A stretch of 64,000 bases of DNA from a phage. The translations under genes and the position numbers were made by a program. The notes under the pieces were generated by a model. The model did not search any database. It saw nothing but the letters and a program-made list of their open reading frames with translations, and was not told where the DNA came from. The stretch lies in the NCBI GenBank assembly GCA_025677605.1, contig GCA_025677605.1_4110.1; one strand, 5' to 3'. Position 1 is the first letter of the stretch, and each line of letters opens with the position of its first letter. This document shows, piece after piece, positions 1 through 64,000 of the stretch.

Positions 1-34
1 ATTTTAACAGTACTTGCATGGTATAGAATCATCA

Positions 35-634
35 TCAATCCTCAGTGAGAATACAGTTCAGGTACGAACACAGTTCATCGTAGAAGAGTTTGTCCAGTAC
101 TGTAAGGTAACAGATACCGTTCTCTTTCATTGCAGCCTGTATCTTATCATAACCATTCACTGTGTCAAGGATTTCTTGATAAGATAATGCATCATCATTA
201 ACAGTACTACTCTGGAATGCCATTTCTTCTATGTTATCGATGGGTTCCTCATCGGAATTTAAGAAGCCTCCATTTTGATATATAATGTAATCTTCATTCC
301 ATGATTTAGTGAAACGGAGCAGGATAGGTTCATTAGCGAACATTTCGATATCACCACTTTCAATGTCGTATGAACAATATAGATTACAGTCTTCATCTAT
401 GAATTCTGCCATAAAGATTGCAGTTCGAGAACCATCATATACATAAACTCCAGTTTTGTTCATCTCAACATCAACTGCCATTCCATTTTTGAATTGCATT
501 CGAATCGTGATTTTAAGACTTTGGAGTATGTTATTTTCTGTATCTTTAACACTATACAATCCACGATATCGTAACCACAAATCTTTGATAGTACTTAAAG
601 AATTGATTAAGTCTTCATTGGGATCTTTTTTCAT
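35..634 (-). CDS. Family A paralog, unknown function
   Basis: 199-aa ORF; motif EEMAFQSSTV; 4-nt overlap with next gene. Confidence 0.7.
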   Translation of the reverse strand: MKKDPNEDLINSLSTIKDLWLRYRGLYSVKDTENNILQSLKITIRMQFKNGMAVDVEMNKTGVYVYDGSRTAIFMAEFIDEDCNLYCSYDIESGDIEMFANEPILLRFTKSWNEDYIIYQNGGFLNSDEEPIDNIEEMAFQSSTVNDDALSYQEILDTVNGYDKIQAAMKENGICYLTVLDKLFYDELCSYLNCILTED

Positions 635-1248
635 TCAGGTATTACCATATTGTTAATTAGTGTTTCTTTCTTGATGCAATCAGGCTTGATATAAATGAAC
701 ATCTTTCGTAGACTCTTCACTTTGTACCAATCATTCAGTACTGAAACCATAAGCCATAATTCTTCTGGTGTAGTGGTAACCTCTGTGATTACACCCATCT
801 GAAACAATGCACCCTTACAATCTTCAAGTGATTTCAGATCAGTCTTATACCCAGATTCAATATCCATTAGTGTTTTAGTTTTGGCATCATATGTGATGAA
901 CGATTCTTTTAGCGTTTTTCTTCCATCATTTAAGGTTAAAAACACTGGATTACCTGGACTAAACATGCACTCTTCAAATTCAGGAAATAAATCATGTGCT
1001 TCTTCATCATCGTCTTGGGTTAATTCCAGTACTAATTCATCTGTATAGATATTACAAATCCCAACGCTATATCTATTATACAGCGTTGTATATTGTGTGG
1101 GTTTTCCCTTTTTTGATAGCTTGAGTTCACTTTTCGGACCGTACTTGTCAAATAGTGTTTGTTTAGCTCTAATTAAATCTGGTGCAATGTTTAGTAAATC
1201 ACGTAGTGCTTTCTCGTACTTAACATACTCTGTTCTAATGTTAGTCAT
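631..1248 (-). CDS. Family A paralog (divergent), unknown function
   Basis: 205-aa ORF; degenerate motif KGALFQMGVI; coupled to neighbours. Confidence 0.6.
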   Translation of the reverse strand: MTNIRTEYVKYEKALRDLLNIAPDLIRAKQTLFDKYGPKSELKLSKKGKPTQYTTLYNRYSVGICNIYTDELVLELTQDDDEEAHDLFPEFEECMFSPGNPVFLTLNDGRKTLKESFITYDAKTKTLMDIESGYKTDLKSLEDCKGALFQMGVITEVTTTPEELWLMVSVLNDWYKVKSLRKMFIYIKPDCIKKETLINNMVIPE

Positions 1249-1780
1249 TGTAACCCTCTAAAAAATAATCTAATGTATCAAGTACATCACTATCAAAAAA
1301 ACAATTATTAACTACAACGATACCAGTATTATGTTCTAAATCATAACATTTATCCAGTACATTGATGCATTCATTGTACTCAATGATATCATGAAGAGTA
1401 CTGTGCTGAAAGTGTTCTTCTTCAGTGTACTCACAGTAATTAATATCAACACTGAACGATTGGTCGTTTCTTTTGCACGGATATAATTTAGTAGACTTTC
1501 GTCCAGACCATGTAATTGAATAACAACCAATCGAATTCTGTGGGATTTGTGTACCAGCATGAAGCATAATGTACAGAGCTTGCGAACTGTATGATTCAAC
1601 GTACAAACGGTTCTTATCTGCATTCATAACACAACCATCAATTGACATGCTTAGTGAATGTGACATTCTACTGGCTTTCCTGATGCCACGGCAGAAATTA
1701 ACATAACGCTGACGTAAGCTGTTAACTTTCTCAGGCCATAGCTCAAATTCTTTAGTATTTGATAATGTTGCAATGTGCAT
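1241..1780 (-). CDS. Family A paralog, unknown function
   Basis: 179-aa ORF; motif EEEHFQHSTL. Confidence 0.7.
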   Translation of the reverse strand: MHIATLSNTKEFELWPEKVNSLRQRYVNFCRGIRKASRMSHSLSMSIDGCVMNADKNRLYVESYSSQALYIMLHAGTQIPQNSIGCYSITWSGRKSTKLYPCKRNDQSFSVDINYCEYTEEEHFQHSTLHDIIEYNECINVLDKCYDLEHNTGIVVVNNCFFDSDVLDTLDYFLEGYND

Positions 1781-1782
1781 TA

Positions 1783-2385
1783 TTATTCCTTAATAACTGG
1801 TATAGCAGACCAAATTCGTTTCATTAGTTCATCTTCTAATACCACATCAGTACTGATCTTTTTGTAGTTCATTGATAATAGAAAATTACATTTCAGTTCT
1901 GATTTTAATTTTTCATAAAGATCAATGTTCATATACATTTCTTCATACGAAGGTAAAGAATGAATTAATGAATTTTGAAAATACCATTCTTCGCTGAAAT
2001 CTTTCACTTCAACACTTTTGATATTCTTAAATGAATCCTTATCAAAATAATATGAAACATCAGAACCATTATAATGTGAAAATGTTTTGAATAATTTTAT
2101 TTCATTTGTTCTACGAAGAATTCTTTCATAGGACAGAATTTTACTATCTTCTAATTCACCATGAAGTATCAGTGAAATATCAAAATCATTTGCAAGTCCA
2201 GCACCAAGGCGTTTGAATGCTAGTGTAATTCGTTGTTCACATGCCGAGATTTCAATCCTGTAAAAATCAGTTGCATACGTTAACATAGAGTATGGGAGAT
2301 GCAACTTTTCATTATTAGAAATACTTTTAGCTAACGTAATGACAGGGTTAAGCATTTTATTAAGAATAGGCATGTCAATGATCAT
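1783..2385 (-). CDS. Family A paralog, unknown function
   Basis: 200-aa ORF; motif EEWYFQNSLI. Confidence 0.7.
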   Translation of the reverse strand: MIIDMPILNKMLNPVITLAKSISNNEKLHLPYSMLTYATDFYRIEISACEQRITLAFKRLGAGLANDFDISLILHGELEDSKILSYERILRRTNEIKLFKTFSHYNGSDVSYYFDKDSFKNIKSVEVKDFSEEWYFQNSLIHSLPSYEEMYMNIDLYEKLKSELKCNFLLSMNYKKISTDVVLEDELMKRIWSAIPVIKE

Positions 2386-2386
2386 A

Positions 2387-2890
2387 TCATAATTCTCTTA
2401 GTTTTTTCAATACATAGTGTAGTACTTCATCTTCATTTACATACGATGTGTACATGAGAAATTTGCAACAAGTACTGTTAAGATAGCACATGTAGGTGAA
2501 CATTGCACTATAATTATTCACAGTACTGTTCTGAAATTCAACTTCATCAATTTCACCCAATGATACAGGTCGCATGTTGCAATCTACACCATCAATTTTT
2601 ACAACAGTAGTTCCTGGATGAAAGACTGCGGATTGTGAACCTATGGTGCTTGTATCGAAACTTGGTGCATCATAGATAGGACTATTGCTATCAAAGAGCA
2701 TGAAAATGTCATGGTCTAAACCTCTTTTCTGCTCAAATACAACTCGGATCATACCATCTTTTTGTATTTTAAGAATAATATCTGGAGCCAGTTCGAATCG
2801 ACCATATTGTTCATTGATATATTTTTCTTCAAGAATTTTATGCAATTCCACAAAGTCTTTAGTACTAAAGTGTTCCATCATATCCCTCAA
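2387..2890 (-). CDS. Family A paralog, unknown function
   Basis: 167-aa ORF; motif DEVEFQNSTV. Confidence 0.7.
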   Translation of the reverse strand: MRDMMEHFSTKDFVELHKILEEKYINEQYGRFELAPDIILKIQKDGMIRVVFEQKRGLDHDIFMLFDSNSPIYDAPSFDTSTIGSQSAVFHPGTTVVKIDGVDCNMRPVSLGEIDEVEFQNSTVNNYSAMFTYMCYLNSTCCKFLMYTSYVNEDEVLHYVLKKLREL

Positions 2891-3323
2891 CTAATTTTGT
2901 AATTTCTGCTCTTCGTACATCAATGTCATGAGCAAATGATATGGATGTGAAACCACGTTCCGCTGCAATGGCTCTCAACTGTAGGAGAAGTAATAACGGA
3001 TATATCACTTCATCAGAATACAAAGTACTTAATTGAAATATGGTTGCTTCATCAATCTCAGTACTTAAATCTATACTTTTAATATCAATGATTAACTGTG
3101 TATTGAAATACCATACATTGTCATTGACATAATCTATAGTAGTATTATCCATTACACTATAATCAATGTATCTTTCATTTGACCATAATGTCATCATATC
3201 ATCGCCGTCCGATGGATAGCTTACGTCAAACCATGAACCTGATTTTCGAGCTTTACCATTATCCAGTTCATTGAGGCAGTACTGGATTAACTTTTTCAGT
3301 AATTCGTAATCGTCTTTATTCAT
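2865..3323 (-). CDS. Family A paralog, unknown function
   Basis: 152-aa ORF; motif EATIFQLSTL. Confidence 0.7.
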   Translation of the reverse strand: MNKDDYELLKKLIQYCLNELDNGKARKSGSWFDVSYPSDGDDMMTLWSNERYIDYSVMDNTTIDYVNDNVWYFNTQLIIDIKSIDLSTEIDEATIFQLSTLYSDEVIYPLLLLLQLRAIAAERGFTSISFAHDIDVRRAEITKLVEGYDGTL

Positions 3324-3801
3324 TGCATTTCCAGAATATAGGATGTTTGTTAAGTGTTTGAAATATCATATCAAATGTAAATTTGTAATAAGAATAAACA
3401 CCGAAATTAATTGATATAGAATTTAAATTAGTTTCATGCACCATAGCACTATGTATCAGAACTGCATTTCTATGAAACTCATTATCAAGGCTCAATTCAG
3501 CCATAAAATCATCTAAAGTTCTGTCGCCGTTCTTTTTCTCGTATATGATTTCACCACTTGGTTCAATGAATACTGAACTTTCCCTTGATAGGATCATGAT
3601 TCGTTTCTCAATGACATTTTGAGATTCTTGACAGTTGAGTTCACAAAATGTCCATGAGCCACAGAACACAGCGATAATGTCGTTGTTTTTCACGAAGTTA
3701 AAGGGAATGCCATCAATCATTATCTGTACTTCGTGCACAAATTTATGAGAATACTTCTCAAGAATTTTACAAAATTTAATAACGTCTGCTGGATTTAACA
3801 T
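3316..3801 (-). CDS. Family A-like paralog (motif degenerate)
   Basis: 161-aa ORF; DDFMAELSLD at the motif position; same size and context. Confidence 0.55.
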   Translation of the reverse strand: MLNPADVIKFCKILEKYSHKFVHEVQIMIDGIPFNFVKNNDIIAVFCGSWTFCELNCQESQNVIEKRIMILSRESSVFIEPSGEIIYEKKNGDRTLDDFMAELSLDNEFHRNAVLIHSAMVHETNLNSISINFGVYSYYKFTFDMIFQTLNKHPIFWKCNE

Positions 3802-4355
3802 TGGATTGCCTTAATATGTTCAATCATTGCCTTGGAGTTAGTACTCATGTACTCAAATATATCATCATTCATGAGTTCTGTCAAGTTCAATTCAACCGTA
3901 CATCCATCTGGTAAGTTCTTCTGACAGAACGGAGCCAGTACTGCACCGTACAGTACATACGGATCATCAATAATTAAACTCTTCTGGAAGCAATCACAAT
4001 CCATATCTTCTTCATTATCGAAGTAAGTACTGATATCTATTGCAGTACTATCTTTACACATCAACTCTACATCACCTTTTTTAATTACTACACGCTTTGT
4101 CTTGGTATTGCGTAATCGGGTGTATTCTTTTATGTGTCGTTGTTGTGTATTGATTTCAATGATATCTTTGTGGTTGTACGTTATTGTGAAGTGCATATCA
4201 TTATTCAAATCACCACTCAGAAAAAAATTAAGATCTCTTAGTACAGTGTGATTGACTTTAATGTATTCACCTTCACGAATTAAACTCAGTGCAGCTACAC
4301 AATCTTCAATAAACTTCTCAAGGAACTTCCCTCTATAGTAAAGACTATATTTCAT
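3795..4355 (-). CDS. Family A paralog, unknown function
   Basis: 186-aa ORF; motif DCDCFQKSLI. Confidence 0.7.
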   Translation of the reverse strand: MKYSLYYRGKFLEKFIEDCVAALSLIREGEYIKVNHTVLRDLNFFLSGDLNNDMHFTITYNHKDIIEINTQQRHIKEYTRLRNTKTKRVVIKKGDVELMCKDSTAIDISTYFDNEEDMDCDCFQKSLIIDDPYVLYGAVLAPFCQKNLPDGCTVELNLTELMNDDIFEYMSTNSKAMIEHIKAIQC

Positions 4356-4930
4356 GAGAACTCCCCAGTATTGTTGATAAGACTGTCCAGACCTTCATGA
4401 ATTCTTTTAAATTCACTACGTTTAAAACGATGAACAATTTGTTGTAATGGACAGTATTTGTCTTTCTTATCCAGTTCATGATTGACGATTGTACTGAAAA
4501 GTAATAAATCCAATTCGTTAGTACTGTACATAGTACTTAACTGGAATAGTTCTTCTTCTATAGTACTACTGTTAAGATTAATCTTTGGAATTTTTTTACC
4601 TGAAATAACAATCCCTGCAAATTCACTTGTCCCTGGAACTTCAGCATTTCCTCCAATAATATAATCGTAGTTAATGTACCCATCGTTATTGGTTAAATCT
4701 TCTTTATTGTACTTAATTATCAGAAAGACACGTAGATCATTCATCGAAACTACTGCATGATCATACATACCTTCCTGGTCTTTAGTAATCGCCAAACGCA
4801 TATATGGGAGATTAAATGTCTTTTTAGTTTTACATAAATCACTATTAAGAATAGCATTCACTTTCAAAACCATCTTAGTGTAATATTGATACTCTTCGGA
4901 CATGTAATTATAAAGATTTGAGAAAGGCAT
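4352..4930 (-). CDS. Family A paralog, unknown function
   Basis: 192-aa ORF; motif EEELFQLSTM. Confidence 0.7.
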   Translation of the reverse strand: MPFSNLYNYMSEEYQYYTKMVLKVNAILNSDLCKTKKTFNLPYMRLAITKDQEGMYDHAVVSMNDLRVFLIIKYNKEDLTNNDGYINYDYIIGGNAEVPGTSEFAGIVISGKKIPKINLNSSTIEEELFQLSTMYSTNELDLLLFSTIVNHELDKKDKYCPLQQIVHRFKRSEFKRIHEGLDSLINNTGEFS

Positions 4931-5480
4931 TTAATTCCTCCAATAATTCTTCTTGTGTTTCAGTACTTTCATTGTATAAATTATTGAAAGCGGAACACTC
5001 CCCACTACCAAGTTGCATTGATAGTTGATATACAAAATCAGCTTTAGCTATCATATCATAACCAGGAAGCAACGACAACTGGAAAAGATATGCTTCTCGC
5101 TCTTCTGGATTTTGTAGCTCAGGTGCAATATGAAGATATTCTTCATCATCATAATAATCATCGTACAAATTTCTGACGATTAATTCGTTAGTTTCTTTGA
5201 GTTTATTCACAGTAAGACTACAATCAGAAACTGAACCCAAAAATTTACTCTCTCTGCCTGATGCCACATAAGAAGCATCAACTGACCATATATTTTTGGT
5301 TTTATGTTGAATGCAGTGTTGTATTTGGATATTAGCATAACGATACAAAGTACTGCAATCAAAAACTAATCGGTACATTGGATTGTTGAAGTAATGAAAA
5401 ATATTCTCTGTTCTTTTTTGTTCATCTAACTTATGAGTAAGTTCTTCTAGTACTTTAAAAATATCAATTAGTGTTTTCAT
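4908..5480 (-). CDS. Family A paralog, unknown function
   Basis: 190-aa ORF; motif EAYLFQLSLL. Confidence 0.7.
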   Translation of the reverse strand: MKTLIDIFKVLEELTHKLDEQKRTENIFHYFNNPMYRLVFDCSTLYRYANIQIQHCIQHKTKNIWSVDASYVASGRESKFLGSVSDCSLTVNKLKETNELIVRNLYDDYYDDEEYLHIAPELQNPEEREAYLFQLSLLPGYDMIAKADFVYQLSMQLGSGECSAFNNLYNESTETQEELLEELNAFLKSL

Positions 5481-6018
5481 GTTCTTTTCTCGTTTGTGCG
5501 TAGTTTTTCAAGTCCTTGAGTAATACTACTAATTGATCATCAGTGAGTAATGATGCTGTTGCACTATATGACATATAATAATTATTGAGATTGAAATCAA
5601 ATTTATAGTTACGTGCTAAAGCTTCAATCGTAAGTGCATCAGTGATTAATTTATCGTGAGTTACAGAACTCTGGAAATTTTGTTCTTCTAAATTCTCAGT
5701 ACTGAACAACGCAATAGGATCATATGATGGTTCTTTGTAATCCACTGCCTCTTTCATTCGAGGATTACGTGAAATAAAAGCCCAAGAACTGTCATATGAA
5801 AAATCAACAACACAGTCTTCCTCATCACCTTCATGTGGGTAAACGCACAGAATAGTTTTATTTTCTTCTGTGAACATCTGCTGCGTTGCAATACCCTCTC
5901 CTGTGTATTCAATTTCATAATCGAAACCGATTCTTAATTTACGTCCCTGTGAATTACACGTTTCAAGAAGTTTTCCCAGTTCGTTGTAAATTTGTAAGAT
6001 TAATAGGTAATTGTCCAT
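5464..6018 (-). CDS. Family A paralog, unknown function
   Basis: Track ORF 5464..6075 trimmed to MDNYLL (GAGGA SD). The removed extension overlaps the terminator/promoter at 6047..6085. Motif EEQNFQSSVT. Confidence 0.65.
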   Translation of the reverse strand: MDNYLLILQIYNELGKLLETCNSQGRKLRIGFDYEIEYTGEGIATQQMFTEENKTILCVYPHEGDEEDCVVDFSYDSSWAFISRNPRMKEAVDYKEPSYDPIALFSTENLEEQNFQSSVTHDKLITDALTIEALARNYKFDFNLNNYYMSYSATASLLTDDQLVVLLKDLKNYAQTRKEHENTN

Positions 6019-6046
6019 ATGATATCCTCGGTTAAATAATATTAAA

Positions 6047-6085
6047 ATAATAGCAAAGAAAAAAGCCAGAGTCAATACCCTGGCT
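6047..6085 (-). promoter_or_regulatory. Terminator hairpin with embedded sigma70-type promoter
   Basis: Stem AGCCAG 6064..6069 / CTGGCT 6080..6085, followed on the minus strand by a U-tract. -35 TTGACT 6070..6075 lies in the loop; 17-bp spacer; -10 TATTAT 6047..6052. Confidence 0.6.
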
Positions 6086-6091
6086 TTAAAA

Positions 6092-7504
6092 TTATTTCAC
6101 GTTAAAAATCGAAGTGGCTTTTTGTAAAGCATGTACTTCAGACTGTTGATTGTCTACCATCATCATTGTGTCCTTGACATGCTCCGCATTTTGCTGTACT
6201 GAACGGTCCATCATATTAACACTCTCGGTAACCTGAAGGATTGCAATGCTTTGTTGTTCAGCCATTATAGCTAAATCATCAATGAACTGCAAGAGAGAAT
6301 CAACATTTTTTACAATAGAATCAATATCACTTGCAGTTTCGTTGATTTGTTCTATTCCTTGGTTGTTGTTTTTTACAGAGTTATCAACGATTTCTTTAAT
6401 TTCTTTACTACATGCATCACATTTCATTGCTAAGTTACGAACTTCCTGTGCAACAACAGAGAATCCACGTCCATGTTCACCCGCTTTAGCAGCCTCAATA
6501 CTGGCATTTAAAGAAAGAATATTAGTCTGGAAAGCAATAGTTTCTATATTTTTGAGTATAGCAACTATAGCATTAGAATCTTCTTTAATTCTATCCATCT
6601 GCTCTTTGCAATTATTAATACTTTCAATTGCATTAGTACTGGATTCTTTTGTAGTTTTAACCATACTTTTTGCAGTATTGGAGTTATCAGATGTATTTGC
6701 AGATGTAGCACTTAATTCTTCCATAGCAGCAGCGATTTGAGTAAGTGCCTGTCCTTGTGTTTCAGTTCTGAAAGCTAAATCATTACTTTTACTTTCGAGA
6801 TGATAGGAGTTGCTTTTCATTGACTGAACTGTAATTTGTACTTGTTCAATTGCCTCACGCATAGCTGATATTGTTTTACTAAAAGTCTGTGCAAATTCTG
6901 AGTTGAAATGATTATTTTGTATTTCTAAAGTAATATTGCCGTCTTCAGAATTCACCGAATGGGCAATTCGTTGAATTTCATCTGCTTCATTTGCATCTTT
7001 CTCCATAATATACGCAACGTACATCAGAACTATTGCCTGTACTACTACATATATTGCGTGCTCTATAATGTGCCATAACGAAATATGGTGAAAAGAAAAC
7101 ACGAATAATATTGGAATTCCAGCACCCTGTAACAATCCAAATAATAAATGATGTATAGCAATCAGTACTGAACCTGCTAATACACAACGCCAGTCACGCC
7201 ATACAATCAATAAACTTAAAAAGACAAAAACTGTAAAGTGCCATTCCACCATCCCTAAGCCAAGATGTATTAGTAACGCACTCCAGCACATCACATTTAT
7301 ACTTAACAACGTTCGAGTGAACGCATTACTTTCAACAAATAGTAAAGGAGTTAGCATTACTAATAATAAAACTGCACCGATTAGTGCAATAATAAAACTA
7401 CCATGAACAACACCGGAAACTAAAGTAACAGCAAATAAAGCCCCTATACAACATAGTACTAAATTATCGGCTTTTTTGCGTATATTTTCTAAATTACTTT
7501 TCAA
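6092..7504 (-). CDS. Methyl-accepting chemotaxis protein homolog (multi-TM N-terminus plus MCP signalling domain)
   Basis: 470 aa. About 5 hydrophobic helices in the first 170 aa. Contains the canonical MCP hairpin-tip signature [37 protein letters not shown]. Alignable by eye to E. coli Tsr. Confidence 0.9.
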
Positions 7505-8049
7505 CGTACTTCTCCATAATTTAAATTATCATCAATATATTTTTTTAATAACAAATGCATTTTCTCTAGTTCCTCTTGGCTTTTGGTAAGTAACTTGTCC
7601 ATAATTGTAATTTCATAATGATCTTCTAATAACCTAAGTAATTTATAACCCATTTCTAGCTTATTATAAGTTAATTGATCATATGACATAGCAGCCATGA
7701 ACATTTGTTCTTTGAAAGTGTTTGAATCAATTTTAGCTACAGCTAACTTCTCGTCATCTTCATAAGAATGTTTTACCAGTATCTTAGTGTAGCGTGATAC
7801 ATTATATAGACGAATTTCACTATCTCCGCGTAGAATTTCCATCTTGTATTCTTGTCTACGTTGTGTTGCATTAATGATCTTTACGACATAACCTAAACCA
7901 CTAATGAACAATGTAATATTAGAATATACTGATGGAGATTCTTTTGGGTTGATATTTAATTCACCTAACTCAAAATTAACAGTCTTATTATCAGGACTGT
8001 TTTTAAAAATATAAATCATGCATTCAATAATATTTACAATGCTATCCAT
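7501..8049 (-). CDS. Family A-like paralog (motif degenerate)
   Basis: 182-aa ORF; [11 protein letters not shown] at the motif position; ATGA overlap with the MCP gene. Confidence 0.6.
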
Positions 8050-8080
8050 AAAATACGCTCTCTTTTAAATAGGTTACAAT

Positions 8081-8109
8081 ATTCTAACACTCTACATTAC
8101 TAATGTCAA
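8081..8109 (-). promoter_or_regulatory. sigma70-type promoter
   Basis: -35 TTGACA 8104..8109; 17 bp; -10 TAGAAT 8081..8086; reads into 7501..8049 and the MCP gene. Confidence 0.6.
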
Positions 8110-8117
8110 CCTATAAA

Positions 8118-8141
8118 CGAAAAAAGACCCATCAGGGTCTT
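8118..8141 (-). terminator. Rho-independent terminator
   Basis: AAGACCC-ATCA-GGGTCTT hairpin covering the stop codon of 8132..8683, then UUUUU on the minus strand. Confidence 0.6.
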
Positions 8142-8683
8142 TTAAATGCTCGTAAGTCTCTCAGAATGTTTGGTAGAGTGCCTTGTTCCATTACAGAATT
8201 CAGTACATTAAGATCCATTGTAAGATAGAAACCATCAGGGATGTAATCACGCACTAACTTATCCAACTCAATGATATCCATTGTTAACTGATCATATAGA
8301 GTACTGTACTGGAAAAGCACCCCATCGTCAACATTTAAATCTATTAAGTTATCACCGTGATTGCATTGGCAAAAGTTATTAGCAAGATTTTTATGTTTAA
8401 TGCTGCTTATGTACACATATGGATAACGTGTGAGTACACGATTCTGTGCCTCCGAACAACCATCTGCAATTTCTTCATCTGATAACTCAGGGTGCAAAAG
8501 AAACAATGAACTATCACTAATGTACAAAGTACCTATAGAACCGTTTTTATTATTACTGTGTCGAATATAACATGAACCAAGATTTGATATAGGTTTTATA
8601 TCTTGTAGTACAATAGGAAAAAAGTTAATAATAACTTTAGATAGATCTTTTAGTACTGGGTTTATTGTTAATGGTAGACTCAT
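8132..8683 (-). CDS. Family A paralog, unknown function
   Basis: 183-aa ORF; motif DGVLFQYSTL. Confidence 0.7.
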   Translation of the reverse strand: MSLPLTINPVLKDLSKVIINFFPIVLQDIKPISNLGSCYIRHSNNKNGSIGTLYISDSSLFLLHPELSDEEIADGCSEAQNRVLTRYPYVYISSIKHKNLANNFCQCNHGDNLIDLNVDDGVLFQYSTLYDQLTMDIIELDKLVRDYIPDGFYLTMDLNVLNSVMEQGTLPNILRDLRAFKRP

Positions 8684-9312
8684 TTCATTATCCTTGAACC
8701 GCCTATATAGGTATCGTTAAAATAATTATCATTTTCAAACGCCATGTTATTCAAATCAGCAAGGTCATCGAAGTAACCGCCTTCAATACATATTTCTTTG
8801 AATACGTCACTGTACTTGAATAAATTTACTAAACTAAAGGTAATGTCTGCTCTTTGAACTTTAGTACATTTAAGGTGCTCATGTAGATATGGGAAAACAA
8901 TAGTATATAATAAATCATTCGGTTCATATATTAAACTATTTTGAAAGAATGATTCTTCTGAATAATCCATAACATTGAGGTTCAATCTAAGTACCTCATT
9001 ACTATCCAGTACTAATGTTTTATCTGACAAATCGAAGTTCAAGCAGTGCGTATAAAATGGTCCCAAATTACCAACTCTATTTTTATCTAAACCACTAGGA
9101 CTGAAATCAAGCCATACTTCATTCAACTCACTATCATCTGATTCTATGTACTCAAGAACATTGTTATGAAAACGCATGTCATAACATTCAAGGAACTTAT
9201 CATCCTTCAGACGTGGTAATATGTCCGTTAATGCTCGTGCATACGCAATGCAGTGCTTATACTCTAGGCGATGAAAAACGTACTTTGAAATTGGTTTTCT
9301 TTTTGTACTCAT
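8680..9312 (-). CDS. Family A paralog, unknown function
   Basis: 210-aa ORF; motif EESFFQNSLI. Confidence 0.7.
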   Translation of the reverse strand: MSTKRKPISKYVFHRLEYKHCIAYARALTDILPRLKDDKFLECYDMRFHNNVLEYIESDDSELNEVWLDFSPSGLDKNRVGNLGPFYTHCLNFDLSDKTLVLDSNEVLRLNLNVMDYSEESFFQNSLIYEPNDLLYTIVFPYLHEHLKCTKVQRADITFSLVNLFKYSDVFKEICIEGGYFDDLADLNNMAFENDNYFNDTYIGGSRIMK

Positions 9313-9316
9313 TCAA

Positions 9317-9931
9317 TTAATCTCCAATTGTACATATGTTTTCTTCAGTAATACTTTTTAATTTAAGTAATAAACCATCCCAGTCCTGTTCTTTGAATAT
9401 TTCAGGTTCTAATTTGATATACTTTGTTAATGGTAATTTAGGGGATAGATTTTTACAAAATTTAATAGCATCAATAACACAGGCGTTGTGAATTAATGAG
9501 TACTGAAACAATGTTTCGTCGAGTACATCATCATCTGGAATATCCAGAAATTCAGGTTCATGTGTTGTGACATAGTATTCTTCTTCTTCATCCATATCAA
9601 TGTAGACTTTATTAAGATAATTAAGTCCAGATGAACTAATAAAAATACCATCGCTTCTTGAGATACAAATATAAGAACTGGGCATATATATATCTAAATC
9701 TCTTTCTCTGTTGTGGTCGGTCAATTCTGTTCTTACGCAGATGATAGCTTTACAATTTTCATCCATTAAATCAAACCATTTGTCACCACGGTCAAATTTG
9801 TATGTAGAATTTTGTTCAGTACTGGTATGAAATGAAATAACACGATTTGTTAGACGCCATGCAAATTCATGAATACGAATTAGTTCTAAACTTATCTGAC
9901 TAATTTTATCTATTGTTTCGTTTGTCAGCAT
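9317..9931 (-). CDS. Family A paralog, unknown function
   Basis: 204-aa ORF; motif DETLFQYSLI. Confidence 0.7.
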   Translation of the reverse strand: MLTNETIDKISQISLELIRIHEFAWRLTNRVISFHTSTEQNSTYKFDRGDKWFDLMDENCKAIICVRTELTDHNRERDLDIYMPSSYICISRSDGIFISSSGLNYLNKVYIDMDEEEEYYVTTHEPEFLDIPDDDVLDETLFQYSLIHNACVIDAIKFCKNLSPKLPLTKYIKLEPEIFKEQDWDGLLLKLKSITEENICTIGD

Positions 9932-10412
9932 TTTTTAAAATCCTTACTTGTTTAATAAAGTGCTTCATTGAAGCAAATTCAAAACTAATTCTCTGAAACT
10001 CACTATATTTTTTAAAGTACGATAGAATAAACATAGCTTTAAGTTCAGAGTCATTGTAAATTAATGAATTTTGGAAATAATTTTCATCCGTTAAATCCGT
10101 AATGTACGGAAGTATATGATTAATAAATTGGGCTTTTCCTCTTTGGTGTGAAATATATTTTATATCAGAACCATCTGAACGAAATAGAATATAGTCTGTT
10201 TTACCTTTCTCAAACATAGAATGAGCCAGACGATCTTCAGCTTTAGTATGAAAATATATACTATGAGCACCGTGACGAATATTGAAAGACGATTCAGTAC
10301 TGTGATGGATAGCGAAATATCTATGCAAATTAACTTCATTAACGTACAAATAAGTTATTGTATCAAGACAATCCTTTGCGAACTTTATTAGTTCTGATAG
10401 TTTCCTCGACAT
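9906..10412 (-). CDS. Family A paralog, unknown function
   Basis: 168-aa ORF; motif DENYFQNSLI. Confidence 0.7.
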   Translation of the reverse strand: MSRKLSELIKFAKDCLDTITYLYVNEVNLHRYFAIHHSTESSFNIRHGAHSIYFHTKAEDRLAHSMFEKGKTDYILFRSDGSDIKYISHQRGKAQFINHILPYITDLTDENYFQNSLIYNDSELKAMFILSYFKKYSEFQRISFEFASMKHFIKQVRILKNADKRNNR

Positions 10413-10421
10413 ATAGCACCT

Positions 10422-10892
10422 TTATAAATGTTCCAAAAATGTATTAAAGAAATCCAAATCAATATAAAAGGAATTAAGTCCTTCGCTTCTTAAGTATGTT
10501 ACAATCACAGATAGTAAAAGTATATTACTTGTATATAATAATGAGTTTTGAAAGTACATCTCTTCATTACATATTTCAATATATGAAGGTAATACTTTAA
10601 AATCACTGTCATGAACACAAATTTTATCAAGGTATGAATGGTACTGAATATAATAGTAATCAAAGCTCATGAATGATTCATTATCACACACTGATTCCCC
10701 TATGTTTAAAACTTCAGTACCAGCGTAATACCATGCATTATGAGTATTTGATTTTTCAAACACTTTGTCAAATTTACCATTATTACCAGCATGATAAATC
10801 TTCATCAAAATCTTTGCAAAATCAATACACGCCGCATATGAATCGTATCGGATAACGTGACCATCCAGTACTAACTCGTCGGATTCTATCAT
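10422..10892 (-). CDS. Family A paralog, unknown function
   Basis: 156-aa ORF; motifs EEMYFQNSLL and FYIDL. Confidence 0.7.
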   Translation of the reverse strand: MIESDELVLDGHVIRYDSYAACIDFAKILMKIYHAGNNGKFDKVFEKSNTHNAWYYAGTEVLNIGESVCDNESFMSFDYYYIQYHSYLDKICVHDSDFKVLPSYIEICNEEMYFQNSLLYTSNILLLSVIVTYLRSEGLNSFYIDLDFFNTFLEHL

Positions 10893-11371
10893 AGAGAAAG
10901 TTCCTCTGCAAGTAATTCCTCAATAAGTTCAAGATGTACTAAATCCAGATAGAAAGCACTGGCATTTACACTATTGAGATATGAATACAACATTATAGCA
11001 CGAACTGTTTCTTCTGTATAGATCAAAGATAACTGAAAGTGCGTCTCTTCAGTAGGCTTATAAGAACCTATATTATCAAGTACAATTGTCTCTTCCTCCC
11101 ATTGGAAGTAACATACAAGTGTATTCCCTGGGGTAAAGGTCATGTACAAATCCATTAGATTGTATTCTGAATCATCATAAATCGTAGCGTAGATGGCCTC
11201 TCTTTTGGATTTGAATGTAGGTAGTTTTATGACAAATGAACTTTTATCACAGCTTTTAATCTTATCGACATATGAACGCTTTTGGAACTCAGTACTTTCC
11301 ATTATAAGATGAATTTTGTAAATCTTTTTTGCAAAATCAATATCTTCCTGGAATGTCATTAATCTCTCCAT
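10889..11371 (-). CDS. Family A paralog, unknown function
   Basis: 160-aa ORF; motifs EETHFQLSLI and FYLDL. Confidence 0.7.
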   Translation of the reverse strand: MERLMTFQEDIDFAKKIYKIHLIMESTEFQKRSYVDKIKSCDKSSFVIKLPTFKSKREAIYATIYDDSEYNLMDLYMTFTPGNTLVCYFQWEEETIVLDNIGSYKPTEETHFQLSLIYTEETVRAIMLYSYLNSVNASAFYLDLVHLELIEELLAEELSL

Positions 11372-11790
11372 TTTTTTCCTGGGAAATGCTTATCGTAGAA
11401 CTCATCATCACTAAGCATATAATCAGGAATTTCTCTTTCGATCTTTAAAAACTCTACATTAGTTGAAAAATATTCAGGGCTAGACTTAGGCACAAAGTCC
11501 ATTAAACCCTCCTGAATCTTCTTGAGAAGGTCAATATCACCACGGTAAGGACATACTAAGCTGTACTGAAATAGCTCGTCAGGTGGCATTACAGCGAGAT
11601 TCTCAATGTCATATTGTGAGTTATCTTTGTGAGAATAGATATAGAATTTATTCTCCGGTACTGGTTGTGTTACTTTAGAATAATACAATTCGTTATTATC
11701 ATCCAGCATTACACTATGAGTGCAACCATACGTTTGAAATCTTGTATTAAGTAAAGCCTTTGATTTAACTTTTATAATTTCAAAATACAT
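11359..11790 (-). CDS. Family A paralog, unknown function
   Basis: 143-aa ORF; motif PDELFQYSLV. Confidence 0.7.
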   Translation of the reverse strand: MYFEIIKVKSKALLNTRFQTYGCTHSVMLDDNNELYYSKVTQPVPENKFYIYSHKDNSQYDIENLAVMPPDELFQYSLVCPYRGDIDLLKKIQEGLMDFVPKSSPEYFSTNVEFLKIEREIPDYMLSDDEFYDKHFPGKKWRD

Positions 11791-12128
11791 TAATCCACCT
11801 CAAGTGTAAATTTGTGCATCATAAATGATTTAACCAGAAATAAATCTTTGTGTTTTAGTTTCTGAAGAGACTCCAACAAAATATTCTGTACATCTAATAA
11901 TTCGTATACATCATATTCAAATGCAGTGCTCATTTGAAATAGTTCTTCTTCACTTAAATTGTAAAGAAGTTCCAAATTCGTATCTTTATGTTTAGTAGAA
12001 ATAAAAGATACAATGGATTCATCCTCTTCTACAGAGAAGATAACCCAATGTCCAGCCTTGCATTCTTTTTGGACAATAAAAATTTCATCACCATCGTGCA
12101 TGTACTCAATATCAACTACTTTTCCCAT
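11790..12128 (-). CDS. Family A paralog (short form), unknown function
   Basis: 112-aa ORF; motif EEELFQMSTA. Confidence 0.7.
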   Translation of the reverse strand: MGKVVDIEYMHDGDEIFIVQKECKAGHWVIFSVEEDESIVSFISTKHKDTNLELLYNLSEEELFQMSTAFEYDVYELLDVQNILLESLQKLKHKDLFLVKSFMMHKFTLEVD

Positions 12129-12615
12129 TTAGATATCCCTTGCATACTTCAAAATCATTCAAATCAAAATAGAAGTCAGTTTCAATTTCATGCTTATATC
12201 GGAGAAAACCGTAGAGTGTTATGACATTCAATACCAACATATTCATAGTAGTACTGAACTGAAAGTAATCTTCTTCAGAAATTAGTTTTACATCTTCTTC
12301 CTTGATACTACTCTTTTTATTACGACCATTTTCATCACGTAAATCTACTACAACTTCACCTTCTTTTGAGTAAGATAGGTAATTCATGCCTACACTATAT
12401 TCACTATCATCAAATGATTCACAGAAGATTTCCATCATTTCGCCTGATTTCTGTGTATATGTTAAACAACTTTTCCTATCCCTGTTAAGACTCTTTTTTC
12501 GAGAATACATTGAACCAAATGCTGTAGTATTGTTCTTGAATTCATCATAGATTTCGTAGATATCTTTTGCGTACTGTTCAATCTCATCGTAATTAAGTTT
12601 GCTAATATCAGGCAT
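12112..12615 (-). CDS. Family A paralog, unknown function
   Basis: 167-aa ORF; motifs EEDYFQFSTT and FYFDL. Confidence 0.7.
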   Translation of the reverse strand: MPDISKLNYDEIEQYAKDIYEIYDEFKNNTTAFGSMYSRKKSLNRDRKSCLTYTQKSGEMMEIFCESFDDSEYSVGMNYLSYSKEGEVVVDLRDENGRNKKSSIKEEDVKLISEEDYFQFSTTMNMLVLNVITLYGFLRYKHEIETDFYFDLNDFEVCKGYLNGKSS

Positions 12616-13112
12616 TACAATTCTCCTACACGATTAATATGATCCAACATGATATCATAATCACTAAGGTCAAAGTAAAATTGGGCATCTGGTGGTAATT
12701 TTTTATGCAATTCAGATATTGCAGTTAATGCAAAAACCACATCTTCTGAATAGATTGTGCAGTACTGAAAGTATTCACACTCATCATTGATATCAATGAG
12801 ATCTATCTCTTCGCACTCCAAAAATTCTTTATAAAAACGAAGAGTACCTTTCGCTTTCGCATTGAATCCAAAGAATGACGAACCAAGAATTCTGACATTA
12901 TTATGTGCTTCAACTTTGCTGTATAACATATGCATACGAAATGACAGGATACTGGATACCTGTACTGTATCGGTAAACATTTCACCACTTTTGGGGTCCA
13001 CATATGTAACGTCAAAATTAGTTTCAACATCTCTTAAAAAGTTATGAATGCGAATTAAATTGTCTGCAAAAGTTATAGCATTACTGTATGAGAGTTCAGG
13101 ATTGAATTGCAT
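12615..13112 (-). CDS. Family A paralog, unknown function
   Basis: 165-aa ORF; motifs CEYFQYCTI and FYFDL. Confidence 0.7.
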   Translation of the reverse strand: MQFNPELSYSNAITFADNLIRIHNFLRDVETNFDVTYVDPKSGEMFTDTVQVSSILSFRMHMLYSKVEAHNNVRILGSSFFGFNAKAKGTLRFYKEFLECEEIDLIDINDECEYFQYCTIYSEDVVFALTAISELHKKLPPDAQFYFDLSDYDIMLDHINRVGEL

Positions 13113-13143
13113 GATATGATCCTTTTCGTATTAGATGAAAAAG

Positions 13144-13172
13144 ATTATATCATGCACAGAAGGAGGTGTCAA
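13144..13172 (-). promoter_or_regulatory. sigma70-type promoter
   Basis: -35 TTGACA 13167..13172 (overlaps the stop of the upstream gene); 17 bp; -10 TATAAT 13144..13149. Confidence 0.65.
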
Positions 13173-13705
13173 GATGGATTACGAACAAAATTCCAAATTA
13201 GATCGTAAAAAGTAAGGTCAACATAAAAAGGAGGGAAGTTATTCTGTTTAAGCCAAGAGAACATGAATTGTACACCAACTATGTACGGGTCGTCAACAGT
13301 ACTCATCTGAAAGAACAGTTCTTCGGTAAGTTCTTCTTCTATAAATGGTATAACAATGTCTGCCTCTTCATAAAAGAACTTTATTCTGTCATAGTCAGGT
13401 GAATAACTTAAAAAGCCACCGCTGTATTTTGGATCATATTCAGGGTCATTAAATTTGTTGATATTGAACATATCAACACTGTACCCGTCATCATCCAGAC
13501 CTCTTGAACGAATACTGAAGTAATCATAACTTGAATCAATAAATCTGTCAGATTTTACCCAAATAGAAGTCTCTCTGTTATTACAAATGAACTCATGGAT
13601 TTGCATAAGATCTTGAGCAGTACTGCGAGCGTGTTCAAAAGTGTCAACCTTTAAATGGTGAGTACCGTCCCAATCATCTTTCTCTATTCTGTCATAATCT
13701 AACAT
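13169..13705 (-). CDS. Family A paralog, unknown function
   Basis: 178-aa ORF; motifs EELFFQMSTV and FYVDL. Confidence 0.7.
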   Translation of the reverse strand: MLDYDRIEKDDWDGTHHLKVDTFEHARSTAQDLMQIHEFICNNRETSIWVKSDRFIDSSYDYFSIRSRGLDDDGYSVDMFNINKFNDPEYDPKYSGGFLSYSPDYDRIKFFYEEADIVIPFIEEELTEELFFQMSTVDDPYIVGVQFMFSWLKQNNFPPFYVDLTFYDLIWNFVRNPS

Positions 13706-13707
13706 AA

Positions 13708-14046
13708 TTAAACCTCTTTGTATTGGACAATAAATTCCAGTTCTCTTTGTAGTTCACATGGATAGTTATTCATTATATCTTTCATTAGTTGTTGATACTT
13801 AAATAACTTTTCAATATCTACAATTCTATTATACTCCCATACTAATGATTCCTGAAATAACTCTTCTTCACTATAATCACTGTAATCAAAAATATGAAAT
13901 ACATCTCGTGCTAAATTATTAGTGATTATCTTGAACATATTCTTTTCATATGTAAGATAATAAAAATGTTCTTTCTTGTGGTTATAACCTAACTCAATCA
14001 TTACATAGTACTGATGTTTGGCTATAGTAACTTTAACTAAATCCAT
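13708..14046 (-). CDS. Family A paralog (short form), unknown function
   Basis: 112-aa ORF; motif EEELFQESLV. Confidence 0.7.
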   Translation of the reverse strand: MDLVKVTIAKHQYYVMIELGYNHKKEHFYYLTYEKNMFKIITNNLARDVFHIFDYSDYSEEELFQESLVWEYNRIVDIEKLFKYQQLMKDIMNNYPCELQRELEFIVQYKEV

Positions 14047-14414
14047 CAGTACTCAACCTCTACATGAATAGATTCAGGAAACTTAGTCATATGATCTTCT
14101 GGATAGTTCTGCATTGCTTTGATCATCTCTACCTGTGTAGCACGGACGTATTCAATTGGTGCTCCTGGTAAATCCCAAACTGTACTTTCCTGAAAGAATT
14201 CCTCTTCTGACAGTACTGTAAGATTTACAAAATCATTACGATAATTTTTTGAATCATCATATGTGAAGATTTTAAAAGACCCATTTTCATATAGTACAAG
14301 AACAAAATGGGAGAATTTTTGTAATGCATCAAACCTTTCCACGACCGCATGATTCAGTGTACAAATGACCTCTTTTTTCCTCATACCGAATTGGATTCTA
14401 ATTTCTTTTTTCAT
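14046..14414 (-). CDS. Family A paralog (short form), unknown function
   Basis: Track ORF 14046..14459 trimmed to MKKEIRIQ (GGAG SD, ATGA coupling to the upstream stop). Motif EEEFFQESTV. Confidence 0.6.
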   Translation of the reverse strand: MKKEIRIQFGMRKKEVICTLNHAVVERFDALQKFSHFVLVLYENGSFKIFTYDDSKNYRNDFVNLTVLSEEEFFQESTVWDLPGAPIEYVRATQVEMIKAMQNYPEDHMTKFPESIHVEVEY

Positions 14415-15061
14415 AAAATCTCCTTCAGATGAGTACAAAATTTGTACAGTATATTGCAATCCGCAATGTACAATAACTCAAGAATTTTGGAATTCTGAAA
14501 TTCCTTACACAGAACATTAGAACTGTATACTGATGCTGAATCCACATTCATAATCAAATCCTGTTGGAATGCAACATCAGTACTTGGATTGAGATCCACA
14601 TCTTGTACTGCACCTTTATTATAAAATGAAGTACCTGTGCCTAAATTCTTACCCAATCCAATAATGAAAGAAGTACTGGAATTTAATGTAAGTTGATACA
14701 GATTGCTTCTTACATCGTAGAAGAAACGATTTAAATCACGATCAATCTTGAAATCATCATTGCATTTAATCAAATCACGCTTTGACATATATGGTTTAAT
14801 ATACATAAAGTTCACACCATTATATGAAAGCTCACATTCTTTTTGTGTTTTATTAAATGATTTAACTAAATCACGAAATGTAGAAGGTGATTGACTCAGT
14901 ACTGTATCGTAATAATATTCAGCAGTACTGATGAGTAGCTTAGCTTTCTCGTGAATATCAAATGTGGAAGTTTTGTTTAAATTGATCAATTCTTCTCTCC
15001 ATTTCATCAATACAAGTATCAATGTCTTCATAATTTGCATATACAAATACAGGAGCATCAT
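14411..15061 (-). CDS. Family A paralog (divergent), start uncertain
   Basis: 216-aa ORF; motif TDVAFQQDLI. The 5' end overlaps 14958..15506 by about 100 nt, so an internal start (e.g. 15007) is possible. Confidence 0.55.
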   Translation of the reverse strand: MMLLYLYMQIMKTLILVLMKWREELINLNKTSTFDIHEKAKLLISTAEYYYDTVLSQSPSTFRDLVKSFNKTQKECELSYNGVNFMYIKPYMSKRDLIKCNDDFKIDRDLNRFFYDVRSNLYQLTLNSSTSFIIGLGKNLGTGTSFYNKGAVQDVDLNPSTDVAFQQDLIMNVDSASVYSSNVLCKEFQNSKILELLYIADCNILYKFCTHLKEIL

Positions 15062-15506
15062 CCCTTAAACGAAGGATATTCCACAAAGAAATACCAAACA
15101 CTTCAATATCATTGTGCACTGTACTTAACTGAAAAACACTTTCTTCATTAATTTCAAGGTGTGGTAAATCTATGTGTTTGTCAACATCACTCAACGATGT
15201 AACATCAACTGCACTCGCTCCTGCATTAAAAGTATTCAGTACTGTCGAATCTTTTCTGTACACTAATCCATACAATTCCCCATTGTTATGGGTGCACATA
15301 GATAATTTTCCATTTGTTTCAGGAACAGAACCGAACTTAATAAGTGTTCGGCCTGAAGATCTGAAAGACATATACGTCATGTAATCGTGTTGTGAAACAT
15401 CTAGCTCACTACGGGCAAGTATACGCTCATCTTGCAGTACTACTTCCGTCAATTTGGTTAGTGTACTTAACTTATTTGCAAAAGAAATTATCTCATCATA
15501 GGTCAT
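14958..15506 (-). CDS. Family A paralog, unknown function
   Basis: 182-aa ORF; motif EESVFQLSTV. Confidence 0.7.
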   Translation of the reverse strand: MTYDEIISFANKLSTLTKLTEVVLQDERILARSELDVSQHDYMTYMSFRSSGRTLIKFGSVPETNGKLSMCTHNNGELYGLVYRKDSTVLNTFNAGASAVDVTSLSDVDKHIDLPHLEINEESVFQLSTVHNDIEVFGISLWNILRLRDDAPVFVYANYEDIDTCIDEMERRIDQFKQNFHI

Positions 15507-15732
15507 AGTGTTCGCTCATTTCATTCATATATTCATAGCACGATAGGTATATAATTTTTTTAATCATAAAAGACATATCAGATTTATCACTGTCCTCTGC
15601 AATACGAAAAATATAACGCATATTAGCAAAGATATAAAGAGGTATATCAGATGCTTCAGTACCAGAAAATATATCTATAATAAACCCATAACTGAAATCC
15701 GATGCTGGTGCTTGTTCAAAAGTATTGTCCAT
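15496..15732 (-). CDS. Hypothetical protein
   Basis: 78-aa ORF co-oriented and coupled with neighbours; no recognisable motif. Confidence 0.5.
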   Translation of the reverse strand: MDNTFEQAPASDFSYGFIIDIFSGTEASDIPLYIFANMRYIFRIAEDSDKSDMSFMIKKIIYLSCYEYMNEMSEHYDL

Positions 15733-15922
15733 TTTTCATCCTTATAATACCCAATAGGTACTTAATATACGTCTCAACTGAAGCCTCCTGGTATTGTGTC
15801 CCTATGTACATCAGTAACTGTAATTCCGACACGTCATTTTGATTGGAAGACCTGATTGCAGTGAACATTTGAGCACTGTATTGGTTAAGAATATCTTGCA
15901 TGTCTCTGTGTCTTATACCCAC
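15716..15922 (-). CDS. Family B-like small protein (xGTxYQ motif)
   Basis: 68 aa; YIGTQYQEASVETYIKYL. Confidence 0.6.
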   Translation of the reverse strand: MGIRHRDMQDILNQYSAQMFTAIRSSNQNDVSELQLLMYIGTQYQEASVETYIKYLLGIIRMKNGQYF

Positions 15923-16140
15923 GGTGACTCCCCCTTTCCTTGAACTTTATTCTGAATTAATTTCTGAAGGTTAAAAATGTAATCTTTCATCACAACCTCT
16001 TGATAATTAGTTCCAAGAAAATGATTCAACTTGTAATCATGATATGGTCGCCTCTTCTTCAAAAGGGGATGAAATGTATTCCATTTTGTGTAAATGTCAG
16101 AACACATCCTGTAGTACTGGTGTTTTGGAATATACTTCAT
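15913..16140 (-). CDS. Family B-like small protein
   Basis: 75 aa; FLGTNYQEVVMKDYIFNL. Confidence 0.6.
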   Translation of the reverse strand: MKYIPKHQYYRMCSDIYTKWNTFHPLLKKRRPYHDYKLNHFLGTNYQEVVMKDYIFNLQKLIQNKVQGKGESPWV

Positions 16141-16670
16141 AGTATACCATCAACGAATACATCTTCGAATTCAAATGTTGAAGTATCAATGTATAAATTA
16201 CTTCTGAAGTTCATTTGCATCTCCATATATAGACGTAGAATCATGTACATGTCATCAGTACATGACAATTGAAACATCTGCTCTTCAAATGCGTTGTAAT
16301 TGTATTTCGGGATTTCAATAGTACTACTCTTTACTGTATCCCACCAGTTCTGAATACCAAAATATAATTCAGTACTTTTTCCTGTATAAAACAAATTCAT
16401 GATTTGATTTTTTTCATTCAAGTACAAACGGTTCGTGCCGCATACGGCAATACCAATACCAATAAGTGTAAGTGCAGGAAGACCGTCACGTAATACACGA
16501 CAACGATGAAATGTACCACCCTTATAGACTGACTGTAGGTAGTATCCTTCTTTAATAATGTCTCGTGATGGAATCAAACCAGTACTGCAATCCTTAAGCA
16601 AAGGAACTATAATGTTGATTTTACGAGATAATTCCTGCATTTCCTCTGCATTGTAAGCATCAATAATCAT
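16137..16670 (-). CDS. Family A paralog, unknown function
   Basis: Track ORF 16137..16706 trimmed to MIIDAYN, because the -10 of the promoter at 16705..16732 overlaps the first ATG. Motif EEQMFQLSCT. Confidence 0.6.
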   Translation of the reverse strand: MIIDAYNAEEMQELSRKINIIVPLLKDCSTGLIPSRDIIKEGYYLQSVYKGGTFHRCRVLRDGLPALTLIGIGIAVCGTNRLYLNEKNQIMNLFYTGKSTELYFGIQNWWDTVKSSTIEIPKYNYNAFEEQMFQLSCTDDMYMILRLYMEMQMNFRSNLYIDTSTFEFEDVFVDGIL

Positions 16671-16704
16671 TTCATGTGCACCTTTTGAATTAATATTACT
16701 GTGC

Positions 16705-16732
16705 ATTGTAACACAGTACAGGCTCTTGTCAA
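16705..16732 (-). promoter_or_regulatory. sigma70-type promoter
   Basis: -35 TTGACA 16727..16732; 16 bp; -10 TACAAT 16705..16710. Confidence 0.55.
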
Positions 16733-16742
16733 TAGCATGAAC

Positions 16743-17189
16743 TCATTTTTTAGAACTAATCTTACGTAAGTACTCAAAGTAATCTAAATCAATGTATACC
16801 TGATCGTGCTTCAAGTTCATAGTACTAATAAGATAAAACAAACGTAATACATGTAGTTCTTCATGATTCAGTACTGTACTCAATTGAAAGTATCCTTCTT
16901 CATTACCTACACTTTGTATTGTCTCTCTGGTATACACTGTACGGTCATCACTACTGTCACGTACCACAATCAACTCGTCTGCAAGTGCATTATAGGAGAT
17001 GTAATTTGAATAAGAATTGAAAAATGATTGCTCTTCCGAGCACCCACCACAGAAAGTAAAATATACACACCCACCTTTCTCGTATTCAAGCTCACTACCC
17101 AATACGTTAGGATTATCATTGAAGTACTTGATTATTTGTACAATATCCTGAACCAACTTATCATTTACTTCATAATAATAAAAAAACAT
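16743..17189 (-). CDS. Family A paralog, unknown function
   Basis: 148-aa ORF; motifs EEGYFQLSTV and VYIDL. Confidence 0.7.
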   Translation of the reverse strand: MFFYYYEVNDKLVQDIVQIIKYFNDNPNVLGSELEYEKGGCVYFTFCGGCSEEQSFFNSYSNYISYNALADELIVVRDSSDDRTVYTRETIQSVGNEEGYFQLSTVLNHEELHVLRLFYLISTMNLKHDQVYIDLDYFEYLRKISSKK

Positions 17190-17194
17190 TACAA

Positions 17195-17650
17195 TTACCT
17201 CTTATATTTCTGTGTCTCTATGTATTCATAATCCATATAGAAACATGTTGAATCTATACTTTTAAAGTACCACATAATGACCAGAGTATCGAGTTCATGT
17301 TCAGTATATACAGTACTTTGCTGAAAGTAATACTCTTCACTATCCCACGGACCATCCAGTACTGAAAACGGAATTGTCAAATCTTTAGCATAATAATCAG
17401 GGTTGTATACGGTTATATCTGACCCTGGGTAGTAATTGATAAAGTAGTACAAAGGGTTATAACCACAATTATCATGATCATAATCATCACATTGCAGTAC
17501 TAATGTATCAGAACCATCAAAATCCTCAATATTCTTCGTGCAATATTCAGTCTCTGACATTTTGAAGATACCTGGAATTTCTCCACCTTTGACCTTAATC
17601 ATGTACTCATGAATCTTCTTTGCTTCTTTTAATGCACTTTGTAACGACAT
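17195..17650 (-). CDS. Family A paralog (recent triplet, copy 1)
   Basis: 151 aa; LDGPWDSEEYYFQQSTVYT; FYMDY. Confidence 0.75.
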   Translation of the reverse strand: MSLQSALKEAKKIHEYMIKVKGGEIPGIFKMSETEYCTKNIEDFDGSDTLVLQCDDYDHDNCGYNPLYYFINYYPGSDITVYNPDYYAKDLTIPFSVLDGPWDSEEYYFQQSTVYTEHELDTLVIMWYFKSIDSTCFYMDYEYIETQKYKR

Positions 17651-18093
17651 TACAAATCCCCTGTACTTAAATATTCACATGCTCCCCAGTCAAGAAAGAA
17701 TGGTTCAAAATTCAATTCCTTAAAGTACCACAACACAACCAAGGAATCAAGCATTTCTTGGTTAAAAATGAGACTCTGTTGGAAGTAATACTCTTCAGTA
17801 CCCCACGGGCCATCAAGTACCCCGAAGTCAACAGGTGAATTTGATGTGTCAAAAGTAATCTTAGTACCTGGAATATATACCATAAAACTAGTATATTGAC
17901 TACATGAAGAGTACTGTATAGTATTGTCTTTATCATGACCCATAAGTAAAATATCAGCAGAGTATGTCTTTATACCTGATAGATAATACTCATTACCAAA
18001 TGCACTTACTTTATCACCATAGAACCCACTTTTTATGTTATCGTGGAAGTGATGTATTTTGTTGGCTAGTTCTAGTGCTCTTTCTAAACTCAT
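17650..18093 (-). CDS. Family A paralog (recent triplet, copy 2)
   Basis: 147 aa; LDGPWGTEEYYFQQSLIFN; FFLDW. Confidence 0.75.
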   Translation of the reverse strand: MSLERALELANKIHHFHDNIKSGFYGDKVSAFGNEYYLSGIKTYSADILLMGHDKDNTIQYSSCSQYTSFMVYIPGTKITFDTSNSPVDFGVLDGPWGTEEYYFQQSLIFNQEMLDSLVVLWYFKELNFEPFFLDWGACEYLSTGDL

Positions 18094-18094
18094 T

Positions 18095-18577
18095 TCAACC
18101 CCTGTGAAGTTTATTAATACCGTTATCTACAGTTTTCTTTACGTATCTGTAATCGAAATAGAAGTTCTCAGAACCAATACTTTTAAAGTACCACATAATT
18201 ACAATACAATCAAGTTCTTCTTCATTGTATACAGTACTTTGTTGGAAGTAATACTCTTCACTATCCCACGGACCATCCAGTACTGCACACGGAATTATAA
18301 TGTCATCGGTATCGTGGACAGTACTGTAGATGGTAATATCTCCACCATTAACATAGACCATGTACTCATTATGCATATCAATGAAACATTCATAATCATT
18401 AGGGTCGGTATCTAGTACGCACGTTTCTGTATCTGGGAAGTCATTATCAATGAGGTTATCAGAGACATAATATTGAGTACTTGTGTCTTTGAAAATACCG
18501 TAAACTGAACCTTCTTTTGCCATATTCATGTACTCATGAATCTTCTTTGCTTCTTGTAATGCTCTTTTTAAACTCAT
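18095..18577 (-). CDS. Family A paralog (recent triplet, copy 3)
   Basis: 160 aa; LDGPWDSEEYYFQQSTVYN; FYFDY. Confidence 0.75.
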   Translation of the reverse strand: MSLKRALQEAKKIHEYMNMAKEGSVYGIFKDTSTQYYVSDNLIDNDFPDTETCVLDTDPNDYECFIDMHNEYMVYVNGGDITIYSTVHDTDDIIIPCAVLDGPWDSEEYYFQQSTVYNEEELDCIVIMWYFKSIGSENFYFDYRYVKKTVDNGINKLHRG

Positions 18578-18578
18578 T

Positions 18579-18749
18579 TCAACCCCTGTGAAGTGTCTTG
18601 ATATATTCTCTGTACGCCATGTGAATATTAGCTATATACAATTCTATACCGTACTTGTCATTTGTAATACAGTTCTTGTGTTGGATATCATTAACAAAAC
18701 GACGAATAACTGCATTCATTAATGATTCCATTTGTTCTTTTTTAAGCAT
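18579..18749 (-). CDS. Small hypothetical protein (56 aa, not in ORF track)
   Basis: Hand translation MLKKEQMESLMNAVIRRF...KTLHRG. Start overlaps the upstream stop (TGATG). C-terminus LHRG matches that of 18095..18577. Confidence 0.45.
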   Translation of the reverse strand: MLKKEQMESLMNAVIRRFVNDIQHKNCITNDKYGIELYIANIHMAYREYIKTLHRG

Positions 18750-19075
18750 CAGTACTCCAGATTAATAGAATAAATGCAAGAACGAACTATTTGGTCCTTG
18801 TTATCTCTGTAGTACTTTTGTAATGCAAGGTACATAAAGAAATCGATTTCTTTATCCCATACTAATGATTCCTGAAATATAAAACTTTCATAGTTCTCCA
18901 TGTATTCACATTCGATGTAATTAGGAAGCTTATCTGTTTTGGATACGTACTCAATATTACATTCATTGAAATCACGAATAATCAATATAGGTGTTTTATT
19001 CAATGTAGTAAAAAAGCACGTATAAGTAAAACCACTTCCCATTGTACTTGAAGAAACATATATTTTAGTATTCAT
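18749..19075 (-). CDS. Family A paralog (short form)
   Basis: 108 aa; motif YESFIFQESLV. Confidence 0.7.
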   Translation of the reverse strand: MNTKIYVSSSTMGSGFTYTCFFTTLNKTPILIIRDFNECNIEYVSKTDKLPNYIECEYMENYESFIFQESLVWDKEIDFFMYLALQKYYRDNKDQIVRSCIYSINLEY

Positions 19076-19419
19076 TAGAATCTACTCTTAAGAAGTTTAT
19101 TACAGTGCTCATTGTATTCTTCCTCGGAAATAACTTGAGTACTGCTATTGTTGAAATGATTTCTATAATGACCAGTATTCAAACAGAATGATGCGTTATT
19201 GCGAGTTATAATGTATTTCACAATTTCTCCGCACCAGACTTCTCCAGTGAAAGTCTTTATTTTAATTTTAGTACCATTATGTTTTTTCTGAAGTACTACT
19301 TTTATTTCTTCGAACATTTCATTAAAGAACGAAAGACTTGTCCATCCGTGCATTAAATCTTCAATTTCATATAATGTATTCTGAAGAAGATCTATTTCAC
19401 GGTATTCATTGTATGTCAT
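19075..19419 (-). CDS. Hypothetical protein
   Basis: 114-aa ORF coupled to neighbours; family A motif not evident. Confidence 0.5.
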   Translation of the reverse strand: MTYNEYREIDLLQNTLYEIEDLMHGWTSLSFFNEMFEEIKVVLQKKHNGTKIKIKTFTGEVWCGEIVKYIITRNNASFCLNTGHYRNHFNNSSTQVISEEEYNEHCNKLLKSRF

Positions 19420-19430
19420 AGTTAAGACCC

Positions 19431-19787
19431 CTATAGATTGAAATAGTACTGAACAGTCTTGTGCTTATCTTGAGTTAATTCTATCATGCACTTCGCAGAG
19501 TATTCTTTCATGATATTCTGAATACCAATAACTTCATCTAGTGTACAAATATATTTCTTATCGAACACTAATGACTCCTGAAATAGAGTCGCCTCATCCA
19601 TTTCTGTATAGTCCAGTAGAGGTTCATTAACACCACCACCCACTCGACCGTAATCAATAAAAGAAAATCCATTTGAGGTGTACTTAATATATTGGTCCAA
19701 CGAATGATTGGTATCACCCTTAACGAGATTACAATAGAACTCAACCTTTTTGTAGAAAAAACTGTGAATAGCAAAATCATTGCTCAT
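19431..19787 (-). CDS. Family A paralog (short form)
   Basis: 118 aa; motif DEATLFQESLV. Confidence 0.7.
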   Translation of the reverse strand: MSNDFAIHSFFYKKVEFYCNLVKGDTNHSLDQYIKYTSNGFSFIDYGRVGGGVNEPLLDYTEMDEATLFQESLVFDKKYICTLDEVIGIQNIMKEYSAKCMIELTQDKHKTVQYYFNL

Positions 19788-19882
19788 AATAACCTCTACT
19801 ATAATTAATAAGGTAAACTACAATATAAGGAGCACGTTCGGCGGCGGGGTATTTTTTTGTTTAAGGAAACATGAACTGTACT

Positions 19883-19938
19883 CTGAAAAACACAATATAA
19901 AATTTTATATTAAACATATACCTTAACATGTTTTTCAG
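19883..19938. repeat. Inverted repeat with nested perfect AT palindrome
   Basis: CTGAAAAACA 19883..19892 pairs with TGTTTTTCAG 19929..19938. The nested 18-bp palindrome AATATAAAATTTTATATT is at 19894..19911. Confidence 0.7.
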
Positions 19939-20000
19939 CGAAAATTTTTTTGACCCCCCAAAACGCCCCCAAAAACAAGCCTATATTTATCATTTTAAAA

Positions 20001-20567
20001 TTACCCCTTTTCCGCGACCTTATCAAACACGTACTGTATGTACTGATTCAATGCAATGAGATCGATATCTCTGTCAAATCTCAACGTTAACTTCTCTGTC
20101 AACTCCCCGAAGGTATCATAATAATGCTTAACAAAATAACGATATCGTATTGAATTATAATCGTGCAATGTACTGTACTGAAACACTACATCAGGACTAT
20201 ATGGCATCAAATCAATAAGCTCACTTACTTTTAATTTCTCATTTTCGCCATTATTTTTAACTGTTATATATTCATTTGAACTGAACCATGCACATGATAC
20301 ATCTGAACAAATTGATGTTGTACTGTAAAATCTATCTGTACTCACAAATAATACACTATGTGATTTGTTGGATTTTCTTTCGTAAATCGATAAATCCGAC
20401 ATAAGCGTAATGATTGGTTCGTGTCGAAATTTATTATGCTGGTACGTTTCCTGAAACGCATTCGGATTTTTGTAAATCCTATCTACAATTAAATACAACC
20501 CCTTGATGTATTCTAAATCATCTTCTATCGCTTTGCATGTACTTTCTATGTCCTGAAGGTCCAGCAT
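20001..20567 (-). CDS. Family A paralog, unknown function
   Basis: 188 aa; motif SPDVVFQYSTL. Confidence 0.7.
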   Translation of the reverse strand: MLDLQDIESTCKAIEDDLEYIKGLYLIVDRIYKNPNAFQETYQHNKFRHEPIITLMSDLSIYERKSNKSHSVLFVSTDRFYSTTSICSDVSCAWFSSNEYITVKNNGENEKLKVSELIDLMPYSPDVVFQYSTLHDYNSIRYRYFVKHYYDTFGELTEKLTLRFDRDIDLIALNQYIQYVFDKVAEKG

Positions 20568-21103
20568 TACTCCCCCTTAATCTCTTTGAGATCTTTTACT
20601 AACCTATCGTACCACGTTAAAGCTAAAAAGAAATTCGTTTTCACATTAGCACGTAATACATTATATACTTGCTGCACCTGTAAAACATAAGGATCTTGTA
20701 CTAAGGACTCCTGAAAATATTCTTCAGGACTCAGGATGTTAGGATTCAAGGTTGCAATATCAACGTGCTTTGTTAAACCAAAAAAGGTTTCTTCCTCTCT
20801 CTTGCTCATATCCAAATAACGAATCCAATTCACTGGAGCGAACTCTTCAGATGCTGATGTAGCCGATGTAATAGCATTGAACAAAAGACAATACTCTAAC
20901 TGCATCTTCTCACCTACAGCGTGCATTACCGTATCTCTCCTGTAATACACAATAGAGGGATACTTTTCAATATCGCTCTTAGGCTCAAGCCATCCTTCCT
21001 TGTGCTTAGGATAGATGTGGTCAAAATCCCCAGCCTCAAACGCCTGTACGATTTTTACTAAATTGTCAGCGAACTCGTACTCAAAATGTTTGTGCTGGAT
21101 CAT
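20567..21103 (-). CDS. Family A paralog, unknown function
   Basis: 178 aa; motif SPEEYFQESLV. Confidence 0.7.
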   Translation of the reverse strand: MIQHKHFEYEFADNLVKIVQAFEAGDFDHIYPKHKEGWLEPKSDIEKYPSIVYYRRDTVMHAVGEKMQLEYCLLFNAITSATSASEEFAPVNWIRYLDMSKREEETFFGLTKHVDIATLNPNILSPEEYFQESLVQDPYVLQVQQVYNVLRANVKTNFFLALTWYDRLVKDLKEIKGE

Positions 21104-21133
21104 CTAAATCACTCCCGTCTTTGTTGTATTGTG

Positions 21134-21168
21134 TGTTATTGCATGTTATTGCATGTTATTGCGTATTA
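21134..21168. repeat. Tandem decamer repeat (TGTTATTGCA x3 plus a partial copy)
   Basis: Copies at 21134, 21144 and 21154, in the 62-bp gap between two family A genes. Confidence 0.7.
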
Positions 21169-21804
21169 TAACACAATCTCTTTTAACTTCAAAATGAAAT
21201 CTTCATATACTTTTATCTGAAAATGCGGACTCTGTGCACTGAAACTAAACCCAGGTTCAATCAATTTCTTGTACTCATTTGCATATTTGCACAACTTCAG
21301 GATTTCGGTAGGGTCCACCATATCCTTCTGTACTAAGGACATTTGAAAAAGCACTTCCTCTACACCCTCGTACTCTTGACCTGCAATGTAACATATGTCA
21401 TCGTCTAACGATAATGATATGAACGTCTTTGTACTTATTACATTACCATCTTTTGAAACACCATAATCTGCAACTGAATCCACAAAGGAATCCGGCTTAG
21501 ATGAACCTGCTATGTCGCAAATGTACTTGTCAATGTATGTGATGTTATTGTTGTTATCGAATATACCAAATGCTAATGACGTGTCAAATACTTCCCTGAA
21601 ACCAATTCTGTCACTACCGATAACTAAAACTAATTTACCACAGGATGCACTGTATCTGGATGCGGAATCAAATGGAATCTCCAATTTTGAATTCTCAGGG
21701 AAAATAGCATTGAACTTCTTTAGCATTTCAAACATATAAGGAACATGAGGCTCCATGAACTTCATCACCTCATACGGTGAAGCATTTCTGGGAAAATTAT
21801 GCAT
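21166..21804 (-). CDS. Family A paralog, unknown function
   Basis: 212 aa; motif VEEVLFQMSLV. Confidence 0.7.
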   Translation of the reverse strand: MHNFPRNASPYEVMKFMEPHVPYMFEMLKKFNAIFPENSKLEIPFDSASRYSASCGKLVLVIGSDRIGFREVFDTSLAFGIFDNNNNITYIDKYICDIAGSSKPDSFVDSVADYGVSKDGNVISTKTFISLSLDDDICYIAGQEYEGVEEVLFQMSLVQKDMVDPTEILKLCKYANEYKKLIEPGFSFSAQSPHFQIKVYEDFILKLKEIVL

Positions 21805-22330
21805 ATGTACTTACCCTTAAATTTTCGAAATCCCATACATCACTGATTGTACCATTGTGCCTGTAATCATAATATTGTACTAATACATTATACAATAACT
21901 TCAACGATACAAATTCATGATTCCACGGGGCTTTATTCTCATGAACACATTTAGAGATATAAGGTATCATATATAAAGCAACCATCTCTAATGGTTCATG
22001 TACACATTGCTTTTGAAAATATTCTTCTTCTTGCATACAATGCTCAGGAATAATTAGATCACCATGTTTACCGAAGACATATGAACCTACTGTGTATTTT
22101 TTCACATCGCAAGCGAACCATATTGTACTATCCGAAACAAATGGAATGATACCATTATTGTTTGCAATGTACATCATATGGTAAGAGCTATTTGACTTGT
22201 TAAATACCTCTATACTTTTAATATTACTACAAATCGCGTATTCAATACAATCAATAATCTTATCTTTAAATACACCAATTTCATTGAATGTCATTGCTTT
22301 CTGTACTTGCGATGTTTGCGATGTTTGCAT
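21797..22330 (-). CDS. Family A paralog (divergent)
   Basis: Track ORF 21797..22366 trimmed to MQTSQTSQ (AAGGAG SD; the extension overlaps the -10). Motif QEEEYFQKQCV. Confidence 0.6.
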   Translation of the reverse strand: MQTSQTSQVQKAMTFNEIGVFKDKIIDCIEYAICSNIKSIEVFNKSNSSYHMMYIANNNGIIPFVSDSTIWFACDVKKYTVGSYVFGKHGDLIIPEHCMQEEEYFQKQCVHEPLEMVALYMIPYISKCVHENKAPWNHEFVSLKLLYNVLVQYYDYRHNGTISDVWDFENLRVSTYA

Positions 22331-22356
22331 GGGGTTCTCCTTAAAAATGTTCAGGT

Positions 22357-22385
22357 ATATTAGCACCGATTCGGTACTGTGTCAA
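22357..22385 (-). promoter_or_regulatory. sigma70-type promoter
   Basis: -35 TTGACA 22380..22385; 17 bp; -10 TAATAT 22357..22362. Confidence 0.6.
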
Positions 22386-22394
22386 TACCAAAAC

Positions 22395-22424
22395 GAAAAA
22401 AGCCCATATCTTACGATACAGGCT
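22395..22424 (-). terminator. Probable rho-independent terminator
   Basis: Imperfect hairpin AGCCCATAT / ATACAGGCT followed by U6 on the minus strand; overlaps the stop of 22411..22908. Confidence 0.45.
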
Positions 22425-22908
22425 CGGTTGGGTAAAAGGACTCATATACATTTTTCATTTGCTGGAAATAAAAATATACATGATTCTTAAGCACACCATT
22501 CTCATAAAGCATCTTGTATATTGCGTAGAAAAAGATATCAATTTCTTCATGTATTGTACTGTACTGGAACCACAACTCCGGTGTCAAGGGTTCTGGACTG
22601 TATTTGATTTCCAACAAAGCATCATCCATTGGCTTATCACGTCCTGGATACATATACCAAAGGTCATCTCTTTCCAGACGAAGATCATCTTCATCAGGAT
22701 ATACATTGTCAGGAGCAAAATTTAAAAAACTAAAAAGCACTTTACCTGAATTTGATTCTTCTAACTGATTGTTAATATAATCATATTTGTGATTTATTGA
22801 AGCATATCCTTTTCCTTCATATGCTTTCATTATATTGTATACACCTTCAATGTACTTAACGTACTGTACAGCACTCTCTAAACTAAATTCCACTTTACAT
22901 TTTTGCAT
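22411..22908 (-). CDS. Family A paralog, unknown function
   Basis: 165 aa; motif TPELWFQYSTI. Confidence 0.7.
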   Translation of the reverse strand: MQKCKVEFSLESAVQYVKYIEGVYNIMKAYEGKGYASINHKYDYINNQLEESNSGKVLFSFLNFAPDNVYPDEDDLRLERDDLWYMYPGRDKPMDDALLEIKYSPEPLTPELWFQYSTIHEEIDIFFYAIYKMLYENGVLKNHVYFYFQQMKNVYESFYPTEPVS

Positions 22909-23246
22909 AATAAAATAATCTCAACTAAAGCAAGAACTGTATTGAATTCCACTATACTTGTAATTCCCTGAAGGTACATGTACTTTGCTATTACATATTT
23001 CTGTACTAAATTATCATTCTTCTTGAATTCATCAAACGCATCATTACAACGTGTCATGTATTCTGTACTCAAAAATATCTTATGCATCTCTAATGCACTC
23101 TGATAATATGCATACAACTCACGAATATCTATACTACGTAAATCACGTTGTTCGTACTTGTGATACGGAATAGCTTCAATTTCAATATTATAAAACCATT
23201 CTGTTAACTTATTAATATCAAATGTATTATTGTACTTCGAGGTCAT
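22878..23246 (-). CDS. Hypothetical protein
   Basis: Track ORF 22878..23279 trimmed to MTSKYNN (AGGAA SD); no family motif. Confidence 0.5.
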   Translation of the reverse strand: MTSKYNNTFDINKLTEWFYNIEIEAIPYHKYEQRDLRSIDIRELYAYYQSALEMHKIFLSTEYMTRCNDAFDEFKKNDNLVQKYVIAKYMYLQGITSIVEFNTVLALVEIILLCKNVKWNLV

Positions 23247-23535
23247 AATATTTCCTTTCCCATTCGGATACATGGGCATTAAAATTCATAACAGCTTTCT
23301 GTATCTTTTTTAATAATAACACATCATATCCACCTGTGTCAATCACTAATTGCTGTTGAAACAATTCTTCGTCGGATAATGTATTGAAATCTACAAAATA
23401 ATCTGTGACTTCGTTATCATTTAAATGTGCCATGTACCAACCTGAACTACATGAATAAATCAAATTCCAACCGTCTTCATCGCCTTCTAATTCAACATAA
23501 ATCATATCTTTTGTATAAAGCATTCTATACTTCAT
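23227..23535 (-). CDS. Family A paralog (short form)
   Basis: 102 aa; motif SDEELFQQQLV. Confidence 0.65.
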   Translation of the reverse strand: MKYRMLYTKDMIYVELEGDEDGWNLIYSCSSGWYMAHLNDNEVTDYFVDFNTLSDEELFQQQLVIDTGGYDVLLLKKIQKAVMNFNAHVSEWERKYYDLEVQ

Positions 23536-24040
23536 AACTATATCCTTGCATCAAAATATCATAAACTGCTTGAATGTCAGGAACTTTTATATAAAATTTA
23601 AAACCCTTAATTAAAGGATTCGCGTACAATGAACTGAATAACTTTAGATAATGCATTTGACGAGGACTATATAATAACGATTTCTGAAATAATTCAGCAC
23701 TACAATCTGTACTAATATCAATTAAATCAATTCGTTCTTCTACTTCATCATCTTGTTTCAAATCATAAAAGAAATAATCGTTTGTGTTTACCCACAAATA
23801 CCCTTCTTTATTTTCGTATACAACAGGAGATGTTTGTACCGGATTGGCTTGGGTAAATGCTGCAATACAAACGTTAACATTCCCTGCATTATTTGCATTG
23901 TGAAACATAAACGATAATTTACCATGCCTATCTTCTATGCGTAATTCATCTATATCAATGTACTTATGTATAGGATGATTATTTTTGAGCATAAGCATTA
24001 TTGTACTAATCTTGTGCGTTAATAATTCAATTTCATTCAT
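23525..24040 (-). CDS. Family A paralog, unknown function
   Basis: 171 aa; motif CSAELFQKSLL. Confidence 0.7.
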   Translation of the reverse strand: MNEIELLTHKISTIMLMLKNNHPIHKYIDIDELRIEDRHGKLSFMFHNANNAGNVNVCIAAFTQANPVQTSPVVYENKEGYLWVNTNDYFFYDLKQDDEVEERIDLIDISTDCSAELFQKSLLYSPRQMHYLKLFSSLYANPLIKGFKFYIKVPDIQAVYDILMQGYSYEV

Positions 24041-24046
24041 ATATTA

Positions 24047-24430
24047 TTACCTATAGCATTTGAGCACTGTAACCAATCCCTCTGCATTCTTGAAATGCAT
24101 TAAAGACAATGAACTATCAACGTACTGCAATGATATAATTACATCCTGTTCTGTGTGTTTGAATAAAAATTCCTGTACCGAATTCGTACCATAATACATG
24201 TACTTCGTTGCTTCAATCTGCAAATAAGGCACTTCTGTATTGTGTAAAAAGATATTGATTATTTCATTATTCTGTAATCTGCAATCAAATTTGTATGTTT
24301 CATATAACGGTACATCCGATGATGCCTGTACTGCCTGTACTGCCTGTGCTGCATGAGCGGTGTTTATAAATGATAAAAACACAAATGTTAAAATGAATAT
24401 GATTTTATTGAACATGTTTTGTTTCCTCAA
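24047..24430 (-). CDS. Secreted/periplasmic small protein (signal peptide)
   Basis: 127 aa. N-terminus MRKQNMFNKIIFILTFVFLSFINTAHA, then AQAVQAVQA encoded by a 9-bp tandem repeat at 24324..24350. Confidence 0.6.
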   Translation of the reverse strand: MRKQNMFNKIIFILTFVFLSFINTAHAAQAVQAVQASSDVPLYETYKFDCRLQNNEIINIFLHNTEVPYLQIEATKYMYYGTNSVQEFLFKHTEQDVIISLQYVDSSLSLMHFKNAEGLVTVLKCYR

Positions 24431-24624
24431 TAATGTTTGTACTTGTGTAAAATTCTATCCTGTACTGAAAGATGCTCAAATATAATTACACTCAAATAAT
24501 AATTGTAATCATTGATACCACCCCTCAAATGCATATTGTAATACAGCTTAATACTATCTAATAATGAATCCTGTAATGCATGTAATGCATTTAATGTCTT
24601 TGCATCTATCATCATCTTTCCCAT
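24427..24624 (-). CDS. Hypothetical protein
   Basis: 65-aa ORF; ATGA coupling to the downstream gene. Confidence 0.5.
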   Translation of the reverse strand: MGKMMIDAKTLNALHALQDSLLDSIKLYYNMHLRGGINDYNYYLSVIIFEHLSVQDRILHKYKHY

Positions 24625-25013
24625 TTAATAGGGTATTCCGTTTCATTCACTACATACGACATAATCCATCCGTAATGGATAGGATGATATTTGTCTGAAT
24701 CAGGAATAAAATATAAAGCTGTACTGGGATTATAACTGAAGAAATCCCTCTCGTCAAATGTTAATCTGGCTAACTTAATTTTCCTTGGAATTGCATGAGG
24801 ACGAACTGCATTCTTTACACAGAATATACCATCTTTGTATTTTGGTTCGATAACACCCAATGCACTCTGGATTAACTCCTGAAAGACTAAATTGATTTGT
24901 GCAAATGAATCCTTGTTGTTATGCATTTCGTGCCATAAATCTCGTCTTGCATTTAACATCATTATTACTGGTCTAAGATCCTGTACTATTGTTAGATTCT
25001 GCATTGTATTCAT
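24612..25013 (-). CDS. Hypothetical protein
   Basis: 133-aa ORF, co-oriented. Confidence 0.55.
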   Translation of the reverse strand: MNTMQNLTIVQDLRPVIMMLNARRDLWHEMHNNKDSFAQINLVFQELIQSALGVIEPKYKDGIFCVKNAVRPHAIPRKIKLARLTFDERDFFSYNPSTALYFIPDSDKYHPIHYGWIMSYVVNETEYPIKWER

Positions 25014-25230
25014 TTATCTCATTCTGTAACTTAACAACCAAAATTTGCGTATGAATTTTTCGCTCAAGGTGCTTGATAAATTTCTGTACCATTTCTTCTT
25101 GTACTGATGTACCAAGATAAAATAACATATTAAATTCTGATAATCGCAGAGCAAAATCTTCATCGCCCCCCTGTAAACAAAAATCCCTGTACTTCGATGC
25201 GTACAAATGATGGTTTACATTTTTGTACAT
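24973..25230 (-). CDS. Family B-like small protein
   Basis: 85 aa; FYLGTSVQEEMVQKFIKHL. Confidence 0.6.
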   Translation of the reverse strand: MYKNVNHHLYASKYRDFCLQGGDEDFALRLSEFNMLFYLGTSVQEEMVQKFIKHLERKIHTQILVVKLQNEINEYNAESNNSTGS

Positions 25231-25433
25231 TTAGACTCCTTTGGTGTGCATACTATCTCTGTTCGTAAAGCCCTTATGTATGCATCAACGAATTGTGGCT
25301 GTGCTCTCGTTCCTAGATAAAATAATAAATCGAACTCTGCCATTTTAACATTAAAAGGATCTGAATCTACATTTCGAATAAACTGTCTGTACTTCAATTC
25401 ATATCCGTTAGGCATCTTCTTGTATACTATCAT
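25215..25433 (-). CDS. Family B-like small protein
   Basis: 72 aa; FYLGTRAQPQFVDAYIRAL. Confidence 0.6.
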   Translation of the reverse strand: MIVYKKMPNGYELKYRQFIRNVDSDPFNVKMAEFDLLFYLGTRAQPQFVDAYIRALRTEIVCTPKESKCTKM

Positions 25434-25743
25434 ATTCTATACAATCACCTCTTTTAATCGAATCCCAAACTTCTTTCATCCTCTTCTGTAAACTGCACAT
25501 AATATCTATATCAAACATATAAGGGTCATGAATTAGACTGTACTGAAATAATTCATCTTCCTGCATAAGAGAAAGATCCTGAAGCAACTCGTACTTACCT
25601 AAACTCCTGGGACTCAAATAAGCAAAATATTCTTTACCGTCCTCAAAAACATAATGTACTTCATGATTCATGTACTTCTTGTAATTCTCATGCGTATAAG
25701 CAAATATACAACCGGAATTAATTCGGTGAATGTTGAATTTCAT
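25408..25743 (-). CDS. Family A paralog (short form)
   Basis: 111 aa; motif QEDELFQYSLI. Confidence 0.7.
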   Translation of the reverse strand: MKFNIHRINSGCIFAYTHENYKKYMNHEVHYVFEDGKEYFAYLSPRSLGKYELLQDLSLMQEDELFQYSLIHDPYMFDIDIMCSLQKRMKEVWDSIKRGDCIEYDSIQEDA

Positions 25744-25752
25744 ATTAATCTC

Positions 25753-26079
25753 TTATACGTAAATTGGATGAATATTTTGAAGGAAATGCTTAGAAATATT
25801 CATACATGATATCATCTGCCTTTGTACTTCCTTCATCTCTTTGTATGTCAACCCAAAAGAATCATCGTATACTAACATGTACTGAAACTCTTCTTCTTCA
25901 GAGATATCAACTAGATTCGGTACTGCTATCGTATTTTCATATGATTTGATACCTTCTACCCAATAGAAACAATTATCAACTTTATTGTACTCAAATATCT
26001 TAACCCCAGGCCCACCCTGTACATTGGTCAACGCAATGAAACATGTATTCGCTCTTTTTATACAATTGATCTTACGCAT
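25753..26079 (-). CDS. Family A paralog (short form)
   Basis: Track ORF 25753..26109 trimmed to MRKINCIK (avoids overlap with the upstream gene; GGAG upstream). Motif SEEEEFQYMLV. Confidence 0.55.
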   Translation of the reverse strand: MRKINCIKRANTCFIALTNVQGGPGVKIFEYNKVDNCFYWVEGIKSYENTIAVPNLVDISEEEEFQYMLVYDDSFGLTYKEMKEVQRQMISCMNISKHFLQNIHPIYV

Positions 26080-26086
26080 TATCGCA

Positions 26087-26332
26087 TTATCTCCATCTCT
26101 CTCCGTCATCGCAAGAGTACTGGTACGTTGTCGTTAGGGTAGGAATCATGTTCGTAATCGGCATATTATTCACAATAACCGTTACGGGCATCATAACCGT
26201 CTCTTTTCTACTCTGTCCTGTCTTTGTGCAATTCATCTTGTGCATTTCATCTGAATCCAGATACGCTAATACAAACGGTGCAATCCCAAGAACAATACAC
26301 AAGACGATAAGGAAATTTAAAAATTTTAACAT
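26087..26332 (-). CDS. Small membrane-anchored protein
   Basis: 81 aa; N-terminal hydrophobic helix LKFLNFLIVLCIVLGIAPFVLAY. Confidence 0.55.
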   Translation of the reverse strand: MLKFLNFLIVLCIVLGIAPFVLAYLDSDEMHKMNCTKTGQSRKETVMMPVTVIVNNMPITNMIPTLTTTYQYSCDDGERWR

Positions 26333-26361
26333 AATCTGTACCCTATGATTAACGTTAGTGT

Positions 26362-26390
26362 ACTATAGCACTACAATAGAGTACTGTCAA
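26362..26390 (-). promoter_or_regulatory. sigma70-type promoter
   Basis: -35 TTGACA 26385..26390 (inside the 3' end of 26371..26601); 17 bp; -10 TATAGT 26362..26367. Confidence 0.55.
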
Positions 26391-26601
26391 CTGCTTTGTT
26401 CTCTATTATACTCATTAAACCCCAAATTAGATAACGAACACTATCAGCTTGATAGTTAGTACCTACTGTGCATTTTAAAATTAACTCATCTTTCAGTACT
26501 GCACGTTCTTCTTGGGATATAGGAAGAGAATTTATTTGTTTTATTTGTGGTTGTAAAGTATTAATAAGCTTGCAGTACTCTTCGAATGATAATCTTTTCA
26601 T
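26371..26601 (-). CDS. Family B small protein (LGTNYQ family)
   Basis: 76 aa; CTVGTNYQADSV. Confidence 0.65.
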   Translation of the reverse strand: MKRLSFEEYCKLINTLQPQIKQINSLPISQEERAVLKDELILKCTVGTNYQADSVRYLIWGLMSIIENKAVDSTLL

Positions 26602-26604
26602 GGT

Positions 26605-26946
26605 TCAGTACTCAATAATGTGTTCTTCATAAGCACTATTAGGCTCCTGTTTAGTTTCTTTTATTAGTACTATCATCTTATGTGCCAATGGCATAGGAAA
26701 CTCTAAATCCCATACTAATGATTCTTGAAAGTATTCTTCTTCAGATAAAGTACTTAAATCTTCAATGTCAATGTGTTCGTACATGTTATATTTGTAATCA
26801 GCAAAAGATATATAAAAACCTCTTGTAGAATCGTAAGTAATCGTGAATGGCTTACCTTTGTAGTCCATTACATCTTTACATAGACTGCATTTGATATATG
26901 TACTTGCAAATGATTTATAAACCTTAAGTTGAATATTAGTTTTCAT
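26605..26946 (-). CDS. Family A paralog (short form)
   Basis: 113 aa; motif SEEEYFQESLV. Confidence 0.7.
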   Translation of the reverse strand: MKTNIQLKVYKSFASTYIKCSLCKDVMDYKGKPFTITYDSTRGFYISFADYKYNMYEHIDIEDLSTLSEEEYFQESLVWDLEFPMPLAHKMIVLIKETKQEPNSAYEEHIIEY

Positions 26947-26948
26947 TT

Positions 26949-27170
26949 TTAAACACCTATTCCATTAGCAATAGCAGTACTTAACGCTAACAAATACTTC
27001 TGTACTGCTTGCTCTTGATGATCTGTACCTAAAAGTATATACACCCATAATTCACTGTAGTGTACATCTTCTGTATAAGGGTTGTTGTAACTTTTTGATA
27101 ATATAGCATCAAATTCAGATGCATGAACCCTTGTGAACTTAAGAATATCTTGTTGTGTTATGATTCTCAT
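26949..27170 (-). CDS. Family B small protein
   Basis: 73 aa; LLGTDHQEQAV. Confidence 0.65.
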   Translation of the reverse strand: MRIITQQDILKFTRVHASEFDAILSKSYNNPYTEDVHYSELWVYILLGTDHQEQAVQKYLLALSTAIANGIGV

Positions 27171-27382
27171 AGCTTTTCCTGTATAAGCTTCTTAAGTATT
27201 TCTATGTGTGAATTAACAGTTCTTTCTTGATGCTGTGTTCCTAAGAGTATCAGTACTATCATCTCTGAACGCAAAAGATTTTTTTCAAGTTCCCCTATAT
27301 CAGTTCTTGTATCAAGTACTAAAAATTTGTGATTATTCTTTCTGAATAGTTCTAAGTACTCTTGATTTGATATTGTCTTCAT
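27167..27382 (-). CDS. Family B small protein
   Basis: 71 aa; LLGTQHQERTV; ATGA coupling. Confidence 0.65.
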   Translation of the reverse strand: MKTISNQEYLELFRKNNHKFLVLDTRTDIGELEKNLLRSEMIVLILLGTQHQERTVNSHIEILKKLIQEKL

Positions 27383-27609
27383 AGTTTATCCCTGATGCCA
27401 TTTAAAAGTGCTCTAATATGCTCCTGTACGAATTTGTACTGACTGTCTGTTCCTAGAGTGAGTAACAATCTTAAATCTGAACTTTTGATATGATATTCTA
27501 AATCATTATTTGATTCTTGCCTCAGTTTCTGAAAGGATGAGAAGTTTGCTGCCATTAGTTCAATGTATTCTGCTGTTCCTAGGGGTTTGTGTATGTGCTG
27601 TCTGTGCAT
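27379..27609 (-). CDS. Family B small protein
   Basis: 76 aa; TLGTDSQYKFV. Confidence 0.65.
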   Translation of the reverse strand: MHRQHIHKPLGTAEYIELMAANFSSFQKLRQESNNDLEYHIKSSDLRLLLTLGTDSQYKFVQEHIRALLNGIRDKL

Positions 27610-27815
27610 TTTAATTGTATTACCCTTTTAAGTGTATTAATATAATCCACGATGATGTGTTCTTGATAGTTAGTTCCTATAGTAGCTAGAACATAGATTT
27701 CACTTATTAGAATATTTTTTTCATCCTGTGATAATTCTTCTGACCAGCTACGATGCAACTTTGGAATTAAACTACTTAATAGTTGGTTGTATTCAGTAGG
27801 TGAAATGATTTTCAT
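27579..27815 (-). CDS. Family B small protein
   Basis: 78 aa; TIGTNYQEHII. Confidence 0.65.
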   Translation of the reverse strand: MKIISPTEYNQLLSSLIPKLHRSWSEELSQDEKNILISEIYVLATIGTNYQEHIIVDYINTLKRVIQLKCTDSTYTNP

Positions 27816-28027
27816 TTACATCTTCTCAGTACTGATTCTTTAAGTTCATCGATGTAGTCCTCAACAAATTGTTCTTGTAGGTTTGTTCCGAGATGTAACA
27901 GTACTCTTAAATCTGCTCTAAGTACTTCTTTGTCATCTTCATCTATATCAGACAGTGATATGTTTAAGAATTTACTTGAATTCTCTATAAGTAATATTAC
28001 TTCATCACCTTCGCTTAAAATTTTCAT
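27812..28027 (-). CDS. Family B small protein
   Basis: 71 aa; HLGTNLQEQFV. Confidence 0.65.
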   Translation of the reverse strand: MKILSEGDEVILLIENSSKFLNISLSDIDEDDKEVLRADLRVLLHLGTNLQEQFVEDYIDELKESVLRRCK

Positions 28028-28239
28028 AATCTTTGTGTTTTCCTCGACAGTAGGTACAGGTAACGTTCAGTGCATTGTTCTTGATAGTTTGTTCCTAATA
28101 AATGAACTAATTGTTGTTCAGCTATAGAAAGCTGTTTATCTTCATAACAAGCGTATCGTTGTTTCCTATGGTATTCTTTATTGATAACATCAAGGATGAT
28201 AACACCGTATTCGTCATCTGTCAAGTGTTTCATGTGCAT
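28024..28239 (-). CDS. Family B small protein
   Basis: 71 aa; LLGTNYQEQCT. Confidence 0.65.
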   Translation of the reverse strand: MHMKHLTDDEYGVIILDVINKEYHRKQRYACYEDKQLSIAEQQLVHLLGTNYQEQCTERYLYLLSRKTQRL

Positions 28240-28471
28240 TTCTTTTTCTTATATGTTTAGTTAAAAGGTATATTAGTTTTCTTACGTACTCGTCTTGATA
28301 GTTAGTCCCTAATAGTGCAAGAAGTTTTGCTTCAACTAAAGCTAATTGTCGTTCTTCAAATGTGTGTTCCAGAATGTACTTGGGGTTTGATTTTTTAGAA
28401 ATTGCACTATTAGTCTTCATTATAATCTTATGATATTCATTGACTGTTAAGATTTTTATATATTTGGTCAT
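28214..28471 (-). CDS. Family B small protein
   Basis: 85 aa; LLGTNYQDEYV. Confidence 0.65.
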   Translation of the reverse strand: MTKYIKILTVNEYHKIIMKTNSAISKKSNPKYILEHTFEERQLALVEAKLLALLGTNYQDEYVRKLIYLLTKHIRKRNAHETLDR

Positions 28472-28691
28472 GTATCTTTTCCTGAATAGTCATTTTAAGA
28501 TATCTAAGAATCGATCGAACATAATACTCCTGTCTATCGGTTCCAAGAAAGTACAGGAGTTGTTGATATAATACTTCTGCACTCCTTGCAGCAGGGGTTT
28601 GATTTGGGTCTTTTGGAAGTTGATTTGTATGTTTTCTGGATTTAATTATTCTTTCTTTTATTTCATCGTCTGTTAAGTATATCATTTGCAT
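28437..28691 (-). CDS. Family B small protein
   Basis: Track ORF 28437..28727 trimmed to MQMIYLTDDE (compare MQMINLS in the next two paralogs); FLGTDRQEYYV. Confidence 0.6.
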   Translation of the reverse strand: MQMIYLTDDEIKERIIKSRKHTNQLPKDPNQTPAARSAEVLYQQLLYFLGTDRQEYYVRSILRYLKMTIQEKIHDQIYKNLNSQ

Positions 28692-28918
28692 TTTATGTTC
28701 CTCACATGAATTGTTTGGATTAAACATTCAATCCAAGATGTAACATATCTTGTTTGATATTGTGTGCCTAAGAGACTCTGCATTTTAAACTCTGCTTCAA
28801 GTTCATATCTCTTTTCTATCGTAAAGCTTAAATGACCATATTCTGCATCGTATCTTCTCAGTGATTCCCCAATTCTATCAAATCTTTCTGCTAAGTTGAT
28901 GTTATTCACAGTATTCAT
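28682..28918 (-). CDS. Family B small protein
   Basis: 78 aa; LLGTQYQTRYV. Confidence 0.65.
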   Translation of the reverse strand: MNTVNNINLAERFDRIGESLRRYDAEYGHLSFTIEKRYELEAEFKMQSLLGTQYQTRYVTSWIECLIQTIHVRNIKCK

Positions 28919-29178
28919 CGATCAGTACACCTCAGTGGTTGGGTCATTTGATAAAAGTACAGCTTACCTCTGATTTCCATTAACAACTCGGCTATGACGC
29001 GATTTACTTCTGTCTCTTGATAGTTTGTTCCTAAGAAGACACCCATCTTTAACTCACGATGCATAATCATCTTCTTACTGTGTTGAATTTCTTGGCTGTA
29101 ATAGATTGCATTACGTTTAGGTGAGATTTTTGCTAGTCGCTCGTTATATTCATCTTGACTTAAATTAATCATTTGCAT
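28915..29178 (-). CDS. Family B small protein
   Basis: 87 aa; FLGTNYQETEV. Confidence 0.65.
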   Translation of the reverse strand: MQMINLSQDEYNERLAKISPKRNAIYYSQEIQHSKKMIMHRELKMGVFLGTNYQETEVNRVIAELLMEIRGKLYFYQMTQPLRCTDR

Positions 29179-29393
29179 TTACTTTGGACCTCATTTTGAA
29201 GTGCATTAATGACCTTCAGTACAGCACTCGCTTGATAGTTTGTTCCTAAGACTGAAAGCATCTTGATCTCATTTACTACAATCCACTTATTTGATTGTTC
29301 AATAATGTGACTTTCATAAATGGCCTTGCGTAATGAATAAGTTTTTGCAAGACGTACATAATATTCATCTTTACTTAAATTAATCATTTGCAT
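29169..29393 (-). CDS. Family B small protein
   Basis: 74 aa; VLGTNYQASAV. Confidence 0.65.
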   Translation of the reverse strand: MQMINLSKDEYYVRLAKTYSLRKAIYESHIIEQSNKWIVVNEIKMLSVLGTNYQASAVLKVINALQNEVQSKCK

Positions 29394-29602
29394 TTACTTT
29401 TAACCTCTTTCTGGAGTGCATCAATCCATAGGTCTATATACGTTTGTTGATAGTTTGTGCCTAAGAGTGCCTCTACATAGAGTTCAGCTACCTTTGCGTG
29501 CTTTAGGTCAACAGGGATGCTCTTATCGCTTGATAACATTCTCCTTCTGCTGGTGCATGTTTTCAGAAGCCTGATGTATTCAACACCTTGTAATTTTCTC
29601 AT
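29384..29602 (-). CDS. Family B small protein
   Basis: 72 aa; LLGTNYQQTYI. Confidence 0.65.
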   Translation of the reverse strand: MRKLQGVEYIRLLKTCTSRRRMLSSDKSIPVDLKHAKVAELYVEALLGTNYQQTYIDLWIDALQKEVKSKCK

Positions 29603-29814
29603 TCTCTGGATATCACCTTGTTACGTAGACTTGCTAACCATGCGTCAGTATAGATGTTTTGATAGTTTGTCCCAATGAAGATAGATAGCTTCATTTCAGT
29701 TATTATAACACATTTGTCCACTTGTGCAATAGATTTGTTTAAAGAAATACTAGAAACTTTTGCTTGTATAGTTCGCAACAGCCTGTAATATTCATACCCA
29801 CTAAGGATTTTCAT
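29599..29814 (-). CDS. Family B small protein
   Basis: 71 aa; FIGTNYQNIYT. Confidence 0.65.
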   Translation of the reverse strand: MKILSGYEYYRLLRTIQAKVSSISLNKSIAQVDKCVIITEMKLSIFIGTNYQNIYTDAWLASLRNKVISRE

Positions 29815-30061
29815 TCTCTCGTCTCCAGACTTCCGTTCTTATATGTTGTTGATATGCTTCCAGATAGTTCTCTATTGCCTTAGAGATTGTTTGTGTATCG
29901 TCGCCCGTCATCAGTACAAGCATCTCTGCTTCACAGTGTATAAGTCTGCTAATATCATTAGTGAGTTTATCAGATACCGTATCATAGTGTTTGTGGATTA
30001 GTTTCTGAAATAGTTTAACGTACATAATGTGATTTATTCTGGATCGCATTGTCTTTTCCAT
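29801..30061 (-). CDS. Family B small protein (divergent)
   Basis: 86 aa; MTGDDTQTIS at the motif position. Confidence 0.55.
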   Translation of the reverse strand: MEKTMRSRINHIMYVKLFQKLIHKHYDTVSDKLTNDISRLIHCEAEMLVLMTGDDTQTISKAIENYLEAYQQHIRTEVWRRENENP

Positions 30062-30285
30062 TCTCTTTTGGCCTGTCGGGTTTTATACGCTACAAGGTTT
30101 CTTAGTGCATTGATATAACGATCAGTGAAGATATCTTGTTTATTAGTTCCAACGAATTTAAGAAGAAACACGTCACCATTAACTACATCATTCTCAGGGG
30201 AAGGATAAAGTTCATTGTTCTTGCGAAGGGTGTTTAGTAAAGAGAATAGGGCAGATTGATACTCAGTGCTTGATAATACTTTCAT
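30034..30285 (-). CDS. Family B small protein
   Basis: 83 aa; FVGTNKQDIFT. Confidence 0.65.
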   Translation of the reverse strand: MKVLSSTEYQSALFSLLNTLRKNNELYPSPENDVVNGDVFLLKFVGTNKQDIFTDRYINALRNLVAYKTRQAKREWKRQCDPE

Positions 30286-30509
30286 TAGTTCATTCCCTTT
30301 CTTTCTATATGTTTCATAAGAACATTAAGATACTCACCCACAAACCTATTCTGATACTGCGTCCCCATGAATTCAAACAGCCATACTTCAGCAACCATTT
30401 CTTCAATTTCATTCCAAGATAAGTACATCATAGTGAAGTAAATGTGGTTCTCTTTTTGAGATGCACTCCTTGAGCGAGCCTCGTATTCAAAGTTATTAAT
30501 GCAGTTCAT
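30285..30509 (-). CDS. Family B small protein
   Basis: 74 aa; FMGTQYQNRFV. Confidence 0.65.
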   Translation of the reverse strand: MNCINNFEYEARSRSASQKENHIYFTMMYLSWNEIEEMVAEVWLFEFMGTQYQNRFVGEYLNVLMKHIERKGMN

Positions 30510-30718
30510 AGTTTACTCCTGATGTATTTCTCAAGAGCTATTAGATACTCTTGGACATAAGATTTCTGGTGGTCAGTTCCTAAGAAGACACCCAGAAGTA
30601 ATTCTTTTTCCATAACTTTTGATAAGTATACATCATCCCTGTCTGCATATATCAGCAAGATTTCAATCTGCTTAGAATTGTAACGTTTCCTATATTGCTC
30701 TGGTGTTAATATAATCAT
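30506..30718 (-). CDS. Family B small protein
   Basis: 70 aa; FLGTDHQKSYV. Confidence 0.65.
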   Translation of the reverse strand: MIILTPEQYRKRYNSKQIEILLIYADRDDVYLSKVMEKELLLGVFLGTDHQKSYVQEYLIALEKYIRSKL

Positions 30719-30924
30719 AGTTTACTCTTTATATCTTCAATTAAAAATCCAATACAATCATTGACATACTCTTCCTGAAAGTTAGTCCCCAGTACAGCCA
30801 ACATGCGATACTCTGCTGACCTTATCGCTCTTTCAGTTTTTGGTAAGTTACGTGGTATAGTTACCATCAATTCAAGATACTCCACCATACGACTCAATGC
30901 TTGTCTTTGTGTTATAGTTTTCAT
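30715..30924 (-). CDS. Family B small protein
   Basis: 69 aa; VLGTNFQEEYV. Confidence 0.65.
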   Translation of the reverse strand: MKTITQRQALSRMVEYLELMVTIPRNLPKTERAIRSAEYRMLAVLGTNFQEEYVNDCIGFLIEDIKSKL

Positions 30925-31121
30925 AATTTACACCTCGCTCGTATGTCAGCTTTCAAAGATTCCAAATAGTGCGTTACCCACACTTCCTGATAGTTGGTTC
31001 CCATCGTAATCAACAGGTACAACTCAACTCTTTCTAAGTGCACATTGCTTTGGTAAATCCTTGCCGTGTTTTTACGTAGTATATGATGATATTCATCTTG
31101 GGTTAATGTACGCATTTTCAT
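30921..31121 (-). CDS. Family B small protein
   Basis: 66 aa; TMGTNYQEVWV. Confidence 0.65.
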   Translation of the reverse strand: MKMRTLTQDEYHHILRKNTARIYQSNVHLERVELYLLITMGTNYQEVWVTHYLESLKADIRARCKL

Positions 31122-31315
31122 AGTTTACCATTTATCTCTAAACATAACTCTTTTACATATAGTTTAACATATTCATTTTGTAAGTTAGTTCCTAAGAATA
31201 GTTCCATAACTAATTCACGTTTATAGGCATTACCACGTTTATGAGACTTATACATTATCATAGCCATGTTATTGATAAGTCTTTCGTGATGCTCTTCTTG
31301 TGTTAAAATACGCAT
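31118..31315 (-). CDS. Family B small protein (first gene of operon)
   Basis: 65 aa; FLGTNLQNEYV. Confidence 0.65.
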   Translation of the reverse strand: MRILTQEEHHERLINNMAMIMYKSHKRGNAYKRELVMELFLGTNLQNEYVKLYVKELCLEINGKL

Positions 31316-31349
31316 AGGGCAAATTCCATAGGTTCATATATGAAAAAAC

Positions 31350-31378
31350 ATCATACCCCATATGAGGCATGATGTCAA
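31350..31378 (-). promoter_or_regulatory. sigma70-type promoter of the family B operon
   Basis: -35 TTGACA 31373..31378; 17 bp; -10 TATGAT 31350..31355. Confidence 0.6.
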
Positions 31379-31381
31379 GTG

Positions 31382-32203
31382 TTAAAGCTTACCCATGTAA
31401 GTAAGTTCTTCCATAATAAATTTTAGTCCAGCTTCGTCGGTGAGTTCAGTACAGCCATCTTTGATTTTAACATGTTGCATATGATTAATTAAATTAGTAT
31501 ACTTCAACATATCCTCAAGGTCAGCAGCTTCAACTGAGTTTTCAAACAGTACAGCTATGATTTCTTCAGAATCGAACCTATTGTTATATTTGAATAGTTC
31601 ACGACGATTTGTTAAATTATGAGTAACTCCGTATTTGTAAACAACTTCACTATTGTGGATGAACTTATTGACATAGAAATAAGCTTCATGCGAACCATTG
31701 AATGTCTTACGCTTATAACAATCTGGGCAGTTTGTTATATTACCATTTTCAACTATATGACACATTTTTCGTTCAAAAATACAACCACATTTACATTCAA
31801 GATTGCATGTGTAATTACCATATACTCCATGTCTATTTGATTTACCTGACGGAATATACCCATTACATCTTATATCATTTCCCTGAAATTCTAGAATGCA
31901 ATTAGCAACGTAAACTATATCTTTATCAGTATATCGTATACGAGAAATATTATTAGCTTTCATCAAATAATTAGCTGACCTTGTAAGTAAAACACCATTA
32001 TATTCATAAAGGATTGGTGTTTTATTTCCTATATATTCCGATGATTTTTTGATAGCATATCCTAAGATTTTTATCGATGTGTGTTTATTTGAAATTTCAT
32101 TTGTATAAAATTTCGGTGTTTTAATATTATGAGTGTTGTAAATTACATTTATATTTTCAGCCAACATATAATTGAATGTACGACCGCCGCGTATAATTTG
32201 CAT
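31382..32203 (-). CDS. Putative nuclease: Cys-cluster plus GIY-YIG-superfamily (T5orf172-like) C-terminal domain
   Basis: 273 aa. CNLECKCGC..C..CPDC cluster. The C-terminus AYFYVNKF..VYKYGVTHNLTNRR..AADLEDML..DGCTE fits the Y..Y-KxGxT..R...E pattern of T5orf172/GIY-YIG-like domains. Confidence 0.45.
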   Translation of the reverse strand: MQIIRGGRTFNYMLAENINVIYNTHNIKTPKFYTNEISNKHTSIKILGYAIKKSSEYIGNKTPILYEYNGVLLTRSANYLMKANNISRIRYTDKDIVYVANCILEFQGNDIRCNGYIPSGKSNRHGVYGNYTCNLECKCGCIFERKMCHIVENGNITNCPDCYKRKTFNGSHEAYFYVNKFIHNSEVVYKYGVTHNLTNRRELFKYNNRFDSEEIIAVLFENSVEAADLEDMLKYTNLINHMQHVKIKDGCTELTDEAGLKFIMEELTYMGKL

Positions 32204-32360
32204 ATTAAGTCTCCCTGATAATTGTAATTATTATATCACACATATATTTTTTATCCCATCTATGAACACATTCACACGCGACTAAGCATTAATAGCCTTT
32301 ACTTTGATAATAATATAATAACAGTCCGAAACTATTTCATACGTTATAGTGTACTGGTTA

Positions 32361-32393
32361 AAATAAAAAACGATGCATTTTTAAAATGCACCG
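32361..32393 (-). terminator. Rho-independent terminator ending the early-like block
   Basis: Minus-strand hairpin GGUGCAU..AUGCAUC followed by UUUUUUAUUU. Confidence 0.6.
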
Positions 32394-32437
32394 ATTATTT
32401 TCTGACTAATAGTTTTAGTACTGAATCATTTAATTCA

Positions 32438-32647
32438 TTAATCATTACTTACTGCAATGATAATCTGCGTATCCGCGTAGTCCTGCCAGACTTCACCGCC
32501 AGCCTTTGCCCTGGTTAGTCGTGCTGTCATCTGCTTAACAGTCTTAGGCTTTAGTGGAACCTGTTGCAGTACTGTACGCATAGCATCATCGATGTTATCG
32601 TGTACGCCTGCAATAGTACCTAGAACGCTGTATACTGTATAGATCAT
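32438..32647 (-). CDS. Hypothetical small protein
   Basis: 69-aa ORF; last gene before the terminator. Confidence 0.55.
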   Translation of the reverse strand: MIYTVYSVLGTIAGVHDNIDDAMRTVLQQVPLKPKTVKQMTARLTRAKAGGEVWQDYADTQIIIAVSND

Positions 32648-32715
32648 GTGTATGTACTCCTGATATAGTTAAGGCCGCTACAAGGCGGCCTATGATGTTT
32701 GGTGATGTGTAATGC

Positions 32716-33117
32716 TTACAGTCCTAAGATTGTGCGTGCTTCGTTACGCTCCTTAGTCTGCTGCATGATGTAAGCGAGCAAGTCCTTACTAATGTATCCC
32801 GTGTCCATAGCTTCACGGATGGATACATCATAAGCACCGAACCCCGTGCGAACGATACGCACATCATTCAGGTTAGTGTTATAGATACCGCCGAGATCAA
32901 CGGCTTCAAATACTGCATCAACAGTATATTCATTGTTACCATCATTGAAGTTTTCCAGTTCAATCGTATTGTTAGTTGCCCAACGTTTACAGCTTCCAAT
33001 GATGCGGCAATATTCAGGGTGCATGTGACCATTGTTTACAGCATACTCCATGCCAGCTTTACCAAAAGTCCGAGCCAGTACTAAAACGTCAGCGTAGGAA
33101 GTGATTGAGAAAGTCAT
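32716..33117 (-). CDS. Hypothetical protein
   Basis: Track ORF 32716..33174 trimmed to MTFSITSY (AAGGAG SD); the extension is a translation of the leader hairpin and promoter. Confidence 0.6.
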   Translation of the reverse strand: MTFSITSYADVLVLARTFGKAGMEYAVNNGHMHPEYCRIIGSCKRWATNNTIELENFNDGNNEYTVDAVFEAVDLGGIYNTNLNDVRIVRTGFGAYDVSIREAMDTGYISKDLLAYIMQQTKERNEARTILGL

Positions 33118-33137
33118 GGTAGTACTCCTTAAGTTAG

Positions 33138-33200
33138 GAGGGAGAACCATTTCCCCCCTCTCTATGTAAAACATTATACACTTTACTAAGTACTATGCAA
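33138..33200 (-). promoter_or_regulatory. sigma70-type promoter plus leader hairpin
   Basis: -35 TTGCAT 33195..33200; 16 bp; -10 TATAAT 33173..33178; hairpin about 33138..33160. Confidence 0.65.
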
Positions 33201-33207
33201 GTACTTT

Positions 33208-33540
33208 TTACATTTTAATACCTGGATTCAGGTAGCGGTGAGATCCATATTCTGGATCGGTTTCGGTCCAGTACTGTAAATCGATAGTACCTTTAGCGTT
33301 AATCTTGTCTACCAGCTTATTCATCTTAGCGTATACTACGTCCGCATCGATGCGTTTAAAGCCAGTAGCTTTAGTGTAGTAGTAGTGATTTGCTTCACTA
33401 TCATTGAGGATATACCGAGCACCGTTTGCAGTTTGTGCGATAATGATTGAGTATTCTACTTCCCGATCCAGCCCGTCAATGAATACAGATGAAACATTGG
33501 TACGGATGAAAGCGTTTACGATAGCGATTGAAGTACTCAT
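33208..33540 (-). CDS. Hypothetical protein
   Basis: 110-aa ORF; GGAG SD. Confidence 0.6.
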   Translation of the reverse strand: MSTSIAIVNAFIRTNVSSVFIDGLDREVEYSIIIAQTANGARYILNDSEANHYYYTKATGFKRIDADVVYAKMNKLVDKINAKGTIDLQYWTETDPEYGSHRYLNPGIKM

Positions 33541-33593
33541 TTTGAATCTCCTAACTTTGTGGACCGTCGCACCATTGCCGCCCTACGAGATAC

Positions 33594-33622
33594 ATTATTG
33601 CAGTACTGCTATACTTTGTCAA
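33594..33622 (-). promoter_or_regulatory. sigma70-type promoter
   Basis: -35 TTGACA 33617..33622; 17 bp; -10 AATAAT 33594..33599. Confidence 0.55.
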
Positions 33623-33647
33623 TAGTTTTTTATTAATAGTTTTCACT

Positions 33648-33655
33648 CCACCAGC
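33648..33655 (-). other. Chi octamer (GCTGGTGG on minus strand)
   Basis: Plus strand reads CCACCAGC; intergenic. Confidence 0.8.
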
Positions 33656-33734
33656 AGATAGTTACTCACCGTTATTAACTATATATTTTAGATACACCTA
33701 TGCACCCGGTGGGCTAGTTTTTGTCTATGCGTAT

Positions 33735-33767
33735 ATAATAGCAAAGGGACTGACCGGAGTCAATCCC
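33735..33767 (-). promoter_or_regulatory. R-module copy 1: terminator hairpin with embedded promoter
   Basis: Hairpin GGGACTGAC / GTCAATCCC 33746..33767; -35 TTGACT 33758..33763; 17 bp; -10 TATTAT 33735..33740; conserved core 33699..33717. Confidence 0.5.
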
Positions 33768-33785
33768 TTTTTTTATTCTTTTTTG

Positions 33786-33986
33786 TTAGATGATCTTCCA
33801 ATCTTCCACGATCATTGTAAGATACCGAACCATCGATTCGAGTGATTCGAATTCACGATAATCTGTCGCCCCACCAGCGGTACAAGTACAGCCGATTAAG
33901 CCGGATTGTAGTTCCTGGATCTTTACGTCGATCAGGTTAGCTTTAGCATCTTTCAGTACTTCAACCAGGGCGATAGCGATAGACAT
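33786..33986 (-). CDS. Hypothetical small protein
   Basis: 66-aa ORF with its own promoter and hairpin; contains a Chi site. Confidence 0.55.
   Translation of the reverse strand: MSIAIALVEVLKDAKANLIDVKIQELQSGLIGCTCTAGGATDYREFESLESMVRYLTMIVEDWKII
33871..33878 (-). other. Chi octamer (minus strand)
   Basis: Plus strand reads CCACCAGC; inside a CDS. Confidence 0.8.
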
Positions 33987-34008
33987 AATGTTTTACTCCA
34001 AACTATTG

Positions 34009-34069
34009 GCGGGAGAACTATTCCCCCGCTCTATGTAAAACATTATACACTATATGATAGTACTGTCAA
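34009..34069 (-). promoter_or_regulatory. sigma70-type promoter plus leader hairpin
   Basis: -35 TTGACA 34064..34069; 16 bp; -10 TATAAT 34042..34047; hairpin GCGGGAGAA / TTCCCCCGC 34009..34029. Confidence 0.65.
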
Positions 34070-34075
34070 ATAGTT

Positions 34076-34333
34076 TTATGAGATATCCTCGATATAGTCG
34101 GCCCATTTCATTTTTTCAGTACTGTCAAGTGCAATCGGATTGTTAGGATCAAACCATTCACCATTACCGCAATACATCCCCACGGCAACGGTTTTATATC
34201 CATCCTGGGCCGTATTCCATGCAAGGCCACGATAGATACGGCCTTTAACTGGTTGCAGTACTGGTAACGTTTTATGGTCTTCTACGTAGGCCATAGCTTG
34301 AGGATTTACCCGATATTGTGTGAATTGTTCCAT
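34076..34333 (-). CDS. Hypothetical small protein (paralog of 34416..34682)
   Basis: Track ORF trimmed to MEQFTQYRV; the extension MFCIGEISSP is a translation of the promoter and hairpin. Confidence 0.6.
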   Translation of the reverse strand: MEQFTQYRVNPQAMAYVEDHKTLPVLQPVKGRIYRGLAWNTAQDGYKTVAVGMYCGNGEWFDPNNPIALDSTEKMKWADYIEDIS

Positions 34334-34355
34334 GATGTTTCCCCTTTTAATATTG

Positions 34356-34410
34356 GGGGAGGATATCTCCCCTATGCAAAACATTATACACTATCAGTTA
34401 GTACTGTCAA
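34356..34410 (-). promoter_or_regulatory. sigma70-type promoter plus leader hairpin
   Basis: -35 TTGACA 34405..34410; 16 bp; -10 TATAAT 34383..34388; hairpin 34356..34372. Confidence 0.65.
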
Positions 34411-34415
34411 TACTA

Positions 34416-34682
34416 TCAATTAAATTTAGGATGTATTTCAATGTAGTCACAATAAGGAAAATATTCAATATAACGCGTAGTGATTGGATGTAACGGATCG
34501 GACCATACACCGTCACCCTCATAGCGTGCTATTGGGCCTTTTAAGTACTTTTGTTGTTTCCTTGACCAGTATATGGATTGATAGACTACACCAACGGCAG
34601 GAACAACGAGCGGGAGCATAGAGTGATCTAATACAACGGATTGATAATTTTTATTATAGCGATATGTTGTTTTCTTTTTCAT
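34416..34682 (-). CDS. Hypothetical small protein (paralog of 34076..34333)
   Basis: 88 aa; shares the pattern ..LP..P..G..Y....W......Y......Y.G.G.W.DP..PI. Confidence 0.6.
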   Translation of the reverse strand: MKKKTTYRYNKNYQSVVLDHSMLPLVVPAVGVVYQSIYWSRKQQKYLKGPIARYEGDGVWSDPLHPITTRYIEYFPYCDYIEIHPKFN

Positions 34683-34734
34683 TGTTAACCTATTATAGAA
34701 ATTATTAAGGGGATATTATCATCCCCTTTTATTG

Positions 34735-34959
34735 TTATACTAGATTATTTAATCCTCTTATGGTTGATGCTTTTTCTTCTTTCTCCCATTGGCGGTAATA
34801 CTTCCATGCTTCGTGATAGGTGGCGATCAGTTTATCTTTCTCTTCCTGGGGGCTATTCAGGAATGTATCCCGATAATCAGTACTATAGATTACATCGAAT
34901 GGTTTTTTCTCAAAGGCCAGGTCTGCAACTACTGATTCAAGTACTTCGTATGTGGTCAT
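34735..34959 (-). CDS. Hypothetical small protein
   Basis: 74-aa ORF. Confidence 0.55.
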   Translation of the reverse strand: MTTYEVLESVVADLAFEKKPFDVIYSTDYRDTFLNSPQEEKDKLIATYHEAWKYYRQWEKEEKASTIRGLNNLV

Positions 34960-34977
34960 GATATTACACCTTTTAGT

Positions 34978-35034
34978 GGGGGAGGATATCTCCCCCTATG
35001 CAAAACATTATACTTTGTTTTACTTACTATGCAA
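34978..35034 (-). promoter_or_regulatory. sigma70-type promoter plus leader hairpin
   Basis: -35 TTGCAT 35029..35034 (overlaps the stop of the upstream gene); 16 bp; -10 TATAAT 35007..35012; hairpin 34978..34996. Confidence 0.65.
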
Positions 35035-35290
35035 GTACTTTTTTCATATAAAGGTTATATTCTACACCGCCGTAACCTTCTACGATGATATGTTTTGCGT
35101 TATCACGTTTGCACATAGTGAAACCGTTGTTGATGTGTTCTGCATTTTCCAGGGATACATCACCGATAGCGGCACATACAGCACTTATAACAGTATTCCG
35201 CAAAGTACTGGTATCGTTAGCGGTCATAGTAGTTTGCAGTACTACGTTGTCGTATACGTGTGCATTGATAGTGATTTCGATAGTGTTCAT
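35027..35290 (-). CDS. Hypothetical small protein
   Basis: 87-aa ORF; GGAG SD. Confidence 0.6.
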   Translation of the reverse strand: MNTIEITINAHVYDNVVLQTTMTANDTSTLRNTVISAVCAAIGDVSLENAEHINNGFTMCKRDNAKHIIVEGYGGVEYNLYMKKVLA

Positions 35291-35308
35291 GGTGTATCTC
35301 CTGGACTT

Positions 35309-35369
35309 GAGGGGAAACCATTTCCCCTCTCGATATAAAACATTATACGTTAATCTAACTACAATGCAA
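35309..35369 (-). promoter_or_regulatory. sigma70-type promoter plus leader hairpin
   Basis: -35 TTGCAT 35364..35369; 16 bp; -10 TATAAT 35342..35347; hairpin GAGGGGAAA / TTTCCCCTC 35309..35329. Confidence 0.65.
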
Positions 35370-35376
35370 GTACTTT

Positions 35377-35568
35377 TTAAATTTTATTTCCGATATAGTC
35401 CGGCCTATTCTTTTCAGTCATACGCTTTGCTAATGTTTGTATATGGCTTATCGCGTTTAAGGTGTCTTCCTCCAGGGATGAATCAACATAATCAGGATCA
35501 TTCTTAACCTTGCAATGATTATGATAGCGTAGTACTGCAAGTACTTTTTTAACTTCTTCAACTGTCAT
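35377..35568 (-). CDS. Hypothetical small protein
   Basis: 63-aa ORF; ATGA coupling to 35565..35837. Confidence 0.55.
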   Translation of the reverse strand: MTVEEVKKVLAVLRYHNHCKVKNDPDYVDSSLEEDTLNAISHIQTLAKRMTEKNRPDYIGNKI

Positions 35569-35837
35569 AATAAGTATTCCACTTCGTTAGCTTTCAGGTT
35601 AGTATCAATCATTAGTGGATTTTTGTAGTCCACAAAACGTTTAGTTTTCTCGATAGCGAAGCCCATATAATCCATCTTGCTTACAGTGCATTCATTCTTA
35701 AAAACTTCTTTCGCTGCATTGATGGCTGATTCCATTGATAACCGACCATCTAAGTTAATATTTCCAAATGATCCACCAGCAGAAGTAGGATTACCGTTCA
35801 TATCTTTAATGATCATAGTAGCGGAGTAGCTAGACAT
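35565..35837 (-). CDS. Hypothetical small protein
   Basis: 90-aa ORF; contains a Chi site. Confidence 0.6.
   Translation of the reverse strand: MSSYSATMIIKDMNGNPTSAGGSFGNINLDGRLSMESAINAAKEVFKNECTVSKMDYMGFAIEKTKRFVDYKNPLMIDTNLKANEVEYLL
35773..35780 (-). other. Chi octamer (minus strand)
   Basis: Plus strand reads CCACCAGC; inside a CDS. Confidence 0.8.
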
Positions 35838-35859
35838 AATTTTGTTTCCTTTTATTGGT

Positions 35860-35918
35860 GGGGAGAACTATTCTCCCCTTGATGTAAACTATTATACAGT
35901 ACTGATATACTTTGTCAA
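35860..35918 (-). promoter_or_regulatory. sigma70-type promoter plus leader hairpin
   Basis: -35 TTGACA 35913..35918; 16 bp; -10 TATAAT 35891..35896 (TG-extended); hairpin GGGGAGAA / TTCTCCCC 35860..35878. Confidence 0.7.
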
Positions 35919-35924
35919 GTACTT

Positions 35925-36329
35925 TTATTCGCCCATATAGATTAGATTATCATCGCCCACATAGGGATCGCAAACGTTGATTTCTTCGCAGTACTTAGTG
36001 AATACATCGTCATAGTGACCGATATCACGATCCCAAAAGCCAGTACCGTGACCTTCGCGAGTAAGAAAGAGATCATGACCTGCATGATTATAAGTATAAT
36101 CAGGATTATGGTGTTTTTGTACTGCTTCCATTTCATTACTAAACTTTTCAAGGAAACGAGAACATGCAATCACCGCCGCTTGATGGGCTTGCTCTGATAA
36201 TTCGTAATCTTCCAGGTAGTCGCCGTTCTCATTGTGTACAGTACTGAATTGCATAGCTTCAATGTAACCAGCGACCATAGCAGCATGATTTTTATCGTTG
36301 GCGATGTTCCGGGCTTGATTAGTAGTCAT
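35925..36329 (-). CDS. Hypothetical protein
   Basis: 134-aa ORF. Confidence 0.6.
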   Translation of the reverse strand: MTTNQARNIANDKNHAAMVAGYIEAMQFSTVHNENGDYLEDYELSEQAHQAAVIACSRFLEKFSNEMEAVQKHHNPDYTYNHAGHDLFLTREGHGTGFWDRDIGHYDDVFTKYCEEINVCDPYVGDDNLIYMGE

Positions 36330-36348
36330 GATTTTATTCCTTTGTGCT

Positions 36349-36407
36349 GGGGAGAACTATTCTCCCCTTGATGAAAACTATTATACAGTACTAAGATACT
36401 TTGTCAA
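36349..36407 (-). promoter_or_regulatory. sigma70-type promoter plus leader hairpin
   Basis: -35 TTGACA 36402..36407; 16 bp; -10 TATAAT 36380..36385; hairpin 36349..36367. Confidence 0.7.
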
Positions 36408-36410
36408 TAC

Positions 36411-36632
36411 TTAATTACGTTTAAAATGATATGTGCCTTTATCATCCTGTACGCCCCATACTGATTTACCATCAACACCAGTGAAGCCGGATTGTAATTC
36501 AATATGGAAACCATTATTATCAACTACAAAAACTTTTTTATTTTCATCCCGATAACATTGATATTCTGAATCAACATTAAAGGCCGCATCATTCAGAAGA
36601 TTGGAAGCGTAAATGCAAGTCATTGTAGTCAT
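36411..36632 (-). CDS. Hypothetical small protein
   Basis: Track ORF 36411..36707 trimmed to MTTMTCIY; the extension covers the hairpin and promoter. Confidence 0.55.
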   Translation of the reverse strand: MTTMTCIYASNLLNDAAFNVDSEYQCYRDENKKVFVVDNNGFHIELQSGFTGVDGKSVWGVQDDKGTYHFKRN

Positions 36633-36651
36633 GATTTTATTCCTTATTACC

Positions 36652-36712
36652 AGGGAGAACCGTTCCCCCCTCTCGATATAAAACATTATACTTGATTCTA
36701 AGTACAATGCAA
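36652..36712 (-). promoter_or_regulatory. sigma70-type promoter plus leader hairpin
   Basis: -35 TTGCAT 36707..36712; 16 bp; -10 TATAAT 36685..36690; hairpin 36652..36671. Confidence 0.65.
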
Positions 36713-36807
36713 GTACTTTTTAAAAATAGTTTTCAGTACTGACAATACTTATATTATAGATACACTTATGCACCCTATGGGTCAGTGAGTTATCTCTCAA
36801 TGACTAT

Positions 36808-36840
36808 ATAATAGCAAAGGGACTGACTGGAGTCAATCCC
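36808..36840 (-). promoter_or_regulatory. R-module copy 2: terminator hairpin with embedded promoter
   Basis: Hairpin 36819..36840; -35 TTGACT 36831..36836; 17 bp; -10 TATTAT 36808..36813; core 36768..36785. Confidence 0.5.
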
Positions 36841-36854
36841 TTTTTTAATCTTTT

Positions 36855-37439
36855 TTATCGTGTTATAGTTACGGCTTTTACGTCGCGTTGTTTATAGTAC
36901 TGATTCCAGATATTGCGGGTTAAACCGTAATCAAGTACTTTAATCAGGCCATTGCGATCTTGGCCTATGTTCTGCTTTCTGATATCTCTTATCGTTAGTG
37001 TTGATAAGGTATCATCAACGTGTTGTAGTGCATCAGCGAAATGGTGTTGGCGTTCAATAGTGTTACGTTTGACATTGTACTTTAATTCATTGCAAGCGTT
37101 AACGTGCTTTACACTGCCTTTGCTTGCAGTACTCAAACGATCCATAACAATAAACATATTATCAGGATCGCTTAAATGCATATGCACCTTAGCAAAGTAC
37201 TGTTTAAGGTGAGGGCGGTCATAATCTAAAAAATTCCATACCTTACATTCTGTTTCATTTTGTTCTACGCCAGCGTCACAATTAGCGACCTTAATCACTA
37301 ACCGATCATTTAAAGCGAATACGATACGGGATGATCCGGCCCCGATGATCTCCAGACCAGCCAACCGACAAGCTGTAAGGATCTCTTTGTTAGTTTCCAT
37401 TTCTGCCAGTGTACGGATGAATTTAGTATAATTACGCAT
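36855..37439 (-). CDS. Small protein kinase-like protein (Ser/Thr kinase fold)
   Basis: 194 aa. Gly-loop GAGSSRIVF; VIKVA (VAIK-like Lys); catalytic-loop-like IRDIRKQN; KVLDYG (DFG-like). Confidence 0.6.
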   Translation of the reverse strand: MRNYTKFIRTLAEMETNKEILTACRLAGLEIIGAGSSRIVFALNDRLVIKVANCDAGVEQNETECKVWNFLDYDRPHLKQYFAKVHMHLSDPDNMFIVMDRLSTASKGSVKHVNACNELKYNVKRNTIERQHHFADALQHVDDTLSTLTIRDIRKQNIGQDRNGLIKVLDYGLTRNIWNQYYKQRDVKAVTITR

Positions 37440-37459
37440 TGCATTTACTCTTTAAGATA

Positions 37460-37519
37460 GCAGGGAGGTATTCCCTGCCTTGATGTGACTATTATATGTT
37501 AGTACTAATTAGATTGCAA
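37460..37519 (-). promoter_or_regulatory. sigma70-type promoter plus leader hairpin
   Basis: -35 TTGCAA 37514..37519; 17 bp; -10 TATAAT 37491..37496; hairpin GCAGGGA / TCCCTGC 37460..37478. Confidence 0.6.
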
Positions 37520-37736
37520 CAGTTTTATTTGCAATTACAGAATGAATTGCGGTTTTACCTGATTTAGTACTGAATACATTAGCACGACCATTTTCAATAG
37601 TGATGCGGTATTCACCTTTACTATCAATGAGGTTGATAAATTCAGGAGTACTAAACCGAGTTACTTTAAAAGTCAGTACATTGAGTAGGTCCACCAGCGT
37701 AGTAGTTTCTTTGATGCGTTCTAAGATATTAATCAT
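37509..37736 (-). CDS. Hypothetical small protein
   Basis: 75-aa ORF; contains a Chi site. Confidence 0.55.
   Translation of the reverse strand: MINILERIKETTTLVDLLNVLTFKVTRFSTPEFINLIDSKGEYRITIENGRANVFSTKSGKTAIHSVIANKTVAI
37691..37698 (-). other. Chi octamer (minus strand)
   Basis: Plus strand reads CCACCAGC; inside a CDS. Confidence 0.8.
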
Positions 37737-37765
37737 TTTGTTTCTCCCCGTGTTGGTATAGATAC

Positions 37766-37794
37766 ATAGTACTAAAACAATTGAGTACTGTCAA
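37766..37794 (-). promoter_or_regulatory. sigma70-type promoter (repeat copy 1)
   Basis: -35 TTGACA 37789..37794; 17 bp; -10 TACTAT 37766..37771; about 58 bp nearly identical to 38011..38070. Confidence 0.6.
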
Positions 37795-38013
37795 TTAGAT
37801 AATTGCATATTTCTTTAAAGATAATGCGTCTTGTGTTGGCTGATACTCGATACCGTTACCGTTATCTACTTTAACTAATAAACCTTTGTCAATTAGTTTT
37901 TTAATAGTCCGTTGGCCTTGTTGAAAATTGGTAAAATGTGAATCATTACGAAAGGTATAACCGTGCTTAACTGCTTCATCAATAGTTTTCTTTTCGATTT
38001 TAGATAATTTCAT
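37795..38013 (-). CDS. Hypothetical small protein, possible winged-helix DNA binder
   Basis: Track ORF trimmed to MKLSKIEKK (the extension covers the promoter). The wHTH suggestion rests only on a ..TIKKLIDKGLLVKV.. helix-strand pattern. Confidence 0.45.
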   Translation of the reverse strand: MKLSKIEKKTIDEAVKHGYTFRNDSHFTNFQQGQRTIKKLIDKGLLVKVDNGNGIEYQPTQDALSLKKYAII

Positions 38014-38041
38014 TTTGTTTCTCCCGTGTTGGTATAGATAC

Positions 38042-38070
38042 ATAGTACTAAAACAATTGAGTACTGTCAA
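38042..38070 (-). promoter_or_regulatory. sigma70-type promoter (repeat copy 2)
   Basis: -35 TTGACA 38065..38070; 17 bp; -10 TACTAT 38042..38047. Confidence 0.6.
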
Positions 38071-38321
38071 CGTGATATTAGTTTTATTTTCTTATTATAT
38101 TGTTGGTGTTCATATAGGTTTATCTTTCCTGTATTCTCGATTACTATTCTGTTGTTGGTGTCCACGTCGATTACACGCAGTTTGCCGTTGCTTAACTTCC
38201 TGGGCAATAGATTACCATTAATAAACTCATTAGCAAGCTGTACGGCCTTTGTGATGATTCTCTGTGGTGCTTTATAGTGTACCCGCAAGATATTATCTTT
38301 TGATAGTTGAACCTTAATCAT
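38067..38321 (-). CDS. Hypothetical small protein
   Basis: 84-aa ORF. Confidence 0.55.
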   Translation of the reverse strand: MIKVQLSKDNILRVHYKAPQRIITKAVQLANEFINGNLLPRKLSNGKLRVIDVDTNNRIVIENTGKINLYEHQQYNKKIKLISR

Positions 38322-38335
38322 TTTAGTTTATCCTA

Positions 38336-38361
38336 TAAAAAAGGCGGGAACTGATCCCGCC
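38336..38361 (-). terminator. Rho-independent terminator
   Basis: Minus-strand hairpin GGCGGGA-UCAGU-UCCCGCC followed by UUUUUUAU. Confidence 0.7.
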
Positions 38362-38383
38362 GTGTTGTTAGTACTGCAAGTTA

Positions 38384-38788
38384 TTAGATAACCTGGCGGC
38401 GTTTACTGTATACGGTAACACGGTTTCCCTTACGGTCATGACGGATCTCTCGTTTGTTGCGAATCAGTTCACTTGGACGCTTCAGGTTTACCAGGTGATC
38501 CGCGTGAGTCCATGCATTCGAATTTACCTGTACTTTAATATCAGAACCAGCGATAAATTCATCTTGAGCGTTAAGTACTGCTGACAGTTCATCAGCTTTC
38601 TTCTGTTCTGCTGCTGTCAGTACTGGCTCCGGTGAATTCACAATATCAGAGATTTCTTTGAACTGTACGGCCCAGCGTTGACCTTTCGGTGCGGTCGTGC
38701 CCATGTCTTTAAATGCTGCTCCTTCCTCGCGTGCAACAATACGGGCAGCTTCACGGGTAGCGTAGAATTTAGTAATCATGGTATACAT
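38384..38788 (-). CDS. Hypothetical protein (paralog of 50198..50464)
   Basis: 134 aa; shares FYATREAAR..GA.FKDMG...G.RWAV and C-terminal HDRKGNRVTVYS. Confidence 0.6.
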   Translation of the reverse strand: MYTMITKFYATREAARIVAREEGAAFKDMGTTAPKGQRWAVQFKEISDIVNSPEPVLTAAEQKKADELSAVLNAQDEFIAGSDIKVQVNSNAWTHADHLVNLKRPSELIRNKREIRHDRKGNRVTVYSKRRQVI

Positions 38789-38823
38789 CCTATTAGTTAA
38801 GTTAGTACTACAAGTTAGAGTCT

Positions 38824-38852
38824 ATTATAAAGTACTATCTGGGCAATGTCAA
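38824..38852 (-). promoter_or_regulatory. sigma70-type promoter
   Basis: -35 TTGACA 38847..38852; 17 bp; -10 TATAAT 38824..38829. Confidence 0.65.
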
Positions 38853-38874
38853 ATAGTACTTTAAATGGATTCTA

Positions 38875-39198
38875 TTACATATCTTTCTTACGTTTTACAT
38901 CGTTGTAGCGAACTGTGATTTCTTTGTTGATCTCTTTCTCAATGTGGTGAATAACTTTTTCTTTCGGGTTGAAACCTATAACCGTTTCTTTAATGATCTC
39001 CAAGCCCGTGTATTCGCCTTGTGTACCGTAACCGTAAGTAAAGGTTTCATGTCCCAGGTCTTCCCAGCGGTCGCCAATCAACGCAGACACGTAGCAAGAG
39101 TGGTAAGTATTGCCGTGTGAATCAGTCCACCGATTAACTTTAATGTCAAAGGATGTTACAATTTTCAGTTCTACTTTCTGGGTAAGGATCATAGCCAT
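38875..39198 (-). CDS. Hypothetical protein (paralog of 44672..45016)
   Basis: 107 aa; shares GNTY.S, F.YGYG and C-terminal DVKRKKD. Confidence 0.6.
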   Translation of the reverse strand: MAMILTQKVELKIVTSFDIKVNRWTDSHGNTYHSCYVSALIGDRWEDLGHETFTYGYGTQGEYTGLEIIKETVIGFNPKEKVIHHIEKEINKEITVRYNDVKRKKDM

Positions 39199-39221
39199 TT
39201 TTATTTCTCTCTTTTAGTTAG

Positions 39222-39283
39222 GAGGGGAACCGTTTCCCCTCACTCGATGTAAACTATTATACAGTACTAAGATACTTTGTCAA
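39222..39283 (-). promoter_or_regulatory. sigma70-type promoter plus leader hairpin (88-bp repeat copy 1)
   Basis: -35 TTGACA 39278..39283; 16 bp; -10 TATAAT 39256..39261; hairpin 39222..39241. Confidence 0.7.
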
Positions 39284-39286
39284 TAC

Positions 39287-39469
39287 TTATTTTTTGGAAA
39301 GTTTACGCATTAATTCTACGCTTTCTTGTGAACGTTTTGCTACCTGGCAATCTGCATGGGCAGTAAACATTTTTGTATAGTCTGACGCTTTGCCACCGAA
39401 CCGAGCGGCACGTTCACGGGCACTTGGAACTAATACAATTTCTTTCTTACAGATAGTGCACTTAGCCAT
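39287..39469 (-). CDS. Hypothetical small basic protein
   Basis: 60-aa ORF; CxxC near the N-terminus. Confidence 0.5.
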   Translation of the reverse strand: MAKCTICKKEIVLVPSARERAARFGGKASDYTKMFTAHADCQVAKRSQESVELMRKLSKK

Positions 39470-39492
39470 TTTTATTTCTCTCTTTTAGTTAG

Positions 39493-39553
39493 GAGGGGAA
39501 CCATTCCCCTCACTTGATGTAAACTATTATACAGTACTAAGATACTTTGTCAA
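39493..39553 (-). promoter_or_regulatory. sigma70-type promoter plus leader hairpin (88-bp repeat copy 2)
   Basis: -35 TTGACA 39548..39553; 16 bp; -10 TATAAT 39526..39531; hairpin 39493..39511. Confidence 0.7.
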
Positions 39554-39556
39554 TAC

Positions 39557-39832
39557 TTAAGTATTGTAAATGTCGTGAATAGTGATAAAGTTTTTACGAC
39601 CGTAAACCTGTAAATCAGTATCAATGTAGTGCTTATCAAGTACATCCTCGACGCTTAACGCGGTGTCGTGAATATCTTCATAGAATTGAGGATCTACAAT
39701 CTTGCTTAAGTCATCCGGCGTTAACTTATCGTTAAGCCATTGAACCGCCTGGATATCTGCTTCACGTTTCCAGTCTTGCAGGTTAGTAGTCAGTACTTGC
39801 TCGATTTCGTTAGCTGTCAGTAGAATCCGCAT
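39557..39832 (-). CDS. Hypothetical small acidic protein
   Basis: 91-aa ORF. Confidence 0.55.
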   Translation of the reverse strand: MRILLTANEIEQVLTTNLQDWKREADIQAVQWLNDKLTPDDLSKIVDPQFYEDIHDTALSVEDVLDKHYIDTDLQVYGRKNFITIHDIYNT

Positions 39833-39864
39833 TTTATGTTTCCTTATCAGTAGTTGATGTAAGT

Positions 39865-39892
39865 ATTATACTCGTTTACTTTCTATTGTCAA
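39865..39892 (-). promoter_or_regulatory. sigma70-type promoter (proximal of a tandem pair)
   Basis: -35 TTGACA 39887..39892; 16 bp; -10 TATAAT 39865..39870. Confidence 0.6.
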
Positions 39893-39980
39893 ACTATTTT
39901 ATCAGGGGAGTTTTTCGTATGTCTTACTCCTGGACTACTTAACGGGGTTACTTGTTTCATTCCCCGTCCTGATGTAAAAC

Positions 39981-40008
39981 ATTATACTTGATTCTAAGTA
40001 CAATGCAA
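39981..40008 (-). promoter_or_regulatory. sigma70-type promoter (distal of a tandem pair)
   Basis: -35 TTGCAT 40003..40008; 16 bp; -10 TATAAT 39981..39986; structured leader 39893..39975. Confidence 0.6.
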
Positions 40009-40039
40009 GTACTTTTTTAAAAATAGTTTTCAGTACTAG

Positions 40040-40047
40040 CCACCAGC
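40040..40047 (-). other. Chi octamer (minus strand)
   Basis: Plus strand reads CCACCAGC; intergenic. Confidence 0.8.
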
Positions 40048-40099
40048 AAACAATAGATACATTTATGCACCCGGTGGGCTAGTTTTTGTCTATGCATAT

Positions 40100-40132
40100 A
40101 TAATAGCAAAGGGACTGACCGGAGTCAATCCC
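40100..40132 (-). promoter_or_regulatory. R-module copy 3: terminator hairpin with embedded promoter
   Basis: Hairpin 40111..40132; -35 TTGACT 40123..40128; 17 bp; -10 TATTAT 40100..40105; core 40064..40082. Confidence 0.5.
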
Positions 40133-40147
40133 TTTTTTCAATTTATT

Positions 40148-40297
40148 TTATGCCTCGCGAGGGTTGCGATATGTGATAGCGTTCGGGTACATTTGTTTTA
40201 AGTTATTCCACGCCTGGTTAACACTGTATCCGCTGGACCGTATCAGTTGATGCATACCTTTACCCAAAAACGTAACTTCGAAAATGTATTCTTTCAT
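40148..40297 (-). CDS. Small hypothetical protein (49 aa, not in ORF track)
   Basis: Hand translation MKEYIFEVTFLGKGMHQLIR...NPREA; ATGA coupling to the upstream ORF. Confidence 0.45.
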   Translation of the reverse strand: MKEYIFEVTFLGKGMHQLIRSSGYSVNQAWNNLKQMYPNAITYRNPREA

Positions 40298-40467
40298 GCT
40301 ACGGCCCCCTTGTCGGCTTTACCTTTACGCCAGGACGTTACTAATTGTTCGCGTTGCCATAAGTCGAGTGATACAAAAAGTTTTGCGGTATCACCCTTCG
40401 GATATTCGCCAGTAGTACCCATCCGATAAAACAAATCTTTCAGTACTGACAATTCTACATGGATCAT
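40294..40467 (-). CDS. Small hypothetical protein (57 aa, not in ORF track)
   Basis: Hand translation MIHVELSVLKDLFYRMGTTG...DKGAVA; begins 1 nt after the upstream stop. Confidence 0.45.
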   Translation of the reverse strand: MIHVELSVLKDLFYRMGTTGEYPKGDTAKLFVSLDLWQREQLVTSWRKGKADKGAVA

Positions 40468-40468
40468 T

Positions 40469-40558
40469 TTAGATAACTCCTGCTTTGCTTAAGTAAACTA
40501 ATACGGCCTGTACTGCCATAATGATTGCAATTACTACTATGAACGGATTCATGTGCAT
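40469..40558 (-). CDS. Small hydrophobic peptide (29 aa, not in ORF track)
   Basis: Hand translation MHMNPFIVVIAIIMAVQAVLVYLSKAGVI; first ORF after the promoter and hairpin. Confidence 0.4.
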   Translation of the reverse strand: MHMNPFIVVIAIIMAVQAVLVYLSKAGVI

Positions 40559-40578
40559 AACTGTTACCCTTATATGGT

Positions 40579-40637
40579 GGGGAGAAAACTTCTCCCCTTG
40601 ATGTAATTAATTATACAGTACTGTGATACTTTGTCAA
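40579..40637 (-). promoter_or_regulatory. sigma70-type promoter plus leader hairpin
   Basis: -35 TTGACA 40632..40637; 16 bp; -10 TATAAT 40610..40615; hairpin 40579..40597. Confidence 0.7.
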
Positions 40638-40645
40638 ATACTTTT

Positions 40646-40858
40646 TTAATCTTTCAGCCAATGATCTTGGATGAATTTTTCACCGAAGCCTTGCTGCATG
40701 GATTGTAACAGGCGTTCACGGTGTGCGGCGGCAAACTGCTCAGTACTATGCGTTACACCTGGTTGATATCTGGATTCACCATTGGGGGCGATGTATTGTA
40801 CATCCCACGGTTTAGCGTTAGTATCAGACCATTTACGAACGATTAGTTGACCTTGCAT
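40646..40858 (-). CDS. Hypothetical small protein
   Basis: Track ORF 40646..40888 trimmed to MQGQLIVRK; the extension covers the hairpin. Confidence 0.55.
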   Translation of the reverse strand: MQGQLIVRKWSDTNAKPWDVQYIAPNGESRYQPGVTHSTEQFAAAHRERLLQSMQQGFGEKFIQDHWLKD

Positions 40859-40876
40859 TTTTCTTTCCTCAGTACT

Positions 40877-40936
40877 GGGGAGAATCATTTCTCCCCTTCA
40901 TGTAACTTATTATACAGTACTATAATCTATTGTCTA
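40877..40936 (-). promoter_or_regulatory. sigma70-type promoter plus leader hairpin
   Basis: -35 TAGACA 40931..40936; 16 bp; -10 TATAAT 40909..40914; hairpin 40877..40896. Confidence 0.6.
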
Positions 40937-40944
40937 GTACTTTT

Positions 40945-41139
40945 TTAAAGTTTATGTATCAGTTCTTTATCTAAGCGATAGCGTACATTATTAATAGTAA
41001 CGGCATTGTTTTTAATGCTACGCTGTACAGGTCCACCAGCAATAACAAACGTTGCCTTATTACCCCGAACAATGATAGCACTTCCTGGATTGCCGTATTC
41101 ATCTTGTACTAAAATACTTGATAAGTTTTCCATTTTCAT
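40945..41139 (-). CDS. Hypothetical small protein
   Basis: 64-aa ORF; the start may instead be the second Met (41133), given the AGAGGA spacing; contains a Chi site. Confidence 0.55.
   Translation of the reverse strand: MKMENLSSILVQDEYGNPGSAIIVRGNKATFVIAGGPVQRSIKNNAVTINNVRYRLDKELIHKL
41033..41040 (-). other. Chi octamer (minus strand)
   Basis: Plus strand reads CCACCAGC; inside a CDS. Confidence 0.8.
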
Positions 41140-41150
41140 TTCCTCTTAGT

Positions 41151-41208
41151 AGGGGAAGATGTTTCCCCTTCATGTAAAACATTATACACTATCTTTCAGT
41201 ACTGTCAA
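41151..41208 (-). promoter_or_regulatory. sigma70-type promoter plus leader hairpin
   Basis: -35 TTGACA 41203..41208; 16 bp; -10 TATAAT 41181..41186; hairpin 41151..41169. Confidence 0.65.
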
Positions 41209-41292
41209 TTACTTTTTAGTACTTATTTAAACGCTCTCAATCGCATTCTAACGAGCTAATCTATTTTGTAGTACTATCGGATAGGTATATAC

Positions 41293-41323
41293 TAAAAAGC
41301 CCACCAGCGTTAACCAGTGGGCT
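41293..41323 (-). terminator. Rho-independent terminator (Chi in the loop)
   Basis: AGCCCAC..GTGGGCT stem followed by UUUUU on the minus strand; the loop carries the Chi at 41301..41308. Confidence 0.6.
41301..41308 (-). other. Chi octamer (minus strand)
   Basis: Plus strand reads CCACCAGC. Confidence 0.8.
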
Positions 41324-41329
41324 ATAATC

Positions 41330-41473
41330 TTACATCTTGCGGATAATCTTAACAGTATCTTTCACCGATTTACCGTCTTGCTGGCATTGTTCGATCATTG
41401 CGTATTGTTCTGCGGTCAGATCTTCGCCAGTTTTTGCCAGTACTGCTTCGATGAATGAATCCAGTGCGATCAT
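41330..41473 (-). CDS. Small hypothetical protein (47 aa, not in ORF track)
   Basis: Hand translation MIALDSFIEAVLAKTGEDLTAEQYAMIEQCQQDGKSVKDTVKIIRKM; has its own promoter and terminator. Confidence 0.5.
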   Translation of the reverse strand: MIALDSFIEAVLAKTGEDLTAEQYAMIEQCQQDGKSVKDTVKIIRKM

Positions 41474-41517
41474 TTTGTTTCTCTCTTAGGTTAAGTTAAC
41501 TACTGTTTATAAAACTT

Positions 41518-41545
41518 ATTATACAGTACTATCAAACTATGTCAA
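41518..41545 (-). promoter_or_regulatory. sigma70-type promoter
   Basis: -35 TTGACA 41540..41545; 16 bp; -10 TATAAT 41518..41523. Confidence 0.65.
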
Positions 41546-41572
41546 TATCTTTAATAGTACTGGTAATATATT

Positions 41573-41752
41573 TTAGCGGTAGTCGTCGTATGCTTTATTC
41601 ACCTGGCGAATGTAACTTTCAAAGGCTTCGTCTACCGTTTCATACTCCCGAACATAATCACCATAGGAAACTACATACATCCCTTTTTGATCTTCAAACG
41701 TCATGATGATAGAATCCAGGCCGATGATTTCAGTTTTTGCGATGATAGCCAT
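41573..41752 (-). CDS. Hypothetical small protein (related to 45097..45309)
   Basis: Track ORF 41573..41815 trimmed to MAIIAKTE, because the track start lies inside the -35 of its own promoter; AAGGAA SD. Confidence 0.55.
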   Translation of the reverse strand: MAIIAKTEIIGLDSIIMTFEDQKGMYVVSYGDYVREYETVDEAFESYIRQVNKAYDDYR

Positions 41753-41786
41753 TTTTAATTCCTTAGTAGTGTAGTTGATAAAATCT

Positions 41787-41815
41787 ATTATGCCAGTACT
41801 ATCAATCTTTGTCAA
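41787..41815 (-). promoter_or_regulatory. sigma70-type promoter (repeat family with 45049 and 45345)
   Basis: -35 TTGACA 41810..41815; 17 bp; -10 CATAAT 41787..41792. Confidence 0.6.
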
Positions 41816-41834
41816 TAGTACTGTGATAATATTT

Positions 41835-42047
41835 TTAATCGATAATGGTTAATGTAAAGTTATAATCACCGCATCGATATAGCACGTTATTCCCAAATGT
41901 TCCAACCAATCGCACATCACACAAAACGCCAGTTTTTTCTTTTACTTCCTTGATACTTGTAACTCCTGTAATATCTTTATTAAAGTATTCATGGTCTGAA
42001 AATAAAACTTGTTTTGCATTTTTCAATTTCGACCGGATATTAGCCAT
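41835..42047 (-). CDS. Hypothetical small protein
   Basis: 70-aa ORF. Confidence 0.55.
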   Translation of the reverse strand: MANIRSKLKNAKQVLFSDHEYFNKDITGVTSIKEVKEKTGVLCDVRLVGTFGNNVLYRCGDYNFTLTIID

Positions 42048-42069
42048 TTTGTTTTCTCTCTCTGTTAGT

Positions 42070-42128
42070 GGGGAGAACTATTCTCCCCTTGATGTAAACT
42101 ATTATACAGTACTATAATCTATTGTCAA
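42070..42128 (-). promoter_or_regulatory. sigma70-type promoter plus leader hairpin
   Basis: -35 TTGACA 42123..42128; 16 bp; -10 TATAAT 42101..42106; hairpin GGGGAGAA / TTCTCCCC 42070..42088. Confidence 0.7.
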
Positions 42129-42142
42129 ACTATTTTTTAATA

Positions 42143-42484
42143 TTATTCGAAATCTTCTGGACCGGACTGATAATCATCTTCACCGTATGCACTTTCTAAC
42201 TTCTCGCCAGTGCAATCATCAGTTAGTGAGTCATCCTCATAGTTCACGTCTACGCCCGTGATGTAAAACTGGCTATCGTATGGATCATTGAAATTAATTT
42301 TCTGAATGTTTACAATAACTGTATTGATGCCCAGGACACCGCCATCAGCCGTTACAAAGTACTGATAGTTTTCACATCCACCACTATTGAAACCGTAATT
42401 GATTTCGGCCCGACCATCATTTAAACGCAGTGCCTGAGCGATGAATTCGTTTTCAAAGTTAGATTGAGCAATTGCAATAGTCAT
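42143..42484 (-). CDS. Hypothetical acidic protein
   Basis: 113-aa ORF. Confidence 0.6.
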   Translation of the reverse strand: MTIAIAQSNFENEFIAQALRLNDGRAEINYGFNSGGCENYQYFVTADGGVLGINTVIVNIQKINFNDPYDSQFYITGVDVNYEDDSLTDDCTGEKLESAYGEDDYQSGPEDFE

Positions 42485-42503
42485 GATTCGTTTCCTTATT
42501 ACC

Positions 42504-42563
42504 AGGGGAAACGGTTTCCCCTTGCTATGTAAAACATTATACTTGATTCTAAGTACAATGCAA
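42504..42563 (-). promoter_or_regulatory. sigma70-type promoter plus leader hairpin
   Basis: -35 TTGCAT 42558..42563; 16 bp; -10 TATAAT 42536..42541; hairpin 42504..42522. Confidence 0.65.
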
Positions 42564-42583
42564 GTACTTTTTGCAAAATACTT

Positions 42584-42766
42584 TTAATCCCTTTGATACT
42601 CACATAACGCCATATCATACGCAATTGACGCTGATTTGAAATCATCGTGTCGCTCAATCTCTTTCATGTCAACATAGATGATCCATAGGTTTACGTCTTC
42701 CTGGCGTATGATAACGGCAGGTTTACCGATGATATGTGATGCCGCTAGTTCGATTGGATTAAACAT
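42584..42766 (-). CDS. Hypothetical small protein
   Basis: 60-aa ORF. Confidence 0.5.
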   Translation of the reverse strand: MFNPIELAASHIIGKPAVIIRQEDVNLWIIYVDMKEIERHDDFKSASIAYDMALCEYQRD

Positions 42767-42847
42767 TGTAGTACTCCTTATTAGATTGATATATTTTATT
42801 TACACTTCCGCACCCTGTGGGCTAGTGAGCTATCTCTCAATGAATAT

Positions 42848-42879
42848 ATAATAGCAAAATGGCTGACCGAAGTCAACCA
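42848..42879 (-). promoter_or_regulatory. R-module copy 4: hairpin with embedded promoter
   Basis: Hairpin 42860..42879; -35 TTGACT 42871..42876; 17 bp; -10 TATTAT 42848..42853; core 42808..42825. Confidence 0.45.
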
Positions 42880-42885
42880 CTTTTT

Positions 42886-43023
42886 TCATTTATTTTTAGC
42901 TTTTAGAATCGCCGCTTTTCGCGTCATGCCTTGCTTGATGTACTCCTTTACTTTCGCTTTACGTGCTTTCGCTTTATCTGCTTTCGTTTTAGGAGTACTG
43001 TAAATTAAACCGTTAGGATTCAT
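42886..43023 (-). CDS. Small basic protein (45 aa, not in ORF track)
   Basis: Hand translation MNPNGLIYSTPKTKADKAKARKAKVKEYIKQGMTRKAAILKAKNK. Confidence 0.45.
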   Translation of the reverse strand: MNPNGLIYSTPKTKADKAKARKAKVKEYIKQGMTRKAAILKAKNK

Positions 43024-43113
43024 TTAAATCACCATAAAGAATAGATAGGTTACTAACAATGCCGCGATCAATGCACCGATCACCGCCGAACTGTAATAAG
43101 CCAATGATTTCAT
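43024..43113 (-). CDS. Small hydrophobic peptide (29 aa, not in ORF track)
   Basis: Hand translation MKSLAYYSSAVIGALIAALLVTYLFFMVI; ATGA coupling. Confidence 0.4.
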   Translation of the reverse strand: MKSLAYYSSAVIGALIAALLVTYLFFMVI

Positions 43114-43262
43114 TTTTTAGCCTGGAAGTAATGTTTAATTTGTGCGGCGGTCAATGCACAATTACGCAGGAAGTTTTCTGTATAACTGCGACGAGTACTG
43201 AAAGAAAATTGACCTTTGCCGTTGCCGATAGTAACATCAAACCGAGCATTATATTGTTTCAT
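43110..43262 (-). CDS. Small hypothetical protein (50 aa, not in ORF track)
   Basis: Hand translation MKQYNARFDVTIGNGKGQFSFSTRRSYTENFLRNCALTAAQIKHYFQAKK; GGAG SD after the hairpin. Confidence 0.5.
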   Translation of the reverse strand: MKQYNARFDVTIGNGKGQFSFSTRRSYTENFLRNCALTAAQIKHYFQAKK

Positions 43263-43281
43263 TTTGATTCTCCTAGTATCA

Positions 43282-43343
43282 GGGGAGAACCATTTCCCCC
43301 CCCTCTATGTAAAACATTATACAGTACTAAAAACTAATTGCAA
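43282..43343 (-). promoter_or_regulatory. sigma70-type promoter plus leader hairpin
   Basis: -35 TTGCAA 43338..43343; 16 bp; -10 TATAAT 43316..43321; hairpin about 43282..43301. Confidence 0.65.
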
Positions 43344-43346
43344 GTA

Positions 43347-43493
43347 CTATTTTTTAGATTTACGCAAACTTTCTACCATCTCAGGAGTAAGGCCCGGCGG
43401 GTAGGAAACCACTTCATCAACGAAACGTAAAGGGAATACCCCAGCGAAAGGTGAACATGCTTTCTTAGTATTACTCTTTTTTGATGCTTTCAT
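43347..43493 (-). CDS. Small hypothetical protein (48 aa, not in ORF track)
   Basis: Hand translation MKASKKSNTKKACSPFAGVFPLRFVDEVVSYPPGLTPEMVESLRKSKK. Confidence 0.45.
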   Translation of the reverse strand: MKASKKSNTKKACSPFAGVFPLRFVDEVVSYPPGLTPEMVESLRKSKK

Positions 43494-43512
43494 TTCATAT
43501 TCCTTAATTAGT

Positions 43513-43572
43513 GGGAAGTACTATTTCTCCCCTTCATGTAAAACATTATACAGTACTAAAAACTAATTGCAA
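43513..43572 (-). promoter_or_regulatory. sigma70-type promoter plus weak leader hairpin
   Basis: -35 TTGCAA 43567..43572; 16 bp; -10 TATAAT 43545..43550. Confidence 0.6.
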
Positions 43573-43575
43573 GTA

Positions 43576-43818
43576 TTATTTTAAACTTTGTGCGACTAAT
43601 TTCGCACGGTCAATCATATACTGCCATTTTTTGATCTCTTCTGGTAGAAAACGATATTCACCAATAACAATAGTGATACACTTTTCAGCCTGGTCAATGT
43701 ATGTAGTGTCAATCTCGACTTGAACGGGTACACGTTCGCCGTAATCAGTGCCAGGGATAATACAATCATTATCATAAGTAACAGTAGTAGCAGTGTCTTT
43801 GATTAAAATTGTTTCCAT
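43576..43818 (-). CDS. Hypothetical small protein
   Basis: 80-aa ORF. Confidence 0.55.
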   Translation of the reverse strand: METILIKDTATTVTYDNDCIIPGTDYGERVPVQVEIDTTYIDQAEKCITIVIGEYRFLPEEIKKWQYMIDRAKLVAQSLK

Positions 43819-43840
43819 TATACTTTCCTCGTTAGGTGTA

Positions 43841-43898
43841 AGGGGAAAAAGTTTCCCCTCTATGTAAACAATTATACAGTACTGAAAACTAATTGCAA
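43841..43898 (-). promoter_or_regulatory. sigma70-type promoter plus leader hairpin
   Basis: -35 TTGCAA 43893..43898 (in the 3' end of the upstream CDS); 16 bp; -10 TATAAT 43871..43876; hairpin 43841..43859. Confidence 0.65.
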
Positions 43899-44098
43899 GT
43901 ATTATTTTCTAAAAAATGATTGTATGCTGCATCAACCACTCTTTCGATAACATACGCCAACGGCACGTATCCAACTACATGACTACAATAGAAAGGACTA
44001 CGATTAGAATCATCGTATGCAAATACTTTACCAGGTACGGCATCAATCACATACATATTAACCTTTAAGATGTCGATCTTATCCTGTACAGTAAGCAT
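43889..44098 (-). CDS. Hypothetical small protein
   Basis: Track ORF 43889..44125 trimmed to MLTVQDKI, which begins 1 nt after the stop of 44100..44270. Confidence 0.5.
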   Translation of the reverse strand: MLTVQDKIDILKVNMYVIDAVPGKVFAYDDSNRSPFYCSHVVGYVPLAYVIERVVDAAYNHFLENNTCN

Positions 44099-44099
44099 A

Positions 44100-44270
44100 T
44101 TACGCCGCCTTATCAGTACTAGCAACCGGACGGATACGGGCCATCGCCTGGGCTTGTTCTACGCTGTATTGTTCGTATAGTCTGCATTCTTCCGGTGTAG
44201 GAATAGCATCAATACGTTTCATTGGTTTAATGATGCTTTCAACTTCATTCAGTACTTGATTAACGTTCAT
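44100..44270 (-). CDS. Small hypothetical protein (56 aa, not in ORF track)
   Basis: Hand translation MNVNQVLNEVESIIKPMKRIDAIPTPEECRLYEQYSVEQAQAMARIRPVASTDKAA; GAGGA SD. Confidence 0.5.
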   Translation of the reverse strand: MNVNQVLNEVESIIKPMKRIDAIPTPEECRLYEQYSVEQAQAMARIRPVASTDKAA

Positions 44271-44321
44271 GGTATTATCCTCAATATTAGCGGCCTAAAT
44301 CAACCGCTAACGATGTTTTGA

Positions 44322-44591
44322 TTAATAGGTGTATGGTTGACGCTCAAACAATGAATAGACGTTATACGCCCCGCTAATGGGCTTCGCTGGCAAATCAATT
44401 TTATATTGTTCACGCTTAAAGATAATAAAACGGCAATTGTTTTTTACATCAAAATTGATTGAACGTTCCAGGAGTTTTCCATCGTGTACAAATACAAGAT
44501 AACCGCTTGGTACTTGTTTTGTAGTACTGGTTGCAACCATAGACCGACGAACATGCGTACCTGCATCGATTAAAGTACTGATATTTTTCAT
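44322..44591 (-). CDS. Hypothetical small protein
   Basis: 89-aa ORF. Confidence 0.55.
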   Translation of the reverse strand: MKNISTLIDAGTHVRRSMVATSTTKQVPSGYLVFVHDGKLLERSINFDVKNNCRFIIFKREQYKIDLPAKPISGAYNVYSLFERQPYTY

Positions 44592-44637
44592 TATACTATC
44601 CTCTTAAGTTAATTTAATTTCTTTCCCCTATGCAGAC

Positions 44638-44666
44638 ACTATATCAAAGTATCTGCATAAAGTAAA
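44638..44666 (-). promoter_or_regulatory. sigma70-type promoter
   Basis: -35 TTTACT 44661..44666; 17 bp; -10 TATAGT 44638..44643; flanked by the 7-bp inverted repeat ATGCAGA / TCTGCAT. Confidence 0.5.
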
Positions 44667-44671
44667 GCTAA

Positions 44672-45016
44672 TTAAAGATCTTTTTTGCGTTTAACATCAG
44701 TTACCGAACTGTAAACAGTGATATTATTGTCACGGCAAAAACGGGAAAGATAAGAACCGCGTAAAAACTCTTTACCTTCCATATCAATAACCTTGCTAAA
44801 TTCATCCATTGCTACGGTGTCAAAGTGATCCCCGTATCCATATTGGAACGGCACGTTTACTACTTCAATAAAATTACCATCAATTTCTACGTCTACACTT
44901 AAAGAGAAATAAGTGTTACCATATGAAGCCTGGAACCAACGCCGAGCGGCAATATGTACAACTTCAACAGAAGACAGGTTGATATTTTGTGCTGTGATAG
45001 TGTTGATGTTAGCCAT
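44672..45016 (-). CDS. Hypothetical protein (paralog of 38875..39198)
   Basis: 114 aa; GNTYFS, FQYGYG, C-terminal DVKRKKDL. Confidence 0.6.
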   Translation of the reverse strand: MANINTITAQNINLSSVEVVHIAARRWFQASYGNTYFSLSVDVEIDGNFIEVVNVPFQYGYGDHFDTVAMDEFSKVIDMEGKEFLRGSYLSRFCRDNNITVYSSVTDVKRKKDL

Positions 45017-45048
45017 TTTTAGTTTCCTCAGTTGTTTTGATAAAATCT

Positions 45049-45077
45049 ATTATGCCAGTACTATCAATCTATGTCAA
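45049..45077 (-). promoter_or_regulatory. sigma70-type promoter
   Basis: -35 TTGACA 45072..45077; 17 bp; -10 CATAAT 45049..45054. Confidence 0.6.
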
Positions 45078-45096
45078 TAGTACTGTGATAATAATT

Positions 45097-45309
45097 TTAC
45101 TTACTTTCTTTCGATGCTTTATGTTGTGCAACTGCCATTACTACATCAGCACGAACAAAGTTTTTAACCGTGTCAGTGTAATAATTGATTGCATCGTCTA
45201 TATCTGCGAACGTCCGATACATACCGCACCAAGATACTTTATAACCTGCTTTCACTTGTTCCAGCTTAACCAGTGATTTGTTTACTTTGATTTTAGTAAT
45301 GATAGCCAT
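45097..45309 (-). CDS. Hypothetical small protein
   Basis: 70-aa ORF; N-terminus MAIITK resembles that of 41573..41752. Confidence 0.55.
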   Translation of the reverse strand: MAIITKIKVNKSLVKLEQVKAGYKVSWCGMYRTFADIDDAINYYTDTVKNFVRADVVMAVAQHKASKESK

Positions 45310-45344
45310 TTTTTGTTTCCTCTTAGTTGTCTTGATAAAATCTA

Positions 45345-45372
45345 TTATGCCAGTACTATCAAACTATGTCAA
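45345..45372 (-). promoter_or_regulatory. sigma70-type promoter
   Basis: -35 TTGACA 45367..45372; 16 bp; -10 CATAAT 45345..45350. Confidence 0.6.
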
Positions 45373-45391
45373 TAGTACTGTGATAATATTT

Positions 45392-45535
45392 TTACTTACT
45401 TTTTGCTTTCTTTGCTGCTTCCACCTGGTCGGCCCACTCTTTACCCCATACTTGAGCATTATAGTGATACTGACAAAGAGCAACGCCCCGCTTCAAACCA
45501 GTAATAGATTTTTTACCACATTGACAAGTTTTCAT
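45392..45535 (-). CDS. Small Cys-containing protein (47 aa, not in ORF track)
   Basis: Hand translation MKTCQCGKKSITGLKRGVALCQYHYNAQVWGKEWADQVEAAKKAKSK. Confidence 0.45.
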   Translation of the reverse strand: MKTCQCGKKSITGLKRGVALCQYHYNAQVWGKEWADQVEAAKKAKSK

Positions 45536-45552
45536 TTTAGTTTCCTCTTAGT

Positions 45553-45613
45553 GGGGAGAACCATTTTCTCCCCTTGATGTAATGTATTATACTTTATCTG
45601 ATTTACTTTGCAA
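45553..45613 (-). promoter_or_regulatory. sigma70-type promoter plus leader hairpin
   Basis: -35 TTGCAA 45608..45613; 16 bp; -10 TATAAT 45586..45591; hairpin 45553..45573. Confidence 0.65.
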
Positions 45614-45622
45614 GTACTTTTT

Positions 45623-45850
45623 TTAATTTAATTCATCCAGGCAAAGGATACGCTCAACGCCCAAATCAGTTAAACTAATAGACGGCACTTGATAGGTTTC
45701 AACGTATTCTACACTCGCCCACTGACCGAACTCATTCACCGCCCAGGTATTCATTGCAAAATGTAATTCCGCACCTTTCTTATTAGTAATTACAGCAACA
45801 GTAGAAGAATTGCCAGTAGTACCAGATACGCGAGTGATTACGATAGCCAT
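45623..45850 (-). CDS. Hypothetical small protein
   Basis: 75-aa ORF. Confidence 0.55.
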   Translation of the reverse strand: MAIVITRVSGTTGNSSTVAVITNKKGAELHFAMNTWAVNEFGQWASVEYVETYQVPSISLTDLGVERILCLDELN

Positions 45851-45883
45851 TGTTTTGATTCCTATTCAGTAGTTGATGTATGT

Positions 45884-45912
45884 ATTATCGCAGTACTTAA
45901 AACTATTGTCAA
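45884..45912 (-). promoter_or_regulatory. sigma70-type promoter
   Basis: -35 TTGACA 45907..45912; 17 bp; -10 GATAAT 45884..45889. Confidence 0.6.
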
Positions 45913-45920
45913 ACTATTTT

Positions 45921-46073
45921 TTAAAGTTTATCAATGATTGATGCCGTTTCATTGATAGTCTTGCCGTGTTTTGCACACGCGATAACTGCTTTAAATTCCT
46001 TTGATGACCAATCTTTTTTACTGCATACTGACATTACTTGTAAAGTGAAACAATCCAGTTCATAAGTATTCAT
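45921..46073 (-). CDS. Small hypothetical protein (50 aa, not in ORF track)
   Basis: Hand translation MNTYELDCFTLQVMSVCSKKDWSSKEFKAVIACAKHGKTINETASIIDKL; GAGGA SD. Confidence 0.45.
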   Translation of the reverse strand: MNTYELDCFTLQVMSVCSKKDWSSKEFKAVIACAKHGKTINETASIIDKL

Positions 46074-46117
46074 CTTTATATCCTCAGTTAGTTAAGGTGT
46101 CTCGCCTTGATGAAATT

Positions 46118-46145
46118 AATTATACGCTAATCTCTTAATCGTGCA
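46118..46145 (-). promoter_or_regulatory. sigma70-type promoter
   Basis: -35 TTGCAC 46140..46145; 16 bp; -10 TATAAT 46118..46123. Confidence 0.6.
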
Positions 46146-46211
46146 AGTACTTTTTATTAGTTTTTGCAAAATACTTTAAACGCCCGCAATCGCATTCTAA
46201 CGACCTTAACG

Positions 46212-46219
46212 CCACCAGC
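46212..46219 (-). other. Chi octamer (minus strand)
   Basis: Plus strand reads CCACCAGC; intergenic, inside a 9-bp-stem inverted repeat (ATTCTAACG / CGTTAGAAT). Confidence 0.8.
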
Positions 46220-46299
46220 TAGGGCGATGCATCAGATAATCAGTTTAATGCGTTAGAATCGATTCTAGGCGGTGCTGGGGGCATGGTAAACGATAAACA

Positions 46300-46327
46300 C
46301 AAAAAAGCCCACTGTTTAAGGTGGGCT
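46300..46327 (-). terminator. Rho-independent terminator
   Basis: AGCCCAC-8 nt-GTGGGCT followed by UUUUUU on the minus strand; near-identical copy at 47030..47058. Confidence 0.7.
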
Positions 46328-46348
46328 AGTGATTCAGTACTTTAATTG

Positions 46349-46831
46349 TTATGCTTCAACTTTGCGATGAGCTTCGATCCATTCCTCGCGAGTCAATCCG
46401 CTTTCTTTGATAGCATCCAGTACTACGGCAATGCAGTTACCGCGTACTGGTACAGTGTATTCCTCGCCATTATCCAGAACTACCGGCACGCGTTCCTGAA
46501 TCCATTTTTTAGCTTTTACTTCTGGCTTGTCTTCCCCGTATTTCGCTGCCAGGGCTTTACGTGCCATTTCGGTTACTACTTCCAGATCAAGCCCAGCGAC
46601 GGCGGCGTTAATATCTTCAATCGTTTTCTGCAATTCAGCTTCGCGTGCTGCCTTCTCAGCTTCAAGTGCCGCCGCTTTATTAGCTTGTAGTTCTTTCGCT
46701 TCGCTGTACGCAATGTTAAAATTGTTGCGTACTGCTTTCATGGTATCGCTATCCAGTTCAGCCAGGATCTCAGCCGCTACGTTAGTTTCATTTGCTACCA
46801 GTGCTTTGATGAATGATTTTACATTAGCCAT
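46349..46831 (-). CDS. Ala/Glu/Lys-rich helical protein, unknown function
   Basis: Track ORF trimmed to MANVKSFIK (GAGGA SD); coiled-coil-like AAALEAEKAAREAELQK; locally higher GC. Confidence 0.6.
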   Translation of the reverse strand: MANVKSFIKALVANETNVAAEILAELDSDTMKAVRNNFNIAYSEAKELQANKAAALEAEKAAREAELQKTIEDINAAVAGLDLEVVTEMARKALAAKYGEDKPEVKAKKWIQERVPVVLDNGEEYTVPVRGNCIAVVLDAIKESGLTREEWIEAHRKVEA

Positions 46832-46954
46832 TATATAATTCCTCAATTAAAGTTTAGTTTACGTTTATTAGTGTATCAAAGTTTTCTTGACGTGTCCAGT
46901 TTTTCGTTCGACTTACTGGCGGTCTACTTAGTGTTCCCCGTCTTGATGTAATAC

Positions 46955-46982
46955 ATTCTACGCTTTTCTTCGGTAATGTCAA
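46955..46982 (-). promoter_or_regulatory. sigma70-type promoter with long leader
   Basis: -35 TTGACA 46977..46982; 16 bp; -10 TAGAAT 46955..46960; the leader is related to 39893..39975. Confidence 0.5.
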
Positions 46983-47029
46983 CTACTTTTTTAAAACTAT
47001 TTTCAAAGTATCTCAGTACTACACCACTA

Positions 47030-47058
47030 CAAAAAAAGCCCACTGTTTAAGGTGGGCT
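47030..47058 (-). terminator. Rho-independent terminator
   Basis: AGCCCAC-8 nt-GTGGGCT followed by UUUUUUU on the minus strand. Confidence 0.7.
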
Positions 47059-47075
47059 ATTGATTCAGTACTAGA

Positions 47076-47375
47076 TTATAAACAGTTAATTACTCCTGTG
47101 TGCGTTACTTTCTCAGTATCCATAACCGTGACCGAACCGCGTTTTTTCTTCGCATCATAATAAATTGTTGTGCTACCTTTCGCATCTTCTTCATGGAACG
47201 GGCCATTTTTAAATGCTTCTGGCTGTAATTCCAGATCCTTTAAAACAATCTCGCCAGTACTTTCATCGGTCATTGCTACGGTGCACTGAATGAATTTATC
47301 ACCAGGTACATCTAACGACGCATTAACAGCGAAAGAGGAAACAGATAAAGCCAGGGCGATGATTGCTACTTTCAT
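47076..47375 (-). CDS. Secreted/periplasmic small protein (signal peptide)
   Basis: 99 aa; MKVAIIALALSVSSFAVNA followed by a mature domain. Confidence 0.6.
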   Translation of the reverse strand: MKVAIIALALSVSSFAVNASLDVPGDKFIQCTVAMTDESTGEIVLKDLELQPEAFKNGPFHEEDAKGSTTIYYDAKKKRGSVTVMDTEKVTHTGVINCL

Positions 47376-47394
47376 TTGATTATCCTTAGTTACC

Positions 47395-47455
47395 AGGGGA
47401 ACCGTTCCCCCCCTTGCTATGTAAAATATTATACAGTACTAAAAACTAATTGCAA
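47395..47455 (-). promoter_or_regulatory. sigma70-type promoter plus leader hairpin
   Basis: -35 TTGCAA 47450..47455; 16 bp; -10 TATAAT 47428..47433; hairpin 47395..47413. Confidence 0.65.
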
Positions 47456-47460
47456 GTACT

Positions 47461-47697
47461 TTATGATTTTTTATAAAACATTTCGGCAGTGATATTTTTA
47501 CCCGTTGGTTGTACTTTATCCAGGATTTTTTGATGCCCGGACCGTCCAAATGAATATGATCCGTAAACCGTAAACCAGTAGTTACCCTCAGTGTTTACAT
47601 GTACAGCACAATAGGGAACGCCCCGCGATTCATCACTAGTAAAGTGTGCTACCGTTCCCGTTACATTCGAAGACGTTGATTTGATTTGTTCGACCAT
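47461..47697 (-). CDS. Hypothetical small protein
   Basis: 78-aa ORF. Confidence 0.55.
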   Translation of the reverse strand: MVEQIKSTSSNVTGTVAHFTSDESRGVPYCAVHVNTEGNYWFTVYGSYSFGRSGHQKILDKVQPTGKNITAEMFYKKS

Positions 47698-47718
47698 TTT
47701 CTTATTCCTTAGTTACCA

Positions 47719-47772
47719 GGGGAACCGCTCCCCCTATGCAAAACATTATACGCGTTTAAAAACTATTAGCAA
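47719..47772 (-). promoter_or_regulatory. sigma70-type promoter plus leader hairpin
   Basis: -35 TTGCTA 47767..47772; 16 bp; -10 TATAAT 47745..47750; hairpin 47719..47735. Confidence 0.6.
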
Positions 47773-47805
47773 GTATTTTAATAAAAAGTATTTGAAAAAT
47801 AGTTC

Positions 47806-47834
47806 TTGACAACTGCATCCAATACTGGCATAAT
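47806..47834 (+). promoter_or_regulatory. sigma70-type promoter on the opposite (plus) strand
   Basis: -35 TTGACA 47806..47811; 17 bp; -10 CATAAT 47829..47834; no ORF downstream. Confidence 0.6.
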
Positions 47835-47840
47835 TACTAC

Positions 47841-47947
47841 ATAAAGACAAAACAGTCTCTAACCCACCGGGTGCATAGATCCGTCTATTAAATGATTCAG
47901 TACTGAAAAAAGAAAGGGGATCAATTGATCCCCTCGTTGTTATTTTG
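47841..47947 (+). ncRNA. Candidate small RNA carrying the R-module conserved core
   Basis: Lies between the plus promoter and the hairpin AGGGGATCA / TGATCCCCT (47915..47934) plus a U-rich tail. Contains AGAC-loop-GTCT and the core CTAACCCACCGGGTGCATAG. Confidence 0.3.
47905..47934 (-). terminator. Bidirectional terminator
   Basis: Same hairpin as above, followed on the minus strand by UUUCUUUUUU; directly downstream of the stop of 47940..48161. Confidence 0.65.
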
Positions 47948-48161
47948 TAAGGTATAAACAGAAGTCACCTTTATTTGCTACGCCGCCAGTGTAACGCGAT
48001 GAATAGTTAGAAACGTCCTGGACTTCTGCTATTACCAGTGTATCATCATTCAATTCGTCGCAGAAGCAAACGGCTGGATCTTTTACGCCGATATTGTCGG
48101 CATGTTCCCGCATAGATTTAACCAGTGCTTCAAGTTGGGAAAGGGTAGTAATGTTAGCCAT
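47940..48161 (-). CDS. Hypothetical small protein
   Basis: Track ORF 47940..48191 trimmed to MANITTLSQ; the extension covers the hairpin. Confidence 0.55.
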   Translation of the reverse strand: MANITTLSQLEALVKSMREHADNIGVKDPAVCFCDELNDDTLVIAEVQDVSNYSSRYTGGVANKGDFCLYLTK

Positions 48162-48180
48162 TTTATTTTCCTCATTACCA

Positions 48181-48239
48181 GGGAGAACCATTTCTCCCCT
48201 CTATGTAAACCATTATACAGTACTAAAAACTAATTGCAA
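48181..48239 (-). promoter_or_regulatory. sigma70-type promoter plus leader hairpin
   Basis: -35 TTGCAA 48234..48239; 16 bp; -10 TATAAT 48212..48217; hairpin 48181..48199. Confidence 0.65.
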
Positions 48240-48246
48240 GTACTTT

Positions 48247-48450
48247 TTAATTTAATTGCTTAAAAACATACTCAAAGACACGACGCACATCATTGATCAT
48301 CGCCTGGCGGTTAGCAGGTAACGCATCAGGATCGCCACTATCCCAGGCATTGATAAAACTCCCCAAATCATGATAGATTTTATTCTGTAAGCCGATTAAC
48401 TGCAATTCTTTTTCTTCAAGCTCTTTGATACGTTCAATTAAATCACTCAT
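48247..48450 (-). CDS. Hypothetical small helical protein
   Basis: Track ORF 48247..48486 trimmed to MSDLIERIK (AAGGA SD; avoids overlap with the upstream CDS). Confidence 0.55.
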   Translation of the reverse strand: MSDLIERIKELEEKELQLIGLQNKIYHDLGSFINAWDSGDPDALPANRQAMINDVRRVFEYVFKQLN

Positions 48451-48467
48451 TATATAATCCTTAGTAC

Positions 48468-48752
48468 TTAACTGTAAGATCCGCAACGGTCGCAGTAGTG
48501 CCCGTCCTCGTCATCGTCAACGAATTGACCGACGAAATGATCTACTTTCGCTTTCAGGTTATTATAATCGTTTTCTACTTCCTTTAAACGCTTCTGGTAG
48601 TATTCCAGTGCTTTAAGATATGCCGCATCAGCAGTTTTCTCCTGCATAGCTAAATTCATGCCACGCGTTTCATCGTACAGCCAAAAACCATCGGTGCACT
48701 GGCTAATAGATAATGACTTGCTTAGTACTGTATAGTTAATTACTTTGCTCAT
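48468..48752 (-). CDS. Hypothetical small protein
   Basis: 94-aa ORF. Confidence 0.55.
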   Translation of the reverse strand: MSKVINYTVLSKSLSISQCTDGFWLYDETRGMNLAMQEKTADAAYLKALEYYQKRLKEVENDYNNLKAKVDHFVGQFVDDDEDGHYCDRCGSYS

Positions 48753-48770
48753 TAGATAATCCTCAGTAAA

Positions 48771-48830
48771 GGCGGGAACTATTCCCCGCCTCGATATAAA
48801 GTATTATACGTTAATCTAACTACAATGCAA
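48771..48830 (-). promoter_or_regulatory. sigma70-type promoter plus leader hairpin
   Basis: -35 TTGCAT 48825..48830; 16 bp; -10 TATAAT 48803..48808; hairpin GGCGGGAA / TTCCCCGCC 48771..48790. Confidence 0.65.
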
Positions 48831-48837
48831 GTACTTT

Positions 48838-49110
48838 TTAGTTTTTTAATTCTTTTACTGCATCAGGTGCGACAGAACCATCAATGTATTGAACATCGTT
48901 TTCAACTTCACGGGCGGCATCATTCAGCAGATCAAAATTAAATTCCATTTCTTCCAGATCATCAAAATCAGGCTCATAACCATTAATTGTTGAATAAGTC
49001 CAAGTACCTTTTTCATAAGTCACGACACTTACATCAGGGAAGAAATCTTGCACATGATCCATTGCATCCCGAACCAGTTGATGTGCAGTTGTGATATTTA
49101 AAGTTTTCAT
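48838..49110 (-). CDS. Hypothetical acidic small protein
   Basis: 90-aa ORF. Confidence 0.55.
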   Translation of the reverse strand: MKTLNITTAHQLVRDAMDHVQDFFPDVSVVTYEKGTWTYSTINGYEPDFDDLEEMEFNFDLLNDAAREVENDVQYIDGSVAPDAVKELKN

Positions 49111-49131
49111 TTTGTTACCCTTTTAGTGTGA

Positions 49132-49191
49132 GCGGGGAACCACTCCCCGCCTCGATATAAAGTATTATACGCTTTTAAACTTAGTATGCAA
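49132..49191 (-). promoter_or_regulatory. sigma70-type promoter plus leader hairpin
   Basis: -35 TTGCAT 49186..49191; 16 bp; -10 TATAAT 49164..49169; hairpin 49132..49150. Confidence 0.65.
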
Positions 49192-49203
49192 GTACTTTTT
49201 AAA

Positions 49204-49878
49204 TTAATATTCGATTGATTCTACTACGCCATCAATAACATTGAATTGATATTCGTTACCCTCAATCAGTGCCGTAATGTTTTCAGTAGTGAATTGATCC
49301 TCATATGCATTCTCTAAATCACGGTACAACTTGCGGGATAATTCACGAATAGTTTCAGTGAGTAGTTCCTCAAGCTCATTAACTAACGCTTCTTGTTTTG
49401 CGGTTAAATCAGTGTAAGCCGATTCAATGTACCCGCTTACAGTGTTTTCATGCGAGTAGTTGGAGTGAGAACGCTTTACACTCATTGCCAAATCATCTTC
49501 ATTCAGCAGGTGACGGATTGAGCGATACTTAGTTAATGCTCTAACCTTGCGTAAAAACTTCTCAGCGTCAACGTGGTCAGTACTAATTGATGCACCGTCA
49601 CCCTGCGACCAAAAACCACTGAATTGTATTTCAGCGTCATTAATGCCATATTCCGGTAGTACTGTTTCTTTATAGTATTCAATTTCACTTTCAGAAAAAT
49701 AATCGTCGTTTAAGTTTTTTTCACGTTCCCGAACCAGTTCGATAGCTGACGTTTGTTGTTCTGCGTTCAATTCAGAAAAATCCATAACGAAAGTAGTATT
49801 AGTGACAGTTTTCGCTTTGCAACCCTCATTCAATTCAGAAAAATCCATAACGAAAGTAGTAGTAGTGATAGTTTTCAT
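49204..49878 (-). CDS. Acidic protein with duplicated N-terminus, unknown function
   Basis: 224 aa. TTFVMDFSELN occurs twice, encoded by a 66-bp-spaced direct DNA repeat at about 49745..49878. Motif FSGFWSQGDGAS. Confidence 0.6.
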   Translation of the reverse strand: MKTITTTTFVMDFSELNEGCKAKTVTNTTFVMDFSELNAEQQTSAIELVREREKNLNDDYFSESEIEYYKETVLPEYGINDAEIQFSGFWSQGDGASISTDHVDAEKFLRKVRALTKYRSIRHLLNEDDLAMSVKRSHSNYSHENTVSGYIESAYTDLTAKQEALVNELEELLTETIRELSRKLYRDLENAYEDQFTTENITALIEGNEYQFNVIDGVVESIEY

Positions 49879-49910
49879 TTTGTAACTCTCATTCAGTAGT
49901 TGATGTAAGT

Positions 49911-49938
49911 ATTATACGCTTTTAAAAACAATTGTCAA
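49911..49938 (-). promoter_or_regulatory. sigma70-type promoter (proximal of a tandem pair)
   Basis: -35 TTGACA 49933..49938; 16 bp; -10 TATAAT 49911..49916. Confidence 0.6.
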
Positions 49939-50028
49939 ACTATTTTATCAGGGGAGTTTTTCGTGTGCCTTACTCCTGGGCTACTTAACGGGGAGTTACT
50001 TATTTCGTTCCCCGTCCTGATGTAAAAC

Positions 50029-50056
50029 ATTATACGCCTTTAAACATAGTTTGCAA
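50029..50056 (-). promoter_or_regulatory. sigma70-type promoter (distal of a tandem pair)
   Basis: -35 TTGCAA 50051..50056; 16 bp; -10 TATAAT 50029..50034. Confidence 0.6.
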
Positions 50057-50149
50057 GTACTTTTTATCAAATAGTTTTCAGTACTGGCATTGTACTTAAT
50101 CACTTTACTATAGATACACTTCCGCACCCTATGGGCTATCGCCTTGTGT

Positions 50150-50191
50150 CCGGCTTGTAAGTATTATCTCACTAAGCCGGATAATGGTCAA
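50150..50191 (-). promoter_or_regulatory. R-module copy 5: hairpin with embedded promoter
   Basis: Stem CCGGCTT 50150..50156 / AAGCCGG 50174..50180; -35 TTGACC 50186..50191; 17 bp; -10 GATAAT 50163..50168; core about 50121..50139. Confidence 0.4.
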
Positions 50192-50197
50192 GTACTT

Positions 50198-50464
50198 TTA
50201 TTCAAGTACTGCAATCTTTTTAGTACTGTACACGGTAACACGGTTTCCCTTGCGGTCGTGCTTTATTTCTACCACTCGACGCGATACACTATCAGGACTT
50301 TTTAACGCCGCTAACCAGTACTGAATTGATCGGGCTGTACTTTGCTTTACTACGGCCCAACGTTTACCCCTGGCTGATTGTACGCCCATATCTTTAAACG
50401 TTGCACCGTCAACCTTTGCCGCTTGCCGAGCTTGTTCACGCGTCGCAAAGTATATAATATTCAT
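50198..50464 (-). CDS. Hypothetical protein (paralog of 38384..38788)
   Basis: Track ORF 50198..50518 trimmed to MNIIYFATREQ; shares the FATRE..R..A...GA.FKDMG and HDRKGNRVTVYS blocks. Confidence 0.6.
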   Translation of the reverse strand: MNIIYFATREQARQAAKVDGATFKDMGVQSARGKRWAVVKQSTARSIQYWLAALKSPDSVSRRVVEIKHDRKGNRVTVYSTKKIAVLE

Positions 50465-50546
50465 GCTGTTACCCCTATCGTTGTTGTATAAAAGAAATCT
50501 ATTATAAAGTACTATCACCGTGCAATAGTACTTTTAATCTATTCTC

Positions 50547-50786
50547 TTACATGCCAACCATTGCAGCACGGATCGCAGTAGTGCTATACTTGAATCCGTC
50601 CGGTGTTTTATCTTGTCCAGTCTGTTCTAAAAATAGCATCATATGACGGGCCGCATCATTTCGATTAGTGTTAGCGGCAATAAAGTCCAGGGCCAACCGG
50701 TATAATGATTCATCGTTATTAATCCAAAGGCTTACATTCCATTGAGTTTTGTTTTTGTGACCTAAGAACATTTTTGATTTAGCCAT
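50547..50786 (-). CDS. Hypothetical small protein
   Basis: 79-aa ORF. Confidence 0.55.
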   Translation of the reverse strand: MAKSKMFLGHKNKTQWNVSLWINNDESLYRLALDFIAANTNRNDAARHMMLFLEQTGQDKTPDGFKYSTTAIRAAMVGM

Positions 50787-50807
50787 TTTTAAATCCTCTT
50801 AATTATA

Positions 50808-50866
50808 GTGGGGAACTATTCCCCACCGGATAGAAAGTATTATACATTAATCTAATTACTTTGCAA
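50808..50866 (-). promoter_or_regulatory. sigma70-type promoter plus leader hairpin
   Basis: -35 TTGCAA 50861..50866; 16 bp; -10 TATAAT 50839..50844; hairpin GTGGGGAA / TTCCCCAC 50808..50826. Confidence 0.65.
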
Positions 50867-50879
50867 GTACTTTTTTAAC

Positions 50880-51242
50880 TTATTCGTAAATCTTGCCACT
50901 GTCAGCCCATACCAGGAAACGAGGCATATTATCCCATGCATCTTGTTTTAAGTTTAAGCCGTGCAATACTTCGGTACTTTCCATCCCAGGCACTGGTTTA
51001 CTATACACCGCAAATAGTTCGCCCATGTACTGATAAGCCATCGTTAAATCACTGGCAATCATCTTGTGGATCATCGCATCAAGCATCACAGTAGCGGCGT
51101 ATTGTTCACGCTTAAGCGGCAACATTGCAATCAATTCCCGATAAGCTGATATATGAATCTTTACAGTCTCAGCCGGAAGATCTTTCATCTCTTCGCGAAA
51201 GTTAACCAGGTTAGCAATGATTTTAGTGATTTGAGTCGCCAT
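50880..51242 (-). CDS. Hypothetical protein
   Basis: 120-aa ORF. Confidence 0.6.
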   Translation of the reverse strand: MATQITKIIANLVNFREEMKDLPAETVKIHISAYRELIAMLPLKREQYAATVMLDAMIHKMIASDLTMAYQYMGELFAVYSKPVPGMESTEVLHGLNLKQDAWDNMPRFLVWADSGKIYE

Positions 51243-51298
51243 CGTTTTAATTCCTATTAAAGTGAGTTAGGAGCGTTTCCCCCGTCTCGATGTAAAAC

Positions 51299-51326
51299 AT
51301 TATACGCCCTTAAACATAGTATGCAA
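51299..51326 (-). promoter_or_regulatory. sigma70-type promoter
   Basis: -35 TTGCAT 51321..51326; 16 bp; -10 TATAAT 51299..51304. Confidence 0.6.
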
Positions 51327-51534
51327 GTACTTTCTACAAATACTTTTAAAATAGTTTTCTTTCTATATAGGAGTACTATCATTCAGTACTGAATCAATCC
51401 AGTGGTACAATTATTCAGTACTATACCCTTAAAACGGCCTCAATCGCGTTCTAACGCATTAATACACCTAAGCTATACATTTGCACCACTCCCAACAATC
51501 CAGGGCTTTACGGGCCGTTTAAACACCAGTACTG

Positions 51535-52044
51535 TTAAGAGTACTTTTTAAAATATTTTATTATTGTTTCCTTTGTAACTCCAAATTTTCTACCCAATGC
51601 AGTAGCACCATAAACGCGATCCCCTGGCTTATAATGTGTTATAATGTATTGTGTATCGTCGGCGGTCAAACGTGCCTTATCGTTATCATATCCCGTTAAA
51701 CGTGGTTTAACTAATCCAGAATCAAACGCATGTTTAACATTTTCGCTATTGGTTGCCCATTCCAACGCGGTGTAATGATTGTTCGCCTTTCCCTTTAAAT
51801 GATTAACTTGAACTATCTTATAGTGAGTTTTTGCAGCCCATGCGATTTGTTCCGCAGTAGGCGGTGATAGATAGTTATTAGCAACCAATCTATGAACAAA
51901 ATGATCCCCATCGTTTAACGATACTCTTTGATAACCTTTTTCGGTTATACGTGGTTTAAGATTGGTTGTAGTGCCAATCTTTCTAACATCCCCATACTCG
52001 CTAACTTCATATAAATTATTTTCTTTTAGTACCTTCCATTGCAT
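51535..52044 (-). CDS. HNH homing endonuclease
   Basis: 169 aa. N-terminal YEVSEYGDVR and GYQRVSL..HRLVA (NUMOD4/HNH_3-type). VNHLKGKANNHYTALEWATNSEN is the HNH core. C-terminal HTH-like GRKFGVTKETIIKY. Confidence 0.8.
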   Translation of the reverse strand: MQWKVLKENNLYEVSEYGDVRKIGTTTNLKPRITEKGYQRVSLNDGDHFVHRLVANNYLSPPTAEQIAWAAKTHYKIVQVNHLKGKANNHYTALEWATNSENVKHAFDSGLVKPRLTGYDNDKARLTADDTQYIITHYKPGDRVYGATALGRKFGVTKETIIKYFKKYS

Positions 52045-52118
52045 ACACGATCCCCTGATGTAACATTTATTTGATACTATTATATCATAAAAATATGTTC
52101 CATCTCATAAAATAGTAC

Positions 52119-52146
52119 TTGCATTCTGTACGGCATAGCGTATAAT
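52119..52146 (+). promoter_or_regulatory. Plus-strand sigma70-type promoter followed by the R core
   Basis: -35 TTGCAT 52119..52124; 16 bp; -10 TATAAT 52141..52146; downstream GCC-loop-GGC then CTAACCCACAGGGTGCCGAG. Confidence 0.5.
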
Positions 52147-52334
52147 TACTACATAAGCCGGAAACAAGGCACTAACCCACAGGGTGCCGAGATCCGCCCA
52201 AAATTCATATAATTTAAAAAGGATACACTCCCGCACCCTAGCAGGTCAAAGCACTTTCTCAGTACTGAATCATAGTACCATAGTACGCCCCAGGATGGCA
52301 AGCAAATTAATTAAAACTTTTTACACTTAGGCTA

Positions 52335-52363
52335 TTGCTTTTATAATTCAGTACTGCTATAAT
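52335..52363 (+). promoter_or_regulatory. Plus-strand sigma70-type promoter followed by the R core
   Basis: -35 TTGCTT 52335..52340; 17 bp; -10 TATAAT 52358..52363; downstream AGTC-loop-GACT then CTAGCCCACCGGGTGCATAG. Confidence 0.5.
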
Positions 52364-52459
52364 TATTTCATCAAGTCGAGAAAGACTCTAGCCCACCGGG
52401 TGCATAGTTACGCCCAAAATTCAGTACTAGATTATTTTTAAAAATATTCATCCAGGCGG

Positions 52460-52540
52460 TTGACATACCCCGCTAAAACTGGGATAATGTTTCCAGATTC
52501 AGAAAAATCTAACTCCAGATACTGCGGGGAAACCATCCCC
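52460..52540 (+). promoter_or_regulatory. Plus-strand sigma70-type promoter plus leader hairpin firing into the repeat array
   Basis: -35 TTGACA 52460..52465; 17 bp; -10 GATAAT 52483..52488; hairpin GGGGA-AACCA-TCCCC 52526..52540; no ORF follows. Confidence 0.55.
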
Positions 52541-52587
52541 ACGCGGTAGGGGAACTATTGGAAAAAACAAAATAAAAATTTTGATTT

Positions 52588-52765
52588 AGCCGTCTATACA
52601 TCCAGACGTGTAACCATCTAGCCATCTAGCCGTCCAAACGTCTAGCAGTACAGCCATCTAGAAATCTAGCCATCTAGAAATCTAGCCATCCAGCCGTCTA
52701 GAGGGATAGCCATCTTTACTTCCAGACTTCTGGAGGGCTAGACATCTCTACGTCCAAAATCCACC
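52588..52765. repeat. Iteron-like array of about 15-18 degenerate 8-9-bp units (consensus ATCTAGCC / GTCTAGAN)
   Basis: For example CCATCTAGCCATCTAGCCGTCCAAACGTCTAGCAG...CCATCTAGAAATCTAGCCATCTAGAAATCTAGCCATCCAGCCGTCTAGAG. Confidence 0.75.
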
Positions 52766-53118
52766 CAGGGTTACTACGCCCAAAATCCGTCAGTACTATA
52801 CCATAGATCTATCTTTAAGAAGGGAGTATTCAGTACTGCCATCATAGTCCTCACTATGTTACCCTAGGAGGATGAAGACTATCATGTAGTACTGAATACT
52901 TTTAAGGGGAATATCATCACATTGCGTGATGCATTATATATTAGATTAATATCAGTACTGCTACCATTCTGTTAATAACAGTACTGTTTATATTACGAAA
53001 AAAGAGGTTGTCAAAGATGAACCACTGCATAGGAGGATTCAATCTCTTCTGTACTGTCTCACGACAGGAGGGTTAAGGCTCTGAATTGTTTGCGGCAATT
53101 CATCACTCTATGTAGAAC

Positions 53119-53146
53119 ATTATACAGTACTGAATCATAATGTCAA
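53119..53146 (-). promoter_or_regulatory. sigma70-type promoter with no downstream ORF
   Basis: -35 TTGACA 53141..53146; 16 bp; -10 TATAAT 53119..53124; more than 1 kb downstream lacks any credible ORF. Confidence 0.5.
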
Positions 53147-53591
53147 TAGATTTCTTCCATTATTCAGTACTGAAAACATATCTTCTGTATCTCTTCAAAA
53201 CTCATTATATCCCACTAATCCTATATGTCCCAATGTAAATTTCAACTTTCGAAGATCCAACTTTTATTTCATAGGTACTCCAAAATTTTTACGATCCAGA
53301 TTTACGATGGAGTACTAACCAACTTTTTGCTGGAGCCTCAAGGGGTATTCGGAATTTTCCCCAATGGGTATTCGGGATTTTTGACGAAGGGTAAATTGAA
53401 CTTTTTTGAATAGGTGATTGGGAGTTTTCAGTACTGGTCATTCCGTGATTACTTTTGATTGGAAATGATTTGTTTTGCAATTGTTCAGTACTGTAAAATT
53501 ATGTAAATTTTGGGCGACTTCATTTGCCTACTTAGTGGGATATCAGTACTGAATCATTCCTGCACTCTAGTACTCAATACTCTTCACTACA

Positions 53592-53651
53592 ATGATTATA
53601 AATGATTACTTAAATGTTTATATATGATTACTTATGACTACCTATGATTAC
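53592..53651. repeat. Five phased copies of ATGAT/CTAC/T
   Basis: Copies start at 53592, 53602, 53624, 53634 and 53644 (10-bp register within each group). Confidence 0.7.
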
Positions 53652-53691
53652 GGGGTTTAGCCTGGGGAGAATCCTAGTGATCGCATTTGTC

Positions 53692-53731
53692 CAGGCTGAA
53701 TTTTAACATATGCAACATATGTTAAAGCCTG
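53692..53731. repeat. Large palindrome/hairpin
   Basis: Perfect 11-bp arms TTTAACATATG 53702..53712 and CATATGTTAAA 53716..53726, extended by CAGGCT / AGCCTG; TGTATAAT immediately follows on the plus strand. Confidence 0.75.
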
Positions 53732-53776
53732 TATAATGCTTGCACTACGGAGCTTCCCCTAGCTATATGTGTTTAA

Positions 53777-53974
53777 TTACTTCCTATATATAAGCATTAA
53801 GATATAGTAGTACTGATTGTACTGTACATTCTCTAGAACAGGAGAAGGGTCTATTGCTATATTAGTACATTTATTAAATTCATATCGAGTCATTGGTAGA
53901 GGGATTAGAGCGTTAATCCATACTTGTTCATTCTCTTTGAGTTTACTTATATAGAATTCTTTATGGTCATTCAT
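53777..53974 (-). CDS. Family C tiny protein
   Basis: Track ORF 53777..54085 trimmed to MNDHKEFY (abuts the upstream stop); ends LMLIYRK. Confidence 0.55.
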   Translation of the reverse strand: MNDHKEFYISKLKENEQVWINALIPLPMTRYEFNKCTNIAIDPSPVLENVQYNQYYYILMLIYRK

Positions 53975-53975
53975 A

Positions 53976-54167
53976 TTAGTGTCTGTATATAAGTAATAGT
54001 AAGAATACGTACTGCACCTGTTCATCTTTAGTATTGAGTACTGTACGTATTGCGTCCTTAAACAAGAATATAGAACTTGGGTCATGGGAATTTAAAGGGA
54101 TTACGGGGACGGCATCTTTGTAGTTCTCTTTAACAAATTGTTTATAGTATTCTTTATAATTATCCAT
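53976..54167 (-). CDS. Family C tiny protein
   Basis: 63 aa; MDNYKEYY...LLLLIYRH. Confidence 0.6.
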   Translation of the reverse strand: MDNYKEYYKQFVKENYKDAVPVIPLNSHDPSSIFLFKDAIRTVLNTKDEQVQYVFLLLLIYRH

Positions 54168-54360
54168 AGATATATACTAGCAACATTAGGTTAGAGTATA
54201 GTGCTTTAGTGTCATCTTGTTCTAGAGCTTCAATTGAGTTCGTTGTAGCTTTCCTAAAGCCCATTTTTGCGTATGCACTTTTTGGATTAACGGGGGCGGC
54301 GGCTTCGCACCAGATTCTTTCGGTGCTTGATAGTTTACTCATATAGAATTCTTTATACAT
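54160..54360 (-). CDS. Family C tiny protein
   Basis: 66 aa; MYKEFY...LMLLVYIYG. Confidence 0.6.
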   Translation of the reverse strand: MYKEFYMSKLSSTERIWCEAAAPVNPKSAYAKMGFRKATTNSIEALEQDDTKALYSNLMLLVYIYG

Positions 54361-54361
54361 A

Positions 54362-54544
54362 TTAGTACCTGAATATTAGCATTGTTATGTAGTACAGCAT
54401 ATATGGATTGTCATCGTATATTAGGGTGTACTTAGTACATTGTTGGAACATTATCTTTGCGTGATCTTTTATTCCTATTGGTTCTGTTGGTACAAGGTGT
54501 TGGAGATGCATTGGGAGATGATCTTTATAAAATTCTTTATACAT
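54362..54544 (-). CDS. Family C tiny protein
   Basis: 60 aa; MYKEFY...ITMLIFRY. Confidence 0.6.
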   Translation of the reverse strand: MYKEFYKDHLPMHLQHLVPTEPIGIKDHAKIMFQQCTKYTLIYDDNPYMLYYITMLIFRY

Positions 54545-54552
54545 ATTAGTCC

Positions 54553-54741
54553 TTAGTACTGGAACGCGAGATACAGAGTGTGGTACAGTTGCACTTGAGA
54601 ATTGTTTTCATTAAGTACTTGTTCAGTACATGTGCGGAAGTAATCAGCTTCGTATATACAGTTAATATCGCGAGGTTCATCTTCTAATAGATTGCCTTGT
54701 AGAAACTTTGGTAGTTCTTTTATGTAGTATTCTTTATGCAT
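54553..54741 (-). CDS. Family C tiny protein
   Basis: 62 aa; MHKEYY...TLYLAFQY. Confidence 0.6.
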   Translation of the reverse strand: MHKEYYIKELPKFLQGNLLEDEPRDINCIYEADYFRTCTEQVLNENNSQVQLYHTLYLAFQY

Positions 54742-54750
54742 ATGATTTCC

Positions 54751-54939
54751 TTAGTACACGAATGCGAGGTACAGGGTGTGGTACAGTACTCGATGATAGC
54801 TATCATAATCTTGTATACATGCTTTAGTGCACATAGTAAAGTACTTTTTATCGTTTTGTGCATTGATACCGCGAGGTTTATCTAATAGATTAGTTATGAG
54901 GTACATTGGGAAATATTTTGTGTAGTATTCTTTGTGCAT
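54751..54939 (-). CDS. Family C tiny protein
   Basis: 62 aa; MHKEYY...TLYLAFVY. Confidence 0.6.
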   Translation of the reverse strand: MHKEYYTKYFPMYLITNLLDKPRGINAQNDKKYFTMCTKACIQDYDSYHRVLYHTLYLAFVY

Positions 54940-54940
54940 A

Positions 54941-55123
54941 TTAGTACCTGTATATAAGTGTTAGTACATTGTACAAGTTATAGATATCATCTTCATTTAT
55001 TGCAGATTCTGTTTGATATCGGTAGAATATAGTTTGGCTTTTATCTTTGAAATCTACAGGTTTTTGGGGAATAAGTTTTTGGAGATCTATTGTAAGTTTA
55101 CTTACGTAGTATTCTTTATACAT
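54941..55123 (-). CDS. Family C tiny protein
   Basis: Track ORF 54941..55186 trimmed to MYKEYYVSKL; ends VLTLIYRY. Confidence 0.55.
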   Translation of the reverse strand: MYKEYYVSKLTIDLQKLIPQKPVDFKDKSQTIFYRYQTESAINEDDIYNLYNVLTLIYRY

Positions 55124-55787
55124 AGTTTGTAATATAAGTAATGAGGTGATGAATTTTCTTATCAGTACTGATAAGTTCCTGTACATGTTTTGTTAGTTTG
55201 TACGCGTTTTTGTACAGTACAGGATTATCGATTACAGTACTGTACATGAATAGATCTTCTTCCTGTAGTTCTTTGTGTTCTAGTTCTTTGAGGAATTCTA
55301 CAATTGATTTAGTTTCTTCTGTACGTTGCTGTTGGAAGAAATGCATGTTATCGTGTATTTCTTCTGAACCCATACTGTATATGCCACCCATTTGGAATTG
55401 TGCTGTATTGACATCGTGGGAGGTGTTACAATTCCCGAAGAAGTATGTATTCCCGAAGTATAGCATTAAAGTGCACGGGGTATTATCCAACTGCATATGG
55501 ATGATGAAGGATGCGTTCTTTAGTACCTTCATGCTCGTATTAGTACTCAATACTTTTAAATCAGTATTATAGATATTCATATAATGAACAGCTATATTAT
55601 TTTTCTTCATGTACAATTCAAGGTTCTTTGATACGTTAACTCCATTTGTACTGGTTTTTTTACTTTTCTTTAGGTTCTTTAGTACATTAGGGTGATAAGT
55701 ATATGCATTAGTGGTAGATTCAGCCTGGATTGATTGCAGGTACTTGAAGTGCTGTAGGTATCGTTTACTTTGTGGATTGAGTTTCAT
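55116..55787 (-). CDS. Family A-like outlier within the family C array
   Basis: 223 aa; LQEEDLFMYSTVIDN at the motif position. Confidence 0.55.
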   Translation of the reverse strand: MKLNPQSKRYLQHFKYLQSIQAESTTNAYTYHPNVLKNLKKSKKTSTNGVNVSKNLELYMKKNNIAVHYMNIYNTDLKVLSTNTSMKVLKNASFIIHMQLDNTPCTLMLYFGNTYFFGNCNTSHDVNTAQFQMGGIYSMGSEEIHDNMHFFQQQRTEETKSIVEFLKELEHKELQEEDLFMYSTVIDNPVLYKNAYKLTKHVQELISTDKKIHHLITYITNYV

Positions 55788-55815
55788 TTTAGTCTCCTTA
55801 AATTGCTTATACTGC

Positions 55816-55995
55816 TTATACTGTTACAAGCGAGATTATTTCTCTGTATGGGTTATTTTTTGTCAGGACGTGATGAATGCAGCTATTGAGATTAATAGTT
55901 TTAGTACTTTTTGTTCCTATGTTGTAGTACTTCACGAAGGTGTCGTACATGAAACGATCCTTAGTACTGAGATTATCGGTGTAGTACTCTAGCAT
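55816..55995 (-). CDS. Family C tiny protein (59 aa, not in ORF track)
   Basis: Hand translation MLEYYTDNLSTKDRFMYDTF...NPYREIISLVTV. Confidence 0.5.
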   Translation of the reverse strand: MLEYYTDNLSTKDRFMYDTFVKYYNIGTKSTKTINLNSCIHHVLTKNNPYREIISLVTV

Positions 55996-56005
55996 AGTTT
56001 ATTCC

Positions 56006-56185
56006 TTATATAGAGATTAGTTTCAGTACTTCTCTGTACGTGTACTTTTCGTTTTGTGCTTCTACTGTACATGATAGCAGGTATCGTTTTTTATCTCTTT
56101 TGTTCCCGACTGTGTAGTACCTTTGGAATTGATTATAGATGTATCTATCTTTGTTCTGGAGTTTATAGATATAGAATTCTTGCAT
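56006..56185 (-). CDS. Family C tiny protein (59 aa, not in ORF track)
   Basis: Hand translation MQEFYIYKLQNKDRYIYNQF...KYTYREVLKLISI. Confidence 0.5.
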   Translation of the reverse strand: MQEFYIYKLQNKDRYIYNQFQRYYTVGNKRDKKRYLLSCTVEAQNEKYTYREVLKLISI

Positions 56186-56193
56186 AGTGTACC

Positions 56194-56373
56194 TTAGATA
56201 GAAATTAGTTTCAGTACTTCATTATATGTGAACATTTCGTCCTGTGCCAATTTAGTACAATTCAGGAGTAATTTTCTTTGTTTTCTTTGCGAACTACAAT
56301 GATAGCTCATTGAGAAGTAATTGAAGCCGTATCTATCTTCTGGGTAAATTACGCTTAGGTAGTATTCTAGCAT
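56194..56373 (-). CDS. Family C tiny protein (59 aa, not in ORF track)
   Basis: Hand translation MLEYYLSVIYPEDRYGFNYF...MFTYNEVLKLISI. Confidence 0.5.
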   Translation of the reverse strand: MLEYYLSVIYPEDRYGFNYFSMSYHCSSQRKQRKLLLNCTKLAQDEMFTYNEVLKLISI

Positions 56374-56381
56374 TGTATTCT

Positions 56382-56567
56382 CTACATTTCAATAAGTTTA
56401 AGTACTGCTCTGTACGTGTACTTAGTTGTTAGTACTTCTTTTATAGCAGTACAGAAGTAATGTTGTTTGTCTCTTATACTGCCGCGTTTGTAGTACCATA
56501 CATGGGAGTTGTGGCTGTACTTGTCTCTGTCGGATAGTTGTTGGTAATAGTAGCTTATATGATTCAT
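56382..56567 (-). CDS. Family C tiny protein
   Basis: 61 aa; ...KYTYRAVLKLIEM. Confidence 0.6.
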   Translation of the reverse strand: MNHISYYYQQLSDRDKYSHNSHVWYYKRGSIRDKQHYFCTAIKEVLTTKYTYRAVLKLIEM

Positions 56568-56776
56568 TGTAATGTAATTAGCCTTACTATATTAAAGTAC
56601 TCGGTCCCTGTTGCACCTTGTAGAATATTACGCACGACATGTTTGTGGTGCAGGATGATTGCTGAAGGTGCGGTTCTTTTAAGTTTTTTAAAAGTACTGA
56701 ATTCTTGTTTAAGTATGAACTGTACATCTTTAGGGAGAATATCTATGTAGTACTGATGAATGTTTGTAATTTTCAT
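56564..56776 (-). CDS. Family C tiny protein (divergent)
   Basis: 70 aa; MKITNIHQYY...NIVRLITLQ. Confidence 0.55.
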   Translation of the reverse strand: MKITNIHQYYIDILPKDVQFILKQEFSTFKKLKRTAPSAIILHHKHVVRNILQGATGTEYFNIVRLITLQ

Positions 56777-56787
56777 ATAGTACCTTT

Positions 56788-56979
56788 TTAGAACTTAAAG
56801 ATGAGGTACATGATAGATAGGTACTTAGTTGAAGTAAATGGTTGTTCTATTGCATAACGTGTCTCCAACCTGAAATCGTAATTATAAAAGGGACTATTCT
56901 TTCTCATAGGTTCTTGAGGGAATGAGTCCCTGTATTGTTCGTGTAGTTTACTACAGTAGAAATCTTTATGATTATTCAT
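56788..56979 (-). CDS. Family C tiny protein
   Basis: 63 aa; MNNHKDFY...IMYLIFKF. Confidence 0.6.
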   Translation of the reverse strand: MNNHKDFYCSKLHEQYRDSFPQEPMRKNSPFYNYDFRLETRYAIEQPFTSTKYLSIMYLIFKF

Positions 56980-57181
56980 AGAAGTATATTAGTCCGATTA
57001 AACTTGAGTACTGCATATTTTTGTTATTGCATTCAATAGCTTCTAGAGTACTACGTATACAATTATTAAAGCAATTCCTTGTGTTGGGTGTGTCTATACT
57101 TACAGGTGGTACACTCCTTAGAAACATTTGTTCTTCGTTGCTGAGGTATTTGGTGTAGAATTCTTTATGTTCAGTATTCAT
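56972..57181 (-). CDS. Family C tiny protein
   Basis: 69 aa; MNTEHKEFY...LIGLIYFYE. Confidence 0.6.
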   Translation of the reverse strand: MNTEHKEFYTKYLSNEEQMFLRSVPPVSIDTPNTRNCFNNCIRSTLEAIECNNKNMQYSSLIGLIYFYE

Positions 57182-57182
57182 A

Positions 57183-57383
57183 TTAGTACTCCAATAGTAG
57201 TGTTAAGATGAAATAGTACTGCATACTTTCGTTACCTTCTATTGCATTCCAGATGAGGTTATTCCTGTTTGAGTTCAGGAGTCCTGGTATGCGTTTAGCA
57301 TTTTTCAGTACTGTTTTTTGGTTCTTCATTGCATCTTGTAGCCCAGGGTGCAATGCATTGATGTAGTACGGGTTAATGTTCAT
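57183..57383 (-). CDS. Family C tiny protein
   Basis: 66 aa; MNINPYY...ILTLLLEY. Confidence 0.6.
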   Translation of the reverse strand: MNINPYYINALHPGLQDAMKNQKTVLKNAKRIPGLLNSNRNNLIWNAIEGNESMQYYFILTLLLEY

Positions 57384-57607
57384 ATAGCCACTAGTACTAA
57401 GATGTTTAAAAATTGTTTACGGGTATCCCCTAATAGTGTATTGTGTACAATGCTCACAGTAAGGGTATTCAGTGCACTACCAAGCATAAGGTTACACCCT
57501 GTGCTCTTATGATTTTTTAGTTCAATTAGCCACGATTGGTCAGAGAGAACCTTTGCGTACTCTAGTTCATTTAGTTCATTGATGTAGTACTTTAGAGCAT
57601 ATGGCAT
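57380..57607 (-). CDS. Family C tiny protein (first gene of operon)
   Basis: 75 aa; MPYALKYY...NILVLVAI; AAGGAG SD. Confidence 0.6.
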   Translation of the reverse strand: MPYALKYYINELNELEYAKVLSDQSWLIELKNHKSTGCNLMLGSALNTLTVSIVHNTLLGDTRKQFLNILVLVAI

Positions 57608-57632
57608 GTACGATTCTCCTTAGATTTCTCAT

Positions 57633-57661
57633 ATAGTACATCAGTACTGAAAGGGTGTCAA
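57633..57661 (-). promoter_or_regulatory. sigma70-type promoter of the family C operon
   Basis: -35 TTGACA 57656..57661; 17 bp; -10 TACTAT 57633..57638. Confidence 0.6.
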
Positions 57662-57673
57662 GGGTTTTCTTTT

Positions 57674-57709
57674 TTGATTAAATATAGTATAATGAATAAA
57701 GGAGGAATT
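57674..57709 (+). promoter_or_regulatory. Conserved cassette leader (TATAAT box without -35, plus SD)
   Basis: TTGATTAAATATAGTATAATGAATAAAGGAGGAATT; TATAAT 57688..57693; repeated 5 times in front of the beta-propeller genes. Confidence 0.5.
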
Positions 57710-58606
57710 ATGTTACCTTTTGTTAGAATGTTTAAGTACGGGAATGTAGGTCCATTACCTGGCCCAAATGGTGGAGTACGAACACCATTTACTACAACAC
57801 CCGTACCTTCAGCACGAAATAACTTTGGTTATACGTATGATGCGGAAAGTAATATTGCTTATATATTTGGTGGTATACAGAATGCGGTGCAGACGGATAA
57901 TCAGTTATGGAGTTTTAATTTAACTACAAGAACGTGGTCACAATTAGCCAATGCACCTGTATCTACATTTGGTAGTGCGTTATGTGCTTATCAGGGAAAA
58001 ATATATTTGTTTGGTGGTTCAGGTAATAGTAGTAATAATTTTTATGTATATAATATAAGTACAAATACATGGATTCTGAACACTAACAGTATTGGGAAGC
58101 CTAGTCAACTGGCGTATAGTAAGATGATTACTGCTGGGGATAAGATATATTTGTGGGGTTCGCCTACTAATAATTCGTTATACAGTTATACTCCAAGTAC
58201 TAATACATGGTCATCATTAGGTACAAGTGATGGAACAAATAACAATGGAGGTGGTGATATGTGTACGGATGGTACTTACATATATATTACTGGTCAAGGT
58301 ACTAGTACTGCACAAAAATATCATATACAAAGTGCGGTGTGGTCTAACATAGCACCAGTTGGTGGTAATAACCCTAGTAAAATATGTTACAGTACATATG
58401 ATAAAAATATATATGCAGTGTCGTATGGTGCATTAAATTTATTGAGATACGATGCAGAAGAAGACATATGGATTCCCTTAGCGGTTAATACTACTTTGAG
58501 TAGTAGTACTGGTGCGTTATTTGGTTCTAAGAATAGTGCTGAGATATTTTATGTACTTGGTTTTGACAATGGCACTCGTGTTAATACGCAGTATGTTTTT
58601 AAATAA
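57710..58606 (+). CDS. Kelch-repeat beta-propeller protein with conserved MLPFVRM N-terminus
   Basis: Track ORF trimmed to MLPFVRMFKYGN (AAAGGAGG SD). 5-6 Kelch-like units, e.g. IYIFGG..LWSFNLTTRTW, KIYLFGG..YVYNISTNTW, KIYLWG..YSYTPSTNTW. Confidence 0.75.
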   Translation: MLPFVRMFKYGNVGPLPGPNGGVRTPFTTTPVPSARNNFGYTYDAESNIAYIFGGIQNAVQTDNQLWSFNLTTRTWSQLANAPVSTFGSALCAYQGKIYLFGGSGNSSNNFYVYNISTNTWILNTNSIGKPSQLAYSKMITAGDKIYLWGSPTNNSLYSYTPSTNTWSSLGTSDGTNNNGGGDMCTDGTYIYITGQGTSTAQKYHIQSAVWSNIAPVGGNNPSKICYSTYDKNIYAVSYGALNLLRYDAEEDIWIPLAVNTTLSSSTGALFGSKNSAEIFYVLGFDNGTRVNTQYVFK

Positions 58607-58618
58607 TTTGGAGGAATT

Positions 58619-59761
58619 ATGTTACCTTTTGTTAGAATGTTAGAGTACGGGAATATTGCACCAGAACCAAAACCTCTATTTAAAAATAGATTACAAGCAA
58701 ATTATAATACTCGTTTTTATTTGCATGTTAATGGTGACTTGTACTGGTATGGTTCATCTTCATTTGGACAAGGTGGTAATGGTTCATTACAATCATCCAC
58801 CGTATGGACCCGTGTGAATAATAATATTGAACGTTACTGGGGTGGTGTTCTTGGTTCCATTGCCATTAAGAATGATGGAACTATTTGGTTCACAGGTGCT
58901 AGTATAGTAATGCCACAAATCGGAACAAATACAAATGGGGTTTGGATTGATGTAACCCAGTACTTCACTGATTTTGGTGTCAGTGCTGATGATATTGATG
59001 GTATTGCTGTTGGGCAGAATTTGCGTGTATTTTTAAAAAATGGAAAATGGTTCTACTGTGGTGCTGGCGAAGGTGGTGTATTTGGTAACGCGTCAACAGC
59101 TAATGTCACATCGTTCAGATACAGCACTATAGAAAATGTTAAAAGTTATGGCTGTTCTTTGCTCAGTACTGGGTTAGTACTTGATGATGGCTCCTATTGG
59201 TATGCAGGAAATACTGTTGCTCCTGGTAGTACAAAAACATCAAATATATTAAGTTTTACAAAAGACAATACGATCACCAATGCTATACAAGCTGTAAATA
59301 CATACCGTACTTCATATATATTTCTTAATGATGGTTCAGTGAAGGTTGCTTCACCAAATGCATATGGTCAAGCTGGTGTAGGTACAGTATCAGCAGTACC
59401 AATGAGTACATTAATTCCCAATTTATCATTCCAAGGTGAAATAGAGTTGGTGGGTGGTTTATCCAACAACGAAGGGAATGGATGTGTTGTTAAAAATAAT
59501 AATAAGTTATATACTTGTGGTCGAAATACCTATGGTGCATGTGGTGTTAATCAAACATCCGAAAATATACTAACTTTCACCGAAATGGTTCTTGATGCAT
59601 TAGAAGGAAGACGAATTTCAGGCTTCGTAATTGATAATTTCTATTCAATGATAATTGATGAAAATAACAATTTGTATATGAGTGGTTTACCTGAACTTGG
59701 AAATGTTCCAGCCGTTAGAGTACCAACCAGAGTTCCTGATTCACTTCTACCGTGGAAATAA
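58619..59761 (+). CDS. RCC1-like repeat beta-propeller protein with MLPFVRM N-terminus
   Basis: 380 aa; GGAGG SD. Repeats such as LYWYGSSSFGQGGNG, WFYCGAGEGGVFGN, SPNAYGQAGVG, LYTCGRNTYGACGVN. Confidence 0.7.
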   Translation: MLPFVRMLEYGNIAPEPKPLFKNRLQANYNTRFYLHVNGDLYWYGSSSFGQGGNGSLQSSTVWTRVNNNIERYWGGVLGSIAIKNDGTIWFTGASIVMPQIGTNTNGVWIDVTQYFTDFGVSADDIDGIAVGQNLRVFLKNGKWFYCGAGEGGVFGNASTANVTSFRYSTIENVKSYGCSLLSTGLVLDDGSYWYAGNTVAPGSTKTSNILSFTKDNTITNAIQAVNTYRTSYIFLNDGSVKVASPNAYGQAGVGTVSAVPMSTLIPNLSFQGEIELVGGLSNNEGNGCVVKNNNKLYTCGRNTYGACGVNQTSENILTFTEMVLDALEGRRISGFVIDNFYSMIIDENNNLYMSGLPELGNVPAVRVPTRVPDSLLPWK

Positions 59762-59768
59762 TATAATA

Positions 59769-59797
59769 GCCAGTACTCTGTACTGGCTTTTCTTATT
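59769..59797 (+). terminator. Rho-independent terminator
   Basis: GCCAGTAC-TCT-GTACTGGC followed by TTTTCTTATTT. Confidence 0.75.
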
Positions 59798-59833
59798 TGT
59801 ATTAAATATAGTATAATGAATAAAGGAGGAATT
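59798..59833 (+). promoter_or_regulatory. Conserved cassette leader
   Basis: TATAAT 59812..59817; AAAGGAGG SD. Confidence 0.5.
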
Positions 59834-60943
59834 ATGTTACCTTTTGTTAGAATGTTAGAGTATGGGAATATTGTACCCGGTCCTAAAAATATAATTAAAG
59901 TTGGTGCTTCTACACAAGGTCAATTCTTATTGACTGATTCACATGATTTATATTACATAGGTAGAAATCAAGGTGGTGAATCTGGAAATGGTAATAACAA
60001 CACGGTATCTTCATGGATATTAGTAAGTTCAGATGTTTCTAATTTTTTCGTGGGTGGTCGTACACTTGTTATTATTAAAAATGATAATACGATATGGACA
60101 TCGGGTGAAACGTACTGGTTCTCATCTTCTACAACTACTTCTTACAGTACTATATTAGTTGAAAGGACTAATTGGTTTACCAATGCTATACCAGTGAGTG
60201 AAATTGCTAATATTGTATGTACAAATGGTTTAATATTTGTACTTAGCACTAGTTCAGTACTCTATGGTGCAGGAGATAATGGATATCGTGGTTCTTTAGG
60301 TATTGGCTCATCATCGATTTACACATTAACTCAATGTGCTACTAACGTGCGTAAAGTAATGACTAATGCAAATGATAGTATGTATATTACATTAGATAAT
60401 AAGCTATATAGTTCTGGATGGAATAGCAGTGGGCAGCATGGTACAGGGGACCAAACACAAATTAACACTTGGGGATTACGTAGTTCTGGTGTAATCGATG
60501 CAGCGATTGGTGGTAATGCATTTAATTACTATAATGGTACATCATATTTCGTATGTGGTCAAACTCCAAACTTTCTTAGTTCAGGTACGACTACATTCCG
60601 TGCAGTTCCTGTAAGTACTTTGCCTAATAGTTCTCCGTTGTTTATGACGAATTCACCTGCATTAAATACTGCTACACAAATGGTAATTACTAGTACATAT
60701 CAGAAGGGTGTTGGGGCGAACCGTGGTTTGGGATTAAACAATTCTCAAACTGGTGCTATATATAGTGCTACAAATTTACAATTACCCGTTGAAGTTAGTG
60801 AGATTAGGGATGTTCTTTTTAGTGATGGTTTGACTTCAATATTAACCAAAGATGGAGATGTATATAGTACTGGAACGTATTACGCCATTCCTGGTGCAAG
60901 CGAGGATGTTGCAGTCTTTACTAAAATTGATTTACCAAAATAA
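59834..60943 (+). CDS. RCC1-like repeat beta-propeller protein with MLPFVRM N-terminus
   Basis: Track ORF trimmed to MLPFVRMLEYGN. Repeats LYYIGRNQGGESGNG, LYGAGDNGYRGSLGIG, LYSSGWNSSGQHGTGD. Confidence 0.7.
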   Translation: MLPFVRMLEYGNIVPGPKNIIKVGASTQGQFLLTDSHDLYYIGRNQGGESGNGNNNTVSSWILVSSDVSNFFVGGRTLVIIKNDNTIWTSGETYWFSSSTTTSYSTILVERTNWFTNAIPVSEIANIVCTNGLIFVLSTSSVLYGAGDNGYRGSLGIGSSSIYTLTQCATNVRKVMTNANDSMYITLDNKLYSSGWNSSGQHGTGDQTQINTWGLRSSGVIDAAIGGNAFNYYNGTSYFVCGQTPNFLSSGTTTFRAVPVSTLPNSSPLFMTNSPALNTATQMVITSTYQKGVGANRGLGLNNSQTGAIYSATNLQLPVEVSEIRDVLFSDGLTSILTKDGDVYSTGTYYAIPGASEDVAVFTKIDLPK

Positions 60944-60949
60944 CATAAT

Positions 60950-60977
60950 GCCAGTACTTGATACTGGCTTTCTTATT
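60950..60977 (+). terminator. Rho-independent terminator
   Basis: GCCAGTA-CTTGA-TACTGGC followed by TTTCTTATTT. Confidence 0.75.
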
Positions 60978-61014
60978 TGTATTAAATATAGTATAATGAA
61001 TAAAGGAGGAATAT
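60978..61014 (+). promoter_or_regulatory. Conserved cassette leader
   Basis: TATAAT 60992..60997; AAAGGAGG SD. Confidence 0.5.
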
Positions 61015-62194
61015 ATGTTACCTTTTGTTAGATTGTTTGATTATGGGAATGTTGCCCCTATTAAAGATACTGTTGTTAAAATTAATAGTGATGAAAATTC
61101 AATAAGCGTATTATACAGTGACGGGTCATTATATATGCGTGGACGGAAACCAATCAGCAAAAATGGGAGTTACTGGTTCATCTTTTTTAGATAGATGGGT
61201 TTTATGTCCTTATAGTGTTGATGATTTCTGGAGTTCTTTATATTGTACTATAATTAGAACAAAACAAGGGGAATTGTACTATAGTGGAACTAACTCAGTT
61301 TTTGGTATATCATCTTCTGTTTCAACATGGACTCGTTGTGAATCATATTTTGGATCTATCTCGGCGAGTTCTATAAAAGATATAAAAATAACATCAACAA
61401 CCAGTACTAACAATTCTATGCTAATACTCACAAGTGACGGTCAGTTATATGGTATAGGCATGAATGGTGCAAGTGAATTGGGTACAGCAACTGCACCAAT
61501 TACATCTCCACTCTTAATTGACACTAGTGTAACTGCAATTGCATCTAGCGAAATGAGCAGAAACTTTCACTATATAAAAGATGGTATATATTATCGTTGT
61601 GGTGAGAATACTTTTTATCAATTAGGGACAGGTGATAATAATCCAATTACGACTTTTACTGCATTGAATCTTGCAAGTTCTCAAGTAATTGCAGTACAAG
61701 CTACACGATGGGTAACACGTTTGATTGTTCAAAGTAGTACATCTGCTTTGTCTTTAATGGCGGCTGGTTGGAACACACAGTTGACTATAGGTGGTTCTGA
61801 AAATACTGGTATAATAAGGTCATCATTTACTACAAATCCCTATACCGATATAACAGCAAATTCATTCGATAAACTTTCACCAGTATCCTATGTTAATGCA
61901 ATAAAATCCAGTACTAACATTATTAATACGAATGGTAAGGGATATAATTCTAATGGTGCTGGTTTAGGCCGCAACGCATTCTCTGGGAATTATGGTTCAA
62001 TATTACCAATAGAATTCTTTGATGATAGTGTTGACTTATCACATGTTGAGTGGTTTGGTACGATTGGTAATGGTTCAGTATCGGTAGTTAGTATAGGTGA
62101 GGATTTATACTGGACTGGAAACCCTGGGTATTTTACTGAACAAGGTGAGACTGGATATATATATAAATTCAAAAAGTGCATTCCTTTTAGATAA
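61015..62194 (+). pseudogene. Frameshifted RCC1-like beta-propeller paralog
   Basis: MLPFVRLFDYGN...LYSDGSLYMRG is in frame 1 (stop at 61192..61194). The homologous continuation GNQSAKMGVTG... is in the +1 frame (track ORF 61118..62194). One extra nucleotide near 61144. Confidence 0.6.
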
Positions 62195-62202
62195 TCACAA
62201 TA

Positions 62203-62229
62203 CCAGTACTTGATACTGGCTTTTCTTTT
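62203..62229 (+). terminator. Rho-independent terminator
   Basis: CCAGTA-CTTGA-TACTGG followed by CTTTTCTTTTTT. Confidence 0.7.
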
Positions 62230-62265
62230 TTGATTAAATATAGTATAATGAATAAAGGAGGAAAT
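62230..62265 (+). promoter_or_regulatory. Conserved cassette leader
   Basis: TATAAT 62244..62249; AAAGGAGG SD. Confidence 0.5.
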
Positions 62266-63456
62266 ATGTTACCTTTTGTTAGAATGTTTGATTACGGGAA
62301 TATAACACCAGTCCCTATTCAAATTAAGAAAATATCACCAACTGATTTAGATGTTGTCGTTCTTTATACGGATGGTCAACTATACGCACGTGGAAATAAT
62401 AGTTTTGGGAAGTTTGGTAGAGGAAATAGTAATGCAGTAAAGTCATGGACCTTAATTAGAGAAAATGTTAAAGATTTCTGGGTGTCACAAGGAACTTTGT
62501 TAGTACAAGATAATGACTTAAATTATTTTTATTGTGGATACGGTGATCATGTTGGTTTACCAACTAGTACTACAACATTTTTAAGTTATAACCAATATAT
62601 TGAAAATTTATACACACAAAGTTCAAGTACTTCAATTAAACAGATGTATGCAGGCACTACGTGGTTTACTTTCTTAATGGATAATAATACAATATGGAGT
62701 ACTGGTTGGAGTGGGGCTAGACAATTCGCTGATGGTACTGGAAAAACTCAACAAATAACAGATGGATCATTTGTAAAAGCTGTCACGCCTAATGTTGATA
62801 TTGCACAAATACAGTCAACAAATAACTGTGTAATGTTTTTTGATACACAAAATAATTTATATATTGGTGGTGGTACGTCAGGTATAAGTACCAGTACCAC
62901 ATGGACACCATTTAATGAATATACTTTATATAAACCAAGTACAACATACACAAAAACGTTACAATACACTGGATGCTCAAGTGGTGCAGTCAGTGCTTTG
63001 GTTGAGAATCCAAGTACTGGTGCACGTCAGTTTCTAGTTGGTGGTTTAGCGAGTAATGGTGCATGGGGTAACAATACCACAACCAGTTCGGCACTTGCTG
63101 TATTAGGGAGCAATAGTACGACATTACCAACTGGAACTTTGTATTCAATTCATACAGGATACCCAACACAATCTAGTATACTAGTTACGAGTACTGGTGT
63201 ATATGCAACTGGTTTAAATGCGAGTAGTTATGCTGGTTCGTTGGGTGTTGGTTCTAATGTTACTATTGGTAGATTTACTATATGTCCAATGCCAGCAGAA
63301 ATATCATATTCTATGTATGATAAAATAAAAATATATCGCGGTTCGTATCGTACTTTTCTAACTGCTGATATGAAAAATATATATTCAACCGGAACGTATG
63401 ATGATGGTGGTCCTAGTACAAATAGATATGTTCTGGATACACCTAGACAATTGTAA
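62266..63456 (+). CDS. RCC1-like repeat beta-propeller protein with MLPFVRM N-terminus
   Basis: Track ORF trimmed to MLPFVRMFDYGN. Repeats LYARGNNSFGKFGRGN, IWSTGWSGARQFADGTG, GGLASNGAWGN. Confidence 0.65.
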   Translation: MLPFVRMFDYGNITPVPIQIKKISPTDLDVVVLYTDGQLYARGNNSFGKFGRGNSNAVKSWTLIRENVKDFWVSQGTLLVQDNDLNYFYCGYGDHVGLPTSTTTFLSYNQYIENLYTQSSSTSIKQMYAGTTWFTFLMDNNTIWSTGWSGARQFADGTGKTQQITDGSFVKAVTPNVDIAQIQSTNNCVMFFDTQNNLYIGGGTSGISTSTTWTPFNEYTLYKPSTTYTKTLQYTGCSSGAVSALVENPSTGARQFLVGGLASNGAWGNNTTTSSALAVLGSNSTTLPTGTLYSIHTGYPTQSSILVTSTGVYATGLNASSYAGSLGVGSNVTIGRFTICPMPAEISYSMYDKIKIYRGSYRTFLTADMKNIYSTGTYDDGGPSTNRYVLDTPRQL

Positions 63457-63463
63457 TAATTTC

Positions 63464-63491
63464 GCCAGTACTTGATACTGGCTTTTCTTTT
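63464..63491 (+). terminator. Rho-independent terminator
   Basis: GCCAGTA-CTTGA-TACTGGC followed by TTTTCTTTTTT. Confidence 0.75.
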
Positions 63492-63527
63492 TTGATTAAA
63501 TATAGTATAATGAATAAAGGAGGAAAT
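63492..63527 (+). promoter_or_regulatory. Conserved cassette leader
   Basis: TATAAT 63506..63511; AAAGGAGG SD. Confidence 0.5.
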
Positions 63528-64000
63528 ATGTTACCTTTTGTAAGAATGTTGGATTATGGAAATAAAGTTTTACCATATATTCCCAATTTTGTTAAATTAG
63601 TTACACCATCGTGTGGTTATTCATATACATGTACAATGATGCTTGATAAAAATGGTTCAATATGGGCTATAGGTTTTCAGAATGGTGGAATTTTTGGTTT
63701 AGGTCATACTAATCCAGTAACTGAATGGACAAAAATATATAGCAATGTTAAAGATTTTTGGTGCAGTACAATGAACGCTTTTTGTCTAATACGCACAAAT
63801 GATGATAGATTCTTTTATAGTGGTTTAGATAAATGGCTGGGTAATAATACAACCAATAATATAACAACATTCACAGAATGTACAAGCTATTTTACACAAT
63901 TTGGAATTTCAAGAATTAAAGATATATACGTGGGTTATGATTATGCTTTGATTTTAGGTACAGATAATAGTTTATATTTGTTAGGTGATAATACTGGTTA
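63528..64000 (+). CDS. Beta-propeller paralog with MLPFVRM N-terminus (partial; runs off the window)
   Basis: Hand translation MLPFVRMLDYGNKVLPYIPNF...IWAIGFQNGGIFGLGHTN... is open to the window end; not in the track because no stop is reached. Confidence 0.65.
   Translation, partial: MLPFVRMLDYGNKVLPYIPNFVKLVTPSCGYSYTCTMMLDKNGSIWAIGFQNGGIFGLGHTNPVTEWTKIYSNVKDFWCSTMNAFCLIRTNDDRFFYSGLDKWLGNNTTNNITTFTECTSYFTQFGISRIKDIYVGYDYALILGTDNSLYLLGDNTG

Follow-up and report, generated by a model that had tools for sequence, protein, structure and literature searches.

Within 12.6 kb of phage DNA, the octamer GCTGGTGG, the Chi site of E. coli, occurs eight times on the same strand, which raises the question of whether these sites have been selected to act on the host enzyme RecBCD. 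An exact search of the window (the whole stretch of DNA that was analysed, 64 kb) agrees with the original prediction of eight co-oriented copies, none of them opposite or elsewhere. The minus-strand copies start at positions 33648, 33871, 35773, 37691, 40040, 41033, 41301 and 46212, the plus strand carries no copy in the whole 64 kb, and there is none in the 42.8 kb of the window outside the ~21-kb repeat region that holds the cluster. Within the 12.6-kb span, the density of 1 per 1.6 kb indeed exceeds that of the E. coli chromosome with about 1 Chi per 4.6 kb (PMC12315714); over the repeat described below, it amounts to 1 per 2.7 kb. The local GC content, given beforehand as about 40%, is 37-40% (about 38% for the repeat) and 0.31-0.36 outside the repeat. 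In 100 dinucleotide-preserving shuffles, the mean was 0.38 copies and the maximum three, and Markov models of order 0-4 predicted 0.11-0.41 copies on the minus strand. The models were trained on the 21-kb region itself, and the GC content and skew of the repeat are thus built into the expectation. Both types of control had been proposed together with an estimate of far fewer than one copy, and both stay far below eight.

The window derives from an E. coli jumbo phage of the 121Q/A4-like type, an Asteriusvirus, and by homology the Chi cluster lies inside the counterpart of the direct terminal repeat (DTR; ~21 kb) of these phages. The DTR homologue (32280..53475, minus strand) contains about 55 small early genes, none of which is on the plus strand. 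Positions 1-21525 of phage vB_Ec-M-J, annotated as Direct Terminal Repeats, align to 53460-32414 of the window. Moreover, PhageTerm and restriction digests have established the termini of the fEgEco12 DTR, 20,993 bp in length, experimentally (PMC13070987), and the junction segments of this DTR correspond to ~53,475 and ~32,280 of the window. The physical ends are predicted near 53,475 (left) and 32,280 (right), each within about 100 bp. Restriction enzymes cut the DNA of fEgEco12 in agreement with the in silico prediction (PMC13070987), so that it is probably not heavily modified. In relatives, a perfect palindrome, CCACCAGC-N4-GCTGGTGG, is also present at a distance of 0.5-0.6 kb from the left terminus. 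The location in the terminal repeat, which was not part of the original prediction, confines the cluster and would supply a recombination partner. A genome-wide map of Chi relative to the termini, which had been suggested as a check, was made for fEgEco12 and revealed that Chi is concentrated in the DTR, with 12 sites per 21-kb repeat, compared with 24 in the unique part of the genome, which spans 333 kb (binomial p=6e-7). This corresponds to 1 Chi per 1.75 kb and 1 per 13.9 kb, respectively, an about 8-fold difference.

The enrichment is specific to the exact Chi octamer. The eight exact copies compare with three copies in total for all 24 one-mismatch neighbours, and in the region G follows each GCTGGTG and precedes each CTGGTGG. 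Among the 8-mers with at least six G/C positions, none is commoner there than Chi, and only words of a repeated early-promoter module are more over-represented. These data bear on the view that the octamers emerged without any selection for Chi, from a higher GC content, a G-rich coding strand, a preference for GCT and GGT codons and terminator stems (AGCCCACC/GGTGGGCT) that are one step away from Chi. The GC content of the repeat does exceed that of the rest of the genome. However, models trained on the repeat expect at most 0.4 copies, and the one-mismatch neighbours show no enrichment.

As had been noted, four sites are intergenic and four lie within different small ORFs, all on the minus strand. 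Three of the genic sites read GCT-GGT-GGN in frame and encode Ala-Gly-Gly, namely 33871..33878 in ORF 33786-33986 (GCT-GGT-GGg), 35773..35780 in ORF 35565-35837 (GCT-GGT-GGa) and 41033..41040 in ORF 40945-41139 (GCT-GGT-GGa). The fourth, at 37691..37698 in ORF 37509-37736, is read as xxG-CTG-GTG-Gxx (Leu-Val). The common codon pattern would fit an origin without selection, but the tripeptide (4 observed versus 1.0 expected) and its Chi spelling (three of four versus 0.56 expected) are both in excess. Among the intergenic sites, the first (33648..33655) is located ~1.4 kb to the high-coordinate side of the predicted right terminus and immediately upstream of a sigma-70-like promoter, and the last (46212..46219) is ~13.9 kb from this terminus. 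The site at 40040..40047 belongs to a repeated hairpin-promoter module, in which it provides the 3' arm of the hairpin (CUAGCCCACCGG...GCUGGUGGCUAG). In line with the earlier mention of one site in a terminator loop, the site at 41301-41308 falls on an intrinsic terminator (41298..41323, minus strand; AGCCCACTGGTTAACGCTGGTGGGCT and then TTTTT; centroid -17.3 kcal/mol, z -2.6) and makes up its loop and 3' arm; the 5' arm pairs by G-U wobbles, which avoids a Chi on the opposite strand. GC-rich stems akin to the terminator family overlap with two or three of the intergenic sites, and TAGCCCAC occurs six times, which again would be compatible with a mere by-product of composition.

Two sites had been placed beforehand at the same spot of repeated modules, and those at 33648 and 40040 are both situated directly 5' of the AGT(ACT)GAAAACTATT box of the hairpin-promoter module and have different flanks; two further copies of the module lack Chi. 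Such contexts could mean that the octamer is the recognition site of a phage-encoded factor controlling transcription, packaging or injection on the repeat, and that its identity with Chi is coincidental. In favour of this, half of the sites are intergenic, several are found in hairpins or beside the repeated promoter module, and the palindrome of the relatives resembles a protein-binding or structural element. However, the other half lies in unrelated ORFs, the spacing to promoters and terminators is not fixed, and Chi is present near only two of the four modules and 2 of about 29 CAGTACTG boxes. Furthermore, the motif is the exact 8-base Chi of the hosts, almost without one-mismatch relatives.

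Comparison with related phages points to selection on the sites. All eight are intact in A4, vB_Ec-M-J and fEgEco12 and seven in 121Q, which retains the site at 33648 and lacks that at 33871. The flanks are 75-99% identical, and at the observed flank divergence the chance of zero change over the 64 Chi bases is 8e-4 to 1.5e-3. The site at 37691 is intact despite flanks that are just 75-79% identical to vB_Ec-M-J, fEgEco12 and 121Q. The window also contains a decayed Chi in the opposite orientation (GCTGGGGG on the plus strand, 46274..46281), whose orthologue is intact in vB_Ec-M-J and fEgEco12 and broken in A4 by another substitution than in the window. Enrichment recurs in other jumbo-phage lineages. 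The Klebsiella phage fENko-Kae01 has 14 Chi sites within its 19.7-kb repeat, for which no Asteriusvirus orthologues were detectable except one short match at a terminator/promoter module. The Klebsiella phage Muenster has eight in its 20-kb repeat and none in the next 10 kb, and phage XbC2, for which the repeat length was assumed, has nine in the first 17 kb and none in the next 13 kb. Site conservation and independent enrichment in these lineages argue for selection. An origin from composition is already disfavoured and appears the least probable of the readings, since the sites are conserved beyond their flanks and enriched in three other lineages, with non-orthologous sites in fENko-Kae01. 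GCTGGTGG is not known to serve as Chi in Xanthomonas, the recorded host of XbC2, and the enrichment seen in this phage as well would suit a phage-encoded factor; however, the other species of its genus infect Enterobacterales. Altogether, we regard such a factor as unlikely.

The orientation of the sites has to be interpreted with care. Composition alone makes the gene strand 4-5 times likelier to carry Chi, and thus the 8:0 co-orientation, on which the original prediction had placed weight, is weak evidence by itself. Of the 24 Chi sites in the unique DNA of fEgEco12, 21 are likewise on the coding strand (positions read against annotation tables), and the gene-strand to opposite-strand ratio pooled over four lineages is 36:7, which is about what composition predicts, also without selection for Chi. 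It is therefore the positional test that speaks for orientation-specific selection. The mean fractional position is 0.60 for gene-strand and 0.24 for opposite-strand sites (within-lineage permutation p=0.002, with only seven opposite-strand sites and the assumed XbC2 repeat length). Gene-strand sites lie toward the right terminus and opposite-strand sites toward the left, so that RecBCD would read each orientation from the terminus that is closer to it.

With a probability of roughly 0.6, we consider the eight octamers to be selectively maintained E. coli Chi sites in the DTR of a linear ~350-kb jumbo-phage genome, which would act on host RecBCD at the free right end for protection, repeat-by-repeat recombination, or both. 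The window sites would be active, as predicted, for an enzyme moving from low to high coordinates. The suggested geometry of end protection or recombination gains from the physical terminus placed by homology at ~32,280, on the low side, and gains little from the strand bias itself. In the right-hand repeat copy, all eight gene-strand sites would face the right physical terminus, and RecBCD loaded there would meet the first after about 1.4 kb and all eight within 14 kb. RecBCD recognises Chi with an efficiency of 20-40% per site, which would give a cumulative recognition of 83-98% across eight sites. At Chi, the enzyme would cease degrading the 3'-ended strand and load RecA. As a consequence, the genome end might survive, and the RecA filament would bear repeat sequence, for which the sole homologous partner is the other terminal repeat of the same or a sister genome; invasion of this repeat could generate circles or concatemers for replication and packaging. 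The sites themselves, their enrichment, their place in the repeat homologue, their conservation and their geometry are observed; the action of RecBCD on them, the choice of the exposed end and its timing, and protection or recombination as the selected effect are inferred.

Several observations count against an action through Chi. According to their annotation, relatives in Asteriusvirus encode recombination proteins of their own that form a T4-like set (RecA/UvsX-like, UvsY-like, gp32, gp46/47-like and endonuclease VII). Known families of RecBCD inhibitors and end-binding proteins were excluded for most ORFs of the window; an unrecognised early protein of either type could make Chi irrelevant. 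Purines at positions +4 to +7 enhance Chi activity, and the flanking sequences show no enrichment at these positions (16 of 32), which, like the Xanthomonas host of XbC2, is unfavourable. Neither in the window's lineage nor in A4 does the left end carry a Chi in the correct orientation; should this end be the first to enter, as it is in T5, it could not be protected by the sites. RecBCD might also be exploited for immune evasion, as Chi would halt degradation near the injected end and leave few fragments for CRISPR spacers or degradation-sensing defences. In E. coli, naive CRISPR adaptation draws on the fragments that RecBCD produces from a DNA end up to the nearest Chi, and the geometry, with the first site 1.4 kb from the terminus and the cluster confined to terminal DNA, would be the same. 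However, no sequence feature separates evasion from protection or recombination, and one or two end-near sites would seem sufficient, yet 8-14 are spread along the repeat. This purpose appears about as improbable as a phage-encoded factor.

The selected-Chi reading has parallels in other phages. Phage P1 carries 50 Chi sites in 94.8 kb, which are denser toward the packaged ends, and RecBCD-dependent circularisation through terminal repeats has been proposed (bioRxiv 10.1101/2021.07.08.451572; PMC12315714). Like the Asteriusvirus repeat, P1 exceeds the Chi density of E. coli, concentrates Chi in terminally redundant DNA with both orientations toward the ends, and would use RecBCD/RecA recombination between terminal repeats, in its case to circularise injected linear DNA. 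However, P1 is temperate and packages headfuls from pac with variable redundancy, whereas Asteriusvirus, a myovirus of ~350 kb, is virulent and has fixed repeats of 21 kb. Moreover, Chi is abundant throughout P1 as its commonest octamer, while in Asteriusvirus it is ~8-fold enriched, confined to the repeat and not the commonest octamer; RecBCD dependence is experimental in P1 and inferred here. Chi-rich lambdoid phages without a Rec module comprise LLS and 71 others (PMC12315714; PMC3784561). In LLS, 20 of 23 Chi sites face the right end at about 1 per 1.9 kb, and growth enhancement by RecBCD has been measured (PMC12315714). The clustering toward the right end, oriented for RecBCD entry there, is shared with Asteriusvirus; unlike the relatives with their T4-like set, these phages encode neither a recombinase nor an inhibitor of RecBCD, and they have cos or pac ends instead of long direct repeats. 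The E. coli chromosome shares the identical octamer, located mainly on the coding or leading strand, which is G-rich, but its Chi sites are genome-wide and oriented with replication, whereas those of the phage are denser and confined to terminal DNA of just 38% GC. T5 resembles Asteriusvirus in its linear genome and long direct terminal repeats (in T5, the first-step-transfer DNA with the pre-early genes) packed with small genes under host-type promoters, and it still poses the question of how an exposed end evades RecBCD. The T5 repeat differs in its length (10 kb with two Chi versus 21 kb with 8-14), its main pre-early genes are read toward the first-entering end, and two-step injection is a T5 feature. 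These two are the only Chi sites in the first 50 kb of T5; both belong to the repeat, are carried by the plus strand and lie within 1.5-2.1 kb of the right repeat boundary.

The window contains eight exact copies of the Chi octamer GCTGGTGG, which is recognised by RecBCD of E. coli. As the original prediction had stated, all of them lie on the minus strand, and an exact search of the 64 kb uncovered no copy on the plus strand or outside the eight positions. The claimed excess over chance was also borne out, as the controls expect far fewer than eight sites. The number of Chi sites averaged 0.38 and never exceeded 3 in dinucleotide-preserving shuffles of the window; when trained on the 21-kb region that harbours the cluster, Markov models of order 0-4 predicted 0.11-0.41 copies on the minus strand and 0.03-0.09 on the plus strand. 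In the same region, the 24 one-mismatch variants of Chi together occur three times compared with eight exact copies, and each copy of the heptamers GCTGGTG and CTGGTGG sits within a full Chi site. Among the 8-mers with at least six G/C positions, Chi is the commonest, and it takes rank 23 by over-representation. Chi is not the most frequent octamer of the region, as would be typical of P1/LLS-type phages, because words of a promoter module reach 30 copies; the words outranking it in over-representation (CAGTACTG, TACTTGCA and GTATAATG) all belong to this module. Duplication of a Chi-bearing repeat was rejected as the source of the excess, since the flanks of the eight sites are mutually unrelated and two of the four copies of a hairpin-promoter module are devoid of Chi, in agreement with the earlier view that repeat duplication is not the sole cause. 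A or G at positions +4 to +7 is a favourable 3' context, which modulates the activity of Chi and does not define it (Taylor et al. 2016). At the eight window sites, 16 of these 32 positions are purines, which is about background.

The DNA belongs to an Asteriusvirus, one of the 121Q/PBECO4-like jumbo myoviruses of E. coli, with a genome of about 350 kb. Its closest relative is phage A4 (98.6% identity over window positions 1-25000), for which E. coli LF82 served as isolation host; of the 78 matching records, 61 are Escherichia phages. The region carrying the Chi sites matches the annotated direct terminal repeats of the relatives vB_Ec-M-J and fEgEco12 from end to end. The annotation of vB_Ec-M-J assigns its first 21,525 bp to direct terminal repeats, and these align in reverse orientation to window positions 53,460-32,414. 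The terminal repeat of fEgEco12 comprises 20,993 bp, as determined with PhageTerm and by restriction mapping (PMC13070987); its two copies are identical, and its junctions map to window positions ~53,475 (left end) and ~32,280 (right end). By homology, the right terminus of the present phage is therefore predicted at ~32,280. The window holds a single copy of the repeat region with unique DNA on either side, which is the pattern that a collapsed repeat would leave in an assembly. The GC content is 0.37-0.40 inside the repeat region versus 0.31-0.36 outside, and the region contains about 55 small minus-strand ORFs and 32% non-coding DNA. On the minus strand, a scan of 32-48 kb revealed many intrinsic terminators as well as twelve perfect TTGACA-16/17-TATAAT promoters. 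The host-type promoters and the small co-oriented ORFs therefore mark an early region that is read by the host RNA polymerase.

The early-promoter module is present in dozens of copies on the minus strand of window positions 32000-54000, with 29 copies of CAGTACTG and 18-19 copies each of TACTTGCA and GTATAATG, and most of the small genes of the repeat region are individually provided with a terminator. The list of over-represented words is also headed by CAGTACTG in fEgEco12 and in the Mimasvirus XbC2. Four minus-strand copies of a hairpin with a 12-bp stem, AAAGGGATTGACTCCGGTCAGTCCCTTT, are located at 33743-33770, 36816-36843, 40108-40135 and 42856-42883. The hairpin holds a -35-like TTGACT and is itself followed by GCTATTATAT, so that a promoter seems to be embedded in it; a conserved CTAGCCCACCGGGTGCAT element comes after it. 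Moreover, about 16 tandem 8-bp units with the consensus ATCTAGCC occupy a stretch without convincing ORFs at 52584-52711, 0.8-0.9 kb inside the predicted left repeat end; this could be a protein-binding array, for instance for the control of packaging or injection.

A genome-wide Chi map was built on fEgEco12, which was used in place of the closest relative A4. Each of its repeat copies harbours 12 Chi sites, ten on the strand that carries the genes of the repeat and two on the opposite strand, corresponding to 1 per 1.75 kb, whereas the unique 332.7 kb contain 24 sites or 1 per 13.9 kb (binomial p=6e-7). Compared to the order-3 expectation, Chi is enriched about 20-fold in the repeat and only about 2-2.5-fold in the unique part. 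Thus, the comparison with a higher-order background that the original prediction had called for supports the enrichment and confines the cluster to the repeat. With 8 sites per 21.2 kb in the window and 12 per 21 kb in fEgEco12, the repeats exceed both chance and the E. coli chromosome, which has about 1 Chi site per 4.6 kb, while the unique genome of fEgEco12 lies below the chromosomal density. In addition to the strong preference for Chi in its repeat, fEgEco12 shows a weak one throughout the genome. In each of two ~120-kb sections of its unique region, five of seven Ala-Gly-Gly tripeptides are spelled as Chi, compared with 1.6-1.7 expected.

Chi-rich terminal repeats are not restricted to Asteriusvirus. 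Klebsiella phage fENko-Kae01, a member of a different genus cluster with ~29% ANI (Table 2 of PMC13070987), has 14 Chi sites in its PhageTerm-defined repeat of 19.7 kb (12 on the gene strand and two on the opposite strand) and five in the adjacent 30 kb. The 20-kb repeat of Klebsiella phage Muenster (Alcyoneusvirus) contains 7 + 1 sites on the gene and the opposite strand, with none in the next 10 kb, and XbC2 has 7 + 2 sites in its first 17 kb and none in the next 13 kb. In a comparison between lineages, which covered fENko-Kae01 and Asteriusvirus, no orthology of the Chi sites was detectable except for one short match at a terminator/promoter module. The recurrence of Chi-rich repeats in several lineages thus indicates a maintained property of this jumbo-phage clade rather than an accident of one sequence. 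The recorded host of XbC2 is Xanthomonas vesicatoria, and its positions 1-17000 have 39-42% GC and nine E. coli-type Chi sites. XbC2, the sole candidate for a non-enteric negative control, failed as such, since GCTGGTGG occurs nine times in its first 17 kb and the genus is otherwise found on Cronobacter and Pectobacterium. Xanthomonas may not be the main or ancestral host of XbC2. If the real or ancestral hosts of XbC2 are not enterobacteria like those of its genus, the recorded Xanthomonas host would speak for a role of the octamer that is intrinsic to the phage. A different Chi sequence, GCTGGCGC, is reported for Pseudomonas (PMC12315714).

The rule by which the direction of the sites had been read is correct: a minus-strand Chi site is recognised by a RecBCD enzyme moving from low to high coordinates, that is, from the right terminus at ~32,280. 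This terminus, which is placed by homology, lies on the 3' side of all eight sites, at distances of 1.4, 1.6, 3.5, 5.4, 7.8, 8.8, 9.0 and 13.9 kb, and the 7.3 kb adjoining the predicted left end of the window repeat contain no Chi site. However, the 8:0 co-orientation cannot be taken as a sign of directional selection, because strand composition alone would place about 80% of the sites on the gene strand. The order-3 Markov expectation for the gene strand exceeds that for the opposite strand 4-5-fold, and the ratio of 36:7 (gene to opposite strand) pooled over four lineages matches this bias, so strand bias was rejected as proof of directional selection. In the unique region of fEgEco12, 21 of the 24 sites are on the coding strand when their positions are read against the annotation. 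Both orientations are enriched, about 15-25-fold.

Unlike the strand ratio, the position of the sites is beyond what composition can explain. The mean fractional position along the repeat is 0.60 for gene-strand and 0.24 for opposite-strand sites (within-lineage permutation p=0.002, four lineages), a test that draws on seven opposite-strand sites and assumes a repeat of ~20 kb in XbC2. Furthermore, a perfect inverted Chi pair, CCACCAGC-N4-GCTGGTGG, is present in fEgEco12 (578-597 of record L002), vB_Ec-M-J (588-607 of L001), fENko-Kae01 (484-503 of L010) and 121Q (3035-3054 of L062). In the first three phages, 0.5-0.6 kb separate the pair from the left terminus; in 121Q the terminus is unmapped and the distance is only an estimate. 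The arms are kept and the 4-nt spacer varies between the phages. Among viral contigs, the pair occurs in 46 of mixed sizes, of which only one, the IMG/VR copy of 121Q, is a jumbo phage. The position bias and the left-end pair therefore suggest that each orientation tends toward the terminus from which RecBCD reads it. The cluster is confined to the terminal repeat, and across the four lineages the two orientations lie toward opposite termini. The inverted pair is absent from the window and from A4, which have lost both opposite-strand Chi sites, one of them by different single substitutions (GCTGGGGG at window positions 46274-46281 and CCACTAGC in A4).

A4, vB_Ec-M-J and fEgEco12 have an intact Chi at the orthologous position of each of the eight window sites, and 121Q has one at seven of them. 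Identity in the flanks (+/-100 bp) amounts to 75-99%, and given this identity the chance of finding all 64 bases unchanged is 8e-4 for vB_Ec-M-J and 1.5e-3 for fEgEco12. Three of the four genic sites are read as GCT-GGT-GGN. Ala-Gly-Gly occurs four times compared with 1.0 expected from the amino-acid frequencies, and it is spelled as Chi in three of the four cases, whereas codon usage predicts 0.56.

The best-supported interpretation of these sequence comparisons is that the eight sites are functional Chi sites, which would act at the free right end of the genome on RecBCD of the host. RecBCD recognises a Chi site with a probability of 20-40%. With eight sites, the repeat would switch 83-98% of the RecBCD molecules that enter it. 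Past Chi, RecBCD would spare the 3' strand and load RecA onto it. The spared strand would consist of repeat sequence, for which the other terminal repeat would be the sole homologue, and the outcome could be protection of the end, formation of circles or concatemers, or both. If the left end enters first, as in T5, the present lineage would be without protective Chi sites at this end.

Phages rich in Chi have already been known, and so has the idea that Chi aids the recombination of terminally redundant DNA. The latter was proposed for P1, and the same idea is applied here. The window cluster is also similar to those near the right end of lambdoid phages without recombination genes. However, fEgEco12 is annotated with RecA, a recombination mediator, gp32, gp46/47-like proteins and endonuclease VII, and these phages thus do not appear to lack a recombination module of their own. 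Unlike the Chi-rich P1 and lambdoid phages, they are virulent and very large, have repeats of fixed length, show the enrichment only in the repeat and have this T4-like recombination set annotated, which suggests that host recombination would be used early only or at the termini only. A similar arrangement may exist in T5, whose first 50 kb contain only two Chi sites (8127-8134 and 8689-8696), both on the plus strand. They lie in the 10.2-kb terminal repeat, 1.5-2.1 kb from its right boundary, and about 0.1 would be expected in 10 kb.

We give a chance of roughly one in three to a more general proposal, in which enterobacterial phages with long repeats (RaK2-like jumbo phages and perhaps T5) would carry an end-taming array. 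Outward-facing Chi sites of the terminal repeat would turn RecBCD from a destroyer into a RecA loader within 0.5-1.5 kb of either terminus, and the host enzyme would circularise or concatemerise the 350-kb genome repeat-by-repeat before the phage recombination genes are expressed. Phages that possess recombinases of their own would thus use host recombination at a specific stage. Alternatively, the phage could rely on an early RecBCD inhibitor or end-binding protein outside the known families. Members of the known families of inhibitors and end protectors were not detected among the 59 ORFs of the repeat, which were scanned with Pfam and PHROGs after concatenation with X linkers, or in eight of 17 packs of the other window ORFs scanned with PHROGs. 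These scans only matched HNH/NUMOD4, DUF7249, a ParE-like domain and families of unknown function, and the rest of the ~350-kb genome was judged from the product names of fEgEco12.

The action of Chi on RecBCD at the repeat ends would bear on two problems, namely the survival of large linear phage genomes, T5 included, when they are exposed to RecBCD within minutes of injection, and the conversion of terminal repeats into replicating circles or concatemers. The conserved, repeat-confined array makes the RecBCD question concretely and cheaply testable. According to the rule derived from P1 and LLS, Chi-rich phages borrow host recombination for want of their own. This rule would extend to virulent, very large phages with their own recombinases, which suggests that the borrowing can be limited in place (terminal DNA) and time (before phage gene expression). 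Moreover, the Chi content of the repeats could predict how jumbo phages that are candidates for therapy behave on rec-variant hosts or hosts with RecBCD-linked defence. In the searched literature, neither Chi nor RecBCD has been linked to Asteriusvirus or RaK2-like repeats, and the fEgEco12 paper nowhere mentions RecBCD (PMC13070987).

Several neighbouring genes deserve mention. Inside the repeat, minus-strand ORFs encode an HNH/NUMOD4 homing-endonuclease-like protein (51535-52044) and a protein with a ParE-like toxin domain (38067-38321; PF24732, E=1.6e-9), and in the repeat of Muenster genes for a YafQ-like toxin and a YeeU-like antitoxin are annotated. Toxin-antitoxin-like proteins may thus be among the earliest expressed genes. 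Just outside the predicted right boundary, a 273-aa endonuclease-like ORF (31382-32203, minus strand; phrog_681) is present in A4 and absent at the same position in fEgEco12. The left repeat boundary is adjoined by tandem minus-strand genes for proteins of 59-70 aa with a period of ~190-198 bp (53777-57607), and divergent from these are plus-strand paralogues of ~310-410 aa (57674-64000), which are annotated in relatives as RCC1-like 'chromosome condensation regulators'. Further arrays of small paralogous minus-strand genes of unknown function extend over 24900-31300 and 1-24600; they comprise about 20 proteins of ~70 aa with an LGTNYQ-like motif (phrog_4148) and dozens of proteins of 100-210 aa sharing the motif EE(E/L)(Y/F)FQxS(L/T). 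Finally, a minus-strand ORF at 6092-7504 encodes a 470-aa protein resembling methyl-accepting chemotaxis proteins, in which a transmembrane N-terminus precedes an MCP-type signalling domain; it carries the same annotation in A4 and is unusual in a phage.

Follow-up and report, generated by a model that had tools for sequence, protein, structure and literature searches.

A repeated promoter-linked element in the terminal repeat of Asteriusvirus jumbo phages, probably a new early small RNA or leader with a putative role

R copies in the terminal repeat

The 64-kb stretch of DNA analysed here (the window) comes from an Asteriusvirus (PBECO4/121Q-like) jumbo phage, a RaK2-like jumbo coliphage. Its direct terminal repeat of ~21 kb contains the 33.7-52.4 kb portion of the window and was missed by the initial annotation. 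The repeat region is a block of small early genes, rich in intrinsic terminators, in which almost every gene has its own consensus promoter, and in all relatives examined it carries the repeated element that we refer to as R. Searching the window for the core motif CTARCCCACMGGGTGC with up to 2 mismatches gives eight sites where 0.01 would be expected by chance, five on the minus strand (33702, 36770, 40067, 42810 and 50124) and three on the plus strand (47859, 52172 and 52388). These are the eight copies already listed in the initial annotation, and a covariance model run over the whole 64 kb with filters off recovers all of them at 38-60 bits, together with a single further match, a decayed partial copy on the minus strand (52217-52268, 16 bits).

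In all eight copies the predicted +1 of a sigma-70 promoter marks the beginning of R, and the promoters noted earlier are confirmed. Across these copies and ~150 elsewhere, the predicted start falls 6-7 nt after the -10 hexamer and has an invariant CA. The initial annotation had placed a terminator hairpin containing the -35 upstream of every minus-strand copy; this holds for four of the five, in which the U-tract doubles as spacer and -10, and fails for the copy at 50124, where there is no hairpin. The four share the promoter TTGACT-17-TATTAT. Two of them are short forms: copy 1 (33686..33770), whose hairpin (33770-33743) holds the -35 (33763), with the -10 ending at 33735, a predicted +1 at ~33728 and the RNA element running to 33686; and copy 3 (40051..40135), with its hairpin at 40135-40108 and promoter at 40128..40100. 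Each is followed by a Chi site (33655-33648 and 40047-40040, respectively) and then by a second promoter, located for copy 1 at 33622..33594. The other two are long forms. Copy 2 (36754..36843; hairpin 36843-36816, promoter 36836..36808) scores 60.3 bits and leads into AGTACT and a second promoter. Copy 4 (42794..42883; hairpin 42883-42856, promoter 42876..42848) has lost its 3' arm at ~42801 to an inserted 60-aa ORF (42766..42584), with the breakpoint inside the element; since the insertion truncates this arm, copy 4 serves as a direct 5' UTR. Copy 5, also a long form (50108..50191, minus strand), has the promoter TTGACC-17-GATAAT (50191..50163), which overlaps the end of the upstream ORF, and again AGTACT and a second promoter downstream. 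In phage vB_Ec-M-J a different R pair takes its place.

The plus-strand copies include a stand-alone unit, copy 6 (47806..47947, 55.7 bits), antisense to the surrounding genes. It consists of the promoter TTGACA-17-CATAAT (47806..47834), a predicted +1 at ~47841, R itself (47841-47890), CAGTACTG at 47898 and the previously described bidirectional terminator, which we locate at 47915-47934. The unit is predicted to yield a small RNA of ~105 nt. It is conserved from Asteriusvirus to RaK2: at least 42 phage records contain an orthologue, and that of RaK2/K64-1 is 79% identical. Copies 7 and 8 lie in a non-coding terminal stretch and point towards the physical genome end. By direct reading, their promoters are TTGCAT-16-TATAAT (52119..52146) for copy 7 (52119..52203, R at 52153-52203) and TTGCTT-17-TATAAT (52335..52363) for copy 8 (52335..52419, R at 52370-52419). 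Copy 7 faces the decayed minus-strand copy (52217..52268; 16.1 bits, E 0.065).

Outside the window, ~150 distinct R copies are found in phages of Escherichia, Klebsiella, Salmonella, Yersinia, Cronobacter and Pectobacterium as well as in metagenomes. In each ~350-kb genome R is restricted to a single region no longer than 20 kb, and it appears at both genome ends where the record includes both repeat copies. The core is invariant across phage genera with only ~23-29% genome ANI while the surrounding stems and loops vary, and recent duplication or gene conversion therefore cannot explain it. Nothing matching R was found in Rfam, tRNA scans (ARAGORN), E. coli chromosomes, plasmids or the searched literature, in agreement with the earlier view that it belongs to no known RNA family. 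We regard R as very likely a conserved structured RNA element and, judging from sequence, probably a new early phage small RNA or leader.

Anatomy of the R RNA

The R RNA is ~50 nt long. Its 5' end comprises 2-4 unpaired nucleotides followed by P1, a hairpin of 3-5 bp whose hexa- or heptaloop (AGAUAA, GAGAAA, GCGAAA or AGAACAA) is rich in purines. After a short YURR linker comes a bistable segment, in which an invariant GGGU(GC) has two alternative partners: RCCC on its 5' side, closing a loop of 3-4 nt (P2a), and G-Y-R-Y-C-Y on its 3' side, closing a purine-rich loop of 6 nt (P2b). This downstream partner, exclusive of the first, was missed by the initial annotation. An AGUACU box lies a few nucleotides further downstream in about two thirds of copies. 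In copy 2, for example, P1 is UGAG-AGAUAA-CUCA, the core is CCC-AUA-GGGUGC and the 3' arm is GUAUCU; in copy 5, P1 is GCC-GGACACAA-GGC.

P1 is represented by at least 20 different compensated stems. Its covariation score is 0.40, compared with 0.15 in shuffles (0 of 500 reach 0.40) and at most 0.056 with the partners slid, and it repeats in an independent metagenome set (0.38 versus 0.14). The claim of a covarying stem thus stands, with the exception of the TAG/CTA pairs given for 33702 and 40067: these are non-homologous, both copies being short forms that have lost P1 and retain just the A-rich stretch. Of 102 P1 loops, 59 contain GNRNA, the boxB-type pattern. Individual copies fold no better than shuffled sequence (z from +0.5 to -2.8), apart from the parts belonging to terminators or facing copies.

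In P2a the CCC and GGG strands do not vary, and the base flanking them, always a purine (A or G), faces an invariant U. Loop sequence and length both differ between copies, with 16 types of 3 or 4 nt among 142 distinct copies, and two copies carry a compensated CCU...AGG change. In P2b, 91% of cells pair, compared with at most 66% when slid, and in all 142 its two most variable columns hold a pyrimidine where the partner is G and a purine where it is U; this support consists of one-sided variation, the sole compensated position (C55G with C62) being non-significant (p = 0.1). The two helices are mutually exclusive, with a median energy difference of 0.1 kcal/mol over the 142 copies, and part of the core invariance may be a consequence of this double pairing constraint on GGGU. 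P2b is strong in copy 7 (GGGUG/CGCCC). The decayed copy lacks the CCC strand and retains a P2b-type hairpin, AGGGUGCG-GGAG-UGUAUCCU (52239-52220), which looks like a terminator because UUUUU comes next. A U-run also follows P2b in copies from the GAP32 (L014) and CBB (L015) phage loci; in most copies the sequence there is AUAG or AUUA rather than a U-tract.

Orientation and what follows each copy

About a third of R copies (26 of 71) are antisense to the local genes. By automatic test, eight of these meet a terminator hairpin and nine a convergent R copy within ~25-50 nt. Among the remaining nine, a further promoter comes after three, and the test detected nothing behind the other six; reading these six by eye reveals terminator-like hairpins that had escaped the strict test. 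Sense copies meet a terminator in only 2 of 45 cases, and most have a second strong promoter behind them, so that processing would be required to release discrete small RNAs. Stand-alone R units closed by a terminator are present in several genera. With so many antisense copies running almost immediately into a terminator or a facing copy, the product of the R unit looks to be the RNA itself. This, and the position of every copy at a promoter +1, agrees with the initial annotation's suggestion of a small RNA or leader family.

Possible functions and closest known systems

The explanation that we favour, tentatively and at somewhat short of even odds, is that R is a multicopy immediate-early small RNA/leader module that acts in trans by binding a factor. 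E. coli sigma-70 RNA polymerase would start at the near-consensus promoters of the terminal repeat and R would form the first ~50 nt of the transcripts, the functional gene being the promoter-plus-R unit itself. During the first minutes after infection, many copies of a small structured RNA could thereby be supplied, whether as free molecules of ~100 nt whose end is set by a terminator or a facing copy, or at the head of early mRNAs. From these patterns we infer that the RNA would accumulate and, bound by a host or phage factor, may act as a decoy or a recruiting handle. Units of the 47806-47947 type resemble multicopy ('sibling') sRNAs in having a promoter, a ~105 nt RNA and a Rho-independent-type terminator, with several paralogues per genome sharing a conserved block. 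They differ in that the R block sits at the extreme 5' end inside alternative helices rather than in an open seed, also heads mRNAs and has no Rfam match. Base-pairing sRNAs and loop-recognising proteins usually rely on an open seed or loop, whereas the conserved letters of R lie within helices, which speaks against this reading, and the constant location of R at the 5' end, never internal, could equally indicate a function in cis. Among the 53 ORFs of the repeat region there is no recognisable RNA-binding or antiterminator domain and no lambda-N-like arginine-rich motif, and no partner was found.

An unlikely reading, the best placed of the alternatives, is that R works in cis like lambda nut or HK022 put, as a leader that causes antitermination or modifies the polymerase. 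The transcribing polymerase would be made resistant to intrinsic terminators by the two-hairpin RNA emerging from it, with or without the help of a small phage protein, giving a delayed-early read-through programme. Like lambda/P22 nut (boxA plus boxB) and put, R is a short structured nascent-RNA element past early promoters in a terminator-rich region: it always lies within ~55 nt after a strong early promoter, four copies sit exactly at terminate-and-restart points, and its two adjacent hairpins, the short P1 with its purine-rich, often boxB-type loop being one, recall the form of put. However, there is no demonstrated sequence similarity, no boxA-like sequence occurs anywhere in the window, a search of the 53 repeat-region ORFs turned up no N-like protein, the R loops are 6-8 nt rather than pentaloops, each genome holds 8-10 copies instead of two, and P1 is wholly missing from the short forms. 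Read-through from the antisense copies would produce antisense RNA and head-on collisions, and it is unnecessary for expression because nearly every gene has its own consensus promoter.

Rather less likely still is a promoter-proximal attenuator or 5' stabiliser acting in cis. As an attenuator, R would use the P2a/P2b switch to set a stop or pause just after the start, with P2b weakly terminating and P2a opposing it as anti-terminator. The GGGU strand, with its two exclusive and nearly isoenergetic partners, does recall attenuators and riboswitch expression platforms, and the few copies with a U-run after P2b fit this role. In most copies, however, neither helix is a canonical terminator or RBS-sequestering, no ligand-sensing domain or aptamer is evident in a device of only ~25 nt, and stand-alone antisense copies have nothing downstream to regulate. 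As a stabiliser, P1 would shield the transcript from 5'-end-dependent decay. A hairpin 2-4 nt from the 5' end, where P1 begins, is the geometry that protects E. coli mRNAs, but the short forms do without it.

We consider it improbable that R works at the DNA level with a functionless RNA, whether as a protein-binding operator past some early promoters or as a recombination hot spot spreading as a promoter cassette. The initial annotation had proposed a protein-binding palindrome, CACC-N-GGTG; the palindrome, CACCGGGTG, is limited to the 15 of 142 copies whose loop is ACC, leaving ~90% without it. A small hairpin fits better than a symmetric DNA site, because the middle letters vary with CCC/GGG fixed. 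The compensated changes in P1 and P2a likewise require a single-stranded fold, and the -10-to-core distance (15 to 29 nt) and CCC-GGG spacing (3 to 4 nt) are variable. In favour of a DNA-level role, R occurs in both orientations and comparison with close relatives places two homology breakpoints at or within R modules (42585/42801 and 50086/50189), but the majority lie elsewhere. The hairpin-promoter part also resembles the PeSL (promoter-early stem-loop) cassettes of T4-type phages (PMC2839356, PMC4122927), a parallel that the initial annotation did not draw: both combine terminator stem-loops with sigma-70-type early promoters, recur among the small ORFans of plastic early regions and have some copies at indel or replacement boundaries between close relatives. 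In PeSL, the promoter comes directly after the stem-loop, and the next gene's SD and start codon close the cassette, with no R-like core described (PMC2839356, PMC4122927). In the R module, by contrast, the -35 is inside the stem, the U-tract supplies spacer and -10, and a conserved structured RNA follows the start, often with a second promoter beyond it.

Mechanical ORFs overlap some copies, but chance similarity or a remnant of duplicated coding sequence is refuted by the copy counts in the window and across six host genera and metagenomes, by indels that are not multiples of three and by variation that tracks base pairing rather than codon position.

The terminator hairpin with an embedded promoter that had been noted after a capsid-side gene (6087-6047, minus strand; TTGACT-17-TATTAT) was also confirmed. 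It lies outside the terminal repeat, carries no R core and leads directly to an SD and ATG.

Copies of R and their place in the phage genome

R is an RNA element of about 50 nt that follows sigma-70 promoters. Its 16-nt core occurs eight times in the window against 0.01 expected, which agrees with the repeated module described in the initial annotation, and the copies are named here by core site: 33702, 36770, 40067, 42810 and 50124 on the minus strand and 47859, 52172 and 52388 on the plus strand. A covariance model of aligned copies, a check suggested in that annotation, was built from the copies of relatives and run over both strands of the 64 kb with filters off. It recovered the same eight sites at 38-60 bits, along with a decayed partial copy at 52217-52268 (minus), and no others. 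A second decayed R-like stretch, CCACCCAGGGTTACTACGCCCAAAATCCGTCAGTACT at 52760-52818 (plus), has no evident promoter and scores E = 4 with the model.

Each of the eight copies is indeed preceded by a promoter, with a -35/-10 pair spaced by 16-17 bp. Transcription is predicted to start at 33728, 36801, about 40093, about 42841 and about 50156 for the minus-strand copies and at 47841, 52153 and 52370 for the plus-strand ones. The terminator hairpin said to stand before all the minus-strand copies is found at four of them and is missing from the fifth, 50124. In these four, a 12-bp hairpin, GGGAUUGAC-UCCG-GUCAGUCCC followed by UUUGCUAUUAU, carries the -35 within its 5' arm and a UCCG or UUCG tetraloop, and its U-tract serves at once as promoter spacer and TATTAT -10. 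The same terminator-with-promoter design is confirmed at 6087-6047, outside the terminal repeat and without R. Copy 47859 is an antisense, stand-alone unit on the plus strand, in which a promoter (47806..47834), R, CAGUACUG and a bidirectional terminator (47915-47934) predict a transcript of about 105 nt. A non-coding terminal stretch of about 1.5 kb contains copies 52172 and 52388, which direct transcription to the genome end. Copy 42810 alone in the window leads directly to a Shine-Dalgarno (SD) sequence and ATG, because of an insertion.

When 33-53 kb was compared with phage records by megablast, 183 records matched at about 90% identity, most of them from Escherichia jumbo phages in the genus Asteriusvirus (including BF17, JP4, vB_Ec-M-J, G17, PBECO4 and 121Q). 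The vB_Ec-M-J counterpart is bases 531-16462 of its annotated 21,525-bp direct terminal repeat, and base 1 of that phage, its physical left end, aligns to about 53.54 kb of the window, which places the R region inside the terminal repeat. Terminal repeats have been defined experimentally or by PhageTerm in fEgEco12 (20,993 bp) and fENko-Kae01 (19,736 bp).

The stand-alone copy (47835-47905) is matched in 47 phage records, all RaK2-like, from phages of Escherichia, Salmonella and Klebsiella. Whole-contig pattern scans confine R to a single region, no longer than 20 kb, in each genome of about 350 kb: 225.9-246.3 kb in RaK2, 143-153 kb in 121Q, 8-19 kb in GAP32 and 0-9 kb in a putative fHe-Yen9-04 contig. 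It is found at both ends of a putative CBB record, which has both repeat copies. All 10 copies found in fENko-Kae01 lie inside the annotated 19.7-kb repeat, and the 19 kb beyond it hold none. The other genera that bear R have a genome ANI to Asteriusvirus of only about 23-29%; across genera the core is unchanged while stems and loops differ, so that R is under selection rather than the product of a recent duplication. Origin from, or mimicry of, a host or plasmid sequence finds no support in blastn of a 51-nt copy, which gave no match in 5,426 E. coli genomes and 72,556 plasmids.

Structure of the R RNA

Copies were collected from vB_Ec-M-J, G17, fENko-Kae01 and RaK2, from a pattern scan of IMG/VR (which contributed 121Q, GAP32, CBB and Yersinia contigs, putatively fHe-Yen9-04) and from a metagenome scan; 142 distinct copies of about 150 were aligned. 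R starts 6-7 nt after the -10 hexamer in all copies, and an invariant CA marks its predicted start. In long forms this is followed by P1, a hairpin of 3-5 bp with at least 20 different stems, among them UGGC/GCCG, GCC/GGC, AGCA/UGCU, UGAG/CUCA, AGAC/GUCU, UCCA/UGGA and GGAG/CUCC. Its loops are purine-rich (e.g., AGAUAA, GAGAAA, GCGAAA and AGAACAA) and end in AA in 75 of 102 copies. Short forms, to which window copies 33702 and 40067 belong, have lost the P1 stem and keep only the A-rich run; for this reason the TAG/CTA pairing, previously listed as one copy of the covarying stem, does not correspond to P1, the copies concerned being short forms. On the 3' side of P1 come a YURR linker, CCC, 3-4 variable nt, GGGUGC, five mostly purine nt and U-[G/C/A]-Y-R-Y-C-Y.

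The proposed covariation of the small stem holds for P1, which scores 0.40 against 0.15 for column shuffles (0 of 500 reach it), at most 0.056 with partners slid and 0.38 against 0.14 in the metagenome set, in alignments that were fitted to the model and are biased toward structure; the raw stem list agrees. From this comparison of sequences we conclude that P1 is the one firmly supported hairpin of R, a small RNA element. The second helix, P2a (RCCC:GGGU), can show little covariation because its CCC and GGG strands are invariant. Its flanking base is A or G only, opposite an invariant U, its loop occurs in 16 types that differ in sequence and length, and CCU...AGG in two copies is a compensated inner pair. 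A third helix, P2b, joins GGGUGC to the downstream strand (GYRYCY) and pairs in 91% of cells against 32-66% on sliding. At its two most variable columns, each of the 142 copies sets G against a pyrimidine and U against a purine, and all four combinations occur; this is one-sided variation only, and the one compensated position does not reach significance (p = 0.1).

P2a and P2b are mutually exclusive since both use GGGU, and their energies, computed separately over the 142 copies, lie a median of 0.1 kcal/mol apart. RNAalifold recovers P1 with P2a, and single-sequence minimum free energy folds are mostly P1 with P2b; whole-transcript z-scores stand out only where the sequence takes in a terminator or facing copy. 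R thus probably contains a two-state segment, and the double pairing demand on GGGU may be the cause of the invariant core. The suggestion that CACC-N-GGTG is a protein-binding palindrome has to be given up, as its middle letters vary, and the core is not a coding-sequence remnant. Other structural candidates were also rejected. A pseudoknot in which the P1 loop pairs with the 3' arm (AGAUA with UAUCU) suits some copies but does not fit GAGAAA and GCGAAA loops; a closing helix (5' AUAGA/UCUAU) is inconsistent between copies, above all in the CGCCC class; and an SD- or CsrA-like GGA in the P2b loop is present in only 71 of 142 copies.

Orientation, known systems and possible function

Among 71 distinct copies with enough flanking sequence, 45 are sense and 26 antisense relative to the neighbouring genes. 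After a sense copy comes a second strong promoter and then a gene, or rarely SD and ATG directly; only 2 of the 45 run into a terminator. By an automatic test, antisense copies meet a terminator hairpin (8/26) or a convergent R copy (9/26) within about 25-50 nt; three of the other nine have a further promoter, and the remaining six, featureless by this strict test, show terminator-like hairpins by eye. A promoter-R unit that is used in both orientations, and is closed off when it faces genes, is most simply read as one whose RNA is itself the product. This RNA would be produced in many copies from the near-consensus promoters of the terminal repeat and would work through a bound factor, a reading which we tentatively put at close to an even chance. 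Copy 47859 resembles a trans-acting sRNA in being a predicted discrete unit, within 50-300 nt, with its own promoter and terminator, a layout repeated in RaK2, fENko-Kae01 and other relatives. Unlike a seed-type sRNA, however, R has its conserved letters within alternative helices.

A more specific and more doubtful possibility is that R is a new immediate-early RNA class, a bistable two-hairpin device of about 50 nt that acts on a host machine. Early in infection, 8-10 copies would be made from a RaK2-like terminal repeat. They might reprogram the transcribing RNA polymerase without boxA or N, or they might soak up a host RNA-binding defence or decay factor.

A role in cis is plausible because R always lies at the 5' end. 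For instance, R could be a leader that modifies RNA polymerase, which we regard as unlikely. Its position and small hairpins recall nut and put sites, and the covarying 3-5 bp P1 hairpin recalls boxB of a lambda-type nut, a short hairpin with a GNRA-like pentaloop; P1 loops, however, are 6-8 nt long, with GNRNA in 59 of 102, and short forms lack P1 altogether. The HK022 put RNA is a pair of neighbouring stem-loops in the nascent transcript and needs no protein factor to act in cis on RNA polymerase; a two-hairpin form is present in R as well. The copy number of nut sites is not matched by R, and, unlike nut, 26 of the 71 copies are antisense and so not aimed into an operon. A search of the whole window for the lambda boxA (CGCUCUUA-like), as YGCTCTTWA, gave 0 matches. 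No N-like N-terminal arginine-rich motif, antiterminator or RNA-binding domain was found in 53 repeat-region ORFs; N-like proteins are small and hard to recognise.

That R is a cis attenuator or 5' stabiliser is a little less likely still. Two mutually exclusive helices with one common strand are what an attenuator or riboswitch platform would have, but in most copies neither helix is an intrinsic terminator or masks an RBS: P2b runs into a U-tract in the decayed copy (52239-52220) and in a few GAP32 and CBB copies, most others having AUAG or AUUA at that point. A purely DNA-level role is very unlikely, being disfavoured by the compensated pairs and the variable spacing.

The hairpin-promoter part of the modules has a known analogue in PeSLs (promoter-early stem-loop cassettes), composite terminator/early-promoter motifs in hyperplastic regions of T4-type phages (PMC2839356, PMC4122927). 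RaK2-like phages are distant T4 relatives. Likenesses include the stem-loop or terminator at a sigma-70-type promoter, seen in four of the five minus-strand copies and at 6087-6047, and the location of the R cluster in a plastic region of small ORFs (about 55 in the terminal repeat). PeSLs are found at indel or replacement breakpoints between close relatives. Here, two homology breakpoints against vB_Ec-M-J and 121Q lie at R modules (42585/42801 and 50086/50189), one of them within the 3' arm of copy 42810, and most others lie elsewhere. The promoter of a PeSL cassette leads directly into the SD and start codon of the following gene (PMC2839356, PMC4122927), whereas an R module inserts a conserved RNA of about 50 nt at this point, in most cases with a second promoter after it. 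PeSLs have no conserved transcribed element, so R is an addition and not a PeSL feature.

The initial annotation recognised no known RNA family, and the Rfam search that it advised bears this out, with 0 hits at gathering score in the 64 kb (Rfam 15); a relaxed search of 47780-47960 (E up to 10) gave terminator-type chance hits only. ARAGORN finds no tRNA or tmRNA, and likenesses to a tmRNA segment, the tRNA-Thr anticodon stem and CRISPR repeats find no support from any tool. In the searchable literature, R core strings occur only by chance in unrelated papers, and papers on CBB, fEgEco12 and phAPEC6 do not mention the element. R is real and conserved, a structured RNA motif that is apparently undescribed and is joined to a PeSL-like terminator/promoter design.

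No other non-coding sequence of the RaK2-like terminal repeat is as strictly conserved as R. RaK2-like jumbo phages are in development for therapy, and their early programme as a whole, like about 80% of their genes, is uncharacterised. With its many copies at predicted immediate-early 5' ends, R offers a concrete entry point to host takeover by these phages, and its roughly 150 distinct copies could found a new RNA family; as both, it is of moderate to high interest. The terminator with embedded promoter and R could also be a natural 'stop and restart' transcription insulator, reusable in synthetic biology.

Other features of the terminal repeat

GC content in the window is 32-40%, and the genes up to about 52 kb are all on the minus strand. 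Pfam and PHROGs assign almost no function to the roughly 55 small hypothetical ORFs of the terminal repeat; a Pfam batch of 53 repeat-region ORFs returned, without specifying the ORF, a ParE-like toxin domain, a protein kinase domain and a NUMOD4 motif. Perfect 12/12 sigma-70 promoters precede at least 13 of the small ORFs. The minus strand of 33001-53000 has 13 such promoters (TTGACA-16/17-TATAAT) and many of 10-11/12, almost one per small gene, and a stereotyped cassette, AAAAAGTACTTGCA-N16-TATAAT-GTTTTACAT-N-(A)GGGGAGAA-ATG, recurs there. Two paralogous basic ORFs (38384-38788 and 50198-50518, minus) share the motif HDRKGNR, and one of them stops exactly at the promoter of copy 50124. That promoter has an inverted repeat, CCGGCTT ... 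AAGCCGG, across its -10 (50180-50150, minus), the 3' half of which is the P1 5' arm; the layout is kept in three other genera, at loci of relatives numbered L003 (near 7278), L017 (near 6060) and L006 (near 8717).

Convergent R-R pairs of relatives flank an AT-rich palindrome, GAGAATGATAATCATT(C/T)(T/A)C, found at L003 7311-7324, L004 30699-30712, L006 914-927, L007 252-265 and L017 6093-6106, and absent from the window. It agrees with a Fur-box consensus at about 15-16 of 19 positions, and could equally be a bidirectional hairpin. Chi (GCTGGTGG) has 8 sites against 0.38 expected, all on the minus strand and within the terminal repeat (33648, 33871, 35773, 37691, 40040, 41033, 41301 and 46212; span 33648-46219). 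By our own reasoning on strand polarity, this would be the orientation read by RecBCD entering at the right-hand genome end. Two sites are just 3' of R copies and two are inside a terminator stem or coding region; Chi adjoins R copies in fENko-Kae01 and 121Q too. The non-coding stretch by the predicted physical end (about 53.54 kb) contains tandem short repeats at 52588-52756, 53339-53393 and 53591-53651 (CCATCTAG x11, a 23-mer x2.4 and ATGATTA-type 10-mers), which could be packaging or end-recognition sites.

AGTACT occurs 269 times in the whole window against about 22 expected, and the octamer CAGTACTG 58 times against 0.8. Both are present in coding and non-coding DNA, and the 4-kb bins at 20-24 kb and 28-32 kb have none. 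In promoters, AGTACT stands immediately 5' of the -35 (AAAAAGTACTTGCA) and of the -10 (AGTACTGTATAAT). It also lies within 50 nt 3' of R in 65% of copies against a background of 28% at the same loci, mostly 3-8 nt past the element. Sites include 47898, 52260, 52349 and 52831-53544, and density is high close to the predicted genome end.
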